NCBI GenBank assembly: GCA_963514005.1
Contig: OY740820.1
Span: forward strand, 13,206,001 to 13,270,000
Direction: 5' to 3'
Length of the DNA stretch: 64,000 nt
DNA from: Raja brachyura
Lineage: Eukaryota
The position numbers were made by a program, and so were the translations under genes. The first letter of the stretch is position 1. The number at the start of each line of letters is the position of its first letter. A model generated the notes under the pieces. The model was not told where the DNA came from. It saw only the letters and a program-made list of their open reading frames with translations, and did no database searches. Below are positions 1 through 64,000 of the stretch, one piece after another.

Positions 1-967
1 CAATTTAAAATTCATATATATTTTTACCTTTACTCTAACAATATCCTCTTGTAATTTTGCAAACATGATGTTTAGAATAGGACTGGTGTTGTACTGAAGG
101 GCTGAGATTACATTGGGCCAAATTTAAAAAAAGATTTGCGTTATTTTTTATCTTTGTCTTTGTTACACCTACTTTGCCCAAAGTCTGGAACTACTGTTCT
201 TTGTAATGGTAGTTCATGTGTCTGTATTCATAATAAATCTGGTATGGAAAAGATTCAAAGAAAAGTGTTTCTAGTTGCTTTTAAACTTGTCGTTCTAGTA
301 AACAAAAGCTCAAAATTGATCTGTAGTTTTGAGGAGGAAGTTTACCAGAGATAGAACCCAATGCACAACGAGAGTTCATTCATAACAGTATAATCTTTGG
401 TACACAAGAATATGTAAATATTTATCGAGCCAAGCTATTTGATAGTGCGTGTTAAAAGGATATTAGATCATTGGCAAGACGATTGCAGCGCTCGGTGTAG
501 GTTGGTCAATAATTATGGGATGAGCTATTGTACTATGCATCTTGCACAAACTATTCGGTATTAGATGACACCCGAGGTAGTTACTGAGCAAGAGTCATCG
601 AGTCTTAAAGGAACTCTCATGTTATCTTTGTCTTCTGTTCTTCGTGAAATGAGATGTGAAATTATGAAATCATAAATATTTCTGCTATGTATTTTGGACT
701 TTATTAGCCTCATTGGTGACCCTCGGACTATCCTTGATCGGACTTTGCTGGCTTTGCCTTGCACAATGTTATTCCCTTATCGTGTATCCATACGCTGTAA
801 ATAGCTCGATTGTAATCATGTATTGTCTTTCCACTGACTGGATGGCACGCAACAAAACTTTTCACTGTATCTCAGTTAACGTGACAATAAACTAAACTCA
901 ACATAACTAATTGCTGACTGATAACAATTCAAATCAATTCATTATAAAATACATTACTGGATACCTG

Positions 968-1068
968 GGGTAGACAAAAATGCTGGAGAAACTCAGTGGG
1001 TGAGGCAGCATCTATAGAGCGAAGGAAATGGGCAAAGTTTCGGGTCGAGGCCCTTCTTCAGACCCTTC
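968..1068 (-). mobile_element. Solo Penelope terminal-repeat module with 13 bp TSD
   Basis: TACTGGATACCTG at 955-967 and 1069-1081. Confidence 0.8.
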
Positions 1069-1995
1069 TACTGGATACCTGAATTTGTCGAGTTCTAAAT
1101 GTTTAGAAATATTATTTTCTTAAGAATGGCTTTCACAGTATAGACCATATATTTTTCAGTGAGGTATTCAGTCTGTCGTGGGGTGGTTGGAAGTACCCAG
1201 GGAGGGTTAACTGGTAACTTCCCGATAGTGGATCCCCTAGTAGATTGACTACTTTCCCTGCAGGTAATTGCAGATACCAGTTTGTGAGTTTTCCTTGTGA
1301 CAGAAGCGCGCCTTATGTTTGATGGTCACCCAGAGACTACAATTGTTGGTACGAGTCTTTATCACATTTCTAAACCATTCTGGGGTTTTTTGTCTCCTAA
1401 CCAGTTAAATTGTGCTAATGCTGAAATGCTATCTTCAAAGTTCCAAGATTTCAAGTAATGATACTGAATGACTACTACTGAAATGACCAATGAATTTTGA
1501 TGCTTTCCAATTTTAAATTAAGTTCAAGTACAACAAATAAGCAATTGTTACCTTTTTTATGGATTTCAAAATTCAGTTTCAAAAAGTGACTTTTCTGCTT
1601 CGATCTAGAATATAGTTACTCTTTTACTGAAATGATGACCAAATGCATTGTATGTGGGAGAACAGTGACTGTAGAAGTAGTAGCTCAACTGTGTTGTTGA
1701 CCTATCCATACAGTAGCATGATGTGCTTGATTGTTTTCCATACATAAGAGTAATACTCTTTTCCAAGAGCAGACTATTTCAGGAAATAAATAACTTGCTG
1801 GTCTGCAAGTGTGCAAGTTTATATTTAACTCATCTTTAATTATTTTGTTCAAGAATGTTTTCATCCAGAAGTTTTAGCATTCTGGTATTATGTTATAGCT
1901 TCATGATGAATTGTGCTTTCTTGAAGTACGAGTGAATTCTTTAAATATTAAGTTTGTCTTACCAGATAAGATTAAAAAAGAATACTTTTATGACT

Positions 1996-2216
1996 GAAGA
2001 TAGACACAAAATGCTGGAGTAACTCAGCGGGACAGGCAGCATCTCTGGAGAGAAGACAATGGGTGACATTTTGGGTTGAGACCTTTCTTCAGACTGGTCT
2101 CGACCTGAAACGTCACCCATTCCTTCTATCCAGAGACGCTGCCTGTCCCGCTGAGTTACTCCAGCATTTTGTATCTATCTTTGGTGTAAACCAGCATCTG
2201 CAGTTCCTTCCTATAC
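1996..2216. repeat. Palindromic (head-to-head) Penelope terminal-repeat module
   Basis: gatagacacaaaatgctggagtaactcagcgggacaggcagc ... gctgcctgtcccgctgagttactccagcattttgtatctatc. Confidence 0.8.
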
Positions 2217-4008
2217 ATACTTGTATGACTTCTGGATGTCCCAAATGTCATTTTAAGCACCGCTGCAGTGCAGTGAAATAACAAGAGGAAATAAGGTAGA
2301 CACAAAATGCTGGAGTAGCTCAGAGGGACAGGCAGCATCTCTGGAGAGAAGGAATGGGTTGAGACCCTTCTTCAGTCTGAGTTACTGCAGCATTTTGTGT
2401 CTACCTTTGATTTAAACCAGCATCTGCAGTTCTTTCTTACACATAAGAAACAAAGCACAGTTTGAGTAGAGCAAGCATTAAAATTAAGAATCACATTAGA
2501 GTGCATTGATTAAACAGGATGAAAAAAGGAATAGAATGGTGGACATTGTACTTAGTTATGTGCAGGTAGACTCACATTTGCCAAGTTGGAAGGTGTTCAG
2601 ACATCTACACTTTCAATTTAGTCAGAGTTTAATTTGGTTTGTATGTACAGTAAGGTCGGTAATAACCATTTTGTAAGAACTGTTACTGTTGTATTAACAT
2701 ATTTAACATATGTTGCACGATTTGTGGATAGGCTCTAAATTCAAGTTCCCACCAAGACTCATCACGTTGGCTTTGCTTAAATCAGTACTCTGTGAAAGAG
2801 AGTCAGTTAACCTTTTCACAGGCAAGATGATGAAGTTTGATTGATTGACTTTTGGGACCTGAAGTGAAACTCCTCGGTTTGTTTCTTCCTGCAGTGAGTA
2901 CACATATCAAAATCTTGAACCCTAATTAAATCTAGAATGTGAAACTTCTTCCTCTGCAAAATTGTCAACAACTAATCAGGACCTACGCTGCTCAAGAATG
3001 ATGAAGTGTGAAGAAGGATCCCGACCCTAAATGTCACCTGTCCATTTTCTCCAGAGATGCTGCCTGACCCGTTGAGTTACTCCAGCACTTTGAGTCTATT
3101 TCTATGATTGGCACTTCACCTTGCAAGTTGTTTCAACTTCTGTTAAGTTGTTTCATTATCTGTTCATGGTAAGACGCAGCTCTAGATATTGTGGAATGAA
3201 GGGGTCTTTATCCAGAATGCACAGCAGTAGTGAAACCGTTCTCTGTGGTATTTGGTGTTTGCTTCTGTGGCTAGATTGGCTTCTGTGCTATTAAGAACAC
3301 CATTAAGAAGTTCTACCATTCCATTGAAACCTTGAACAATACTGCAATAACCATTTTGAAAATAAATATATCTGCAAGATAAAAGTAGCTTATGCCAGTC
3401 GATTGGGTGACATTTATTTACAGCTTTCCACATGTGTTTATAGATGCAATATTAATCCATGTCTTGTGTTGTACCTACTTCTAGCAGCACGTCTATTGAC
3501 ACCTATTCAGAATGCTACTTGTGTATTGACACTATCACATTGTTCATGAGAAGTAGCTCTCCTGGGTTTACCCTATATACACCTTTGAGTTTTCCTGCCA
3601 GAATAAGAGGAAAATATAGACTTAGTTCTTAGACCATCCTTTCACTAGAATTATCAAAAGACAGAATTACTGTATTAGTTTGGAATAATTAGGTATTTGT
3701 CTTTTGTAATGTGAGCATCGTTGGCAAGCCCTGCATTTATTGCTCGTCCTTAATTGCTTTTGAGTCTGCATCTTTGCAACCAGTGTGTTCCCTCTGGTGA
3801 AGGTGCTCCCACAATTTATTTACTTGCAAAAAATAAAACTCCACGTTTCTGTATGTTTTTTGAAGCTGCACAGCATATTCCCAGTTGGAGTACAAGAGTG
3901 TGAGGAGCCAGAGTCTCCAAAACAAAATTAATGCCAAGAGGTTGCAATCTAAATGATTTGGGCATTTAGTCACTTGTAATTGTTCACTGCTTAACTGTGT
4001 ATAAATTA

Positions 4009-5852
4009 CAGTGCCCTCCACAATGTATGGGACAAAGACCCATCATTTATTTAGCTGCCTTTGTACTCCACAATTTGAGATTTGTAATAGAAAAAAAATC
4101 ACATGTGGTTAAAGTGCACATTGTCAGATTTTAATAAAGGCCATTTTTTATACATTTTGGTTTCACCATGTAGAAATTACCGCAGTGTAAATACATAGTC
4201 CCCCAATTTCAGGGCACCGTAATGTTTGGGACACAGCAATGTAATGTAAATGAAAGTAGTCATGTTTAGTATTTTGTTGCATATCCGTTGCATGCAATGA
4301 CTGCTTGAAGTCTGAGATTCATGGACATCACCAGTTGCTGGGTGTCTTCTCTGGTGATGCTCTGCCAGGCCTGTATTGCAGCCATCTTTAGCTTATGCTT
4401 GTTTTGGGGGCTAGTCCCCTTCAATTTACTCTTCAGCATATAAAAGGCATGCTCAATTGGGTTCAGATTGGGTGATTGACTTGACCACTCAAGAATGGAC
4501 CATTTTTTAGTTTTGAAAAACTGCTTTGTTGCTTTAGCAGTATGTTTGGGGTCATTGTCTTGCTGTAGAATGAACCGCCGGCCAATGGGATTCAAGGCAT
4601 TTGTTTGAACTTGAGCAGATAGGATCTATGCACTTCAGAATTCATTATGTTACTACCATCAGCAGTTGTATCATCAATGAAGATAAGTGAGCCAGTACCT
4701 TCAGCAACCATACATGCTCAGGCCATAACACCCCCACCACCGTGTTTCACAGATGAGGTGGTATGCTTTGGATCTTGGGCAGTTCCTTCTCATCTCCATA
4801 CTTTGCTCCTCATATAACTCTGATATAAATTCATATTTGTCTCATCTGTCCACAAGACCCTTTTCCCGAACTGTAGTTGCTCTTTTAGGTACTTGGCAAA
4901 TTGTTAGCTGGACATCCTATTTTTGCGGCTAACCAGTGGTTTGCATCTTGCAGCGTAGCCTCTGTATTTAGAAACATAGAAATTAGGTGCATGAGTAGGC
5001 AATTCGGCCCTTCGAGCCTGCACCACCATTCAAATATGATCATGGCTGATCATCCAACTCAGTATCCCGTACCTGCCTTCTCTCCATACCCTCTGATCCC
5101 CTTAGCCACAAGGGCCACATCTAACTCCCTCTTAAATATAGCCAATGAACTGGCCTCAACTACCCTCTGTGGCAATTTCTGTTCATTAAGTCTTCTGCGG
5201 ACAGTAGTCATTGACAAATCCATACCTGACTCCTGGAGAGTGTTTCTGATATGTCGGACAGGTGTTTGGGGATATTTCTTTATTATAGAGATAATTCTTC
5301 TGTCATCAGCTGTGGAGGTCTTCTTTGGCCTGCCAGTCCCTTTGTGATTAGTAAGCTCACCAGTGCACTCTTTCTTCTTAATGATGTTCCAAACAGTTGA
5401 TTTTGGTAAGCCTAAGGTTTGGCTGGTGTCTCTAACAGTTTTATTCTTGTTTCTCAGTCTCATAAAGGCTTCTTTGACTTTCATTGGCACAACTTTGGTC
5501 TTCATGTAGATAAACAGCAATAAAAGTTTACAAAGGTGATGGAAAGACTAGGTGCTGAGAGATCTCTTATACCTGCATTAAGGAGGCAATTAAACACACC
5601 TGAACAATTACAAACACCTGTGAAGCCACGTTTCCCAAACATTATGGTGCCCTGAAATGGATGGACTATGTATAAACACAGCTGTAATTTCTACATGCTG
5701 AAACCAAAATGTATAAAAATGGCCTTTATTAAAATCTGAAAATGTGCACTTTAACCACATGTGATTTTTTTCTATTACAAATCTCAAATTGTGGAGTACA
5801 GAGGCAAATAAATAAATGATGGTCTTTGTCCCAAACATTATAGAGGACACTG
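4009..5852 (-). mobile_element. Decayed Tc1/mariner DNA transposon (DD34E) with about 225 bp IR/DR-type terminal inverted repeats
   Basis: TA|CAGTGCCCTCC at left, ...GGACACTG at right. TIRs 4009-~4235 and ~5630-5852. ORF 4266-4595 has QQDNDPKH...SPNLNPIEH with 34 residues between D and E. ORF 5059-5520 has the HTH region. Confidence 0.93.
4969..5174 (-). mobile_element. CR1-type LINE 3' fragment nested in the Tc1 transposase
   Basis: LPQRVVEASSLAIFKRELDVAL C-terminus plus 3' tail and (CTATGTTT)-type end, matching copies at 14447 and 50245. Confidence 0.88.
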
Positions 5853-6998
5853 TGGCTATTTTTTTTTTCTCCCTTGCTGGTTAATAATTGCTGCAGAAGC
5901 ATAAGAATCATTTGCTTCTTTAACACAGAGACACATAACTGATTGGCAAGAGTTACTCAACAGGAAAACACAGAAAATGTTTCAGTTTTGCTCACAGCTG
6001 TAATTGTGTGAATAATAGCGTACTAAATCAAATCCAAGTGAGAACATTTATCTGAAATGTACACACATTCTTGGAGAAAGACTTCTCATATTTTGATTTG
6101 TATTGGAAAGTGGTGTTAAGGGATTGGGTAGGCTGGTGCTGGTGGAGATTGATGGTGAAACTGGGATTCCCTTTACACATCACATTATCAATCCTGCCCA
6201 ATGCAGCCAGTCAAGGTTGAATTGATCTTCTAGCAAGGATGTTTTAAAGCAAAAACTTATAACTACTGTGCGGTTTATGTTGCTAGTGTTTACAAAAGAT
6301 GACATTACTTGTGATTCACTGTTCCCATACATTGATATTGTTGTTGAGAACTCAGCCAGAGTAAGTTTCTGACAGTATTCAAAACACTTGCATCCATTAA
6401 AATGAAGTAAGCAACTTTTTAATTGGACCTCGATTTGTCATTATGATTTTACAGTTCTTTGAGCACTCTTTCAATATAATATTCACTTGTTTTAGCAAAA
6501 TCTTTGTAGATGTGGTGTATTCCCGGATCCAGAAATCCAAAGGGTGTAGGCATGAGTGTATCTGGTACACAGTAGTAAACCATCCAGTACCAGATCTGTC
6601 CAGACCATATCAAACTTTGTTGTGCTCTGCTGCCCTATGTCAAAACTATCCACGTACTGTATTCTTAAATCATTCTTTCAATTTGTTCTGCTATCCCTTC
6701 AAATATGAGGAATTTCTAGATTTGTTTATCACTAAGATGAGGATCATTTATTGACCTTTGGTCATTTATAATATCTACCAAGGATCTTCTCCCTTACCTA
6801 TTAATATTATTGACAAGCTTTTTTTCATTTTGTACATTTATGAAGCATTTTGGGACATTTTACTACATTCATGATATTATATGTAAATGCAAAGTCTCAT
6901 AAAATATTTTAATGAAGTGAATGTGCATTTATTGGTGCCGTACTGATGGTTGTGTTTCCTCTCTAGGTTTATAGGGCTCCCTTGAGTATGAACACATA

Positions 6999-7175
6999 AT
7001 GAAGCGCCGACTGGATGAGCAAGAAACAGCTTATGCATCTCAGCAACGTCGCATTGCTGAAACCTTTTCACACCAGCATCGTGTACTAGCCCCAGCACCT
7101 CCTGTCTACGAGGCTGTATCGGAGAACATGCAGCCGACAGCAGGCATTCAGTACTCGGTCACACCAGGATACCAG
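6999..7175 (+). CDS. SIN3A: SIN3A coding exon 1 (MKRRLDEQ...TPGYQ); exon begins at 6967 after ctctag
   Basis: ATG at 6999; donor CAG|gtact; 177 nt. Confidence 0.95.
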
Positions 7176-7295
7176 GTACTTGTCATTTGTTTACAGCGAT
7201 TCCCTTGCATTGGGATTCATCCCGCTCTTTGCACATTCAGTAGCTCGTGAACACCAGAGACATGTTCAGTTGGTATTTCACTAATGCCTTATCTC

Positions 7296-7902
7296 ACATG
7301 GTGGTGCAGCGGGAGACTTGCTGCCTTACAGCGCCAGTCACCCAAGTACGACCTGACTGCGGGTGCTGTATATACGGAGTTCATACCTTCTTACTTCCCA
7401 GTGATCGCAAGGGTTTCCTCCTGATGCTCTGGTTTTCTTCCACATTCCACAGACATGCAGGTTTTGGCTTCTGTAAATTGTCGCTGGTGTGTAGGATAAA
7501 ACTAGTTACCAGGAGATTGTTGAAATGGACTTTAGTTTTAGTTTTGGTGTTACAGCGAGGAAACAGGCCCTTTCGGCCCACCCGGTCCGCGCCGACCAGC
7601 GATCCCCGCACATTAACACTATCCTATACCCGCTAGGGACAATTTTTACATTTACCAAGCCCATTAGCCTACATACCTGTAAGTCTTTGGAGTGTGGGAG
7701 GAAACCGAAGATCTCTGAGAAAACCCACACAGGTCACAGGGAGAACGTACAAACTCCGCACAGACAGCACCCGTAGTCGGGATCGAACCGGGGTCTCCGG
7801 CGCTGCATTAGCTGTAAGGCAGCAATTCTACCGCTGCGCCACCGTGCCTACTTTGTGGGCTGAAGGGCTAGTTTCCACGCTGTGTCACAAAACTAAACTA
7901 AA
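7296..7902. mobile_element. V-SINE (HE1-like), + strand, interrupted by a second V-SINE on the - strand (about 7531-7848)
   Basis: tRNA-like head GGTGGCGCAGCGGTAGA...GGTTCGATCC, central GGAGTTTGTACGTTCTCCC..GGTTTCCTCCCACACTCCAAAGAC, (CTAAA)n tail; the outer copy's tail resumes at 7849. Confidence 0.82.
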
Positions 7903-9633
7903 TTTGAATGATTTAATTCCTTTCCTCCTGTCATAAGTAATTAACTTTTCAAATTCTATTTTTACTGAAGGTAATCTCAAAGCAAATTAATCCAATGTCT
8001 ATTTACTATTTGATGTACATTTTTTTAATAGTCTGAAATGATGTATTTTGCTCGTTACTCTGGAGGAGCTGTAATTGGATTGTGATTCTCAGTTGCACGG
8101 GCACAAATTTAGTCTTGCTTTCGCCAAGGATTTTAACAGGACTGGATTTGACCATTTTATTTACCATATTTTTAAAGCATAAAATTGTACAAAATGTACA
8201 ACACTGGGTGGCATTCAACACACACAGTTTCCATGTCCATCAAAAAAGAGTATTTTCCACCAGCCAGTTGCTCAAGTGCGTATATCAACATCCTTTAACT
8301 ATGATGAGGGCTTCTGCATCTACCACTCTGTAAGGCAATGTTCCAAATGTCTAATATTCTCTGGGTGAAAGGGTTTTTCTTCAGCTTTATTCTGATCCTT
8401 ATAATTGTACTTTAAATCTATGCACAGTTGCGGCACCAAAAGTGGTGAATAAACAGTTGCTTTATTCAGGTGTTCCATGCAAGTTTGGTCCACTAACATA
8501 ATTGTCATTGTAGCTGAGCGAGGGTGTTGTCTCGAGCTCAGCTACCTGTCGACTGGGCTGATCTCAAGGTGAGATATGCTTATGTAGCAGGACACTCCCC
8601 TTAACCCATGACGCCACGTGACAGCCCTTATCACCACTGACGAGGGTTCGACCATAAGTGGTTTGTCTATCAGCTGACGCCGCAACACCTTTGTTTTTGA
8701 CTTGTCAGCTAATGACAGTAGAAACAGTGATAACAGCAAAATTGCAGCAAATGAAGGCCATTCTGTACCATCATGGGTGATTCTCTGTGTGAACTATGTA
8801 GACTCGTGCTCACCCCACACTCGTTGGTGTCTGTTGTACTTGAATATCAATCCAATTGAATGTATTCAGTGACTCGTCCAAAACCTTTTGTGATGGTGAA
8901 TTGCAAAGGTTCACCATTCCTGTGAGTGAAGACATTTCTTCTCGTCTCACCCCTAAATCTCTTACCCTCCTATCCTGAGACTGTGACGCTCAGTTCTAGA
9001 CCCCAGCCAAAGAAACATCCTCCCTGCATCCAGCACATCTTGCCTTGTCAAAATAATGGTCCTAAGTCAGAGGGCCAGTCATTCGCCAAAGAAGTTCACA
9101 CTGGATGGCTAGACTTTATTCACCGTGTAATCGAACCCGGGTCTCTGGAGCTGCAAGGCAGCATCTCTACCGCTGTGCCAGAGTATAGTTGTGCCACTGT
9201 GCTGTCCTCTTTGCTACTTAAATTTCATTAGCTTCAGCTATAACACTTTAGTTATGTTCCTGAGAAACTTTGTGCTATCGAAGATTATGTTCAAAATCAA
9301 TTGTCAGTGGGGGTAAAGGGGGTTAGGGGCTAGAGAATTTCAAGCATACAGTAACAAAGACTTCTCCCCAGCAGAATTTTCAAAAGTAAAGATTTTTTTT
9401 TATAAGCTTTAAATTTCTTCTTGTTATTGCAAGCTAAAAATGTTGCATTGTTTAATAGAGTATCATTGCACAAATGTCAACACTTGTACTGGATTGTTTG
9501 TTGGTTATAATGGCCACGTCTGGCGAAACTGGACCCTGTGGGGCTCTCTTTCAGACTTGGGATTATTGGGCAATGCATATGAAGGCTCAGTGAGTGTGAA
9601 GGGCTGTAAGTTGCATCTTTGTTTTTGCTACAG

Positions 9634-9813
9634 GTTTCGGCTATGCCTCAGAGCTCTGGTAGTCACAGCCATACTCCGGCTGTGCACAGTGGCCACCATC
9701 ACACTGCGTCAGTTCAACCTCATGGACAGCAGGTGGTGTCCCAGAGCCATGCTCACCCTCCAGGAGCACCAGCTACACCAGTCCAAGGGCAGCAGCAGTT
9801 CCAGAGGCTCAAG
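9634..9813 (+). CDS. SIN3A: SIN3A coding exon 2 (VSAMPQ...QFQRLK)
   Basis: tacag| acceptor, AAG|gtcag donor; 180 nt. Confidence 0.95.
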
Positions 9814-12108
9814 GTCAGCTGTGGTTTCAACAGTACAACTCCAAACTGTTTCATAGGCAAACGCTTAGAAAATCTGAATTTGCTAAACTTATACGATTTA
9901 AAGTAATTTGCCACATGTCATTCACAGCTATAGTTGCCTCCCACAAATGTAGGAAAATGGAACGGCAGACGTTAAGGAGTTTGTGACAAAGGAGACAAAT
10001 GGTTGTCACAGGAGAGGAGGAGTGAAACGTAAAGCCAGGGGGAGGGAGGGAGTGGTGAACGGGGTCAGGGGAGGGGAAAGAGGGGAGATTAAAGGAAAAC
10101 GGGGGATACACTGATATGACATGAGTGTACTACAACAATTACATTATAATACAATACCGTTTATTGTCATTTGAACCTCAAATGAAGTTCAAACGAAATT
10201 TGGTTTCTGCAGTCATACAACAAGAAAAGAGCCAAGGCACACACCAACACAATTTACACAAACATCCATCACAGTGAATCTCCTCCTCATTGTGATGGAC
10301 GGCAAAGTCTTGTCTCTCCCCTGCACTCCCCATTCTTCTCCCAATGTCATAGCCCGCGGCGGGCGATGGTAAGCCCCGCGGCCATTAAATCCGCGCCGGG
10401 CGATGTAAGGCCCCGCTCCGGGTCATTTTCAACCCCGCAATTCGGGCGGGAGAAGTTGCCGTTGCGGGAGCTCCGAAAAGCGGTCTCCCGCCAGGGACTT
10501 GCGATCTCCCCATGTCACCGTCCACCGGGCCTGCGGCTGGAACCTCCGAAACGCCGGATTCGGGTCGCAGCCGCGCGCCACCACAGCTCTCCACACCCCG
10601 AAGCCGGCCAGCTCCACGAAAGAGGGGAAAGGAGCAGGGTGACTCCGGGGAAAAAAGACACCAAATGCCGGAGTAACTTAGAGGATCAGGCAGCATCTCT
10701 GGAGAACATGGATAGGTAATGTTTTGAATCTGAACAAGGGTCCAGACCTGAAACATCACCTATCCATTTTGCCCAGTGCTGTCTGACCCGCTGAGTTACT
10801 CCAGCACTTTGTGTCCTTTTTTATAGCACACATCATCCCCTGCCTGATTTAAATACATTCACTTAATTGAAGCAAAGGAAATTATTTGTGATCAGTTTGT
10901 TACGGGCTAAATGTCAGAAACAAATTTTAGACTATTCATGAATACTGATGGTGTTTTAACTAGTAGATATACGCAGCCTTCATAACAAGGTTATTATGCT
11001 TGAAATTAGCATGTACGACAAGAAAGTGACACACGAGTATTGTAATGAGCTGATAATTAGACGGCATACATTTCAGCTCATCATTAAAAGAACAAAGGTT
11101 AGGATTTTTTTTCTGTAAGAGCTAACGCAGGGAATTCGCTATCAGTAAATAATAGCAATTGACAATATGGTGAAAGTGAAAACAATTTGTGAAGAAGCAG
11201 CCTTTTCAGAGACGGCATCGGAGGTTGAATGGGCTGTGGTTCAAGATTTTATGAAAGGGTTCTGATGATGCATTTAACCATAGGTTTGAAGAGAAGCTGG
11301 TTTAATAATAGCAACTGAAACCACAAAGAGTATAATGATATGATGATAAACGTTTAGAGATGTAGATTTATTCTACTTTTGACAAATGTTTGTCTCACCA
11401 CTAGTTACTGCCTTGATAGTTGGCTGACAGCCATGGTTTTACAATGTACTTAAAATTATTGCATGATGCATGTTCTCTTGATTGGATCTTGTACTGGAAT
11501 TGAATTATTCTGTCTGTTCCAGCATGTCTTGAGTCTTTTGTGGCTCTTGCTGTCTCGCGTATCAAGGAAAGACGTGGTATTTACTGTTTTTAAAAATGTT
11601 GAGATCAGCTTAGTTTATTGTCGCGTGCACCAAGGTTCAGTGAAAAGCTTGTGTTGTGTGCTGACCAGCCGGGAGAAAGACAGGACATGATTACAATCGA
11701 GCCATTAGCAGAGTACAGATACATAAAGGAATGGCGTTTAGTTCAAGGTAAAGTCCGATCAAAGATAGTCCGAGGGAACTCCGACATTTTAAAAAGGTTA
11801 ATTATAGATGCTGAAATAGGAACCATAAGGGGTCCTTGTCTTATATTTTTCACACATTTAAAACAATTCTGTATATCAAACCAGTGTAATGAAGGGGACA
11901 CTTTTAATTTTAGAAATAATGCAGAATGCTATGTATCTTATTGTAACAAACTAAATGAAGACGGGTCTCGACCCGAAACATTGCCTATTCCATAGATGCT
12001 GCCTCACCCGCTGAGTTTCTCCAGCATTTTTGTCTACATTCTCATTTAACAATGGGTTTTGTATGGGATATTCTCACCTGCAATTAATTAATTTTTTATT
12101 AGTTTTAA

Positions 12109-12297
<189 letters not shown>

Positions 12298-12567
12298 TAA
12301 GTGTGAAGGGAGGTGTTGGTAAGCAGTCTTTGTCATACGCATGGGTGTACTGGTTATCTTAACCAATGTTTCTGTTTTTATTTTCTAAACGCTTAATAAC
12401 TGTTAGTGTGGATAAGAACGATGTAAAATGACCACAAGCGGTCCCCATGAGTTACTCCAGCTTTTTGTGTCTATCTTCGGTTTTAACCAGCATCTGCAGT
12501 TCCTTCTTACAGTGTAAAACTGATAGCAAGTTTATTGTTAGATGGAAGGGCATGTGCCTAGAATTGG

Positions 12568-12870
12568 CAGGCACAGTGGCAGAGAAGGATAGTTGCTGCC
12601 TCGCAGAGCCAGAGACCCTGGTACGATCCTGACTACGGGTGCAACCCATACGGAGTCTGTACGTTCTCCCTGTGACCTCGTTGGTTTTCTCTGGATGATC
12701 CAGTTTGCGCCCACATTCCTAAAACGTTCAGGTTTGTAGATTAATTGGCTGATGTAAATTGTCTCTCGTGTGTAGGATAGAACTAGTGTACCTGTGTTCG
12801 TTGGTTGACACAGACTTGGTGGGCCGAAGGGCCTGTCTCTACGCTTTGTCTTTAAACTAATCTAAACTAA
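12568..12870 (+). mobile_element. V-SINE (HE1-like)
   Basis: tRNA-derived head, V-domain, gggccgaagggcctgt tail, (CTAAA)n. Confidence 0.82.
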
Positions 12871-12957
12871 AGATGTGTGGCGATCTCATTAATGATTTAC
12901 ATCAGTCAAAATATTCAGCTTCATGAAGGTTAGTAGTCGGTAAATTATTTACTTAAT

Positions 12958-13400
12958 GTAATTTAGAGATACTGCGTGAAATCAGGCTCACCAAGTCAAT
13001 AGACAATAGGTGCAGGAGTAGGCCGTTTGGCCCTTCGAGCCAGCACCGCCATTCAATGTGATCATGGCTGAACGTCCCCAATCAGTACCCCGTTCCTGCC
13101 TTCTCCCCATATCGCCTGACTCCGCTATTTTTAAGAGCCCTGTGCAGACCAGCGATCCCTGCACACTAACACTAGTCCTACACACACTAGGGACAATTTT
13201 ACATTTATACCAAGTAAAATATCCAATAAACCTGTACGTCTTTGGAGTGTGGGAGGAAACTGGAGCTCCCGGAGAAAACCCACGCAGGTCACGGGGAGAA
13301 ATTACAAACTCTGTACAGTCGAGCACCCGTTCTCAGGATCGAACTCGAGTCTCTGGCGCCGTAAGGCATGAACTCTACCGCTGTGCCACCCTGTGCTGTC
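12958..13400 (-). mobile_element. V-SINE interrupted by a CR1 tail fragment (about 12995-13140)
   Basis: Reverse-complement SINE head at 13330-13395; CR1 tail caatagacaataggtgcaggagtagg inside. Confidence 0.75.
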
Positions 13401-13565
13401 CCAAAGGGTTGTGCATGCAGCCCAGTTCATCAAGCAAATTATTTATTTTCTCTTTTGCACTGCCTGGTGTTCTCATGTAGGGTATGATTTGACTGGATAG
13501 CACGCAAAGTGCAGATTTTCATCATTATCTCTCTACACATGACAACAATAAACCAATGCCCCTGT

Positions 13566-13798
13566 TTAAGGAGGAACTGCTGGAAAATCGAAGGTTGACA
13601 AATTGCTGGAGAAACTCGGCGGGTGAGGCAGCATCTATGGCATGAAGGAAATAGGCAACGTTTTGGGTCGAAACCCTAAAGGGTTTCGACCCGAAACGTT
13701 GCCTATTTCCTAAAGGGTTTCGACCTGAAACATTGCCTATTTCCTTCACTCCATAGCTGCTGCCTCACCCGCTGAGTTTCTCCAGCATTTTTGTCTAC
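13566..13798. repeat. Palindromic Penelope module with TSD and an internal 34 bp tandem duplication
   Basis: ACCAAT(G/A)CCCCTGT at 13552-13565 and 13799-13812. Confidence 0.82.
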
Positions 13799-13929
13799 AC
13801 CAATACCCCTGTCCTCTTTCTCAATGCTTCAGTTAGGCCACCGTGCCCTTGGCTTATATAAGTTGAAGTTGCAGTGTCATCGTCTGCTTTAGAATTTCAA
13901 TAGCTTTTCTCTTTCAAAAACGTTTTTAG

Positions 13930-14209
13930 CATCGATACCCCCGGCGTGATTAGCCGCGTTTCCCAGCTCTTCAAAGGGCACCCTGACCTCATCATGGGCT
14001 TCAACACCTTCCTGCCTCCGGGCTACAAGATTGAGGTGCAGACCAATGACATGGTGAATGTGACGACACCCGGCCAAGTCCATCAGATCACTCCCCAGCA
14101 CGCGGCCCAGCCCCAGAGTCAGCAGCAACACCAGCAGCAACCACAGCAGCACGCTGCGCCTGCACCGGCACAGCCAGCACCACAACCGCCACCTGCCAAA
14201 ATCGCCAAG
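13930..14209 (+). CDS. SIN3A: SIN3A coding exon 4, PAH1 C-half plus Q/P-rich linker
   Basis: [35 protein letters not shown]; tttag| and AAG|gtaag; 280 nt. Confidence 0.96.
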
Positions 14210-14269
14210 GTAAGCCCGGGGAAAGCAGCTTCATGCACGCGTACTGATGCATTTCTACTTAGCTCGGTT

Positions 14270-15005
14270 GGGTTTAGTTTACAGGTGCAGCATGGAAACA
14301 ACTCCTTCTGCCCACTGAGTCCATGCCGGCCGTCGATCACCCATCCGCACTAGTTCTGTGTTGTCCCACTTTTGCATCCACTCCCCCCTACACGCTCGGG
14401 GCAATTTACAGAGGCTGAATAACCTACAAACCCGCACGTCTTTAGGATGAAGAAAGACTGGATAGACCTGGCTTGTACTCGATGGAATTTAGAAGATTGA
14501 GGGGAGACTTACAAAATTCTTAAGGGGTTGGACAGGCTAGATGCAGGAAGATTGTTCCCGATGTTGGGGAAGTGCAGAACGAGGGGTCACAGTTTATGGA
14601 TAAGGGGGAAGGAAGTATTTTAGGACCGAGATGAGAAAATCATTTTTCACACAGTGAGTGGTGAATCTGTGCCACAGAAGGTAGTTGAGGCCAGTTCATT
14701 GGATATATTTAAAAGGGAGTTAGATGTGGCCCTTGTGGATAAAGGGATCAGGGGGTATGGAGAGAAGGCAGGTACAGGATACTGAGTTGGATGATCAGCC
14801 ATGATCATATTGAATGGCGGTGCAGGCTCGAAGGGCCGAATGGCCTACTCCTGCACCTATTTACTATGTTTCTATGTGGGAGGATACCAGAGCACCTGGA
14901 GGTTGCATGGAGAACGAGGAAACTCCACACGAACAGCACCCATGATCAGGATCGAACCCGGGTCTCTGGAGCTGTGAGGCAGCAGCTCTACCAGCTGCGC
15001 CTACG
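14270..15005 (-). mobile_element. V-SINE interrupted by a + strand CR1 3' fragment (about 14447-14876)
   Basis: SINE halves ...cacgtctttagga / tgtgggagga... flank CR1 RT C-terminal sequence and tail. Confidence 0.78.
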
Positions 15006-16089
15006 TACCACTCACCATTGGATTGACCTGGCTTTTGGTGCAGGCATATCACGAAGACCTCTCTCTGTTCCCTGATGTAAACTGAAACACACTCGCATAG
15101 CTCACTCCTGCATTGCTATTGCAGTTCTCTGAATATTTGTATTTTCTTGTTTTTTTACCTCAATTGACATCCATTTACTGGAAGGATAAATTTTAGATTA
15201 GAGAATGTCAAGTTGAGTTGAATGGATTGCCATGTACACAAGTACGCTGAGGTACAGGTGTAATTAATATTTTTCTTGCGGAAGCATTATAGGTACATGC
15301 ACTTGGACAACACCCAGAACATTAATTACACATACATTCCACAATGCAGTAATAAAAACCTATATAAAACAGATCATTAGTTCAAAACATAATTAGAAAA
15401 GAAGTCCACAGTAGTGCACAAGGTGGTCCATAGTCCTCTGTGTCCAGAGGAATGCGCAAGCTAGTCCGTTGTCCACAATGGTCCAAGAACTAGTCCGTGC
15501 TGCTCTGTAGCTGAGCTTAGCCTTGATGCTAACACTGTTTTAAAAAAATATGTTTTACAACAGATATGCCTGTTTGGTATTAGTAATTGTCAGGTTTTAT
15601 TTAATGCCTTGCACTGTGGCACGATCTCCACCTCAAAGTTGCTCAGCTCAAAGAAAGCATACAATGGTTAATTCAAGGTGCATATGACTGATTCTTTACC
15701 AGTGACATCTTGTTAGTGTACTCAAGACTCAGCTTGCAAACACTGCTGATACAATATTGTGCTTTTGTTGGTTGGATTTATTTGATAATGTCTGTTTTTT
15801 TAGTGAACATTTATTTATTAATGGAATAATTTTTAAATTGTAACAACTGTGATTGTACCTTGGAGCTTGTGAGCTGGGAAAGGGAACCTTGTTCATTAGA
15901 CCCATAATAATATTCTCATCATTGTTATTATTGTGAGAATGATCACTAATCTTTGAGGTTGGGTTATCTACAAATTGCTGCAGCTGACCAGCTTTAAAAA
16001 AAAAACCATTTTATTCCTGTAAATTATTTTTTTTAATTACTGCTTTTTAATGTCATTTTGATTTAAATTAATTTAATAATGTGAACGTG

Positions 16090-16695
16090 GATCTCTGGTA
16101 GAGCTGCTGTCTCACAGCATGAGAGACCCGTGTTTGATCCTGACCTTGGATGCTGTCTTTGTGGTGTTTGCATGTTTTCCCTGTGCCTGCGTGGGTTTCC
16201 TCCAGGCTATCCGCCGTTTTCTTCCCACATCCCGAAGACAAATAGGTTAATTGGCCTCCATACATTTCATGTGTAGGGAGTGGATGCAAAAGTGGGGTAA
16301 CATGGAATTGGTACGAACGAGTAATCGATAGTCGGCGTGGACTTGGTGGGCTGATGGGCCTGTTTCCACTCTCTAAAGTGAACATCCGGGGTGTGACCTG
16401 TGCGCAAATCCAGTCAATTGTCGGCAAATCCTTCAAAACTGTGCCAGTTGTAAACCTACCTTCAATGGGTATATATTAGTTTTAGTTTAGAGATGCAGCG
16501 TGGAAACAGGCTCTTTGGCCCACTGAGTCCACACTGACCAACGATACCCGCACACTAACACTATCCTACATACACTAGGGACAATTTACATTTATAACAA
16601 GCCAATTAACCCGCAAACCTCTACGTCTTTGGAGTGTGGAAACAGAAGATCTCAGGGAAAGCCCACGCAGCTCTACCGCTGTGCCACCGTGCCTC
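16090..16695. mobile_element. Two V-SINEs tail-to-tail (+ about 16090-16375; - about 16478-16695)
   Basis: V-domain and tail motifs on opposite strands. Confidence 0.7.
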
Positions 16696-17037
16696 CCGGT
16701 AGAGTTGTGGAACTTCCCTTTCTATTCAGTTAGCCAAAGGTATGGAAGGGTTATGAGGAATTTTCATTCCTGTTCTCAATCTGACTATATCTGGGCTTCT
16801 GCACTTTAAATAAAGTGCCGCTAGATTTGTAAGGAAAACTGTGACCGACCAACATCAATGTTGATTTTAAAAGTAGATTGTGATAACTACTAATGACTTG
16901 AAGTCAAGGAATTCAAGTGCTGCAAAGTCATTTTTTTTTAAAGCAGGTTAGTTTGGTTTTCGGTCGTCTGTCAAACTAGAGACACCTATTAGCAAAAACA
17001 GTAACTGTGAAGTAATTCATAAGGTGAACAATCCTCT

Positions 17038-18185
17038 GGGCAGCACCGTAGCGCAGCGGTAGAGTTGCTACCTTACAGTGCCAGAGATTCATGTTCAATC
17101 CTGACCATAGGTCACATTTTGTGGATGACACAAAGCTGGGTGGCAGAGTGAACTGCAAGGAGGATGCTATGAGGCTGCAGGGTGACCTAGATAGGTTGGG
17201 TGAGTGGGCAGGTGCATGGCAGATGCAGTACGATGTGGGTAAATGTGAGGTTATCCACTTTGGTGGCAAGAATGTGTGCTTGTACATCAGTCACTGAAAG
17301 TAAGCATGCAGGTACAGCAGGCAGTGAAGAAAGCTAATGGCATGTTGGCTTTCATGGCAAGAGGATCTGAGTATAGGAGCATGGAGGTCCTACTGCAGTT
17401 GTACAGGACCCTGGTGAGACCGCACCTGGAGTATTGTTTGCAGTGTTGGTCTCCTAATTTGAGGAAGGACATTCTTGCTATTGAGGGAGTGCAACGTAGG
17501 TTCACCAGGTTAATTCCCGGGATGGCGGGACTGGAATTTAGAATGATGAGAGGGAGCCTTATAGAAACATATAAAATTCTTAAGGGATTGGACAGGCTCG
17601 ATGCAGGAAAAAAATTCTCGATGTTGCGGGAGTCCAGAACCAGGGGTCACAGTTTAAGAATAAGGGGTAGGCCATTTAGGACTGAGATGAGGAAAACCGT
17701 TTTCACCCAGATAGTTGTGAATTTGTGGAATTCTCTGCCACAGAAGGCAGTGGAGGCCAATTCACTGAATGATTTCAAGAGTTAGATATAGGGCTAACAC
17801 AATCATGGGATAGGGGGAGAAAGCAGGAACGGGGTACTGATTTTGGATGATCAGCCATGATCATATTGAAAGACGGTGCTGGCTCGAAGGGCCAAATGGC
17901 CCACTAGTGTTCCTATTTTCTATGTTTCAATGGGTGCTGTCTGTGCGGAGTTTGCACGATCTCCCTGTGACCGCGTGGGTTTTCTCCAGGTTCTCCGTAT
18001 CCTCCCACACTCCAAAGACGTGCAGGTTTGTAGGTTAATTGGCTTCAGTAAAATTGTAAATTGTCCCGAGTGTGTAGGACAGTGTTAGTCTACGGGGTGA
18101 TTGCTGGTCAGCACGGACTCAGTGGGCCAAAGGGCCTGATTCCGCGCTGTATCTCCAAAGTTAAGTACAAAGTAACTAAACTAAA
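17038..18185 (+). mobile_element. V-SINE split by a CR1 LINE fragment (about 17108-17930) encoding RT C-terminal remnants
   Basis: SINE head 17038-17107 resumes at 17931; ORFs FVDDTKLGG...QGDLDRLGEW and LYRTLVRPHLEYC..WSP..IEGVQRRFTRLIPG. Confidence 0.88.
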
Positions 18186-19009
18186 GTGAACTCTACATCA
18201 AACATATTCTTATGTTAAATATCTAGTCTTGGTGAACACTTTTTTTAAGATCACAAATCTTCTGGTATATTATGTGCTGAGTACTGTGGTGATTCATCTT
18301 TGGGTGCTTTTATCCATTACATGCGTATTGTTTTGTGAAAAATAGCTGTTAATAACTTTGTAGTTCCTGTGTATAGTTGGATGTGTAGCACAATAACCTT
18401 TAATTAATAAGCAATCAAAGTATTTTGTTTCGTTGAAACAAACTTGGCAACCCTTCATTTCTTTTCCTGTTACATGTGCAGTAAGAGTGGGTCATATTTT
18501 CCCTTGACTGTGCTACACATTTGATAAAAACCACAGTTGATTTCCTATCTCAGAACTTTCTTGCTTGATCCCATGCCCATCGATTCCCCTGGTATCTGTC
18601 AATCCTACCCCTGAATATACTCGGTGATTGTGCATCCTCAACTGTGAGTAAAGAAATCCATCCCAAACTCAGTCATAAATCATCTCTCTCACTTTTTTCT
18701 TCTGAAAAAATATACTCCACTTATTGCTTTTTGGGAGTAGTGCATATAACACTGGAAACTGTATTTTTAAATATTGTTCACTGTTCTGACTAGTTTGCTA
18801 TTGAATTAGGATACAATATGATAGAACTTTATTTATCCCCGGTTAGAAATTGATCTGCCGAAAGTCATAAAACACAAGATACATGAAATTAAAGTGCTAA
18901 AGTTAGCAGAAACCTTTCTATCTGGGAGATTTGCACAGAATACAGGATGATGAGTGTTGGGATTTGAGATTTTGTTTTATATTTGAGTATTTACAAAATC
19001 CACCTGTAG

Positions 19010-19537
19010 TGGCTTCAGAGGGTAGTCGGGGCAGCACAGAAGATAATCGGCTGCCCTCTCCCCTCTCTGATGGACATTTACACCTCCTGCTGCCTCAGCA
19101 GGGCGAAGAACATTATCAAGGACAGCTCCCATCCTGCATTTGGCCTGTTCAACCTGCTACCCTCAGGGAGGCGCTATAGGTGCATCAGCACAAGGACAAA
19201 CAGACTCAAGAACAGTTTCTTTCCAAAATCCATTATCTCCCTGAACTCACACATGCATTGACTTCACAGCCTAACCCCCGGACTTCCATCTATCCACCTA
19301 CTGTAATTTGTACTGTAACTGTAATTTCCAATATGTGCAATAACCCATACTGGATATAGGAATCCTATTATCCATTCTATTTATCCATTGTCTTTTTATA
19401 GATATGTATATAGCGCTGCAGAAACTGTGCACCTTATCCCCCCCCCCCCTTTTTGTTTTGTTTTGCACTGAGTAGGAGCAGCTTTTAATCGCATTGTACA
19501 TGTGTATAGTGACAATAAAAGGCATTCTGATTCTGAT
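19010..19537 (+). mobile_element. Rex1/Babar-type LINE 3' fragment
   Basis: RAKNIIKDSSHPAFGLFNLLPSGRRYRCISTRTNRLKNSFFP; GTGACAATAAA tail plus (ATTCTG)n. Confidence 0.8.
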
Positions 19538-19632
19538 AGCGATTGATTATAAGAGAGGTCACTTTATGGATGCGCTTTTGATGTCACGGAAATAGAATGT
19601 TGCCGTATTTCCATGATTGATCATTATTATTA

Positions 19633-19866
19633 GGAAGAAGGGTCTCGACCCGAAGCGTCACCTATTCCTTCGCTCCATAGATGCTGCCTCACCCGCTGAG
19701 TTTCTCCAGCATTTTTGTCTACCTTCCATTATTATTAGGAAGCAGGTTCTCCACCCCGAAACGTCACCTTTCCAATTTCTCTAGAGAAACTGCCTGATCC
19801 GTTGAGTTACTCCAGCATATTGTGTCTATCTTCGGTGTAAACCAGCATCTGCAGCTCCTTCCTGCA
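19633..19866 (+). repeat. Two Penelope terminal modules in direct tandem
   Basis: Units about 19633-19726 and 19738-19866, delimited by three CATTATTATT copies. Confidence 0.78.
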
Positions 19867-20221
19867 CATTATTATTGGGATCTGGGATCTCATTTCTAAG
19901 GATTTGCATAAAGGCCAATGTTGCGGGCGAACCATCACTACTTTTGTGTCAGTGGAGAGCATTCCTGAAGAAATACCATTTATAGCTTCTGTGATATTTC
20001 TCTAAATGAAAGAAAAAAACAGCCACATCAAAGGCAAAGCACCAATTGACTAATAATTAGAAATGCAGATAACGGCCTACAATTTAGTAAGTAGACGAGA
20101 ACAAGTCAATTGAGTTTGTGCCCCGCCCAGAGTTGGGATAACAAGTTGATTGATAGATTTTGCAGCACTGTTTTTGGGATTTTAGCAAAACTTCGTTCAT
20201 TTTGCTTTTACATCCTTGCAG

Positions 20222-20473
20222 CCACTGCAGTCACAAACACACACGCCAACCAGCCAACCAAATGCATCAATGGCTCCATATGCCTCTCCCCGGTCACCTC
20301 CGGTGCAGCCTCACACTCCAGTCACGAGCGCTCACGCCGCGACGCCTCCCATGCAGAACAATCAGCCCGTGGAGTTCAATCATGCCATTAACTATGTCAA
20401 CAAGATCAAAAACCGCTTCCAGGGACAGCCCGACATCTATAAGGCCTTTCTGGAGATCCTACATACGTACCAG
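20222..20473 (+). CDS. SIN3A: SIN3A coding exon 5, PAH2 N-half
   Basis: [37 protein letters not shown]; tgcag| and CAG|gtaag; 252 nt. Confidence 0.94.
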
Positions 20474-20601
20474 GTAAGAAAACTCACAGCATTTCAAGCC
20501 TTTCCCTCACCCTAGTGTTAACAGCCGCAGGAAAATATTTTGTTGTCTTCCTTTTTGTTCGTCCCTTTCACTTTGTATATCAATGTAACTCCTTATCTAT
20601 T

Positions 20602-20790
20602 TAGACACAAAATGCTGGAGTAACTCAGTCGGACAGGCAGCTTCTCCAGAGAGAAGGAGTGGGTGACGTTTTGGGTCGAAATCCTTCTTCTGACGAAAGG
20701 TCTCGACCTGAAAGATCGCCCGTTGCTTCTCTCCCGTGATGCTGCCTGTCCCACTGAGGTACTCCAGCATTTTGTGTCTTTGGTGTGAAC
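20602..20790. repeat. Palindromic Penelope terminal module
   Basis: Inverted arms; core CTGACGA-AAGGTCTCGACCT-GAAA at 20690. Confidence 0.75.
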
Positions 20791-21524
20791 ATCTATTTAT
20801 ACTTCTTTCCATCTTGTCCTGTTTTATTTCTCTCTTTTCAATTTAATTTGTATTTTGCAGCTCGGTGTCTGGCGATTTTGTTTTGATGTTCTTCAGATTT
20901 TTCTTTCGTGTGGCGTGCACAGCCTAAAGTGGTTGGACAACTTGTTCTATTTGACCTTCCATTTGTGCACGTCGAGTTGATTGCATTAGTCGAAACAGGG
21001 CAGACCAGGTGCAGGTTGCAATCTTCCACCCCGTTCTTTAGATGAATGGAGAAAAGAATACCCCATCCCATGTTACGAGTGGCAAGCTGAGCACATGCGT
21101 GTGATCAGTACCTCTTTTGGTGGCTGGGATAGTTATTCATTGTGTCGCCATGAATCCTAGAGGGCAGCCCCTCTCACACAGCCCTTCATTAATACAATTT
21201 CTCAGCCGTACATTTACATCTTTTCCAATGTGATACTAAAATCAATAACGTCAGGAAAGATAGAGGGGGAGAGAGATGCAAGGTACATTTTGATGTGGGC
21301 AACTGGATAAAAGCAAAAAAAATAATAAGAGGGTATATAGATACGCAGAACCCCCTCTTTACTTTGGCCCGTATTGATGAGGGGGTCTGAAGATGGGTCC
21401 CGAACCAAAACGTCACCTATCCATGTTTCCAGAGATGCTGCCTGACCTGCTGACCTCCAGCACTTTGTGTCCTTTAACGAGCGGCTGTCTCTTTTCTAAG
21501 ATGCTTTAAATATTTTTGCTATAA

Positions 21525-21743
<219 letters not shown>

Positions 21744-22413
21744 TGAGTTGTACTGAAGTGTCGATAGCTACAGTGGGTAAACTAGAAAGCGCTAATTCAT
21801 TTATTCTGCAATGACAAGTATTAATAATTAGAGTAAGTAACATTAAATATTTGTGACGTTTTATAGGAGAGATTGAAGCAGATGAAAACCACAGGTGCCT
21901 GAGTTAAACTACTCTGTCAAGTCTTTGGAGGAAACAAAACCTTACTTTGTCCATCACCTGTTCCCCCTTCGCAACCTCAATCCCACTCCTCACCTCCTGA
22001 GTAAACTATTAAAATGTCGCTGAATGTATTATTGTGCGGGTTGATCTTTAGTGGTAATATCCAAGTATAAAAAGATAACCACTTTGCAACCACGACTCAA
22101 CTATCAATTCATAACAATTTCTCCTCATCCTTAATGTAGACAGCACGGCATATGTACATGGTCAAACCACAAACTATCATTACTACACCAGAACGTTAAA
22201 ACACACCCACAGGTTCCGGTTCATGGCTTGATTCCACATAAGGCTTTACATTTCACACATTTTCGAAGTTCTCTCCTGTGCCACAAAGCAGCTTGGAAAC
22301 AAAGCAAACCCCATGCCTTGGGACCGCTGTTCCACTTGGTTTTATATCCATGGAGACGCGATTTTCTGAGCTCTCTCTTCAACATACAGTTGCATCTTCA
22401 GCCGCCTCTGACA

Positions 22414-22715
22414 GGCAGTACAGTGGTGCAGCGGGTAGAGCTGCTGCCTCACAGGGCCAGAGACCCTGGTTCAATACTGACCTCGGGTGCTGTCTCGTTC
22501 TCCTTGTGACTGCATGGGTTTCCTCCAAGTGCTCTGGTTTCCTCCCTCATCCCAAAGACGTTTGGGTTTATGTTCATTGCACTCTAAAGTGTCCCTAGTG
22601 TATAGGGAGCGGATGAGAAAGTGGGATAACGGAACTAGTATGAACGGGTGATCAGTGGTTGGTGTGGGCCGAAGGGCTTGTTTCTATGCTGCATCTCTAA
22701 ACTGCACTGCAACTA
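22414..22715 (+). mobile_element. V-SINE (HE1-like)
   Basis: Head, V-domain and tail motifs. Confidence 0.75.
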
Positions 22716-22928
22716 AAGTTGATGGTTCGTTCTGGAGTTGTGTAAATGGAAAGTACAGGTAGCTGCTCCTAGGATCTGATCTGAAGTACATTACCAACTG
22801 CTGTGTGGTGTTTCCCTATTAGGATGTTATGGATATGTATGTGCATTGTTTGAGTTGTCCTTTTCTTCCTAAAGTGCGGTACTTTGAGCTTGTAACCAAG
22901 CTGATTGAGAGTTATTTTTGTTCCGCAG

Positions 22929-23087
22929 CTGCTGAGTAAAACGACGGCAGAGAAAGCTGACTCGGTCAGGAATGACCACGGTAGCACAGTGAAGAAGCCT
23001 CAGCTGAACAATAATAAGCAACGAAGCAATCAGAATGGCTGCCAGATCCGTCGCCACTCAAGCACCGGAGCCACTCCTCCCGTGAAA
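22929..23087 (+). CDS. SIN3A: SIN3A coding exon 7 (LLSKTT...TPPVK)
   Basis: cgcag| and AAA|gtaagt; 159 nt. Confidence 0.94.
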
Positions 23088-23764
23088 GTAAGTCATGGTT
23101 CACTGTTTTATGGACAGGCTCCTTGCTGATGCTTCTTTCTGCTCAGTGGTGAAGCCTCACAGCGCCAGAGACTCTGGTTCAATCCTGACCTCGGGTGCTG
23201 TCTGTGTGGCGTTTGAACGTTCTCACTGTGGCCTCCCTGTGTGGGTCACGTGGTTAGTCCTCTGGGTGCTCTAGTTTTCTCACACATCCCAAAGATGCGC
23301 AGGTTTATAGGTTAACTGGCCACTGTAAATTGCCCCTTGTGTGCACATCAGTGGTAGAACCTGGGGGGAGTTAATAACAATATAGAGAGAATACAATTGG
23401 ATTAGATTAGTATGACTGGGTGGTTGATAGTCAGTGTGGACTCACTGGGCCAGGGGGCCTGTTTCCATGCTGTATGTCGCTATCTCTATCAATGGAGAAT
23501 TATCAAGACTTGATAACAACAATATGCAGTTGTGTAATCCCTTCAAAGAAGACCATCTTCAGATGTGTAACCCAAACACATCGGAGTGAGAGTGCAGTGA
23601 GAATTTGATACTCATTTGAAGATGCTTTTGAAGGATTTCTCAAAGCCATTATGTCCAAGTTTGCAAAGGGTGCTTGAGGTTCCTTGTAGTGGATAGTAAA
23701 CTCTCATAATACACATTATGTCCATATTTTAACATTAGGCTTGTTATTCATTATCATACAGGAT

Positions 23765-24160
23765 TCATTCACTGGAGTTTAGAAGGATGAGGGGGGGATC
23801 TTATAGAACCATATAAAAGGACTGAACAAGCTAGATGCATGAAAAATGTTCCCAATGTTGGGCGAGCCCAGAACCAGGGGCCACAGTCTTAGAATAAAGG
23901 GGAGGTCATTTAAGACTGAGGTGAGAAAAAGCTTTTTCACCCCGAGTTGTGAATTTATGGAATTCCCTGCCGCAGAGGGCAGTGGAGGCCAAGTCACTGG
24001 ATGGATTTAATAGAGAGTCAGATACAGCTCTAGGGGCTAGTGGAGTCAAGGGATATGGGGAGAAGGCAGGCACGGGTTATTGATAGGGGACGATCAGCCA
24101 TGATCACAATGGCTTGAAGGGCCGAATGGCCTCCTCCTGCACCTATTTTCTATGTCTCTA
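23765..24160 (+). mobile_element. CR1 LINE 3' fragment
   Basis: agaaccaggggccacagtcttagaataaagggg and gatcagccatgatcac tail. Confidence 0.8.
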
Positions 24161-24648
24161 TACATAGTTTATTCTTTTGCTGCTTTTGTTTAACTTACTC
24201 TGTCGTATTAAAGAAATTGCTTCCAAAACATCTTTTTACTTTTTGTGGGTAAACTTGCTGTGTGGATTTTGCTGTTCACACCCACTCTCGATGAAATGTT
24301 CTTTTAAATTTGCACCCCTCACCCTCTCAAAACGAATACGTTTGATGCTTTGGTTTGAGATCTATCTGCTAGTAAGATAATAGCATTAAAAAATATATTT
24401 TCAAAATGACCTGTTCTACGAAACATAGAAAAGCAAAACCAGTAAGTAAGAAATAAAACCACTTACAGAACCGAGTTATCTTCACTTCACGTCCTGGGTT
24501 TCAGTTCAAGCGGGCCAGATATCGTCTGGAATAGTTTGGAACCACAGAATTTCTTTCCTGCCAACAAGTCCACTGTCAGACCAACTAAGGGTCATTTTCA
24601 GGAAGAAAAATTGTAGATTGGCAGGTGTTGCAAATTTTTGGTCCCTGC

Positions 24649-25092
24649 TTAGAAACGTAGAAACGTAGAAAATAGGGATGCAGGTCCTTCGAGCCAGCAC
24701 CACCATTCAATATAATGATGGCTGATCATCCAAAATCAGTAACCCGTTCCTGCTTTTTCCTCACATCTCTTGATTCCGTTAGCCCTAAGAGCTATATCTA
24801 ACTCTCTCTTGAAAACATCCAGTGAATTTGCTTCCACTGCCTTCTGTGGCAGAGAATTCCACAGATTCACAACTCTCGGGGTGAAAAAGTTTTTCCTCCT
24901 CTCAGTCCCAGACGGCCCTTCCCTTATTCGTAAACATGACCCTTGGTTCTCGACTCTCCCAACATCGGGAACATTTTTCCCGTATATAGCCTGTCCAATC
25001 CTTTAAGAATGTTATATGTTTCTATAAGATCCCACCTCATCCTTCCAAATTCCAGTGAATACAAGCCCAGTCGGCCTATTCTTTCATCATGG
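24649..25092 (-). mobile_element. CR1 LINE 3' fragment
   Basis: RLGLYSLEFGRMRWDLIETYNILKGLDR on the - strand. Confidence 0.82.
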
Positions 25093-25094
25093 AT

Positions 25095-25642
25095 TGGCCT
25101 ACACGATGTCCCACTTGCCAAACATTTGAACACCCCTTCCCACTACCATTTTGACCTGGGCTCCTCCACTATCAGAGTGAGGCCCGGTGTAAATTTGAGA
25201 AACAGCGCCTCATATTTCACTTGGGCAGCTTTCACCCCAGCGGTATGAATATTGACTTCTCTAACTTCAGGTAATCCTTGTTTTCTCTCTCTCCCCATCT
25301 CTCCCCCCCCCCCCCCTCCCTCCTTCCTAGTTCTCCGACCAGTCTGACTGCCCCCTTGATTAAATCTCAGCTCTATTTGCTCCGATATCACCTTCCCCAT
25401 AGCCAACAATGATCTATTTTACATTTTCCTTTAGCCACATCCCCTTTGATGTCTCATTCTCACACCTGACACTTCCTTATCTCCGTGTCTCCCCCTCCCC
25501 TAACTCTCAGTCTGAAGAATGGTCTCGACCCAAAACATCACCCATTCCTTCTCTCCAGAGATGCTGACTGCCCCACTGAGTTACTCCAGCATTTTGTGTC
25601 TATCTTCGGTGTAAACCAGCATCTGCAGTTCCTCCCTACACA
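25095..25642 (+). mobile_element. Penelope-like 3' fragment (GIY-YIG C-terminus plus terminal repeat)
   Basis: LAKHLNTPSH...; ctcatatttcacttgggcagc...ccccagcggtatgaatattgac is homologous to 46050-46100; ends in the terminal module. Confidence 0.8.
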
Positions 25643-25859
25643 TGCCGTCCGTTGGTCAAGTTTCCGTCCGTTTCCTCTGTTGGTCAAGGCTGTTGTGGGA
25701 ATGGAGGCGAATACAATGCAAACATTACGTTTTTGAAGTGACCTTTTTAAATTATCCCAGTAATGTAGGTGCAGTCCAGTCACTCTTAGGTGGAAGACCA
25801 GTTTGCAATTCATCAAGATAACCTGCATTGAACAAATGTTTTCTTCTTTCTTTTTGTAG

Positions 25860-25949
25860 AAGAAACCAAAGATGTTGGGATTGAAAGACCAGTCCCTGGC
25901 TGAGGTCAATAAGCATGGAGCTGGAACAGAAACTTTATTCTTTGAAAAG
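25860..25949 (+). CDS. SIN3A: SIN3A coding exon 8 ([30 protein letters not shown])
   Basis: Polypyrimidine tract plus tgtag|; AAG|gtgac; 90 nt. Confidence 0.93.
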
Positions 25950-27159
25950 GTGACTCAAATCAGTGAATTAAAGGAAGATGATTTGCTAAATCGTTCACCA
26001 TTGCTATTAATGTAAAATTTCCATGCCTCAAGGGCGTTAAACCAAAGCTATATTCTCGAAAGAAGCTGTGGGCATGGAACTGCATTAAAAATGTAAAGCA
26101 TAACAGTACAGCACTGGAACGGGCTCTTCAACCCACAATGTTTGTGCCAAACATGACGGCAGGTTAAACTGATCTCATCTGCCTGAACAGTGGGAGAGTC
26201 TAGGACTCGAGGTCATAGCCTCAGAATTAAACGACATTCTTTTAGGAAGATGAGGAGAAATTTATTTGGTCAGAGGGTGGTGAATCTGTGGAATTCTTTG
26301 CCGCAGGAGGCTGCGGAGGCCAAATTAGTGGATATTTTTAAGGCATAGATAGATTCTTGATTAGTACAGGTGTCAGAGGTTATGGGGAGAAGGCAGGAGA
26401 ATGGGGTTAGGAGGGAGAGATAGATCAGCCATGATTGAATGACGGAGTAGACGATGGGCCAAGGGTCTCGACCCGAAACGCCGCCCATTCCTTCTCTCCA
26501 GAGATGCTGCCTCACCCGCTGAGTTACTCCAGCAGTTTGTGTCAACCTTCGGTTAAAACCAGCATCTGCAGTTCTTTCTTACGCACCAGAATGAGAGGGC
26601 ACTGGTTTAAGATGCGAGGGGTGGTGCAAACAGAATCTGAGGGGTACTTTTTTTCACACGGGGGATGGTAAATATTTGGTTCGGGTAGCCAGAGGAGGTA
26701 GTGGAGGCATATTTATATTCTATTACAAAATTTAAAAGGTATTTTGACAGGTACGTGGATAGGAAAGGAGTAGAGGGAAGTAGGTCTAATGCAGGCAAAT
26801 GGGTAAGCATAGATAGGCAGCATGGTTGGCATGGACAAAGTGGACCGTAAGGGCCTATTTTCTGTGGTGTACTGTATGTTTTCATGATTCTCTGTAAAAG
26901 TTTTCCTATGGAATTACTTTTTTTTTTAAATTTGGATTGATAGGACTTGCTTGGATTGTTGTGGGTGCTTCAATTGAACGTGAAACGACACACAACTCCT
27001 AGTTGTAATATTCCAACATTTCGTAATAAATCATTTCATAAATTTGGAATCATCCAATCATCCAAGCTTTATTAAACAGCCGATTATGAGAAAAGACAGC
27101 GACAGACTTCACCTGAATGGGATTTGTGTGCATTTGGGAAGGTAGGGGACTGCTCAGTA

Positions 27160-27572
27160 AATGGAGGACAGGACAGCACCTCATATTTCGCTTGGGCAGC
27201 TGACTCCCCAGCAGTACAAATACTGATTTCTCCAATTTCAAGTAACCCTTGCTTTCCCTCTCTCTCTGTCCCTCCCCCATCCTAGTTTTTATTGTCCTCC
27301 TGATTAAATATTACTGATTGTATGCCTCGTTGTCACCTTCCCCTCAGCTAACTGTGAACCATTCTACATTTCCTTAATCACCATCCCCTTTGATCTGTGT
27401 TTTCACACATTACCCTTCCATATCTCTCTGTCTCTCTCTCCCCTTGCTCTCACCGAAGAAAAGGATCTCGAGCCGAAACTTCTCTCCAGCAATGCTGCCT
27501 GTCCAGCTGAGTTACTCCAGCATTTTGTGTCTATCTTCGGTGTAAAACAGCATCTGCAGTTCCTTCTTACAC
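27160..27572 (+). mobile_element. Penelope-like 3' fragment
   Basis: cagcacctcatatttcgcttgggcagc followed by the terminal module; homologous to 25200-25640. Confidence 0.75.
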
Positions 27573-27699
27573 AAATGGAGGACGTGGCTGCCTGCTGCAT
27601 TGATGAGGCCCTTGCTCTTAAGAACTTTCATTCAACTTCTAACCATATAACAATTACAGCACGGAAACAGGCCATCTCGGCCCTTCAAGTCCGTGCCGA

Positions 27700-28483
27700 A
27701 ATTTAGCACAAACGATTGCAGGAAAATGGTACATGGTAAATGGTAGGGAATTGAGGAATGCTGTGGAACAGAGGGATCTAGGAATAACTGTGCATAGTTC
27801 CCTGAAGGTGGAATCGCATGTAGATAGGGTGGTAAAGAAAGCTTTTGGTGTGCTGGCCTTTATATATCAGAGCATTAAATATAGGAGTAGGGAAGTAATG
27901 TTAAAATTGTACAAGGCATTGGTGAGACCAATTCTGGAGTATGGTGTACAATTTTGGTCGCCTAATTATAGGAAGGATGTCAACAAAATAGAGAGAGTAC
28001 AGAGGAGATTTACTAGAATGTTGCCTGGGTTCCAGCAACTAAGTTACAGAGAAAGGTTGAACAAGTTAGGTCTTTATTCTTTGGAGCGCAGAAGGTTAAG
28101 GGGGGACTTGATTGAGGTCTTTAAAATGACGAAAGGGATAGACAGAGTTAACGTGGATAAGCTTTTCCCATTGAGGGTAGGGAAGATTCAAACAAGAGGG
28201 CATGACATGAGAATTAAGGGACAGAAGTTTAGGAGTAACATGAGGGGGAACTTCTTTACTCAAAGAGTGGTGGCTGTGTGGAATGATCTTCCAGCAGAAG
28301 TGGTGGAGGCAGGATCGATTTTAACATTTAAAAGTAAAGTGGATAGGTATATGGACGGGAAGGGAATGGAGGAGTATGGTCTGAGTGCAGGTAGATGGGA
28401 TTAGGGGAAAATAAATGGTTGGAACGGACTGGAAGGGCCAAGAAGGCCTGTTTCCGTGCTGTAATTGTTATATGGTTATATGG
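27700..28483 (+). mobile_element. CR1/HER1-type LINE 3' fragment with an uninterrupted 223 aa RT C-terminal ORF
   Basis: RDLGITVHSSLK...LYKALVRPILEYGVQFWSP...ERVQRRFTRMLPG...RRLRGDLIEVFK; tail shared with the V-SINE 3' end; (TATATGGT)n end. Confidence 0.92.
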
Positions 28484-28522
28484 AAAGAAAATGCTAATAA
28501 AGTATGATCGCTTTGATTTTAG

Positions 28523-28642
<120 letters not shown>

Positions 28643-30512
28643 TAAGTAATCGCCGAGAGGGTGGGGTGTTTGGGAGAGGTTTCTGATCAGCGTTATTAAA
28701 CTGTGAAGACTGCCGCGACATTTTTCTCTAAAACAAATACCTAGCCAAAGTTTTGTTTTGAAGATAAAAGGATTTTGTGGGTTACAGTTTGTTGATTTAA
28801 CAATTCAGCAAATTAACTTGCACTGAACAATATAGCAAGGGACGTGCCCTTCGGCCCACAACGTCCGTGACGAACATGATGCCAAGTTAAACTAATCTCT
28901 GTCTGCCCATGATCCATGTCCCTCCATTCACTGCACATCCATGTGCCTATGCAAAAGCCACTTTAACGCAACTATCATATCTGCTCCACCACCACCCCTG
29001 GCAGTGCGGTCCAGCCACCCACTACTCTCCATGTATAAACCTTGCCCCGCACATCTTTAAACCTTGCCTCGCTCACCTTAAAGCTGGTCTTTGACATTTG
29101 ACTAATTTTAGGCAATAAGGTATAATTGGATATCTTGAATGAGAGTTAAAAAAAATTTCAAAAGGGTATTGTGATGTAAATTGGGGAAATAATTTTCACT
29201 TTGAACAAGCTAATCAGTTAAAAACATCTTCAGAATATGGAATTAAGAATGCACTTTTCTGGTAACTGGTCACTAAAAACTGCTTCAGGTGACAGTTCAA
29301 CTTAGGCCCAAACCTTCCTTCTCGAGGCCTACATTAAAGGCTTGAGATCATGAAAGAGTATTTCCAGGTTAATCTGTTCACTGAAACAAGTGATTATATT
29401 GTGCTTGAAATTACTGGGGTTCAAGATCATTTGATAGATGCTAAACCGTGACAGAATGTCGATCAGTGCACATTTCCTGAGGATGAGCTGCTCATAATGG
29501 TGAACTCTATTTAACTTTACTGCTCTGCCAGCTCTTTAATCGACTATAGTTTAATTTCCATTACGTGTTATTACAATGTTGCACCAGTTACGATCAGTGA
29601 CTATTCTCTAGGCCTCATTAAACAAAATAGTTTGCTTTGCTCTGAAATCAGTGGGTGGCGCATACAGGCATTAGCGGGGTTTAAAGAATGAAACATCATT
29701 ATCAACATTACACTTGTTTCTAAATAAGAGACATATCGTAAGTCTCCTGCCATCCCTGTCCACAGCCTGCATAGTAAAACATCCTCAATTACTTTCATAT
29801 AACCTCGCCACTTGGGTATATTATGTGTGTGTGTATGTGTGCGTGTGAAGGGATGTGAAGCTAAGGCTAGCAAATTTAGCTGTGTTGCATATAAGCCATG
29901 ATCACTTTGAACGCCAGATTAATCCAAGGTGCCAATTTACATGTTCTATTAACATTATTTTAACTAGCAGAAAGCTTGTTTTTAGATCGATGTAGTCCGC
30001 ATAGTTTGGAAAACCTTGAGAGAAAAGGAAAAACTGAAGGCCAGGTTAGATTGGGCAGATACACATCAAGGGTGTCAGGGGTTATGGGGCGAAGGCAGGG
30101 AAATGGGGTTGAGAGGGAAAGATAGATCAGCCATGATTGAATAATTGGGTAGGCTTGATGGGCCGAATGGCCTAACTGCAACTAGAACTCATGAACTTCT
30201 ATCAAACTGGAAAGGAGAAGGGCAGCACAGTGACATGGCTCGTGGAACTATTGCACAACACCAGCAACTTGAGTTCTATTGTGGCCACCACTGCTGTCTA
30301 TGTGGAGTTTGCACATTTGTTCTCTGACCATGTGTGTTTCCTGGGTGCTCTATTTTCTTCAAACATCCCGAAAGCATGTAGATGGGAAGTGAGTGGTAGA
30401 ATGGGGATGGGGAACAGAGGAGGGTAGGGGGAGGTGAAGAGAATAAAATAGAATTTGTGTAAAGGTGTGCTTGATAGATGGACACTTGCTGTGGACCCTG
30501 TGTGCATAATGA

Positions 30513-30806
<294 letters not shown>

Positions 30807-31102
30807 TGAATGACTTTGTTGCACACTAAATTCTCTGGCAGATAATGTTGAAGTTTCTAAATGGATGAACTGCTCGTGTTTGCCATCAGATTGTTGAACA
30901 GATGACTTGCCGACTTAGAGTAGAAATGTTTTTATCAACGAGCAAAAATTGCTCGAGCAGTGTATTAATAAACATTAGCAGGTAGTTTAGTTACCAAGCC
31001 AATTCTTAATACTTGCCACTACATGACAAAGTTGTACAAATCTAGTCACAGATTACAAAAGGGTAATAGTCTATGATATGATTAAAAAAAATATATAACA
31101 TG

Positions 31103-31521
31103 TCTTTATTCTTTGGAGCGCAGAAGGTTAAGGGGGGAGGACTTGATTGAGGTCTTTAAAATGATGAAAGGGATAGACAGAGTTGACGTGGATAAGCTTT
31201 TCCCATTGAGGGTAGGGAAGATTCAAACAAGAGGGCATGACATGAGAATTAAGGGACAGAAGTTTAAGGGTAACAAGAGGGGGGACGTCTTTACTCGGAG
31301 AGTGGTGGCTGTGTGGAATGATCTTCCAGCAGAAGTGGTGGAGGCAGGATCGATTTTAACATTTAAAAGTAAAGTGGATAGGTATATGGACGGGAAGGGA
31401 ATGGAGGGGTATGGTCTGAGTGCAGGTAGATGGGACTAGGGGAAAATAAATGGTCGGCACGGACTGGAAGGGCCGAGAAGGCCTGTTTCCGTGCTGTAAT
31501 TGTTATATGGTTATTATATGG
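31103..31521 (+). mobile_element. CR1/HER1-type LINE 3' fragment, near-identical to 28071-28483
   Basis: Direct sequence comparison; ORF 31113-31439. Confidence 0.9.
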
Positions 31522-31607
31522 TCATTCTCCAAACAGGTTATCAAAGTAAGGTTTTGTAAGTTATTTCAGAGATAAAGTGGCACTGGCTGGATATGTATGA
31601 ACATAGG

Positions 31608-32005
<398 letters not shown>

Positions 32006-32113
32006 TGAAGTGGATATTGGGAATTGTGCAAGCATTTGGCCACTGCAAAGTGGACAATGGTTGCCGCTGACAGGTGTGCCTTTGGTTTACACCCCCTGCC
32101 GTCAATGTTAATT

Positions 32114-32376
32114 GGGCAGCATGGTGGCGCAGTGGTAGAGTTGCTTCCTTACAGTGTCAGAGACATGGGTTCGATCCTGACTGCATGGAGTTTGTACGTT
32201 CTCCCCATAACCTACGTGGCTTTATCTCCGGGATCTCCGGTTTCCTCCCACACGTACAGGTTTGTAGGTTGATTGGCTAGATGGTAGGATAGTGTAAGTG
32301 CAGGGATCGCTGGTCGGTGCAGAGTCAGCGGGCTGAAGAGCCTGTTTCCGTGCTGTATTTCTAAACTAAACTAAAA
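32114..32376 (+). mobile_element. V-SINE (HE1-like)
   Basis: gggcagcatggtggcgcagtggtagag...ggttcgatcc; (CTAAA)n tail. Confidence 0.8.
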
Positions 32377-33694
32377 CTTGATAAAGTTTGCTGACATTGC
32401 TTCGGAGTAAAGGTTTGGGTTTAATGTTGCCACATATACTGAGGTGCAGTAGCAAGCTTTGTTTTGTGTGCTAAACAATTAAATCGGGTAATATTATACA
32501 TAACTACCATCAAACCACTTGAGCACAGTAGATAGAGCGAGGAAAGGATACAGAATGAAGACTATAGTTCTCAGCATGGTAATGTAACTGTTCCTTGGAC
32601 AAAGTTCAATGTCTGCAATGGGGGAGAGGAGAATCGGACAGTACCCTAGCTTATGAAAGACCAGAAGGACCTCATAACAGAGGAGAAGAATAAAGAATTA
32701 TCAAGCAATATAAACAAATGGAGCAAAGACAAAGAGCTGCAGATGCCAGTTGTTTTTTTTTAAAAAGACACAAAGTGCCGGAGTAACACAGCGGGTCATG
32801 CAGCATCCGTGGAGGACATGGATAGGTGATATTTCACTCTGAAGAAAGGTCTCGACCTGAAGCATCACCAATTCATGTTTTCCAGGAATGCTGCCTGACC
32901 CACGGAGGTACTCCAGCATTTTGTGTGTATGTTTGTGAACAAGGAGAGCAACTGGTGTTGGCCTTGATAATGTTTTATTTCTACAGTGACCCTTTGATAC
33001 AATAAACTTTTTTTTTTAAAATCCCTGCTGCAACAGGCAAAAAATACACTTTCTCCAGTCATTAAAATGGGAACCTGGCTTGCATGACAGCTCACAACCA
33101 ACCATTGTTGCATTAAAGACATCTGATAGATCGCATGTACTCTATTTACCAATGGTTGATTAATCCATTGCTGCTATTAGTAACATCTATACGTTGAGCC
33201 TATAGTTCCTCTTTACGTATTCATTAATGAATTGTATCTACAGCGTGTTTTTGCCTGAGTTCTAGCCACCACCTGTAGCTTGAGTTTACAACAGTTGGCA
33301 TTAATCCCGGCATTGAGTTTGGTAGATTAGGGTGTGATACAATTAAGCATTAAAGGTATTAGAACGATACAGTAGGATATAACAGTCCTGGTATCAGAGC
33401 TGGGCAATTTAATAACAAAGTGAGGAAGCATTTTTCCCACACTAGAAAACGGAGCTCTTTCTCCCCAAAATGCTACAGATACTCCAACTACAATGGCTAC
33501 ATTTCTATAGGAAACGGATATGAAGCTCAGGCTGGGAAATTGGGCTGTGTTGCAGATTAGCCGTGATCACTTTGAATGCCAGAGTAAACCAAGGTGCGAA
33601 TGACCTCCTTCAGAAGATGTTCATGTGTATCTGGTAAAGCTGACTATTAAAGGCTCCAGTTGTGTTTTAGCCCACAATTGTTACCTCATTGAAG

Positions 33695-34070
33695 CATACA
33701 GAAAGTGAAAGGCCCTGATAGAGTAGATGTGGAGAGTGTGTTTCTACTGGTGAGAGAGTCTTGGGATAAAGGTCATAGCCTCAGAATTAAAGGACGCTCT
33801 TTTAGGAAGGAGGTGAGGAGAAATGGCTTTAGTCAGAGAGTGGTGAATCTGTGGATTTATTTGCCATAGAAGGTAGTGGAGGCCAAGTCAATGGATATTT
33901 TTAAGGCAGAGATAGATCGATTCTTGATTAGTACAGGTGCCCAAGGCTATGGGGAGAAGGCAGGAGAATGGGGTTAGGAGGGAGAGATAGATCAGCCGTA
34001 ATTGAATGGTGGAATAGATAGACTTGATGGGCCAAATGGCCTAATTCTACTCATCACTTATGACTTTATG
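33695..34070 (+). mobile_element. CR1 LINE 3' fragment
   Basis: ggtcatagcctcagaattaaagg...gatagatcagcc tail. Confidence 0.75.
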
Positions 34071-34504
34071 ACAATGTGGAGTCTGGAGAAGGGTCCAGAC
34101 CCAAAACATAATCTTCCCATGTTCTGCTGAGATGCTGCCTGACCCGCTGAGTTAGTCCAACACTTTGTCTTATTTTGTAAACCAGCACCTGTGGTTCCTT
34201 GTTCCTAAATGGCGTTTCTCGGTTTAGGATCTTATCAGTGATCCATCAGGAATATCACATTCTATCATTATTGTGTCAGGGTAGGTCTAGTTGTAGTGCT
34301 CAAAATATTTACTACTGGTAATTTAATCACTGTGGGCCATGTGCATTTTTGAATTAAATTAGTTTATGTTATACCTGAGGATTACTTCCTCAAACTGCTA
34401 TGGGAATTCGGCATGTCTCAAATGACCCATCCCAATGTTTACAGATGTATCATAGAAAGCATCCAATCCAGATGCATATAATGCTCAAGACAGTAAGAAA
34501 TTGC

Positions 34505-34778
34505 AGTTTAGTTTTGAAATACAGCACGGAAACAGACAGAGTTCAACAAGCTGCGCACACTAACACTATCCTACACACACTAGGACAATTTACAATTATA
34601 CCAAGCCATTAGCCTACAAACCTGTAAGTCTTTGGAGTGTGGGAGGAAACTGTATCTCCCATGGACAACCCAGTCGTGTCAGAGGGAGAACACACAAACT
34701 CTGTACAGACAAGCATCTGTAGTCTTGATCGAACCCGGGTCTCTGGCACTGTAAGGCAGCAACTACCGCTGAGCCGCC
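34505..34778 (-). mobile_element. V-SINE (HE1-like)
   Basis: Reverse-complement head and V-domain. Confidence 0.75.
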
Positions 34779-35977
34779 CCAAAACGTTGTGCAAGCAGCC
34801 CCGTCCATCAAGCAAACTCTGTTTAGTTTCTCTTTTGCCCTACCTGGTGTGCTCATGTCTGGCAAGATTTGACTGGATAGCACGCAAAGCAAAGCCTTTC
34901 ATTGTTCTCTCGCTACACATAATAATATAATATATTTATTTATTAAGCACATTTAAAAACAACCCACGATGACAAAAGTGCTGTACAGACCAGAGCAGGT
35001 AGACACAAACAGATCCAGGGCAAACGGGAGTGGCAAGAAGTGAAGACAAGCAGCCAAACAGAGCGGCACAGCCATCGACTTGTTACAGTCATACAGGAAT
35101 AAAAAGTACACAGTAAACGATAGAATTTAACATGAACATCCCCCACAGCGGGATCAACGTTTCTCACTGTGAGGGAAGGCAGTAAAGTTCAGTCCTCTTC
35201 CACTTGTTCACCCGTGGTCGGGGCCTTTAAGGCCTCCGCATTTGCCGCAACAGCGGCCCCCAATGTTTCAGGCCCTCTCGCTGGTATGATGGAGCTCCGG
35301 CGTCGGAACAGAGAACACTCCCAGCCGCTTGGAGTTTCCGAATCGGCCACTTCCTACCGGAGACCGTGGCTCCCGAAATCCACAGGCCGAGCTGGGCGGA
35401 GATTCAGCGCTGGCGATCCCCGGCAAAGATCCCAGGCTCCGCGAAGTTAGAGTCAGCGCCGCCCGCGGCTGGAAGCTCCGCAGACCACTGCTCCACGATG
35501 TAATCAGCTGACCCAACACTCCGGAGCTCCGACACGCGATCCCCAATAGGAATCGCCCGCTCCGCGATGGTAACTCAGTGCTGCGCCGCCGCTGCAGCTC
35601 TGGCAGGAAAGGCCGCGCCAATCCAGATGGTAGACCACGAGGAGGGGGCGAATATGCGGCTCAGAGAAAAGACACATCCTCGACCGGGTAGTGACTGGAA
35701 AAAACTTATTTTCTGGGTTTATTGATTTATTTGGTTTTTTTCTCAGAAAAGTCCTACAGACATTGACTAAGGATTCCTTCAACAGTTAATCTACTTGGGG
35801 TCGTTATTGTACTGTGCCAGTCCCCCCTGAAATGTGAATGTTGAGAACTCGATACCTGACTTTGTCCTTTATAATGTCTCACCTTCTCAGACATAAAACT
35901 TTTGTAAATGGAAAAACTGAAAAACTTTTGTCCTACAAAAAAGAACAAGTTACTTACGCCGTTTTTATTTTTCACAG

Positions 35978-36216
35978 CTCGATGTTATCTTGGAAACAAA
36001 CCTAGCAACAATCCGTGTCCTGGAGGCTGTTCTGAAGAAGCTGTCACGGATGTCAGCGGATGACCAAGCTAAATTCCGTTTGGATAACACCCTTGGAGGA
36101 ACCTCAGAAGTGATTCACCGGAAGGCTATTCAGAGGATATACGCAGACAAGGCTGCAGACATTCTTGATGGCCTGAAAAAGAACCCTGGTGTAGCTGTCC
36201 CTATTGTGCTGAAAAG
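35978..36216 (+). CDS. SIN3A: SIN3A coding exon 12
   Basis: [16 protein letters not shown]...PIVLKR; cacag| and AG|gtagc; 239 nt. Confidence 0.96.
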
Positions 36217-36244
36217 GTAGCTTTATTCTGATTTTATTATCTAA

Positions 36245-36574
36245 AAGCCCTGTCCCACGGTACGAGTTCATTCCAAGACCTCTCCCGAGTTTAAAAAAAA
36301 CAAAACTCGTGGTAAGCACGGAGAATGAACGTAGCGGGTACATCGGAGCTCGGGGACGTTTCTTAGCGTCTCGCAACGCTAACGGCAGGTACTCGGGAAG
36401 ACTCGCTAACGGCAGGTAAGCTCAGGAGGACTCGTGAAGATTTTTCAACATGTTGAAAAATGTCCACGAGAGCCCCGAGTACCGACGAGAGGCCATTACC
36501 GTAAATCTCCGAGTTCGAATCAGGGCAAACTCGGGAGAGCTCTTGGAATTAACTTGTACCGTGGGACAGGGCTT
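36245..36574. mobile_element. MITE, probably PIF/Harbinger-like, with about 48 bp terminal inverted repeats
   Basis: AAGCCCTGTCCCACGGTACGAGTT...CTCTCCCGAGTTT versus AAACTCGGGAGAG...AACTTGTACCGTGGGACAGGGCTT; CpG-rich; superfamily assignment is inference. Confidence 0.8.
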
Positions 36575-37834
36575 GATAAGTATGGCTAAATGTGCTGAAT
36601 ATGACCATTCCAGAGAAGTTGAACAAGTGGGCACCTATATCTGTGATGATTAGGGCCACTGTCATTTTTGTCATGTGCTTCAGAAATGTGACCAAGTGTA
36701 GGTCATGCAACTGCTGGAGTGGCAGTTCAGTTATTCTGTAAAATCATTGTTAATCCCATCGGCTCCACTTTACTGTCTGATCTTCAGCTTCCCAATGACC
36801 CTGTAAGGGAAAGACATTCCTTCTCTTATAGACACAAAATGCTGGAGTAATATCAAGTGATAGGAGCAGAATTAGCCCACCGGACCATCAAGTCTACTCT
36901 GCCATTCAATCATGGCTGATCTATCTCTCCCTCTCAACCCCATTCCCCTGCCTTCTCCCCATAACCTCGAACATCCGTTTCTTTTACACCGAAGATAGAC
37001 ACTTAAATGCTGGAGTAACTCAGGAATGGTGGAAAGAAGGAATGGGTGATGTTTCAGGTCAAGACCCTTCTTCAGAAGGGTCTCGACCTGAAATGTCACC
37101 CATTCCGTTTATCCAGAGATGCTGCCTGTCCCACTGAGTTACACCAGCATTTTGTGTCTGTGGTTCCTTCCTACAAAATTCCTCCTCTGGTCCTAAATTT
37201 CTCATCCTCTCTTAAATAAGTGACCCCCATATTTCGAAATTATGCCTTGTAGTTCTAAGTTCCTCTCTGAGGGGAAGCATCCATGTTGTCACCTCTCTCA
37301 TCCAGACTTTATCCAGATTTTCATACCAAAATCACTCAAGTGAGGTACTGGATTTTGAAACCTTGCCGTCAGGGCTGGATGAACCTTCTGCGGCGTTGGA
37401 GCACCCGACTAGCCTCTCCTGAGACTGCAAGCCCTTGATGGTACGTCTGCAGGCCGCGGTGGGGAGCGATCCCCGGCAAGGGATCCGCTCCGATGGTAAG
37501 TCCGCGGTGGGGCTGACGACAGTCCGAGGGGGCTTTCAGCTCCAGCGATGGTAGGTCGCAGAGCCCGGAGAATGTGATCCGAAACCGGATCACATCTCCG
37601 GGAAGGTAGGAACTTGAAAAAGAAAGTTTCCCCCGACCCCACCACCCCTCCCCCTACATAAAACAAACAGAAGAACATTAAAATAAACTTTAAACAAACG
37701 CTAAAAATAACAAAAAGGATGAAAAAACAAACAGACTGCCGGCAAGGTTGCCGTCTCCCTCCTCCAGTGCTCCCTGCAACTGTGGAAACCGGGTATTACA
37801 AGCAGTGTGACATCACCTTACGGTATCAGTCTAG

Positions 37835-38239
<405 letters not shown>

Positions 38240-40280
38240 TAGCGTCATATAGTTGTACAGTGTGGAAACAATAGTGTCAAGTCAAGAGAGTTTATTGTCA
38301 TGTGTCCCAGATAGGACAATGAAATTCTTGCTTGTCATAGAGTCATATTGTAGTACAGTGTGGAAACAAGCCCCTGTGGCCCACCTTGCCCACACTGACC
38401 AACATGTCCCATCTACACTAGTCCCACCTGCCTGGGTTTGGCCCATATCCCACAAAACCTATCCTATCCAGGCACCTCACTAAATGTTTATTGAACGTTG
38501 CGATAGTTCCTGCCTCAACTACCTCGTTCCATACACCCACCGCCCTTTGTTTGAAGAAGTTACCCCTTCAGGTTCCTATTAAATCCTCCCCCCTCCTCAC
38601 CACCAATATGGAAAGACCTAATGGTCATGCGACACTTGTAGAAATTATCGGCAGCTGTTTGGACCTTAACTTTGAAATTCTGAATCCGTTTAGTGTGCGC
38701 TTGTAGGAAAGGTGAATGGAAAGGTCATACGGAGTTGTTGTTCGAAGTAACCACCGACTTATTGAAACTGGTGCGCACCAGGGACTAGTCAAAGGTGATC
38801 TTCTGAGCGTGAGTTTGGTACAGCTTTTACATTCTCAGCTGACTAGCTTACACAGAAACTTGAATAACAGTGACACTAGGTGCCGACTACAGAATGGAGG
38901 TTGCAGAAAGACTCAATCAGGTAACAAACCAGGTCTTGATTGCAGCACGATACAGCATGGAAAGAGGCCCTTCATCCCAACTTGCCCACACAGGCCAACA
39001 TGTCCCAGCTACACCAGTCCCACCTGCCCCCGTTTGGTCCATATGCCTCCAGACCTATCCATGTGCCTGTCTACCTGTTTCTTAAACGTTGGGATAGTCC
39101 AAGCCTCAACTGCCTCCTCCGTTCCATACACCCAGCACCCTTTGTGTGAAAAAGTTATCCCTCAGATTCCTATTAAATCTTTTCCCACTTCACCTTAAAC
39201 CTATGTCCTCTGGTCCTCAATTCACCTATTCTGGGCAAGAGACTCTGTGCATTTACCCGATCTATTCCTCTCATGATTTTATACACCTCTATAAGATCAC
39301 CCCTCATCCTCCTGCACCCCAATGAATAGAGTCCCAGCCTACTCAACCTCTCCCTATAGCTCAGACCCTAGTCCTGGCAACATCCTTATGAAATATGGTA
39401 GATGGAATTTAATCTTGAAAAATATGAGGTGATCGATTTTGGGACTAAACACTATTCCTGTTATCCTGTATCTACACTGTGGATGGCTCGATAGAAATCA
39501 TGTATTGTCCTTCCGCTGACTGGTTAACCCACAACAGAGGCTTTCCACTGTATGTTGGTACACGTGACAATAAACTAAACAATGTGATTGTACGAGGGAC
39601 ATTGAAGAGAGGACTCACTCTCTGAAGAGTTATTCCAGGGCTAGAGTGTTTCAGCTTTGAAGAGAGATTGGTTTGGCTGGATTTAATTCCTCTGGGTGGA
39701 GAAGGTTGAGGGGAGATCTAACTGAGATGTACAAAATGATGAGGGGCATAGATGGGGTAGAAAGTAGAGAAGTCTATAACCAGAGTGCCCAGGTTTAAGT
39801 CCAGCGTTTTGTGCCTACCTTCGGTATAAACCCGCATCTGCAGTTCCTTCCTGCACAGTTAAGGAAAGTAGAAGATTTAGAAGGGACTTTAGGAAGTTTG
39901 TTTTCCTCACATAAAGAGTTTTTGAAATCTGGAGCACACTGCTTGAGTTGGTGGAAGAGGCATACATTCTCACAGCATTTAAAAAATATTTAGACGTGCA
40001 CCTCAACCCCCATAATAATGAAGGCCACCTGCTGAGTGATGGAAAATTAGGATTAGTATAGATGTGTATTTGATAGCCAGCACGGACATGGTGGGCTGAA
40101 AGCCTGTATATCCAATTGTATGATTGTAAATGTATCTGGCCTTCTGGGCCACCATGTTATCTACCCCTATTGTGGGATTCTAAATGTATCTGGTGTTGTT
40201 AATGCAGTTGTTGAAGGTTTTTGCCGTTCTTTTCCAAACTTATGCCTGATGTTGTTTCTTTTTTATTTGTGCATGTTTAG

Positions 40281-40860
40281 CGGCAAGAACAGGCATCTGA
40301 AGATCACGCACATGTGCCACCTGGCTCTCACTTAACCTTTGTTTATGAGGACAAGCAGATCATGGAGGATGCAGCCTCCCTCATTATCCATCACGTCAAG
40401 CGCCAAGCTGGGATACAGAAGGAAGATAAGTACAAAATCAAACAAATAATTTATCATTTCATCCCAGACCTTTTGTTCGCTCAGCGAGGTGAGCTGTCAG
40501 ATGTAGAGGATGAGAAAGAAGAGGATGAAGATGAAGAAATGGACATGGACGAGAGCACGGGGGCAACTAAAAAGCACAATGGCATTGGCAGTAGCCCACC
40601 CAAGCCAAAACTTATGTTCAGCAACACGGGAGCACAAAAACTGCGGGGCATGGACGATGTGTACAACCTATTCTATGTGAACAACAACTGGTACATCTTC
40701 ATCCGGCTGCACCAGATCCTTTGCTCACGACTCCTGAAGATTTACAATCAAGCGGAGAAGCAGATTGAGGAGGAATGCAGAGAAAGGGAACAGGAGATGC
40801 TGACAGGAAAACGAGACAAAAATGACAGTCCTGCTATTCAGCTTCGACTAAAGGAACCGA
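40281..40860 (+). CDS. SIN3A: SIN3A coding exon 14 (PAH4 region, acidic tract)
   Basis: RQEQASED...[21 protein letters not shown]...LRLKEP; donor A|gtgagt; 580 nt. Confidence 0.95.
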
Positions 40861-41024
40861 GTGAGTATATATGGGATCTAAGTGGGTCTTCCTTATTAGA
40901 AAATACCACCTGTCGTTTATTTATTTTCCTATCACAACAGAGCTACAGGCTAGACTTCAAATTATAGTGCTTGAGCTGTGGACAAAACCGACACAAGTCT
41001 GTACCAAGAACAGCAGTACGATGC

Positions 41025-41285
41025 CACAGCAGTAGAATTGCTGCCTCTCAGCGCCAGAAACCCGGGTTCGATCCTGACTACGCGTGCTGTCTGTGCAGAG
41101 TTTGCACGTGTTTCCCTGTAGGTTATCTTCGGAATCTCCGGTTTCCTCCCCCATCCCAAAGACATACAGGTTTGAAGGTGAACTGGCTTTTGTAACTTGT
41201 CCCTAGAGTGTAGGATAGTGCGAGTGTACAGGGTGATCGCTTGTCGGCGCAGACCTGGTGGGCCGAAGGGCCTGTTTTCTGCGCG
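41025..41285 (+). mobile_element. V-SINE (HE1-like)
   Basis: Head, V-domain and tail motifs. Confidence 0.78.
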
Positions 41286-41713
41286 AGGGACCATAACGGT
41301 GGACAAGAACTATGAGGGGCCGAGTGGGAGGTTGAAGAGACCCTGGTCTCAGGGTCAAAGGATGCTGCTGACTCTCTGGAATGCCTCATCAGTCAGGTAG
41401 ACAATTTGGATTGTAGGAGAGTCTTCAGGATCTGTAATATTGCAATTTAGGAAAAACACTATTGAAGAAATATTTTTAAAGTTAATTTTGTCATCCTGCA
41501 TTTGCATATCTAGATGTGAAACTGATGAGGCCAACCTTCTGTTTTTAACCGGTTAGACGGCTCAGAACACCGTTTTGTATTTCAGTGTAACATTTTAATA
41601 CCACAACAGTGGTATTTGATAATAAGATGGAGCTGGAATTGTGATGCATGTTCCACAAACGTTTGCCTTCATTGTGCCTGTTCCTTGTTTCCTGGAAATG
41701 TTAAGGAACAGTC

Positions 41714-42020
41714 CAGTGGTGCAGCGGCAGAGTTGCTGCCTTACTGCGCTTACAGCGCCAGAGACCCGGGTTTGATCCGGACTATGGGCGCTGCCCGTAT
41801 GGAGTTTGTACGTTCTCCCCGTGACCGCGTGGGTTTTCTCCGAGATCTTCGGTTTCCTCCCACATTCCAAAGACGTACAATTTGTTAATTGGCTTGGTAT
41901 AAATGTAAAATTGTCCTTAGTGTGAGAGGGATAGTGTTAATGTGCCTGGATTGCTGGTCGGTGCGGACTCGATAGGGCGAAGGACCAGTTTCTAAATTAA
42001 AACTGCATCTCTAAACTATA
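41714..42020 (+). mobile_element. V-SINE (HE1-like)
   Basis: Head, V-domain and tail motifs. Confidence 0.8.
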
Positions 42021-43184
42021 AATTAAACAACTTTTCAATATTTTTTAGTTCTGTCTCCAGACATGATAGCAAGGTCAGATTGGCCAGGCTAGGCAGGATC
42101 ACCGTCTGTTTATTCAGAATGAAGTTGCACTTCCTCGCTCACCGTAGCGGCAAATACGGACCATTTTACAAGTAACAAGTCCAAATGCTATGTTTGTTTT
42201 CTGGAGTCAAGCACGGAGAGCAGGCATAGATGTTCAGTGTTTTTCTTCATGAATAATAATTGGAAATAACAAAAGACTGCTTGTGTTAAATAAGTTGACC
42301 TATGGTTGTAGGTCGGGATGATTTATTTATGAATGCATTGTTGCATGGTTAAGCTGCATTGATTGCACTGACTGAGTGTAATCACAATTGATTCTCTGTT
42401 TACCTTGTGGCGAAAGAAAGCTGTTTATTGATTCACATCCAACCTTGTCTGATGAAGCATCTGCTCAACTGTTTCCAGTGAGACTCAAGAAGCACATTTA
42501 TGCAAGATAGGAACAAGTAGTAGATATTGCACATTGTCAGGAAAGCATTATGAATCAACTCCCATAAAATTAATGCACTTGATGTGTGTGGCACTGAGTA
42601 CGTGTCCCCATGCTTGAATGCTTTAAACAGCATTGAACATATTTAAAATCGCAGCATCTTCCATTATACATATTTTACCCATCAGTGACGCATAAAATAA
42701 AATCCGTTCTAAACTGCAATTAGTTTGGAGATATAAAGAATTGCAGATGCTGAAATCTTGAATAAAGCACAAAGTGTTGGAGTAACTCAGTGTGTCAGGC
42801 AGCATCTGTCGGGGGGGAATGAATAGCAACGTTTGGGTCAAGATACTTCTTCAGACTGATTTATTAGTTTAATATTTTCTTTTGCATGTTCTTTTATTTA
42901 TTTTACTATGTGGTGTCACTTCACATGATACTTGTACAATCACCACTAACATTTTAGCAGTCAGTTAATATCCGATGAGCATTGGGGACACATTTGTCTG
43001 CTGGTGCTGGAATCCTGAGCAAAAAACTAACTGCTGGAGGAAGTCAGTGGGTCAGGCAACATCTGTGGAATGAAATGAAGGAGGGACCCCACCTGAAACA
43101 TTGTCTGTCCGTTTGCTTCCATGGATGTTGGCTGATCCATTGAAGATCCTTCAGCAGTTTTTTTTGCATTGGGAACAAATTGTT

Positions 43185-43770
43185 TAGGTTCAGGGTTATC
43201 ATTTTCACATGTACCGAGGTACAGTGAAAAGCTTTGCTATCCAAACAGATCAGATATACCATACATAAATACATTCAAGTCAAACTCAAATACACTAGAT
43301 AGAACGAAAGGGAAGTGGTGAATATAGTTCTCAGCATTGCAGTACATCAGATCCAGAGATGATGTCCTCAATGGGGTAGAGGTGAATTGAGAGTACTCTA
43401 GCTTATGGAAGGACCGTTCAGAAGCCTGATAACGCGGGAAGAAGCTGCTCCAGAGTCTGGAACAGAGGGAAAGAAGCTGTTCCTGAGCACTTTCAAGCTT
43501 CTGTACCTTCTGCCGTACCGGAGCAGGGAGAAGAGGGGATGGCCAGGGTGAGACAAGTCTTTGTATATGTTTGGCTGCTTTGCCGAGGCAGCGTGAAGTG
43601 TAGAAGGAGTCAATGGTGGGAGGTTGCCTCTCTCGGATGGACTGGGCTGCATCTACAACTCTCTATGATTTCTTGCAGTCTCGGGCAGAACTCTTCCCAA
43701 ACCAAGCTGCAATGCAGCCCCACAGTACACTTTCTATCGTGTATCTGTAGCAGATTGTAAAAGTTACTCG
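43185..43770 (-). mobile_element. Rex1/Babar-type LINE 3' fragment
   Basis: DLSHPGHPLFSLLRYGRRYRSLKVLRNSFFP...VIRLLNGP; tail tttcactgtacctcggtacatgtga. Confidence 0.78.
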
Positions 43771-44689
43771 AGACTCTGGTTACTGTGGGTGAAACCTACT
43801 GGTGCCAAATATGGTCGTGCTTTCACTCCCGAGTTAGAAAGCTATTGGATTCAAGCCCACTGCTGCATGACTCGAGCACATGAGCTTAGTTGTTTAATTG
43901 TAGTACTGAATATTACATTGTAAAAAGTGCCATTTGTCAAATAAGACTTTCAAATTATCCAATGTGTACTTGTTCTGTTAATTCACATTGATGTAATAAT
44001 CATATGCTACTACTTCAGTGGGAATTGTGAGTTCTCACTTTTATTCTGTTCAAATTCCTCTTTCAATGAGCGTAACAATATCCAGTGCTTGTAGACTGGC
44101 CGTTCTTCACATTGCTGTTTATTCATTCATTCAGCTGTAATTTACACATTAAATTAAATGCAGCGGAATATTCCTGGCTCTCCGATATTTAATTTTTTTA
44201 AAGTATGTATCCTATTCTATTTGGGATAATAACTGAACTAACTTAAAATAACAAATTAAATTATCTGGGTCCATCCACCCTTTCAATCTGCATTCTAGTC
44301 ATAAAACCACAGACCACAAGACATAGGGGTTGAATTAATCCACTCAGTCCATTGGATCTGGTCCACCATTCGATCATGGCTGATATATTTTGTATATTTT
44401 TATATGATATTTTATAAATGTTATATATATCATTTTATATAATATTATATAAATATTCTTCCCTCTTAACCCCATTCCCCTGCCTTCTCCCCGTAAACTT
44501 TGAAGTATCATGTATGCAATTTTTCAGTTACTTGAGGCAGGGAAGAGGTGTGCGAGACATATTGTGTTTCTGGTGTATAGACCAATGTTTATAAGAGTTT
44601 GAGGCAGGAGTGAACGGCTGAGAATGACGTGCCAGTGAATTACATGTGACTGCTATGTTTAGAAAACTCAATGCAGTCACTCACCAACC

Positions 44690-45135
44690 TTGTCCGTCCT
44701 AAATTACTTCACATCCAATAAAGATATTCTTGAAGCAAAGTTGGAAATAATTGGCAGCCAATTTACACACTTCAAATTTCAGCAACACGATAATGACCAG
44801 TTAAATCATCTGTTAACTTTTCCAGATCGGAAACCTCCTCCCCTTTGCATGTCCTCCAAAAGGAAATGCTGCCTGACCTGCTGAGTTACTCCAGGAATTT
44901 GTGTTTTTTCTTTGCAAACTAGCTTCTGCTGTTCCTTGTGTTTAAATTATCTTTAAAGGCGACATTGAATAAGGGATGAATATTTACCTGAACATTGGGG
45001 ATAACTGTCCTGCTGTCTCCAAAACATAGCCATGGCATTTTATATATGTCAGTTAAAATAACAGCTTGGAGTTGAAGATCTCATTTGAAAGGCTCTCCAG
45101 CATTCCCTCAGTTGTGCCTGGGTGTCAGACCCCAG
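44690..45135 (-). mobile_element. Old Deu-type SINE remnant, split by a Penelope module
   Basis: tctcatttgaaagg...cagcattccctcagt...gtgtcag resembles the reverse complement of the Deu domain; highly diverged. Confidence 0.5.
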
Positions 45136-45260
45136 TCAAATCTTTGTGTCGTTTCTGCAGGTCAATGCCACGAGATCTATTATGTGATAGTTTGATAGGA
45201 TCTACTTTACCCGACCCCAAGGTACAATGCTGAAACCTGCTTTCTCTTGTCTAATTTCAG

Positions 45261-45430
45261 TGGATATTGATGTGGAAGACTATTACCCAGCTTTCCTTGA
45301 TATGGTGCGGAACCTTCTAGATGGCAACATGGATTCCTCCCAGTATGAGGACACCCTTCGGGAAATGTTTACCATTCACGCTTTCATCGCCTTTACAATG
45401 GACAAACTCATCCAGAGTATAGTCAGGCAG
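45261..45430 (+). CDS. SIN3A: SIN3A coding exon 15
   Basis: [56 protein letters not shown]; 170 nt. Confidence 0.96.
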
Positions 45431-45774
45431 GTAAGCTGTCACCGGTTGGAACACTTCTGTCCCTGCCGAAGCCTTGATCTGAATGTTATCTGAGTGGATA
45501 TTTCTGCCCTCTCTGCTCATTGTTGGGGACTGCATTGGAAAGTCAGCAACTGTTGTACGAAGCAACTTTTGGACACAAAGTAATCTGGTGAAGCACAACC
45601 ATTGGGGCACCATAACTCAACGGAGCTGGTCGGGTAGAAAGGCAAATTGGAAATTGTGAGGGGCAGGGATGGTGTGTGTGAAGGAAATTGGTGGAATAGG
45701 GTGAGGAGCCTAACGTCCAGAATTGTCCCACCACTGCACTATTTGTCGCTTTACCCCCCCCCCCCCCCCCCGAC

Positions 45775-46345
45775 TCCATCCAAGGACCCAAGCAGTCTTT
45801 CCAGGTGCGGCAGAGGTTCACCTGCACCTCCTCCAACCTCATCTATTGCATCCGCTGCTCTAGGAGTCAACTGCTCTATATCGGTGAGACCAAGCACGGG
45901 CTTCACCCAACACCTCCGCACAGTTCGCATTAACTAACCCGATCTCCTGGTGGCTCAGCACTTAAACTCCCCCTCCCATTCCGTATCTGACCTTTCTGTC
46001 CTGGGCCTCCCCCATGGCCAGAGTGAGTCCCACTGCAAATTGGAGGAGCAGCACTTCATATTTCGCTTGGGTAGTTTACACCCCAGCGACATGAACTTTG
46101 ACCTCCAATTTCAGGTAGTCCTTGCTTTCTCCCTCCTTCCCCTCCCCTTCCCAGCTCTCCCACAGCCCACTGTCTCCGCCTCTTCCTATCTTCTTCCCCC
46201 CCCACCCCACATCAGTCTGAAGAAGGGTCTCAACCCGAAAAACATCACCTATTCCTTCGTTCCATAGATACTGCCGCACCCGCTGAGTTTCTCCAGCATT
46301 TTTGTCTACCTTCCAATTTCCAGTATCTGCAGTTCTTTCTTAAGC
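45775..46345 (+). mobile_element. Penelope-like retroelement 3' end: GIY-YIG endonuclease remnant plus terminal repeat
   Basis: Hand translation QGPKQSFQVRQRFTCTSSNLIYCIRCSRSQLLYIGETK...VAQHLNSPSHS...KLEEQHFIFRLGSLHPSDMN, then pyrimidine tract and the ctgaagaagggtctc... module. Confidence 0.88.
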
Positions 46346-46451
46346 ATTAGTGAAGGTCTTGCTCAACCATGAGGTGTGTCTGTCACACGTTCACCAGGTT
46401 TTGTTTCTGCTTCTTTTCTGGTTCCTTATCCAGATCATATTGTGGCACAGG

Positions 46452-46636
46452 TAGACAAAAGTGCTGGAGAAACTCAGCGGGTGCAGCAGCATCTATGGAG
46501 CGAAGGAAATAGGCAACGTTTCGAGCCGAAACGTTGCCTATTTCCTTCGCTCCATAGATGCTGCTGCGCCCGCTGAGTTTTCCCGCACTTTTATCTACCT
46601 CCGATTTTCCAGCATCTGCAGTTCCTTCTTAAACAC
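46452..46636. repeat. Palindromic Penelope module with 13 bp TSD
   Basis: ATTGTGGCACAGG at 46439-46451 and 46637-46649; near-perfect inverted arms. Confidence 0.85.
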
Positions 46637-46749
46637 ATTGTGGCACAGGCCATGATTGCTTATCCTGCCCTTAAATTTCTAATGTAATTTTGAAATCTAA
46701 AAACATATTTGAAACCTATTCTCACCTTTTTGTGATTTGCTCTTTTCAG

Positions 46750-46923
46750 CTGCAGCATATTGTGAGCGATGAAATCTGTATACAGGTGACCGATCTCTAC
46801 CTATCAGAGAGTGGAAACTGTGCCACCGGAGGCCCCTTGGCCACCACCTCCTCCCGAGCTGCTATCGAAAGCAACTACCAGCGCAAGTCTGAACAGCTCA
46901 TGTCAGATGAGAACTGCTTCAAG
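46750..46923 (+). CDS. SIN3A: SIN3A coding exon 16
   Basis: [17 protein letters not shown]...[10 protein letters not shown]; 174 nt. Confidence 0.96.
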
Positions 46924-47625
46924 GTAAGTGTGTTCAAATATTCCTCCCTCATTGTTAGCAGCTCTTTCTAAATGACCTCTCGGAAGTTGTGGCAGGGAAT
47001 GAAGAAAGTGGCACCTGAATGGATTTATGATTAGCAATTTGGGAATCTCCCCTCTTCCTTAATTCTGTTCTGTGCAGTCCATTTATTTCTGCCCTAAGGT
47101 TTGAGCCACAATGTATAAGAAGGAACTGCAAATGCTGGTTTATACCAAAGATAGACACAAAAAGCTGGAGTAACTCCGGGGGTCAGACAGCCTCTCTGGA
47201 GAAAAGGAACAGGTTAGGTTTCAGGTCAAGATCCCCCTTCAAATTGAGGGAAAAGTAACGTTTCGGGTCGAGACATCACCTAGTCTTTTTCTCCAGAGAT
47301 GCTGTTTGACCTGCTGAGTTACTCCAGTTTTTTGTGTCTATCTTTGAGCCAAAAAGTATTAACTTTTCCAGTTTTATTTTTAATACTTTTGATGAGGACG
47401 TAGAGGGGAAAGTATCCAATTCACGTTTGTTTATGGATGGGACAAGGGAGGTGGGCTTTTGTATGCTAGTAAAGGTTTTATTATCCTGTTGAAAAAAAGA
47501 CATTTGCTGGATGTGTTGTCAGATCAAATATATTAGTCGCATATATATTATACTTATATAAGTATGCAGGAATTATGTATACTAAAACCACTCAACTCTG
47601 TAATGTTCCTATCCTTTGCTTCCAG

Positions 47626-47718
47626 CTTACATTCATACACAGCAGAGAACAAGTGACGTTGACTATTGATCTGCTGGACACTGAAGAGGAAAACTCAGAT
47701 GGTCCCGTGGAAGCAGAG
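47626..47718 (+). CDS. SIN3A: SIN3A coding exon 17
   Basis: [31 protein letters not shown]; tccag| and GAG|gtaag; 93 nt. Confidence 0.93.
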
Positions 47719-47787
47719 GTAAGCGCAACATGTTGAAGTTAAGATTAAATCGGACAAGGGTGCATAATTGTCTTATGTACCAACAAT

Positions 47788-48055
47788 GGACGGTGGCGTA
47801 GCAGTAGAGTTGCTGCCTCACAGTGCCTGAGACCAGGGTTTGATCCTGACCGCAGGTGCTGTCTGTACAGAGTTTGTACGTTCTCCCCTGTGACCACGTG
47901 GGTTTTCTACGGGTGTTCCAGTTTCCTCCCACACTCCAAAGACGCGCAGGTTCGTAGTTAAATTGCCCCTTGTGCGTAGGGTAGGACGACTGTGCGGGAT
48001 GATCATTGGTCTGCGCAGACACTGTGAGCTGAAAGGCCTGTTTCCACACTGTAGT
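47788..48055 (+). mobile_element. V-SINE (HE1-like)
   Basis: Head, V-domain and tail motifs. Confidence 0.8.
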
Positions 48056-48857
48056 GTTTGAGGATGGGCTGTTTATAGAGTGTAGGAAGGAACTGCAGAT
48101 GCTGCTTTATACCGAAGATAGACACAAAATGCTGGAGTAACTCAGCGGGTCAGGCAGCATCTCTGGAGAGAAGGAATAGATGATGTTTTGGGTTGGAGCC
48201 CTTCTTTGGACTTCATGTTCATGGTCTCTTGTTGCTAATTAATGGGCGGTGAGATGGTGATACTTCACTTTGCTCCGTTACTTGTCGGGCACCGCAGCTC
48301 TGCCAATGGCTTCAGCGTTCCTCTTTAGTTCACATGTGGAGACTTCACTCAGCATCTCATTCCAAGATGTGCTTTCCCGGCATGGTCTTCACACTCTCCT
48401 TATTGAATCAAGGTTGGTCTTCTAGCTTGATGACAAACTGAGGTGAGGAATACTTTGGGCTGTGAAGCCACAGATTGAAGAGGTTAGCAATTATCATACT
48501 GGTAGCTCATAGAATCCCATTGATGCCGATGTTTAAGGTTGCTGCTCATGGAGTCATACAGCATGGAAACAGGCCCATTCAGCCCAGCTTGCCCATACTG
48601 GCCCTTAAGCCTAATTTGCCCACGCCAACCAACATGTCCCAGCTACACTAGTCCCACCTACCCGCATTTCGTCCATATTCCTCCAAACCTGTCCCAATCC
48701 ATGTAACTGTTTCTTAAATGTTGGGATTGTCCCGGCCTCAACTACCTCCTCTTTCCTTTCCTTTCCTTTACCGTAACAGCCATTTCCAGGTTTGTGGGTC
48801 ATCACATAAGCCCGACTGAGTAGGGTATCAGAATCCAAGGCAAATTTTATAATGCAA

Positions 48858-49228
48858 AACATAGAAACATGAAAAATAGGTGCAGGAGGAGGCCATTCGG
48901 CCCTTCGAGCCAGCACCGCCATTCATTGTAATCATGGCTGATCGTCCCTAATCAATAACCCGTGGCTGCCTTCTCCCCATATCCCTTGATTCCACTAGCC
49001 CATAGAGCTCTATCTAACTCTCTCTTAAATCCATCCAGTGACTTGGCCTCCACTGCCCTCTGTGGCAGGGAATTCCACAAATTCACAACGCTCTGGGTGA
49101 AAAAGTTTTTTCTCACCTCAGTCTTAAATAGCTTCCCATTTATTCTAAGACTGTGGCCCCTGGTTTTGGACTCGCCCCAACATTGGGAACATTTTTCCTG
49201 CATCTAGCTTGTCCAGTCCTTTTATAAG
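48858..49228 (-). mobile_element. CR1 LINE 3' fragment
   Basis: TRGHSLRINGKLFKTEVRKNFFTQSVVNLWNSLPQ. Confidence 0.85.
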
Positions 49229-49699
49229 GACTCACAGCTTCTGTTTTAAAGTACTGTACCATTTATGGCGTCCAATCCTGATCGAAGAAGACATTGTGTA
49301 TGAGTCTAGGCTCACTTACATTCTAGCCTTGTTTGGGTTGATGTATACAGCCGCTCTTTGAAGCTTCCTTTACAAAAGGCTAATTAGACCTTGATTTTTC
49401 AAACCCTTGTGTGTTGAGTGTTTTGTATGATGTTACTATCATTCAGAAATGAGTCTGGATGCCTCCCAACTCCTCACAGCTGTATACACTGGCTTTTGGC
49501 AGCGATGTGGGAGTGCAGTGCCTAAATGCTCCTTTGGCAATAGAGGCCTGAGCCCATGGAGACTGGAGATAACTTGCATGTCTTTGATGTGGTTGGCGGA
49601 AAAAACAGATAAAATATTTCTCTGTTTAGAGCCAAGATCAGCCTCTTGGTATGAATCAGCTACTGGCCATTGACTGAAGTTATGTCAAATTCACTGTTT

Positions 49700-50805
49700 T
49701 CATAAGCTAGAGGTGCAGAATTAGGCCATTCGGTCCATCAAGTCTACTCCGCCATTCAAACATGGCCGATCTATCTTTTCTTCTCAACCATATTCTCCTG
49801 CCTCTCCCTATAACTCCTGACACCCGTACTAACCAAGAATCTGTCAATCTCCATCTTAAAACTATCCATTGATTTGGCCTCCACAGCCGTCTGTGGCAAT
49901 GAATTCCACAGGTTCGCCACCGTCTAGCTAAAGAAATTCCTCCTCATCTCCTTTCTAAGGAACGTCCTTTTATTTTGAGGTCATGGTTTCTGAGCCCTAG
50001 AGTCTCCCACTGGTGGAAACATCCTCTCCACATCCACTCCATCCAGGCCTTTCACTCTTCAGTAAGTTTCAATGAGGTCCCCTTCTAAACTGCAGCGAGT
50101 ACAGGCCCATTGCAGTTAAGCGCTCATCATATGTTAATCCAATCATTCCTGGGATCATTCTTATCTTATTGGGATTAAAGATTATACCCATTTGAACAAT
50201 ATAATTCAACGTAACTGGTTGGGCTGTACAGCTACCTCTTGCATTCATAGAAACATAGAAAAATAGGTGCAGGAGTAGGCCATTCGGCCCTTCGAGCCTG
50301 CACCGCCATTCAATGTGATCATGGCTGATCATCCAACTCAGTATCCCGTACCTGCCTTCTCTCCATACCCCCTGATCTCTTTAGCCACAAGTGCCACATC
50401 TAACGCCCTCTTAAATACAGCCAATGAACTGGCCTCAGTTCTCAACTACCTTCTGTGGCAGAGAATTCCAGAGACTCACCACTCTTTGTGTAAAGAATGT
50501 TTTCCTCATCTCGGTCCTAAAGGAATTCCCCCTTATCCTTAGACTGTGACCCCTTGTTCTGGACTCCCCCAACATCGGGAACAATCTTCCAGCATCTAGC
50601 TTGTCCAACCCCTTAAGAATTTTGTAAGTTTCTATAAGATCCCCCCTCAATCTTCTAAATTCCAGCGAGTACAAGCCGAGTCTATCCAATCTTTCCTCAT
50701 ATGAAAGTCCTGACATCCCAGGAAATAGTCTGGTGAATCTTCTCTGTACCCCCTCTATGGCAAGGATGTCTTTCCTCAGATTTGGAGACCAAAACTGTAC
50801 GCAAT
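49700..50805 (-). mobile_element. Two adjacent CR1 LINE 3' fragments (about 49700-50165 and 50245-50805)
   Basis: GLSYEERLDRLGLYSLEFRRLRGDLIETYKILKG; two distinct tails. Confidence 0.85.
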
Positions 50806-50879
50806 TCGTGAATCAGATTTGTTGTTATTATCTAGGTTTTCGTATTTTGATGAAGCTTGGATGCGTTAAAATTCAGATG

Positions 50880-51535
50880 CATCCTGATTTAAGCGTGCCA
50901 TATTGCGGGTGTCAGGTATTGGTGGTGTCATCTTTTGGATGAAACACCAATCTGAGACCCCGTTTACCCTCTAAGGTCGAGGTAAAGAATCTCCAGCATC
51001 ATTTTGAAGAAGACTAGGGTGATGTCGCCCATGTTCTGACCAAACTGTAGCCCTCAACCAGCATGGTTTTAAAACAAAGCTACAGGTTACTTTCACACTA
51101 CTGTTAGTTGGGCCACGCTGTGTGCATATTGCCTGCCAGTCTTAGTTTTGTTTACGTTAGTTTAGAGATACAGCATGGAAACAGGCCCATCGTCCCACCG
51201 AGACCGCGCTGACCAGCAATCCCCGCACATTAACACTATCCTACACACAATTTACAATTTTACTGAGGCCAATTAACCTGCAAACCTGTATGTCTTTGGA
51301 GTGTGGGAGGAAACTGAAGATCTCGGAGAAAACCCACACGGTTATGGGGAGAACGTACAAACTCTGTACAGACGGCACCTGTAGTCAGGATGGAACCCGG
51401 GTCTCTGGCGCTGTGAGGCAGCAACTCTACCGCTGCGACACCATTATTATTACATTACATTTCACAAGTACTGGCTGTAAAATAATTTGGGGCATTTGGA
51501 GATCATGAATGGCGCGATATAAAGGCAAACCACTT
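50880..51535 (+). mobile_element. Old Deu-type SINE split by a - strand V-SINE (about 51145-51443)
   Basis: gtgtcatcttttggatgaaac...ttttgaagaaga...; tail ggcgcgatataaaggcaa; V-SINE motifs inside. Confidence 0.55.
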
Positions 51536-51816
51536 TTAACATAAATCAAACAAAATGAATATTTAAACAAGTCTCTCCCTGTTGTGCCTCTGTCTCCGGG
51601 TGAATCAGCAGAGAAGGGCAAAATCATCACATGGTGACATTTTGCATGAAGGTACAGCAACTTTCAAAGGATTTTTTTCCCCCATGCCCATCCTCATTGG
51701 AAGGAATTTACAAGTATATGTGGATGATAAACTTCAACTAAAGTAGAAAACATTTATGAGCAATATATCCACCTGTCTTGGCTGATGATTTTTGAATAAC
51801 ACTTATCTGTTTGCAG

Positions 51817-51911
51817 CGCTGGTCAGACTTTATGGATCGTTATATGAATTCAGATTCTACCTCTCCTGAACTACGGGAACATCTAGCACAGAAACCTGTG
51901 TTCCTGCCAAG
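51817..51911 (+). CDS. SIN3A: SIN3A coding exon 18
   Basis: [31 protein letters not shown]; tgcag| and AG|gtaag; 95 nt. Confidence 0.95.
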
Positions 51912-52270
51912 GTAAGGGTGCCCTGTTCACTTCCTAGATCAAGTCCTACATAACCACAAGCAGATAATCAAGTAATTATCATTTTGGTGTTGTGGAAGTT
52001 CATACGTTGTTGGAGCAGATTTAGGCCATTCGGCCCATCAAGTCTACTCCGCCATTCAATCACGGCTGATCGATCTTTCCCTCTCAATCCCATTCTCCCG
52101 CCTTCTCCCCCCATCCCATCACACCCGTACTAATTTAGAATCTGTCAATATCCGCCATAGAAATATCCATTGACTTGGCCTCCGCAGCCGTCATTTTGTT
52201 CTGTGTAAATTGAGTCCTGCATTATATCAGTGACTAAATTTAAATCAGCTTCTGGCTATAAAATGGAATG

Positions 52271-52492
52271 TTTAAGAAGGAACTGCAGATGCTGGAAAAT
52301 GGAAGGTAGACAAAAGTGCTGGAGAAACTCAGTGGGAGAGGCAGCATCGATGGAGCGAAGGAAATAGGCAACGTTTCGGGCCGAAACCCTTCTTCAGACT
52401 GGAGAAGGGTTTCGGCCCAAAATGTTGCCTATTTCCTTCGCTGCATAGATGCTGCTGCACCCACTGAGTTCCTCCAGCACTTTTGTCTACCT
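52271..52492. repeat. Palindromic Penelope module with exact 14 bp TSD
   Basis: TATAAAATGGAATG at 52257-52270 and 52493-52506. Confidence 0.87.
52370..52397 (-). ncRNA. Candidate minimal hammerhead ribozyme core
   Basis: Minus strand reads CTGAAGA-A-GGGT-TTCG-GCCC-GAAA-C-GTT, i.e. CUGANGA, stem II with UUCG loop, GAAA, palindromic ACGT and UH. Activity not shown. Confidence 0.6.
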
Positions 52493-52583
52493 TATAAAAT
52501 GGAATGACCTGAAGTTGTGGCAAGCACCATATAAATGCAAATCATTCTTATTGGTTAATAGTACACCATTATAAAGGACTTAA

Positions 52584-52725
52584 GGGCCTGTCCCACTTTT
52601 TTTTGGCGCCATGGCGCTGGATGACGCCTGTTTGGTGGTGAGTAGTTGCCCGAAGAGTCGTACCTTTTTCTGGTCGCCGCTGGATTTTCAACATGTTGAA
52701 AATTTTCGGCGACCTGCTGCGACTT
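52584..52725. mobile_element. Truncated Harbinger-like MITE
   Basis: TAA|GGGCCTGTCCCACT end and ATTTTCAACATGTTGAAAAT palindrome shared with the 36245 MITE. Confidence 0.6.
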
Positions 52726-53439
52726 CCTGCACAAGGAACTGCAGATTTGGTTTACAAAAAAAAAGGACAAAGTGTTGGAGGAACTCGGCGATTCAGGCAA
52801 CATTTCTGGAGAATCCAGAGAGGTGGTGTTTTGAGTTGGGATCCTTCCTCGGACTGATTGTGGTGGGGGAGGGGAAGAAAGCTGCAGGAGAGGGGGGAGC
52901 AGGAAAAAGCCTGGTGAGTGATAGGTGGATACAGGTGGGGAGTGGTTTGATAGGCAGATGGTTGGTCAAGGTCCTCAGTGTGAAGGTGAAGGGTAGAATC
53001 TGGGGAGAATTGATGAGATTCTGGAGAAAATATAAAAATATAGGATTAATGTAAAATGAATGGTGGCTGACGGTATCTCGGTCAAGGTGCTGTTTCCATG
53101 CTGCACGTATCTATGCCTGGTCATAGTCATACAGTGTGGAAACAGGCCTTCAGCCCAACTTGCCCACACCAACCAACATCTTCCATCTACACTAGTCCAA
53201 CTTGCCTGCGTTTGGCCCATATCCCTCTAAACCTTTCCTGTCGAGGTACCTGTCTAATTGCTTCTTAAACGTTGCAATAGTCCCTGCCTCAACTACCTCC
53301 TCCAGCAACTACCACACAAATTCCATGATTAGCTTTTCTTCAATATCTCAGTTATGTACTTCACATGTAGAACACTGTGCACACATCATCTCCCCTCCAA
53401 ATGGTGAAATTACTCATCTTTCAAGGTTAATCTTTCAAT

Positions 53440-54016
53440 CTACAAGGTTAATTCCCGGGATGGCGGGACTGTCATATGCTGAGAGAATAGAAACATTGAC
53501 ATAGAAACATAGAAAATAGATGCAGGAGTAGGCCATTCGGCCCTTCGCACCTGCACCGCCATTCAATATGATCATGGCTGATCATCCAACTCAATATGGG
53601 GCAGCTGGGCTTGTACACTCTGGAGTTTAGGATGAGAGGGGATCTCATTGAAACATATAAGATTGTTAAGGTGTTGGACACGCTAGAGGCAGGAAACGTG
53701 TTTCCGATGTTGGAGGAGACCAGAACCAGGGGCCACAGTTTAAGAATAAGGAGTAAGCCATTTAGAACGGAGACAAGGAAACACTTTTTCTCACAGAGTG
53801 GTGAGTCTGTCAAATTCTCTGCCTCAGAGGGCGGTGGAGGCAGGTTCTCGGCTTTCAAGAGAGAGCTAGATAGGGCTCTTATATAGCAGAGTCAGGGGAT
53901 ATGGGAGAAGGCAGGAGCGGGGTACTGATTGAGAATGATCAGCCATGATCACATTGAATGACGGTGCTGGCTCGAAGGGCCGAATGGCCTACTCCTGCAC
54001 CTATTGTCTATTGTCA
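53440..54016 (+). mobile_element. CR1 LINE 3' fragment containing an antisense CR1 tail insert (about 53487-53595)
   Basis: TRLIPGMAGLSYAER / QLGLYTLEFRMRGDLIETYKI, separated by a reverse-complement tail. Confidence 0.8.
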
Positions 54017-54191
54017 ATAATTATGTTTAGTTGAATGGAATTAGGGGATTATTAAGAGGAAGATGTAATAAGAAAGAGCAAGTTTGTGCCTGGCAGCTGT
54101 AGTATATTTCCTATGGATTTCTCCCCACACTATTCTTATATTTAATTGCAGTCAACTGAAGCACTCATCTGTCCAATTATGCTTTTAACAG

Positions 54192-54399
54192 GAATCTACG
54201 CCGAATTCGCAAGTGCCAACGGGGTCGGGAGCAACAAGAAAAAGAAGGGAAGGAATGCAGCAATAAGAAATCTATGGAGAATGCGGAGAATTATGATAAA
54301 GCACAGTGCAATTTTAAACTCAACTCGTACAAGATGGTGTATGTCTTCAAATCAGAAGACTACATGTACAGGAGGACTGCACTGCTTAGGGCTCGGCAG
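54192..54399 (+). CDS. SIN3A: SIN3A coding exon 19
   Basis: [18 protein letters not shown]...[29 protein letters not shown]; 208 nt. Confidence 0.95.
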
Positions 54400-54465
54400 G
54401 TCAGTGCACTCGTTACAGGCTCCGCGTATCTTTTGAGGATACAAAAAGCAAGATGATGTGTTTAG

Positions 54466-54678
54466 GGAGACAAAAATGTTGGAGAAACTCAGCGGGTGAG
54501 GCAGCATCTATGGAGTGAAGGAAATAGGCAACGTTTCGGGTTGAAACCCTTCTTCAGACTGTTTTGACCCAAAACGTTGCCTATTTCCTTCACTCCATAG
54601 ATGCTGCCTCACCCGCTGAGTTTCTCCAGCAGTTTTTGTCTACCTTCGATTTTCCAGCAACTGCAGTTCCTTCTTAAA
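54466..54678. repeat. Palindromic Penelope module with 17 bp TSD (1 mismatch)
   Basis: CAAGA(T/G)GATGTGTTTAG at 54449-54465 and 54679-54695. Confidence 0.85.
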
Positions 54679-54689
54679 CAAGAGGATGT

Positions 54690-54945
54690 GTTTAGTTTAG
54701 TTTAGAGATACAGCGCAAGAACAGGCCTTTCGGCCCATCGTGTCCGCGTCAACCAGTACTAGCGCTATCCCACACTAGGGACAATGTACAATCTTTACCA
54801 AAGCCAATCAACCTTCAAACCAGTACGTCTTTGGAGTGTCCCAGAGCACCCAGGGAAAACCCACATGGTTACATTGAGAACATACAAACTCCCTGCAGAC
54901 AGGATTGAACCGGGGTCTGGTGCTGTAAGGCTGTGTCGCCCACTG
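54690..54945 (-). mobile_element. V-SINE (HE1-like), internally deleted
   Basis: (TTTAG)n, tail and V-domain in reverse complement. Confidence 0.72.
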
Positions 54946-56117
54946 CACTGTGGATAATGGGAACCAGACATCTAAAAGCAACCGATATTGGGAGGTCCAG
55001 AGTTTCAGGTTGGACATTTTAGCTATAAAAGATTATGCTCCCACCCTTAGATGAAGCTTGAATGTTTCTGCCTTCCATTGGGTATGTTAGTAAGATTGCC
55101 TTATACCTGCTCCGGTGGTAAATAAAATGATGGCTGATCTTTTACCTCAGCACCATTTTCCTGCACTATCCATTGTTCCTTGTTTTCCTTAATATCTAAA
55201 AATCTATCAAAATCTCTCTTGTCCTACCCTGATCATTTCCTCCTTCTCCGCCCTGTTCCTGCCTGACAGAAGGTACAAATGCTTGAGAATGCGCACCACC
55301 AGGAACAGCTTCTTCCCCTCTGTTATCAGACTTCTGAACGGTCCTTCCACAAGCTAGGATATTGTCCGATTCACCTCCACCCCATTGAGGACATTGGACT
55401 TCCGGTACTAAAGAGTTAAAGGGTTACACAAAAAGCTGGAGAAACTCAGCGGGTGCAGCAGCATCTAAGGAGCGAAGGAGATAGGCAACGTTTCGGGTCG
55501 AGGCCCTTCTTCAGACTGGATGTCTGGTACTGTTGCGCTACAATGCTGAAAACTATATTCTACACTCTGTATCCTCCCCTTTGCCCTATCTAATGTACTT
55601 GAGTTTGACTTTATTGTAGTTATCTACAGTTTATTTGATCTGTTTGAAAAAGGCTTTTCATTGTACCTAAACCTTAATCTAGAATGTACTCAAAAACCGA
55701 GCCTCTTCTATCAAAGAGGTTTATAAGTGAAAACATTTCTTCTTATCCCTCTCCTCATGTCCAAACCTTTATTTTGAGCATGTAACCGGTTTTGGACATG
55801 ACAGCCAGGGATATCATCAATCCAGTGTTTATCCTGGCATGATCCATACCAATTTTGTCTGGTTTTGTTATCTTATTTAGCATTCAGATAAACTAGAGAG
55901 AGAGTATAGCCAGTCTGTTTAACCTCTCCTCATCCAATGAACCTACCACCCCAGGAGCTTCAAAAAAGACACAAGTGGGAAATGATAGGCTGAAAATATT
56001 TATTGACTGCTTGTTCACCCCAACCATCACCCAGAGCCAAGTGCATTTTGTCCTGCACATTGAAAATCTTACCTTGGTGTTGGTGTTAACTGGCTTGTCT
56101 CATGAAACTCAATTCTT

Positions 56118-56189
56118 CGTCGCCTATCTCCTTCGCTCTTTAGATGCTGCTGCACCCGCTGAGTTTCTCCAGCTTTTTGTGTAACCCCC
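56118..56189 (+). repeat. 72 bp solo Penelope module with 13 bp TSD
   Basis: AAACTCAATTCTT at 56105-56117 and 56190-56202. Confidence 0.8.
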
Positions 56190-56231
56190 AAACTCAATTC
56201 TTTCTCTGATTGTGTAAGTTTCATGGGTATT

Positions 56232-56512
56232 GGGGCGACATAGTGGTGCAGCGGTAGAGTTGGTGCCAGAGACTCTGATTCGACCCTGACTACGGGCGCA
56301 GTCTGTATGGAGTTTGTACGTTCTTGTGATTACATGGGTTTTCTCCGGGTGCTCCAGTTTCCTCCCACACTCCAAAGACGTACAGGTTTGTGCGGTTAAC
56401 TGGCTTCTGTAAATTGTAATCTGTCCCTAGTGTGTAGGGTAGTGCTAGTATATAGGGATCGCTGGTCGGCGCGGACTCGGTGGGTGGAAGGGCATGTTTC
56501 TCTAAAGTCCAG
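56232..56512 (+). mobile_element. V-SINE ending about 40 nt upstream of the last-exon acceptor
   Basis: Head, V-domain and tail motifs. Confidence 0.78.
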
Positions 56513-56552
56513 TCTATTGACGCCGTGTTTTTCTTCTCTCTTTGAAATGTAG

Positions 56553-56783
56553 TCCCACGAGCGGGTCAGCACGCGGTTACATCAGCGGTTCCAGGCCTGG
56601 GTGGACAAATGGAGCAAAGAGCACGTGACCCGCGAGATGGCTGCCGAGTCCAGCAAGTGGCTAATGGGCGAGGGGTTGGAGGGCATGCTGCCTTGCACGA
56701 CCACCTGCGAAAAGGAAACGCTGCACTTCATGAAAATCAACAAGTACAGGGTGAAATACAGTGCACTGTTCAAGGGGCCATGA
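56553..56783 (+). CDS. SIN3A: SIN3A coding exon 20 (last), ends at TGA
   Basis: [20 protein letters not shown]...[16 protein letters not shown]; 231 nt. Confidence 0.95.
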
Positions 56784-58750
56784 CCTACCCACACACCAGG
56801 TCCCCCTGTCGTTCAGTGTGCCTGCCCGCGTCTGGCACCTCGTCCAATGCCATTCACCAGCTCCTACAACAACATTAAACACTGCTATCTTTTTGTAAAT
56901 ACTCTGTACATATTGTCAACAGACTTTTTTTTTTTAAAGGAGAAACAATCTGCATCAATGTGCTAGCATCACTTACTAGCTTATTGTGTATCATAGTATG
57001 AGGTGGCTTGAAGTTAGTTGATATGGAAAAATGAGGCACCATTATTAAAGTTTTTACCAAAGGGATTTCAGAGTAATTGTAGCTTTCTTTACATGTGAAT
57101 TTCTGTTAGTGACAAGATATTTCTTTATGTACAGAACACTTGCATCATTAAGTGTCCATGTGCAGCATGCCATTACATAGTGTATTTTGGCCTTTTTGTT
57201 TTAAGTTTTAATTCAAGTTTGCTCGTCTATAACAACTGGACCAAACTTCACGGCAGACGTTATTTAAACTGTCCGATCACCTTTTCTTTCTTTATGGAAA
57301 CATTGAACGCTGGGTCTCTGAGGGTAACTTACCTAAGACCTTTTTTATATATAAAAAAAAACCTGCCTTAGTCTTCCAAACACAATTTGCTTCCTTTTGG
57401 AAGTCTGATAGACTGCTGGTTCCAGTTTTATACAGTATTCGACCCTGTGGAATTGTAGCTTCAGGTATTATAAGACATTAATGAGCAAGTGGTTGACTGA
57501 CGAACCAGTCACAATCCCTTCACACTGCAGCATCCAATTTTATTTCCAGACATCCATCAGCGGTTACTAATTCAGTTGTGATTGACACAGTCCTTAACTT
57601 TTCGTGCTGCTTTTTTTTTTACAAGTTACAGGAAAAACAAGATTTTTCATGGTTTGGGCATTTAATTTTGAACATTTCTTTGTTGAAGCATTTTGACTAT
57701 AGCATTCGAAGCCTCTTACCAACACACTTGGTACCATTACAAGACAGTGAAACACATTAGGTGTTTTTTTTTTTTAAACGTGTTACACAAAAAAAGCTTA
57801 GCTGAATTTTGAAAGACTTTCTACGAGCCTTAAATTTTGTTGGCTAGAACTTTCACTGATGTCTGTCATATATTGAAAGTGCTCCAATGTCTGAAACACA
57901 TGACTGTTAATTATGATGCCTCTGGAAATCAGTTTTATACATTTAATAATACCCTTTTCCTCCCCTAGCCCCTTCTGCCTTCATCTGCTTTTAAGGTTAT
58001 TTTTACTCGTTGAAACAGGTTTTTTTAAGTTTTGAGATTTTCTTTTTGATGAGTCTGGTCAGCAGCCACACTTCTTGTTTTTTTTTCTCTCTCTATGCGC
58101 ATCTATTCAAACATATTTTGGACTTGTTACTATTCTCTCTCCCCCCAATTACTCCTGGAAATGAATGATCTTTTTGTTGACAACAGCAGACTGGTAATTG
58201 GGTGAAAACGCTCCACTCAAGACGTTCCGCCATCTTACACATTTCTTTGTAAATCAGGTAAATTATTTTCTCTGCCCTACCCCTCTCCGTCTACTGACGT
58301 TGGTCAGTGGCTTTTGCTTCCCTAGGACAAACCGAGTAGTGGTTTGGCAAGTATTAGAACAGCCAATCTAATCAAGGCAAGATTTGGCTAACGGCAGCTG
58401 AAAAGAAAAATCCTAAAACTATTTTCTGCTCAACCACTCACCCGGCTGTTGTCTTAAACCTCCAATTGTCCATTGAGATTGTTGCAACTGTTCAGATAGC
58501 CACTGTGCTCCACAACATTGTGATCAGACAATGTCAGAGATTGATTTGTACAGTTTGCCCCAGCAACCTCTGTATTTTCACTTTGTAAAGTATAAGAGGC
58601 AGGGCTTTTAAGCCAGCTTGTACAATGCATATATATTGCTTTTTGTATTCTGTGCTGTGATCTTTAGCCACCCACGTGTGATTTCTATACAGAAGTTGTA
58701 CACTTGACTTGTAGTTCAGTATTTCCCATTAAAATATCGCCAGGGCTGAA
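56784..58750 (+). other. SIN3A: Probable SIN3A 3'UTR
   Basis: U-rich, about 2 kb free of the interspersed repeats that fill the introns; ends at a candidate poly(A) site. Confidence 0.65.
58728..58733 (+). promoter_or_regulatory. Candidate distal polyadenylation signal ATTAAA
   Basis: Several upstream TGTA motifs (58608-58715), downstream GT-rich tract at about 58755-58780; repeats resume at about 59100. Confidence 0.55.
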
Positions 58751-59104
58751 ATCTGGCTGTCTTGTGTGTAGTGTATTATTTCCTCCATCATTGAATAACA
58801 ACGTCTTCTTATCGAGCGCACACACACAAGATTGGAAGTGGTTAAGCCAGAGCTGAACACACTTCTTGGCATCTGAATACAATGGTGTCTGTCTTGTCAC
58901 TTCTTGTGCGTGGTAGTGGAAAGATTGGTGGAAACGGCCGCGACATGAATGCTCTCCTTGACCCCATTGAATAACTTCAAATATGTAATTAAAAGGATAA
59001 TGTATTTAGATTCGAAGCATAAACTGCTACCCTCATTACTCCAGAGGCAGGTTATTATTTTTTGTACTGCCGCCATTTCAAGACTTCAAAGTAAAACTCA
59101 TCAC

Positions 59105-59508
59105 CGAGAGAATGGAGCAGCTGGGCTTGTACACTCTGGAGTTTAGAAGGATGAGGGGATCTCATTGAAACATATACGATTGCAAAGGGTTTGGACACGC
59201 TAAGGGAGGAAATATGTTCCCGATGTTGGGGGAGTCCAGAACCAGGGGCCACAGTTTAAGAATAAGGAGCAAGCCATTTAGAACGGAGAGGAGGAAACAC
59301 TTTTTTCACAGAGAGTGGTGAATCTGGAATTCTCTGCCTCAGAGGGCGGTGGAGGCAGGTTCTCTGGATGCTTTCAAGAGAGAGCTAGATAGGGCTCTTA
59401 AAAATAGCGGAGTCAGGGGATATGGAGAGAAGGCAGGATCGGGGTACTGATTAGGGATGATCAGCCATGATCACATTGAATGGCCTATTCCTGCACCTAT
59501 TGTCTATT
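59105..59508 (+). mobile_element. CR1 LINE 3' fragment (same subfamily as 53600-54016)
   Basis: gagcagctgggcttgtacactctggag...cctgcacctattgtctatt. Confidence 0.85.
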
Positions 59509-59667
59509 AATTTGGATGGAGATCAAAGATCATCTCCGTTTGCGTAAGAATATCTGGTATACAAATATTGTGAAATATCAGGGAGTACAAATCAAAGTAA
59601 AGACAGATTTTAGAATCATCAGTTGCACCACATGATCAGTGCAGTGACTTGAATTAAAGATTGCAAT

Positions 59668-59990
59668 GTGTAGGAAGGAACGGCAGATGCTGGCTTATAC
59701 CGAAGATGGACACCAAATGCTGGAGTAACTCAGCGGGACAGGCAGCAACTCTGGATAGGAATGGGTGACATTTCAGGTCAAGACCCTTCTTCAGGCAGAG
59801 TTAGGGAGAGGGAGACACAAAAATGGAAGGGTAAGGTGTGAAGATGAGGCATCAAAGGGGGTGATGATCAAGAAAAATGTAGCATCGATCATTGCTAGCT
59901 AAGGGCAGGTGATAATGAAGTATACAAATATAAAATTTAATCCGGACAGTCAGTCTGGTCAACAAACTGGGTTGTGGGAGGGATGGAGAG
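59668..59990 (-). mobile_element. Penelope-like 3' fragment
   Basis: Reverse complement of the 25320-25640-type tail. Confidence 0.7.
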
Positions 59991-60967
59991 AATATTGAAA
60001 TATTTGGGCAATAAAGGAAAGCTGGAGCAGAGTAGAATGTTTTGATTTAATGCCTTTGGCTGTGAGACTTCTCTCATGATCAGAAAATCATTTTCACCCT
60101 TTTTTTTATTTTTTTGCAGACTGAGGGCATCGCTGACAAGGCTGTCACTTAATTGTCCAGGCCTAATTGTCCTCTGGAGGATAATAGATAGCCTGATTTG
60201 TGAACCACTACAGTCTATGTGGTGATGGTACACCCCCTGTGCTCGCGGATGAAGAGTTAGACATCAAAAGCTGGAGTAACTCAGCGGGACAGGCGGCATC
60301 TCGGGAGAACGTTTCAAGTCTGATGACCCGAAAACGTCACCCATTCCTTCTCTCCAGAGATGCTGCCTGTCCCGCTGAGTTACTCCAGCTTTTTGTGTCT
60401 ATCTTAGTGCCCTGACTTATGATTCGTACGTTCATATGTTATGGGCCATTCAGCCCCATCAAGTCTACTCTGCCATTTAATCGTGGCTGATCTATCTTTC
60501 CCTCTCAACCCCATTCTCCAGCCTTCTCCACATAACCCCTGACACCCGTATTAATCCTGAATAGTGATGGGAGAATGAGAATGAGACAGTTCTACTGTTG
60601 TTGGCACCCAGCACCAGATGTGTTAATCCAGACATAAGCCACTGCAGATGCTAATTCAGTTTGCCAGTCTAGATAAATTAAAATCCCCTCTGATTTTTAT
60701 ATTAGCCTTGTTACATGGAACACTATTTGCCTAATGTATACAATACCCAACATTATTAATAGCGTTTGTTGTCCGATGTATCATTTGCATCAGAGACAGG
60801 TGATAAAATAAAAACATTGAACACAAGAGGGAGTCTGTGCACTTTGTGCAGGCACTTTGAACTGCAGAATTGTGTGATGGATGGGTCTCGGACTACAATG
60901 AAATGATGAAAGGAGATAGCTAAATTAAAAAATTGTAAGGAAGGTTTTAGTTGGACCTGTAGCTCTA

Positions 60968-61678
60968 GTGGTGCCGTCAGTGATGGCAGCTTCGCCGACA
61001 GTCTGTCTGTCTTTTCGTCTCTTTTGTTATTTTTAGAGTGTTTTAAAAAGTATGTGTTAATGTTCTCGGGGGGGGGGGGGGGGGGGGGAACGGACCGGGG
61101 GCAACTTTTTTACCTTGCCGGAGATACCATTGTTTTCCGGATCGTATCTTTGGTCGCTCTACGGCCTTGTTCGAGACTGACTTTGAGCCCCACCGTGGGG
61201 CCGTGAACTTGCCATTGGAGCCTGCGATCCCTTGCCTGGGATGCGGATTTCAACATCGATTAGCTCGCAGTCTCGGGGAGAGACTGATGTCGGGAAGCTC
61301 CAAGCCGCTGGAGGTTCGACCAGCCCTGACTAGGGAGTCCGATCGCCCGGTGCGGGGGAGCTGAGATCAGCCACGACGTGGGACCTTGATCACCCCGATG
61401 CGGAGGGCTCAACCGCCGGTCGTGGGAACAAAGATCACCCCGACAACGGAAGGTTCGAGTGCCCCGACCGCGGGAAAACAAAGAAGGGAAGAAGAATGAA
61501 CTTTTTTTTTGGCTTCCATCACATTCTCCACTGTGATGGGAGTCGCTGTGGTGGATGTTCATGTTAAACATGTATTTGGGTGTCTTGTTGCTCTTTATTG
61601 GTATGACTGTATGGCAATCTGAATTTCACTGTACCTTAATTGGTACATGTGACAATAAACTGACCTTCAACCTTGAAT
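60968..61678 (+). mobile_element. GC-rich non-coding element with a Rex-type 3' tail (apparently full length)
   Basis: Head shared with 37370-37775(-); subterminal hairpin and tail shared with 10155-10625(-) and 35085-35710(-); ends tttcactgtac...gtgacaataaa. Confidence 0.6.
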
Positions 61679-61699
61679 GAATGGATGAACCACGAAGGG

Positions 61700-62030
61700 G
61701 CAAGATAGACACACAATGCTGGAGTAACTGAACGGGTCAGGCAGCAACATCCCTGGCGAAAAGGAATAGATGATGTTTCAGGTCGGAACGCTTCTTTAGA
61801 CTGAAAGCCGAGGTGGGGGCATGGGTGGGGTGGGGTAACTGGGGGACAGGAAAGAGTTACTTGAAATGAGAGAAATCAACATTCATACTACTGGGTTATA
61901 AGCTGACACTCTGACAGTGGAGGAGGCCCAGGACAGAAAGGTCAGTGTGGGAATGGATAGGGGAATTCAAATGTTTGGCAATGTTAGATCGTGTAGGTCA
62001 AGGTAGGCGAAAAATGCTCAGCTAAGTCTA
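61700..62030 (-). mobile_element. Penelope-like 3' fragment
   Basis: Terminal module plus reverse complement of the GIY-YIG C-terminal coding stretch (gacctttctgtcctgggcctcc). Confidence 0.7.
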
Positions 62031-62269
62031 CCCTTAATATGCATCTATTAACATATCTTAGAAACAAGGAACTGCAGATACTGGTTTACTAAAATATGAG
62101 AGACACAAAGTGCTGGAGAGCTCAGTGGGTAATGCAGCATCCCTGGAGAACATGGTGACAATATTAAACTAAACTAAACAAAGGCGACATTTCAGGTCGG
62201 GATCCTTCAGTCCAGAGCTACAGGTACAACTAAAACCTTGCTTACAGCAGCATCACAGGCACAGACTTA

Positions 62270-62545
62270 TGCCCCTGTCCCACTTAAGAAACTGAACGGA
62301 GACCTCTGGAGACTTCGCGCCCCACCCAAGCTTTCCGTGCGGTTCCCGGAGGGTTTTGTCAGTCTCCCTAATGGTCGAAGGTGGTTTCCACTTCTTCTAT
62401 GTTCCGGCGATTATTTGAAAAAATTCAAAACCGTCCGCGACTAAAAATAGGTTGCCGTTTTAAAAATCGGTGATTTTTTAGTCGAAGCCGGTTGCGATGC
62501 TATTTGAAGGTGGTTGCCGGAGGTTGCAGGTAGTGGAAGGTAAGA
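62270..62545. mobile_element. Probable Harbinger-like MITE fragment
   Basis: Starts GCCCCTGTCCCACT, same terminal core as 36245 and 52584; CpG-rich; other end not found. Confidence 0.45.
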
Positions 62546-62691
62546 CCTTTTTTTCACCCAGTTTTATTCCACCAGGGAGGTCTTACCTTTAATTAATGTA
62601 AAACACAATTAGAAATAGAAATCTTCAAAAACGTAGCTGGGCTTTGTCTATATGCACATCCAGTGTATATGCTGGGCCCAGGATCATCAGA

Positions 62692-62774
62692 AGGGTCTCG
62701 ACCCGAAACGTCGCCTATCTCCTTCGCTCCTTAGATGCTGCTGCACCCACTGAGTGTCTCCAGCCTTTTGTGTA
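62692..62774 (+). repeat. Solo Penelope module with 15 bp TSD (1 mismatch)
   Basis: CCCAGGAT(C/T)ATCAGA at 62677-62691 and 62775-62789. Confidence 0.8.
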
Positions 62775-64000
62775 CCCAGGATTATCAGACATGGGAGCAG
62801 TAGTGGGAGGTTGAAGACCAGCTGGTTGGTCCACACATGTCTTTTAGTACTGGGCTAGTTACACCGTACATAGAACAAATGAATGAAAAGTATGAAAAAG
62901 GACAAATCAAAGCCAGCAATGATGATCAAGGAAAGGTGGAGCCCACACATCTCAGGAGAAAAGTACTTCAAAAGGTGTAGGAAGGAACTGCAGATGCTGG
63001 TTTATACACATTGTAGACACAAAATGAGTAACGCAGCGGGACAGGCAGCATCTCTGGAGAGAAAGAATGGGTGATGTTTTGGATCGAGACCCTTCTTCAG
63101 ACTTGGACATTGGTCGGGAGGGATAGGATGAAGTAGAAGTATGTGGAAAATAATTCAGGAGCAGGCAGTACTTAGAAAAAGTTCACTTTACACAAATTAA
63201 CTTCTGTGTGGTCAAATATTTGTGTGTTCGAATGGTGTCATTGGAGGATTGTGTGTTTGGAGTTTAGGTGGGTGAAGGAGTGGCTGGCTGTGGGGAGGAG
63301 AGAACGGCTTAGAAGGAGAGCAAAGTTCCACAGAGTCGGAGCAGATTGCACTGATTTGGCATTGAGCAAGGTCACATCCTCAGTGGTTGTAAAACTTCCT
63401 ATTCCGGTTGTGCAAACACAACAATGATTTAGCAAAGCAAATATCTAGGACGATTGCAGAGCTGGAATTGTTATTGTGAATCCAGTGAGGAGTGAGGGAA
63501 GGGGAGCTCTGAACTACATAGACTATTATAGTTATTATTTAGTGCAAACTAATAATTGTTAAGTAATTATTGTTTGTTTGATTCTATGTGTTCATATGTA
63601 TGTGTATATGCTTACATATGTATGTATAGGAAAGAACTGCAGATGCTGGTTTAAATATATATAAATATATAATGTATAAGGTAGACACAAATTGCTGGAG
63701 TAACTCAGCGGATATGTAGGTATGCTACAAAACTTACCTTCAGCAGCGCTGCAGTTCTGTCACTGGCCGTGTGCGCGACTTTGGCGCCTTTGGGGGTGGG
63801 GGGGGGCGGGGTTAAAATGCGGTTTTCCACTGCCTTCCGGAGTTTTATTTTCTCGGGGTGCGAGCTTTTGCTGAAGATTTGTTCCGACTGCAGGTCTGTG
63901 AATTTTATTTTTTTAATTACCCGACAATTTCAGCGCTGGAGTAAAATAAAAATTAGCTTCTAATGCCGTGAATGCCGACAACGGGGACGGACTTCACGTA

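Follow-up and report, generated by a model that had tools for sequence, protein, structure and literature searches.

Introduction

EN+ Penelope-like elements (PLEs) are described as having an inverted pLTR, a 30-40 bp tail on one end and a TSD of 8-10 bp (PMC3846280, PMC8557442). It has been reported for PAc, a Poseidon-clade element of Anolis carolinensis, that both target strands are cut and extended, that two internal RT starts downstream of the hammerhead define the tail, and that no reads end at the hammerhead cut, which is dispensable (Frangieh et al. 2024, PMC11167929). The hammerheads of metazoan PLEs are described as mostly solitary motifs from truncated PLEs, with some opposite-strand pairs 100-700 bp apart (Cervera & de la Pena 2014, PMC4209133). 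The way in which inverted repeats, tails and TSDs arise in PLEs is treated as open in PMC11167929 and PMC3846280, which gives the locus analysed here a modest importance. Its architecture is the published PLE one, and it is therefore no new class. One feature was unexpected: most copies end at the same point just before the hammerhead motif. Our literature search, a weak one of mostly open-access main text, returned no account of PLE stubs in skates and none of a 5' boundary that is fixed.

Short inserts in the window

The window, i.e. the whole 64,000-nt stretch of DNA analysed, contains about 39 family loci, which account for 11% of its bases, and 14 palindromes. A flush direct repeat (p<0.02) was found at 16 of the 39 loci, and stub arms outnumbered long copies by 48 to 6. 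A sequence-only reading of this DNA had reported eight insertions bracketed by direct repeats, and we found all eight repeats at the coordinates, and with the lengths and mismatches, originally given. Positions within the module are counted from the C of CTGAAGA (0).

955..1081, minus strand: single module (968-1068) between 13-bp exact TSDs (955-967 and 1069-1081); begins at -2, with a small duplicated segment in addition, and has the short 3' end
13552..13812: palindrome of two head-to-head arms, the left one with a tail (+7..+127), the right one short (+6..+91); 34 bp are directly duplicated at the centre; TSD of 14 bp with 1 mismatch
31598..31761: palindrome; short arm on the left (+56..+93), arm with tail on the right (+19..+127); TSD of 10 bp, 5 of its bases within the element end
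46439..46649: palindrome; short left, tailed right, 15 bp common to both arms and centred on the hammerhead stem II hairpin; 13-bp TSD
52257..52506: palindrome; left arm with tail, reaching -4; right arm short, starting at about +3; exact TSD of 14 bp
54449..54695: palindrome; left arm short, reaching -4; right arm with tail, starting at +10; TSD of 17 bp with 1 mismatch
56105..56202, plus strand: single module (56118-56189) of a third young variant; 5' end about +24, short end; 13-bp exact TSD
62677..62789, plus strand: single module that starts at about +4 and has the short end; TSD of 15 bp with 1 mismatch, which overlaps the element at both of its ends

The inserts between these repeats measure 101, 233, 144, 185, 222, 213, 72 and 83 bp, in this order. 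Compared with 1,500 random position pairs 70-240 bp apart and scored in the same way, each of the eight TSDs had p<=0.004. Their lengths of 10-17 bp held as first described, with the qualification that several repeats overlap the element ends by 1-5 bases (for example at 31598, 46439 and 62677), so that the unambiguous TSDs are somewhat shorter. The TSDs were 64% AT, versus 57% for the window as a whole. Five of the eight inserts (13552, 31598, 46439, 52257 and 54449) are indeed head-to-head palindromes with the apex at or near the hammerhead-like motif: 9 of their 10 arms start between -4 and +25, and the tenth at +56. "At the motif" is correct for these apices; to place them "at the cut site" (+27/+28) would be incorrect.

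The list of eight was incomplete. Additional family copies and the host exons are as follows.

1982..2230: palindrome of an older subfamily, absent from the first list; left arm short, reaching -4; right arm with tail, starting at +9; TSD of 14 bp with 1 mismatch
19622..19880, plus strand: two tandem modules of different subfamilies; target repeat present three times (19622, 19727, 19867)
20595..20799: older palindrome whose right arm stops at an intermediate 3' site (+104 to +107); TSD of 9 bp
42979..43183: very old palindrome that belongs to a different subfamily; degenerate direct repeat of about 17 bp (42979 and 43166), found by eye
47100..47354: older palindrome; tailed left, short right, extra inverted piece at the centre; 9-12 bp TSD
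13904..14200, plus strand: host exon, SIN3-family PAH domain
near 20300, 31850, 38050, 40281-40860 and 45240: further SIN3A-like exons

The tandem at 19622..19880 is a re-insertion at the edge of an older copy. Since SIN3-family exons are spread across the window, the family loci sit between the exons of a SIN3-family gene.

The modules contained no tRNA, nor did Rfam return a tRNA match. It had been stated that the inserts lack Pol III A/B boxes; no exact boxes were found, but the antisense strand of the older subfamily consensus carries one-mismatch A- and B-like boxes (0 of 2,000 shuffles, noticed post hoc). A tRNA-derived SINE was rejected, there being no exact A/B boxes and no tRNA match, and near-boxes on the antisense strand only. 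A pattern scan of viral contigs for the module gave 0 matches, and all 26 matches of a metagenome pattern scan were chance 19-mers without the module. Weak Rfam miRNA matches occurred in the window. For annotation, hairpins of 100-230 bp such as these are mistakable for MITEs or microRNA precursors.

Relationship to a Penelope-like element

The module is the terminal ~135 nt of a PLE whose ORF ends in a GIY-YIG domain. It runs on into the GIY-YIG C-terminus in four window copies, one of which has its own 11-bp TSD. The longer copies were:

25094..25641, plus strand: ORF end, UTR, module and tail, older subfamily
27159..27583, plus strand: 400-bp copy with ORF end, UTR, module and tail; 11-bp exact TSDs at 27159 and 27573
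45772..46345, plus strand: longest copy; GIY-YIG C-terminus broken by a frameshift near 45900 and a stop at 45935, then a 3' untranslated pyrimidine tract, the hammerhead-like motif from 46217, and the tail
59666..59991, minus strand: UTR, module and tail, older subfamily
61702..62001, minus strand: ORF end, shortened UTR and module, short 3' end

The Penelope origin proposed earlier is supported, as is retrotransposition over MITE-type movement. The absence of coding sequence held for the eight inserts and failed for the family, the module being contiguous with GIY-YIG coding DNA in those four other copies. The terminal module of the longest copy is that of the young stubs. Its segment 45772-46105 matched PF01541 below the cut-off (E=0.003) and GIY-YIG proteins by tblastn (E down to 8e-35; overall range about 1e-35 to 1e-10); a protein search with the C-terminal 58 aa gave no match. 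In homologue P0001, which is 79% identical over 43 aa, RT-like motifs lie further upstream in the same chain, and P0068 combines RVT_1 (a weak match) with GIY-YIG. A CX2-5CxxC (CX4CxxC-type) linker precedes GIY-YIG in the closest homologues P0001, P0002 and P0037, and the window copy starts just downstream of the position of this linker; on homology, the source PLE is a putative member of the Neptune-type (or Nematis) clade. No RT-coding part of the PLE survives in the window, and no intact autonomous partner was found there, the longest copy being 574 bp and broken. Also, no ORF-linked copy of the most frequent young stub variant occurs in the window, which contains a single young long copy. 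Run contigs (sequencing runs from four organisms, aligned to the long copy at 45775-46430, with the right flank barely covered) heavily covered the ORF and UTR parts of this young long copy in 4 of 4 organisms, depth not being equivalent to copy number.

Ends of the copies

We found that 27 of 54 arms start at -6..+6, a 13-nt stretch that lies immediately before the hammerhead core and includes its first bases. Among arms that reach +6, 27 of 33 stop by -6, where 8.5% would be expected; with only ends fixed by an apex or TSD the figure was 17 of 18, and for TSD-bounded single copies 4 of 5. The 5' positions were curated by hand from alignments, and 19 of 26 single copies lack a clear TSD, so that an undetected subfamily-specific UTR could mimic a boundary. 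Four or more subfamilies that differ in age share this boundary, and every old type among them has UTR- or ORF-linked copies. Of 12 listed run-contig joints, 4 connected a module 3' end to 46211-46215 (-6..-2). The stubs shared no 5' flank that we could find and also lacked the upstream C-rich boxes, and no spliced (GT..AG) joint was present among the best 15 of 369 run-contig joints.

There are two fixed 3' ends, at +88..+98 and +120..+131. In 54 alignments, 30 modules ended at +85..+103 and 24 at +120..+131, with none between; the clusters are about 33 nt apart, matching the known 30-40 bp PLE tail. In each of the 4 runs, which came from four organisms, the top-listed loose ends of the run contigs fell at 46310-46313, next to private mismatches of the reference copy at 46314 and 46316 that also stop alignments. 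A tailed arm was paired with an untailed one in 11 of 14 palindromes and both arms were tailed in none, an asymmetry of borderline significance (p=0.035; 0.053 for TSD-bounded cases).

Palindrome junctions and the hammerhead motif

All 13 palindrome junctions analysed by script differed from one another, and partner arms were 78-97% identical and of the same subfamily type. As no two centres are alike, the palindromes appear to have been built at insertion rather than copied. The centres of DNA palindromes are known to undergo revision after insertion, and unique junctions could thus stem from one ancestral form. No strand-change joint at the hammerhead was present among the best 15 of 369 run-contig joints.

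The motif was scored with the core features described in PMC4209133, and one core is given as an example:

52370..52397, minus strand: minimal hammerhead-like core with CTGAAGA, an extra A, stem II with a G-C closing pair, GAAA and palindromic ACGT; cleavage predicted after 52370; helix I of just 2 bp

In copies with an intact core and natural flank, helix I has at most 2 bp. Stem II has 3-5 bp, so with this helix I the hammerhead is probably weak or inactive; Rfam gave no hammerhead match. Single arms folded no better than shuffles (z -1.1 to +0.1). A proposed fold (stem II, an 8-bp stem closing into the tail, and an inner hairpin) showed pairing in 88% of cells, with no covariation beyond shuffles (86 of 500). 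None of the 54 arms starts at the predicted cut (+28), one by-eye estimate being about +30. The window contains no array in which hammerhead-to-hammerhead units follow one another head to tail; its sole tandem (19622-19866) consists of two coreless units parted by a target copy. Hammerhead cleavage does not define the insert ends.

Possible mechanism

We consider it likely that each stub or palindrome arose in a single insertion event of an autonomous Neptune-type PLE, and that together they do not form a separate family. The RT/GIY-YIG protein would make a staggered target cut, and reverse transcription would start inside the RNA at either of two tail-flanking sites, as in the anole element in vitro. 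Extension of one nick would yield a single stub. If both nicks were extended, usually one per start site, two cDNAs of the same RNA segment would point away from the target ends; they may be joined at their 5' ends via short self-complementary patches (the near-palindrome at -4..+2, stem II or ACGT), and joining would leave a palindrome with a tail on one arm.

Within this model, we tentatively give most weight to the RNA 5' end, with an initiator-like TCAGT behind C-rich boxes, as the cause of the fixed boundary at -6..+6, where most cDNAs stop. Initiation in the 5' repeat copy of the transcript would run off after ~100-135 nt, and initiation in the 3' repeat copy would give the longer ORF-bearing copies. 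A strong RT stop at the pyrimidine tract, a splice-acceptor-like site, is a possible cause of lesser weight, and the remainder falls to junction-sequence effects or later deletion. The start site of D. virilis Penelope is placed 46 bp ahead of an intron of 75 bp that ends directly at helix I (PMC4209133), a layout under which -2/-1 would be a splice acceptor and not a start site. More generally, it is somewhat unlikely that most short PLE insertions in this genome are "strong-stop" products, run off at about -4 and integrated unchanged, rather than truncated 3' ends, with some stubs perhaps self-propagating, Pol II-initiated equivalents of SINEs.

Alternative explanations

The sequence-only reading had offered an independently moving, retrozyme-like family. 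In such a family, hammerhead self-cleavage would free unit-length, possibly circular RNAs for re-insertion by the PLE enzyme. The minimal core is present, retrozymes with monomer derivatives have been reported from PLE pLTRs (10.64898/2026.07.22.740005), and a few head-to-tail (go-back) joints occur among the run-contig joints listed. Against this, the missing Rfam match and tandem unit array, a helix I of at most 2 bp in natural context, the common doublet being head-to-head and not head-to-tail, and units that span from before the core to the tail sites and not cut to cut (0 of 54 arms at +28), together with 13 of 13 unique junctions, leave such a family unsupported and very improbable. The second possibility offered, extreme truncation with the inverted terminal repeat of a PLE, is supported. 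Ordinary random truncation, for which that reading had expected uniform breakpoints, is also wrong since the breakpoints are sharply clustered. MITE-type DNA transposons with terminal inverted repeats would likewise be short, palindromic, non-coding and of high copy number, but they have a negligible probability in view of variable TSDs of 9-17 bp, unequal arm ends, TSD-flanked single arms and contiguity with the GIY-YIG ORF; we rejected them, as neither a fixed short TSD nor equal terminal inverted repeats were found.

It is quite unlikely that the family includes a SINE-like non-autonomous derivative, in which some stubs starting at about -4 are transcribed there and re-mobilised in trans. 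Such a derivative would account for the sharp 5' boundary, the dominant young variant without an ORF-linked copy in the window, and the excess of stub arms; the antisense A/B-like boxes of the older consensus noted above fit it, trans-mobilisation by a pLTR alone has been reported (PMC3846280), and non-autonomous Chlamys PLEs exist (PMC8557442). With internal RT initiation a defined RNA 3' end is unnecessary. However, the same boundary is found in at least four subfamilies whose old types all have UTR- or ORF-linked copies, the ORF and UTR of the young long copy are heavily covered in four organisms (again, depth rather than copy number), and the stubs have neither upstream C-rich boxes nor a common 5' flank. 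Palindromes would still form at insertion in a SINE-like system. As to how they form, fold-back self-priming of one strand at internal palindromes, instead of two-nick priming, is suggested by the 15-bp overlap on the stem II hairpin at 46439 and the centring of 52257 on the -4..+2 near-palindrome, and rotifer PLE junction palindromes were read as self-priming (PMC3846280). This is unlikely, as the second arm must be nested in the first, whereas at least five palindromes (1993, 2293, 32766, 36983 and 54464) are not nested, the arm reaching further 5' being shorter at its 3' end. Non-nesting could also result from deletions at the centre after insertion, so this objection is not decisive.

Comparison with known systems

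With a stub every ~1.6 kb, the genome should offer thousands of junctions with which two-nick priming can be separated from fold-back, and the same junctions could show whether the fixed 5' boundary is the RNA start. If the strong-stop reading is true, integration intermediates of PLEs are naturally recorded in the genome at very high copy number, and this record would map the start site, the two RT start sites and the stagger of the cut.

Like the non-LTR retrozymes described by Cervera & de la Pena (2020, PMC7229834) and Li, Clavereau & Pollet (2026, 10.64898/2026.07.22.740005), the inserts are short, non-coding and pLTR-related, with a type I hammerhead motif and TSDs of more than 4 bp; unlike those head-to-tail units with a hammerhead each, they are dispersed singles or head-to-head pairs and are not bounded by the cut site. 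The motif shares CUGANGA plus an extra base, G10.1-C11.1 and palindromic 15.2-16.2 with the minimal hammerheads of metazoan PLEs as presented in PMC4209133, and differs in a helix I of 2 bp, where 4-5 bp is typical there (2 in D. virilis). AT-rich targets and two tail-flanking 3' sites are shared with PAc; the Neptune-type linker, seen in the homologues, is a difference, and the accessible text of PMC11167929 describes neither palindromic stubs nor a fixed-5' run-off. The closest agreement is with EN+ PLEs, whose GIY-YIG link, optional tail, head-to-head copy, variable TSD and (predicted) minimal hammerhead motif are all found here. A head-to-head inverted 5'-truncated copy, a one-sided tail and solo pLTRs are described for them (Arkhipova et al. 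2013, PMC3846280; Craig et al. 2021, PMC8557442), as are junction palindromes or overlaps, for example the 15-bp overlap of A. vaga Pen2a. Unlike those elements, for which the same two papers describe variable 5' truncation where they treat it, an insertion in this window usually consists of only one or two terminal repeats (72-233 bp) at ~0.6 loci per kb, and the 5' ends pile up at one site.

Origin of the modules

We found that the modules derived from a Penelope-like element (PLE). On the strand carrying CTGAAGA...GAAACGT, each module was the terminal ~135 nt of a longer element, and six copies extended further upstream into the pyrimidine-rich 3' UTR (spacer) or beyond it into coding sequence:

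45772-46345 (+): module with spacer, then GIY-YIG C-terminus coding sequence, upstream (the long copy)
25094-25641: module with spacer, then GIY-YIG C-terminus coding sequence, upstream
27170-27572: module with spacer, then GIY-YIG C-terminus coding sequence, upstream
61702-62001: module with spacer, then GIY-YIG C-terminus coding sequence, upstream
59666: spacer upstream of module, without coding DNA
52734: spacer upstream of module, without coding DNA

The closest proteins (35 matches among 41 candidates) contained GIY-YIG and a CX4CxxC-type linker, described as a mark of Neptune/Nematis PLEs (PMC8557442), and one GIY-YIG homologue, P0001, had RT-like motifs. The 400-bp ORF-bearing copy at 27170-27572 was surrounded by an exact 11-bp target-site duplication (TSD) of the same class as those of the terminal stubs. 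Sequencing contigs from four runs of four organisms matched the long copy (70,737-100,189 per run) and covered its ORF end, the spacer and the module. This points to a very abundant family in which copies linked to the ORF are common, contig depth not being equal to copy number.

Other repeats were recognized by eye. These included open frames resembling Tc1/mariner transposase fragments (4266-4625 and 5059-5547 (-)), frames resembling CR1-type LINE C-termini (17249-17785, 27643-28404, 31086-31439, 50435-50812 and 53572-53886) and a second short repeat family with many copies (e.g., 7531-7847, 12562-12871 and 51146-51444), probably SINEs.

Target-site duplications and family extent

Eight insertions had been reported in the sequence-only reading as bracketed by direct repeats of 10-17 bp (955/1069, 13552/13799, 31598/31752, 46439/46637, 52257/52493, 54449/54679, 56105/56190 and 62677/62775). 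Their positions, lengths and mismatches were all re-found exactly, each with p≤0.004 when compared with 1,500 similarly spaced pairs of random positions. As TSD lengths these values were slightly too high, with 1-5 bases overlapping the element ends in some cases. Flush repeats at p<0.02 were found in 16 of 39 family loci (expectation ~1). The 39 intervals added up to 7,039 bp, or 11% of the window, and were located between exons of a SIN3-family gene encoded by the + strand. Young arms (single modules or palindrome halves) showed 3-7% divergence from consensus, so the eight insertions are probably also present in closely related species. The stub and palindrome insertions are real and are products of a PLE-type retroelement.

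A clustered 5' boundary

The 5' ends of 54 arms, hand-curated from alignments and counted from the C of CTGAAGA in the hammerhead-like core (position 0), were far from uniform: 27 clustered at -6..+6, 21 were at +7..+73 and 6 were far upstream. Of the 33 arms reaching +6, 27 terminated within 13 nt, where 8.5% were expected from the downstream rate. When only arms whose 5' end is defined by an apex or a TSD were counted, the figure was 17 of 18, and for TSD-bounded singles it was 4 of 5. Among the contig joins listed, a module 3' end was fused to -6..-2 in 4 of 12 rows. Additional short direct or inverted module pieces, typical of RT template jumps, were seen at the 5' junctions at 969-1068, 13677-13713, 47250-47272 and 60309-60324.

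The boundary site is the junction of a C-rich tract with TCAGT, which was common to the four spacer types seen. The boundary sequence is compatible with the initiator consensus and would suit a splice acceptor equally well. In all four ORF-bearing copies the stop codon (46113, 25271, 27242 and 61862) coincided with a donor-like GT, and an acceptor-like AG was located at -3/-2, before the hammerhead core. Given these signals, the spacer may be an intron comparable to that of D. virilis Penelope, which terminates at helix I and is preceded by the start site at a distance of 46 bp (PMC4209133, PMC2377424). A spliced junction was absent from every copy in the flanking sequence examined. By hand reading, the module of the older subfamily was open in the frame that the putative splice would join.

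The module contained the minimal PLE hammerhead features (core, extra base, G-C closing pair and palindromic centre), with a stem II of 3-5 bp and, in natural context, a helix I of ≤2 bp. A hammerhead descriptor gave 8 matches in the window, 7 of them family copies, and an Rfam search gave no hammerhead match. A retrozyme-like family, one of two origins previously suggested, was not supported: tandem units, reported as the defining retrozyme feature (PMC7229834; 10.64898/2026.07.22.740005), were absent from the window, and no arm (0/54) had its 5' end at the predicted cut (+28).

3' ends and the tail

The 3' ends of 54 module alignments were at +85..+103 in 30 and at +120..+131 in 24, with none in between; on inspection, four of the 30 short ends were tailed copies with an internal indel. 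The segment between the two sites is the PLE tail, which in the anole PLE is bounded by two internal RT start sites (PMC11167929). In 4/4 runs the top-listed contig loose ends were at 46310-46313, the short 3' end; reference-private mismatches nearby, and 3,307 further rows outside the listing, limit this result. A tailed and an untailed arm were paired in 11 of 14 palindromes, while three were without a full tail and none had two (p=0.035); among TSD-bounded palindromes this pairing occurred in 8/9 (p=0.053).

At 46213-46345, an 8-bp complementary pair joins the module body (+48..+55) to the tail; a two-sided change preserves pairing, and the two 3' end sites flank its 3' strand. Covariation of the body-tail structure was overall no higher than in shuffles. 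Hand reading showed that old and young tails differ by 3 nt, located between a pair of repeated 6-mers. Besides, a module fragment at 63616-63723 had a (TA)-rich insert within the tail and, on both sides, a 12-bp repeat situated in an ATGT-rich patch.

Formation of palindromes

Palindrome centres are unique: all 13 scripted junctions were distinct. At one extreme the arms overlapped by 15 bp on stem II, and at the other they were separated by gaps containing additional template-jump pieces. Partner arms were 78-97% identical and usually ranked fairly close to each other (rank 1-18 of 36-46, apart from one pair whose overlap was too small). From these sequences we infer that both arms came from a single event and a single subfamily and decayed independently afterwards. 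As the junctions all differ and the arms are of one subfamily with independent decay, we conclude that the mirror half arises during insertion. In five or more palindromes, the arm extending further 5' was also the one that stopped earlier on its 3' side, an arrangement not expected from simple fold-back copying unless the centre was deleted later. These non-nested arms, and the observation that a PLE extends both target strands in vitro (PMC11167929), make priming at both nicks more likely than fold-back.

The palindrome at 31598-31761 precedes a SIN3A-like coding exon by ~100 bp, and intronic hairpins of this size could give double-stranded pre-mRNA. At 19622-19880, a young module had entered the 5' edge of an older module, and the same ~13-bp target was present three times; both units started at +2, which suggests that homology with the old copy served to attach the new cDNA.

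Proposed mechanism

In the proposed model, GIY-YIG would make a staggered target cut, reverse transcription would initiate internally at one or both nicks, cDNA would terminate at about -4, and the cDNAs would be joined via self-complementary patches. In anole and rotifer PLEs the hammerhead-to-tail segment is the ORF start (PMC11167929, PMC3846280) and would therefore be near the mRNA 5' end, where internal initiation must yield a short run-off product. By this analogy, run-off at the RNA 5' end appears the likeliest cause of the clustered 5' ends, and a strong stop at the pyrimidine tract somewhat less likely. It is unlikely that a SINE-like subset of stubs was re-mobilised, a reading favoured by the commonest young variant, for which no ORF-linked copy was found in the window. 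Older-subfamily copies (e.g., 25508-25600 and 26461-26550) had antisense look-alikes of Pol III A and B boxes, with one mismatch and 52 nt apart; the pair, noticed post hoc, occurred in 0/2,000 shuffles. The B-like box corresponds to the loop of hammerhead stem II in reverse reading, no tRNA or Rfam match was obtained, and the look-alikes may be incidental.

Comparison with known PLEs

Neither a fixed 5' boundary nor such stubs in skates were described in the literature we searched, key subscription papers, Repbase and supplements being outside the search. The modest interest of the family comes from how sharply its 5' ends cluster and from a two-nick, run-off model that can be tested. Inverted pLTRs, junction palindromes, one-sided tails, 8-10 bp TSDs and solo pLTRs are in print for PLEs (PMC8557442, PMC3846280), as are opposite-strand hammerhead pairs (PMC4209133). 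The one-sided tail of the skate palindromes is like that of published PLEs, in which the tail is often described at one end (PMC8557442, PMC3846280).

Follow-up and report, generated by a model that had tools for sequence, protein, structure and literature searches.

Minimal hammerhead cores in the terminal repeat of a high-copy Penelope-like retrotransposon of Raja brachyura

Introduction

Hammerhead ribozymes (HHR) in the pseudo-LTR (pLTR) of Penelope-like elements (PLEs) have been described since 2014 and the motif itself is therefore ordinary. Dimers of PLE hammerheads are reportedly treated by Lunse et al. (RNA Biol) as well. For the minimal hammerheads (min-HHR) of metazoan PLEs an inactive monomer and weakly active dimers are described by Cervera and De la Pena (2014, PMC4209133), who call the numbers found in coelacanth (about 4,000) and Xenopus (9,000) remarkable; cartilaginous fish appear neither in the text nor in the two supplements searched, and supplement file 1 of that paper may list some. 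In work on Poseidon from Anolis carolinensis (Frangieh et al. 2024, PMC11167929), the PLE protein nicks both strands in vitro and starts reverse transcription internally at two positions, by which the tail is defined. Its main substrate is uncut RNA, the hammerhead cuts only together with the protein, and cleavage is dispensable for insertion in vitro (PMC11167929). Neptune and Nematis, PLEs with an endonuclease (EN+), are marked by a CX2-5CxxC linker between reverse transcriptase (RT) and EN (Craig et al. 2021, PMC8557442), and an internal promoter is known from Penelope (PMC2377424). Non-LTR retrozymes, tandem units each with a complete HHR, have been reported in one chondrichthyan (bioRxiv 10.64898/2026.07.22.740005). 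According to these sources, the role of PLE hammerheads is not settled (PMC8557442, PMC11167929). Our literature search, with most subscription journals and Repbase/Dfam lying outside it, found no paper on the Penelope-like family analysed here in skates or rays.

Results and Discussion

The core and its repeat in the window

The whole stretch of DNA analysed, 64,000 nucleotides from Raja brachyura and called the window below, contains the coding exons of SIN3A as located by tblastn, with a skate protein as the closest match (95%). An earlier note on this DNA had proposed a minimal hammerhead-like core at three minus-strand sites, and the core is indeed present at all of them (Table 1), each reading CTGAAGA-A-stem II-GAAA-CG-TT on the minus strand. 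The pattern CTGANGA-N{1,25}-GAAA matches 14 times in the window compared to 5.95 ± 2.13 times in shuffled sequences, none of which reached 14 in 100 shuffles. A profile built from 8 natural window copies detected 55 arms at 39 loci, compared to none when the window was reversed. As 34 of these arms extend into the core, the proposed number of about 30 copies is in good agreement, and a self-match depth of 50 versus 17 for the next-deepest repeat makes this the most abundant repeat of the window, as had been claimed. All catalytic bases, ACGT and a paired stem II are combined in 3 of the 55 arms; a strict core scan gave two further matches, namely a copy at 59794 with a G-T-only palindrome and an unrelated chance match. 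Every one of the four plus-strand copies that had been listed beside the minus-strand ones turned out to be broken, with the ACGT palindrome missing at 20690, G12 lost at 25512, GAAG in place of the GAAA box at 32839 and a 2-nt insertion at 46217. A canonical Rfam hammerhead was rejected, as no model matched (no hammerhead match in the window at E ≤ 1), and Rfam matches on inverted pairs were miRNA-like and below threshold only.

Table 1: Features of the window and their positions (position 1 is the first nucleotide of the window).
Feature	Position	Strand	Remark
Intact minimal hammerhead core	52370..52397	-	C3 at 52397; antisense to SIN3A
Predicted scissile bond of the 52370-52397 core	between 52370 and 52369	-	
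2-bp stem I of the 52370-52397 core	52398-52399 with 52368-52369	-	
Long arm of head-to-head insertion	52271..52401	-	core, downstream module, 35-nt tail
Inverted partner arm	52395..52492	+	no tail, damaged core
Arm pair	52271-52401/52395-52492		predicted hairpin of about 95 bp
Target-site duplication, left copy	52257..52270	+	14 bp
Target-site duplication, right copy	52493..52506	+	14 bp
Intact core in tail-less arm 54464-54561 of second inverted pair	54530..54557	-	antisense to SIN3A
Partner arm of second pair	54561..54677	+	tail present, core truncated
Flanking duplication of second pair	54450-54465 and 54680-54695		16 bp, one mismatch
Core in solo tail-less copy 55425-55518	55487..55514	-	3-bp stem II only; youngest subfamily; antisense to SIN3A
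5'-Truncated Penelope-like copy	45772..46346	+	GIY-YIG remnant with frameshift, then stop, 3' UTR rich in pyrimidines, broken core at 46217, tail
Second Penelope-like copy	25145..25640	+	ORF end, 3' UTR, decayed core 25512, tail
SIN3A coding span	6999..56780	+	
SIN3A introns containing the three minus-strand cores	51913-54183 and 54400-56552	+	

Layout of the hammerhead core

Positions are given in the hammerhead numbering. Genomic sequence of 1.64 Mb contained 89 intact cores and its reversed version none, and H17 is C, U or A in all 89. The repeat shows the boxes CUGANGA, GAAA and UH in order, and it shares with the metazoan PLE min-HHR (PMC4209133) these core boxes, the unpaired nucleotide (bulge) before stem II, G10.1-C11.1, the palindromic 15.2–16.2 without a loop III, the position in the pLTR and mostly single dispersed copies with opposite-strand pairs nearby. 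A stem I of about 2 bp had been predicted and was found in 65 of the 89 intact cores; pair 2.1-1.1 is formed in 101 of 111 cases and 2.2-1.2 is G-C in 100 of 111. The palindromic helix III was likewise recovered, as 249 of 481 arms carry ACGT and the two next variants (96 and 46 arms) are CpG-decay products of it. Unlike the Schistosoma-type min-HHR described in PMC4209133 with 7–8 bp in stem II and 4–5 bp in stem I, these stems have 4 and 2 bp here. An extended stem I was not found in older subfamilies; the 4 cores with 4 bp derive from local duplication or flank. In the copies L086, L145, L196 and L079 the 5' end repeats the core word GAAGGG, with stem I reaching 4 bp by accident, which is perhaps due to re-priming of the RT at the template end.

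With non-LTR retrozymes the repeat has the type I HHR and the relationship to PLEs in common, but retrozymes are tandem units that each possess a complete HHR and the copies here are solo or head-to-head (bioRxiv 10.64898/2026.07.22.740005). A tandem non-LTR retrozyme was rejected, as at least two tandem units with complete HHR are absent from window and sample. Same-strand tandem arms are rare altogether, occurring at 2 of the 39 window loci and at 1 of the 117 loci of the genomic sample. At 19622-19833 two same-strand arms lie 106 nt apart with the same AT-rich word ahead of each and neither core intact, suggesting re-insertion at a duplicated target. On the layout features tested (boxes, bulge, G10.1-C11.1 and palindromic helix III) the motif belongs to the metazoan PLE min-HHR class, with a helix I of 2 bp as the less certain part. 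As a relative for a between-family comparison, one metagenome locus among 160 candidates was considered and discarded (34% identity, no core motif, apparently unrelated).

The parent element

We identify the repeat as the pseudo-LTR end of a Penelope-like retrotransposon which, by its linker, is of the Neptune type; RT, CxxxxCxxC linker, GIY-YIG, stop, 3' UTR, core and 35-nt tail follow each other in the parent element. The earlier note was right in proposing a minimal type I hammerhead of the Penelope type in a retroelement present in very many copies, and its linkage to an element with RT and GIY-YIG is shown directly. Already within the window the copy at 45772 ties the motif to its parent element, with the GIY-YIG remnant showing a Pfam E-value of 0.004, which is under the cut-off. 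The ORF end is joined to the core in 37 of 46 pattern rows (2 of the 37 are duplicates and the remaining 9 rows unrelated flanks). In two long copies frameshifted reading frames for RT and endonuclease are joined by a C-x4-C-x2-C linker, and in one copy containing both frames GIY-YIG was found by Pfam with E = 5e-5 (over cut-off) and RVT_1 with E = 0.015 (under cut-off). The RT piece has 756 homologs of 561–2000 aa with shark proteins on top at 63–69%, and many of the homologs have RT and GIY-YIG; its full-length homologs contain both domains. A PDB sequence search with the same piece gave 0 matches. Of the 90 listed homologs in which a YIG motif occurs, 88 possess the C-x2-5-CxxC linker, and it is by this linker motif that a placement in the Neptune/Nematis clade is suggested. 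The C-terminal GIY-YIG with CCHH pattern, the CX2-5CxxC linker, partial tandems, an inverted 5'-truncated partner and a one-sided tail of 30–40 bp are all as in EN+ PLEs, from which the family differs in its extreme excess of terminal stubs (PMC8557442).

Of the 25 loci analysed with an ORF 5' end, 3 show the full partial tandem, in which ORF end, UTR, core and tail are followed by the start of a new ORF, and a further 11 have core or tail directly before the ORF start. The next ORF begins about 160 nt past the core, its ATG lying 163 nt after C3, and this tandem arrangement is a standard pseudo-LTR. As in Poseidon, the HHR is located at the pLTR-ORF junction, two 3' ends lie about 35 nt apart (the tail) and nothing points to ends at the cleavage site (PMC11167929). 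In contrast, the ORF of Poseidon starts inside the core and its case is shown in vitro (PMC11167929), whereas we have a linker of the Neptune type, an ORF about 160 nt after the core and evidence from genome sequence alone. All long copies have a CAG after a pyrimidine tract ahead of the core. The UTRs upstream differ among subfamilies and the core is the majority state throughout.

Copy number and age

In 38 blocks of 10 kb, taken at fixed positions and not as a random sample, we counted 147 arms at 117 loci as well as 20 intact cores; the arms make up 3.7% of the DNA. For a genome size of 2.70 Gb this extrapolates to 1.03 million arms (0.78–1.28) and 142,000 intact cores (85,000–199,000; both ranges by block bootstrap, rerun with 145 arms), and genic DNA contains 54 intact cores per Mb. 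The estimate of about 140,000 lies far above the counts for coelacanth and Xenopus given above from PMC4209133. Copies of the youngest subfamily are 96–100% alike (L085, L084, L186 and others, as well as 55425-55518 and 62689-62776 in the window), showing that amplification was recent, and it may still be ongoing in this subfamily. Two arms of one and the same young subfamily, 55425-55518 (-) and 56118-56183 (+), face away from each other at 600 bp distance, each with its own flanks, and are possibly independent insertions.

Copy ends and inverted pairs

Ends were mapped for the 381 of 802 arms with at least 85% identity. Their 3' ends cluster at two sites, about +90–96 and +127–131, and 127 of the 381 arms begin at -5..-1, just before CUGA, compared to 9 at +27..+29. 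Because divergence among subfamilies sets in upstream of -4 and may exaggerate the peak at -5..-1, the youngest subfamily with its known UTR was examined separately (n = 49): 21 copies start at -5..0, 17 extend into the UTR, and no start lies further in than +20. With a stricter anchor, true starts at the cleavage site were found in 0 of 131 solo copies in 1.99 Mb, a number at which rare cleavage below about 2–3% would escape; two candidate copies starting there proved to be internal deletions. Together, the 5' ends just before the core and the lack of starts at the cleavage site indicate that the templates were likely uncut RNAs starting at this position. A cap-derived extra G was not seen at the 5' junctions (5 G of 18 at the A-3 boundary), so the start site is read from the pile-up itself, and a stalled RT would look alike. 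An RNA start at the core is thus weakened by the missing cap G and helped by the internal promoter of Penelope (PMC2377424). In a poly(A) run from the same or a related organism 7,871 and 8,257 reads contain the repeat, 93–94% of which continue into unlike sequence; no pile-up of starts or ends occurs at the cleavage site in this fragmented library, which is unable to show such ends.

About a third of the arms (296 of 802, that is 148 pairs in 1.64 Mb) are part of head-to-head pairs, 83 of the 148 joining an arm with tail to a short one and 8 joining two arms with tails. Duplications of at least 9 bp (range 9–17 bp) flank 32 of the 148 pairs versus 2 of 148 controls. The pair junctions cluster at -5..-2, +8..+12 and +23..+25, which correspond to the near-palindrome CAG-T-CTG, stem II and ACGT. 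The window pair at 52255-52510 and 13 other head-to-head pairs are predicted to fold into near-perfect pre-mRNA hairpins of 60–100 bp on either strand. In the manner of inverted Alus, such arm pairs could supply a large share of the dsRNA, of the substrates for A-to-I editing or of the signals for back-splicing.

A possible insertion cycle would begin with an element RNA starting at the CAGT ahead of the core, which resembles the initiator consensus. The element protein would nick both target strands, and reverse transcription would be primed internally at two sites, as has been seen for Poseidon of the anole in vitro. Run-off synthesis up to the 5' end of the RNA would give stubs of 100 and 135 bp, and inverted pairs could form from two cDNAs annealing at the short core palindromes. 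To cut, the ribozyme would need to be a dimer or to have the element protein, and cutting would belong to another step of the cycle; after insertion the core would decay mainly at CpG (G12, G16.2). We consider it likely that the motif is the minimal hammerhead core of a PLE terminal repeat and that the dispersed copies are short insertions, probably made from uncut element RNA and probably inert. More tentatively, and with slightly less than even confidence, we propose that the load of intact cores (about 140,000) exceeds the largest printed count we encountered more than 10 times and that the stubs record the PLE cycle in vivo, with an RNA start at the first bases of the hammerhead, two internal RT sites on two target strands, an uncut template and palindromes joining the cDNAs. 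If true, the hammerhead would be a late, protein-gated switch or a 5'-end structure and not a tool that frees the template. The value lies in the dataset, a young family with about 10^6 insertions, in which the genome shows where RT began, where the templates ended and whether ribozymes in introns are under selection; on a first pass it reads as uncut templates and intronic copies tolerated on either strand.

Decay and selection

The structure-preserving variation of stem II that had been claimed was not upheld, as double transitions among copies of this family occur at chance level at all four pairs (369 arms). The AGGT/ACCT type is present in 7 of these arms (Fisher p = 0.46; p = 0.26, 0.61 and 0.63 for the other three pairs), the commonest variant at 10.1-11.1 is G-T (59 arms), a CpG-decay product, and a one-sided change from U-A to U-G is found in 29 arms. 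The apparent covariation is CpG decay plus chance, and only the U-A to U-G change looks like a subfamily trait. G12 and G16.2, both located in CpGs, are mutated in 26–40% of the copies; G12, mutated in 26–28% of the arms against about 6% at non-CpG core positions, belongs to the fastest-decaying positions. Non-CpG core positions are slightly less divergent than the flanks (0.059 vs 0.082, p = 0.025), which we attribute to subfamily variation in the flanks and alignment bias, and weak constraint could play a part as well.

Strand preference was analysed in 1.25 Mb from SIN3A and 38 genes for myosins, phosphatases and kinesins, the latter represented by 120 blocks that lie between their exon matches, with gene spans taken from domain hits, a few of which may include tandem paralogs. 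Introns of these 39 genes contain 32 intact cores in sense and 35 in antisense (p = 0.81), 67 cores among which a mild bias would escape. The broken cores are distributed 145 to 144 (Fisher p = 0.79 against the intact ones) and all arms 321 to 322. In predicted folds of the monomer, stem II has a probability of 0–0.05 and stem I of 0, by programs that take neither tertiary contacts nor protein into account. The predicted partner of the purine-rich core strand is instead the downstream UCCUUC or the tail, and paired arms are predicted as long hairpins (-163 kcal/mol, z = -20.6). Strand parity, copy ends and the search for starts at the cleavage site thus do not support ribozyme action of the dispersed copies, which had been called ribozyme-bearing, and the genomic copies look inert.

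SIN3A as host gene

From the 40 arms within the SIN3A coding span 25 are sense and 15 antisense. Twelve sense arms reach the core and none of them is intact; from the nine antisense arms that do so three are intact, all located in the last introns. Many copies in the SIN3A pre-mRNA, as the earlier note had put it, therefore holds for arms inside the gene and fails for an intact ribozyme core on the transcribed strand, of which the pre-mRNA has none. These data give no reason to assume a ribozyme regulation of SIN3A.

Alternative explanations

That the core is a degenerate ribozyme in this lineage, having lost cleavage and being kept only as a promoter or protein-binding sequence of the element 5' end, is a rather unlikely alternative. 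It would agree with the 2-bp stem I of 65 of the 89 cores, the predicted pairing of the core strand with UCCUUC or the tail, the lack of covariation and of a cleavage footprint, and the dispensability of cleavage for insertion in vitro (PMC11167929). Yet all catalytic positions, ACGT and the two pairs of stem I prevail as the majority state in subfamilies with diverged upstream UTRs, and a 2-bp helix I is also described for the D. virilis Penelope (PMC4209133). We regard a 3' splice site or a stalled RT as an unlikely origin of the pile-up of 5' ends, compared to a transcription start. The pyrimidine tract and CAG before the core in all long copies would fit such a reading, as would the missing cap G and an intron of D. 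virilis that ends at helix I (PMC4209133), but the sampled DNA contains no spliced junction of ORF end and core and no such GT-AG joint is listed among the RNA reads. Moreover, the upstream flanks of short copies are unrelated without a common exon (69 unique vs 7 shared), and the ends are scattered over -5..0 and not fixed at -1.

Very unlikely, in our view, is an independent non-autonomous family of stubs, SINE- or retrozyme-like and spread via circular RNA, even if most copies are very numerous pieces of only 100–135 bp and retrozymes are proposed to derive from PLE pLTRs (bioRxiv 10.64898/2026.07.22.740005). Stubs share their subfamilies with long copies that include the 3' UTR (17 of 49 copies of the youngest one), same-strand tandems are as rare as given above and no copies start at the cleavage site. 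It is hardly credible that intact copies scattered over the genome cleave pre-mRNAs of the host, either in cis or as dimers formed in trans among the numerous copies, with effects on genes like SIN3A. Genes do contain about 54 intact cores per Mb, half of them sense, and the repeat is abundant in poly(A) reads of both strands; however, the sense strand is not depleted, none of the 12 core-spanning sense arms of SIN3A is intact, G12 decays freely and the predicted long hairpins would keep paired arms locked.

Other repeats of the window

Three open frames of 125–253 aa (17249-17785, 27643-28404 and 50435-50812) without a match in Pfam resemble, as we assume, C-terminal parts of ORF2 from CR1-type LINEs. 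A second common repeat with a tRNA-like head and about 15 copies, among them 7300-7498, 12577-12851, 41022-41277 and 47790-48050, is presumably a SINE. At 5059-5547 (-) the window also contains the N-terminal remnant of a Tc1/mariner transposase (Pfam HTH_Tnp_Tc3_2, E = 6e-8), which is split by another repeat.
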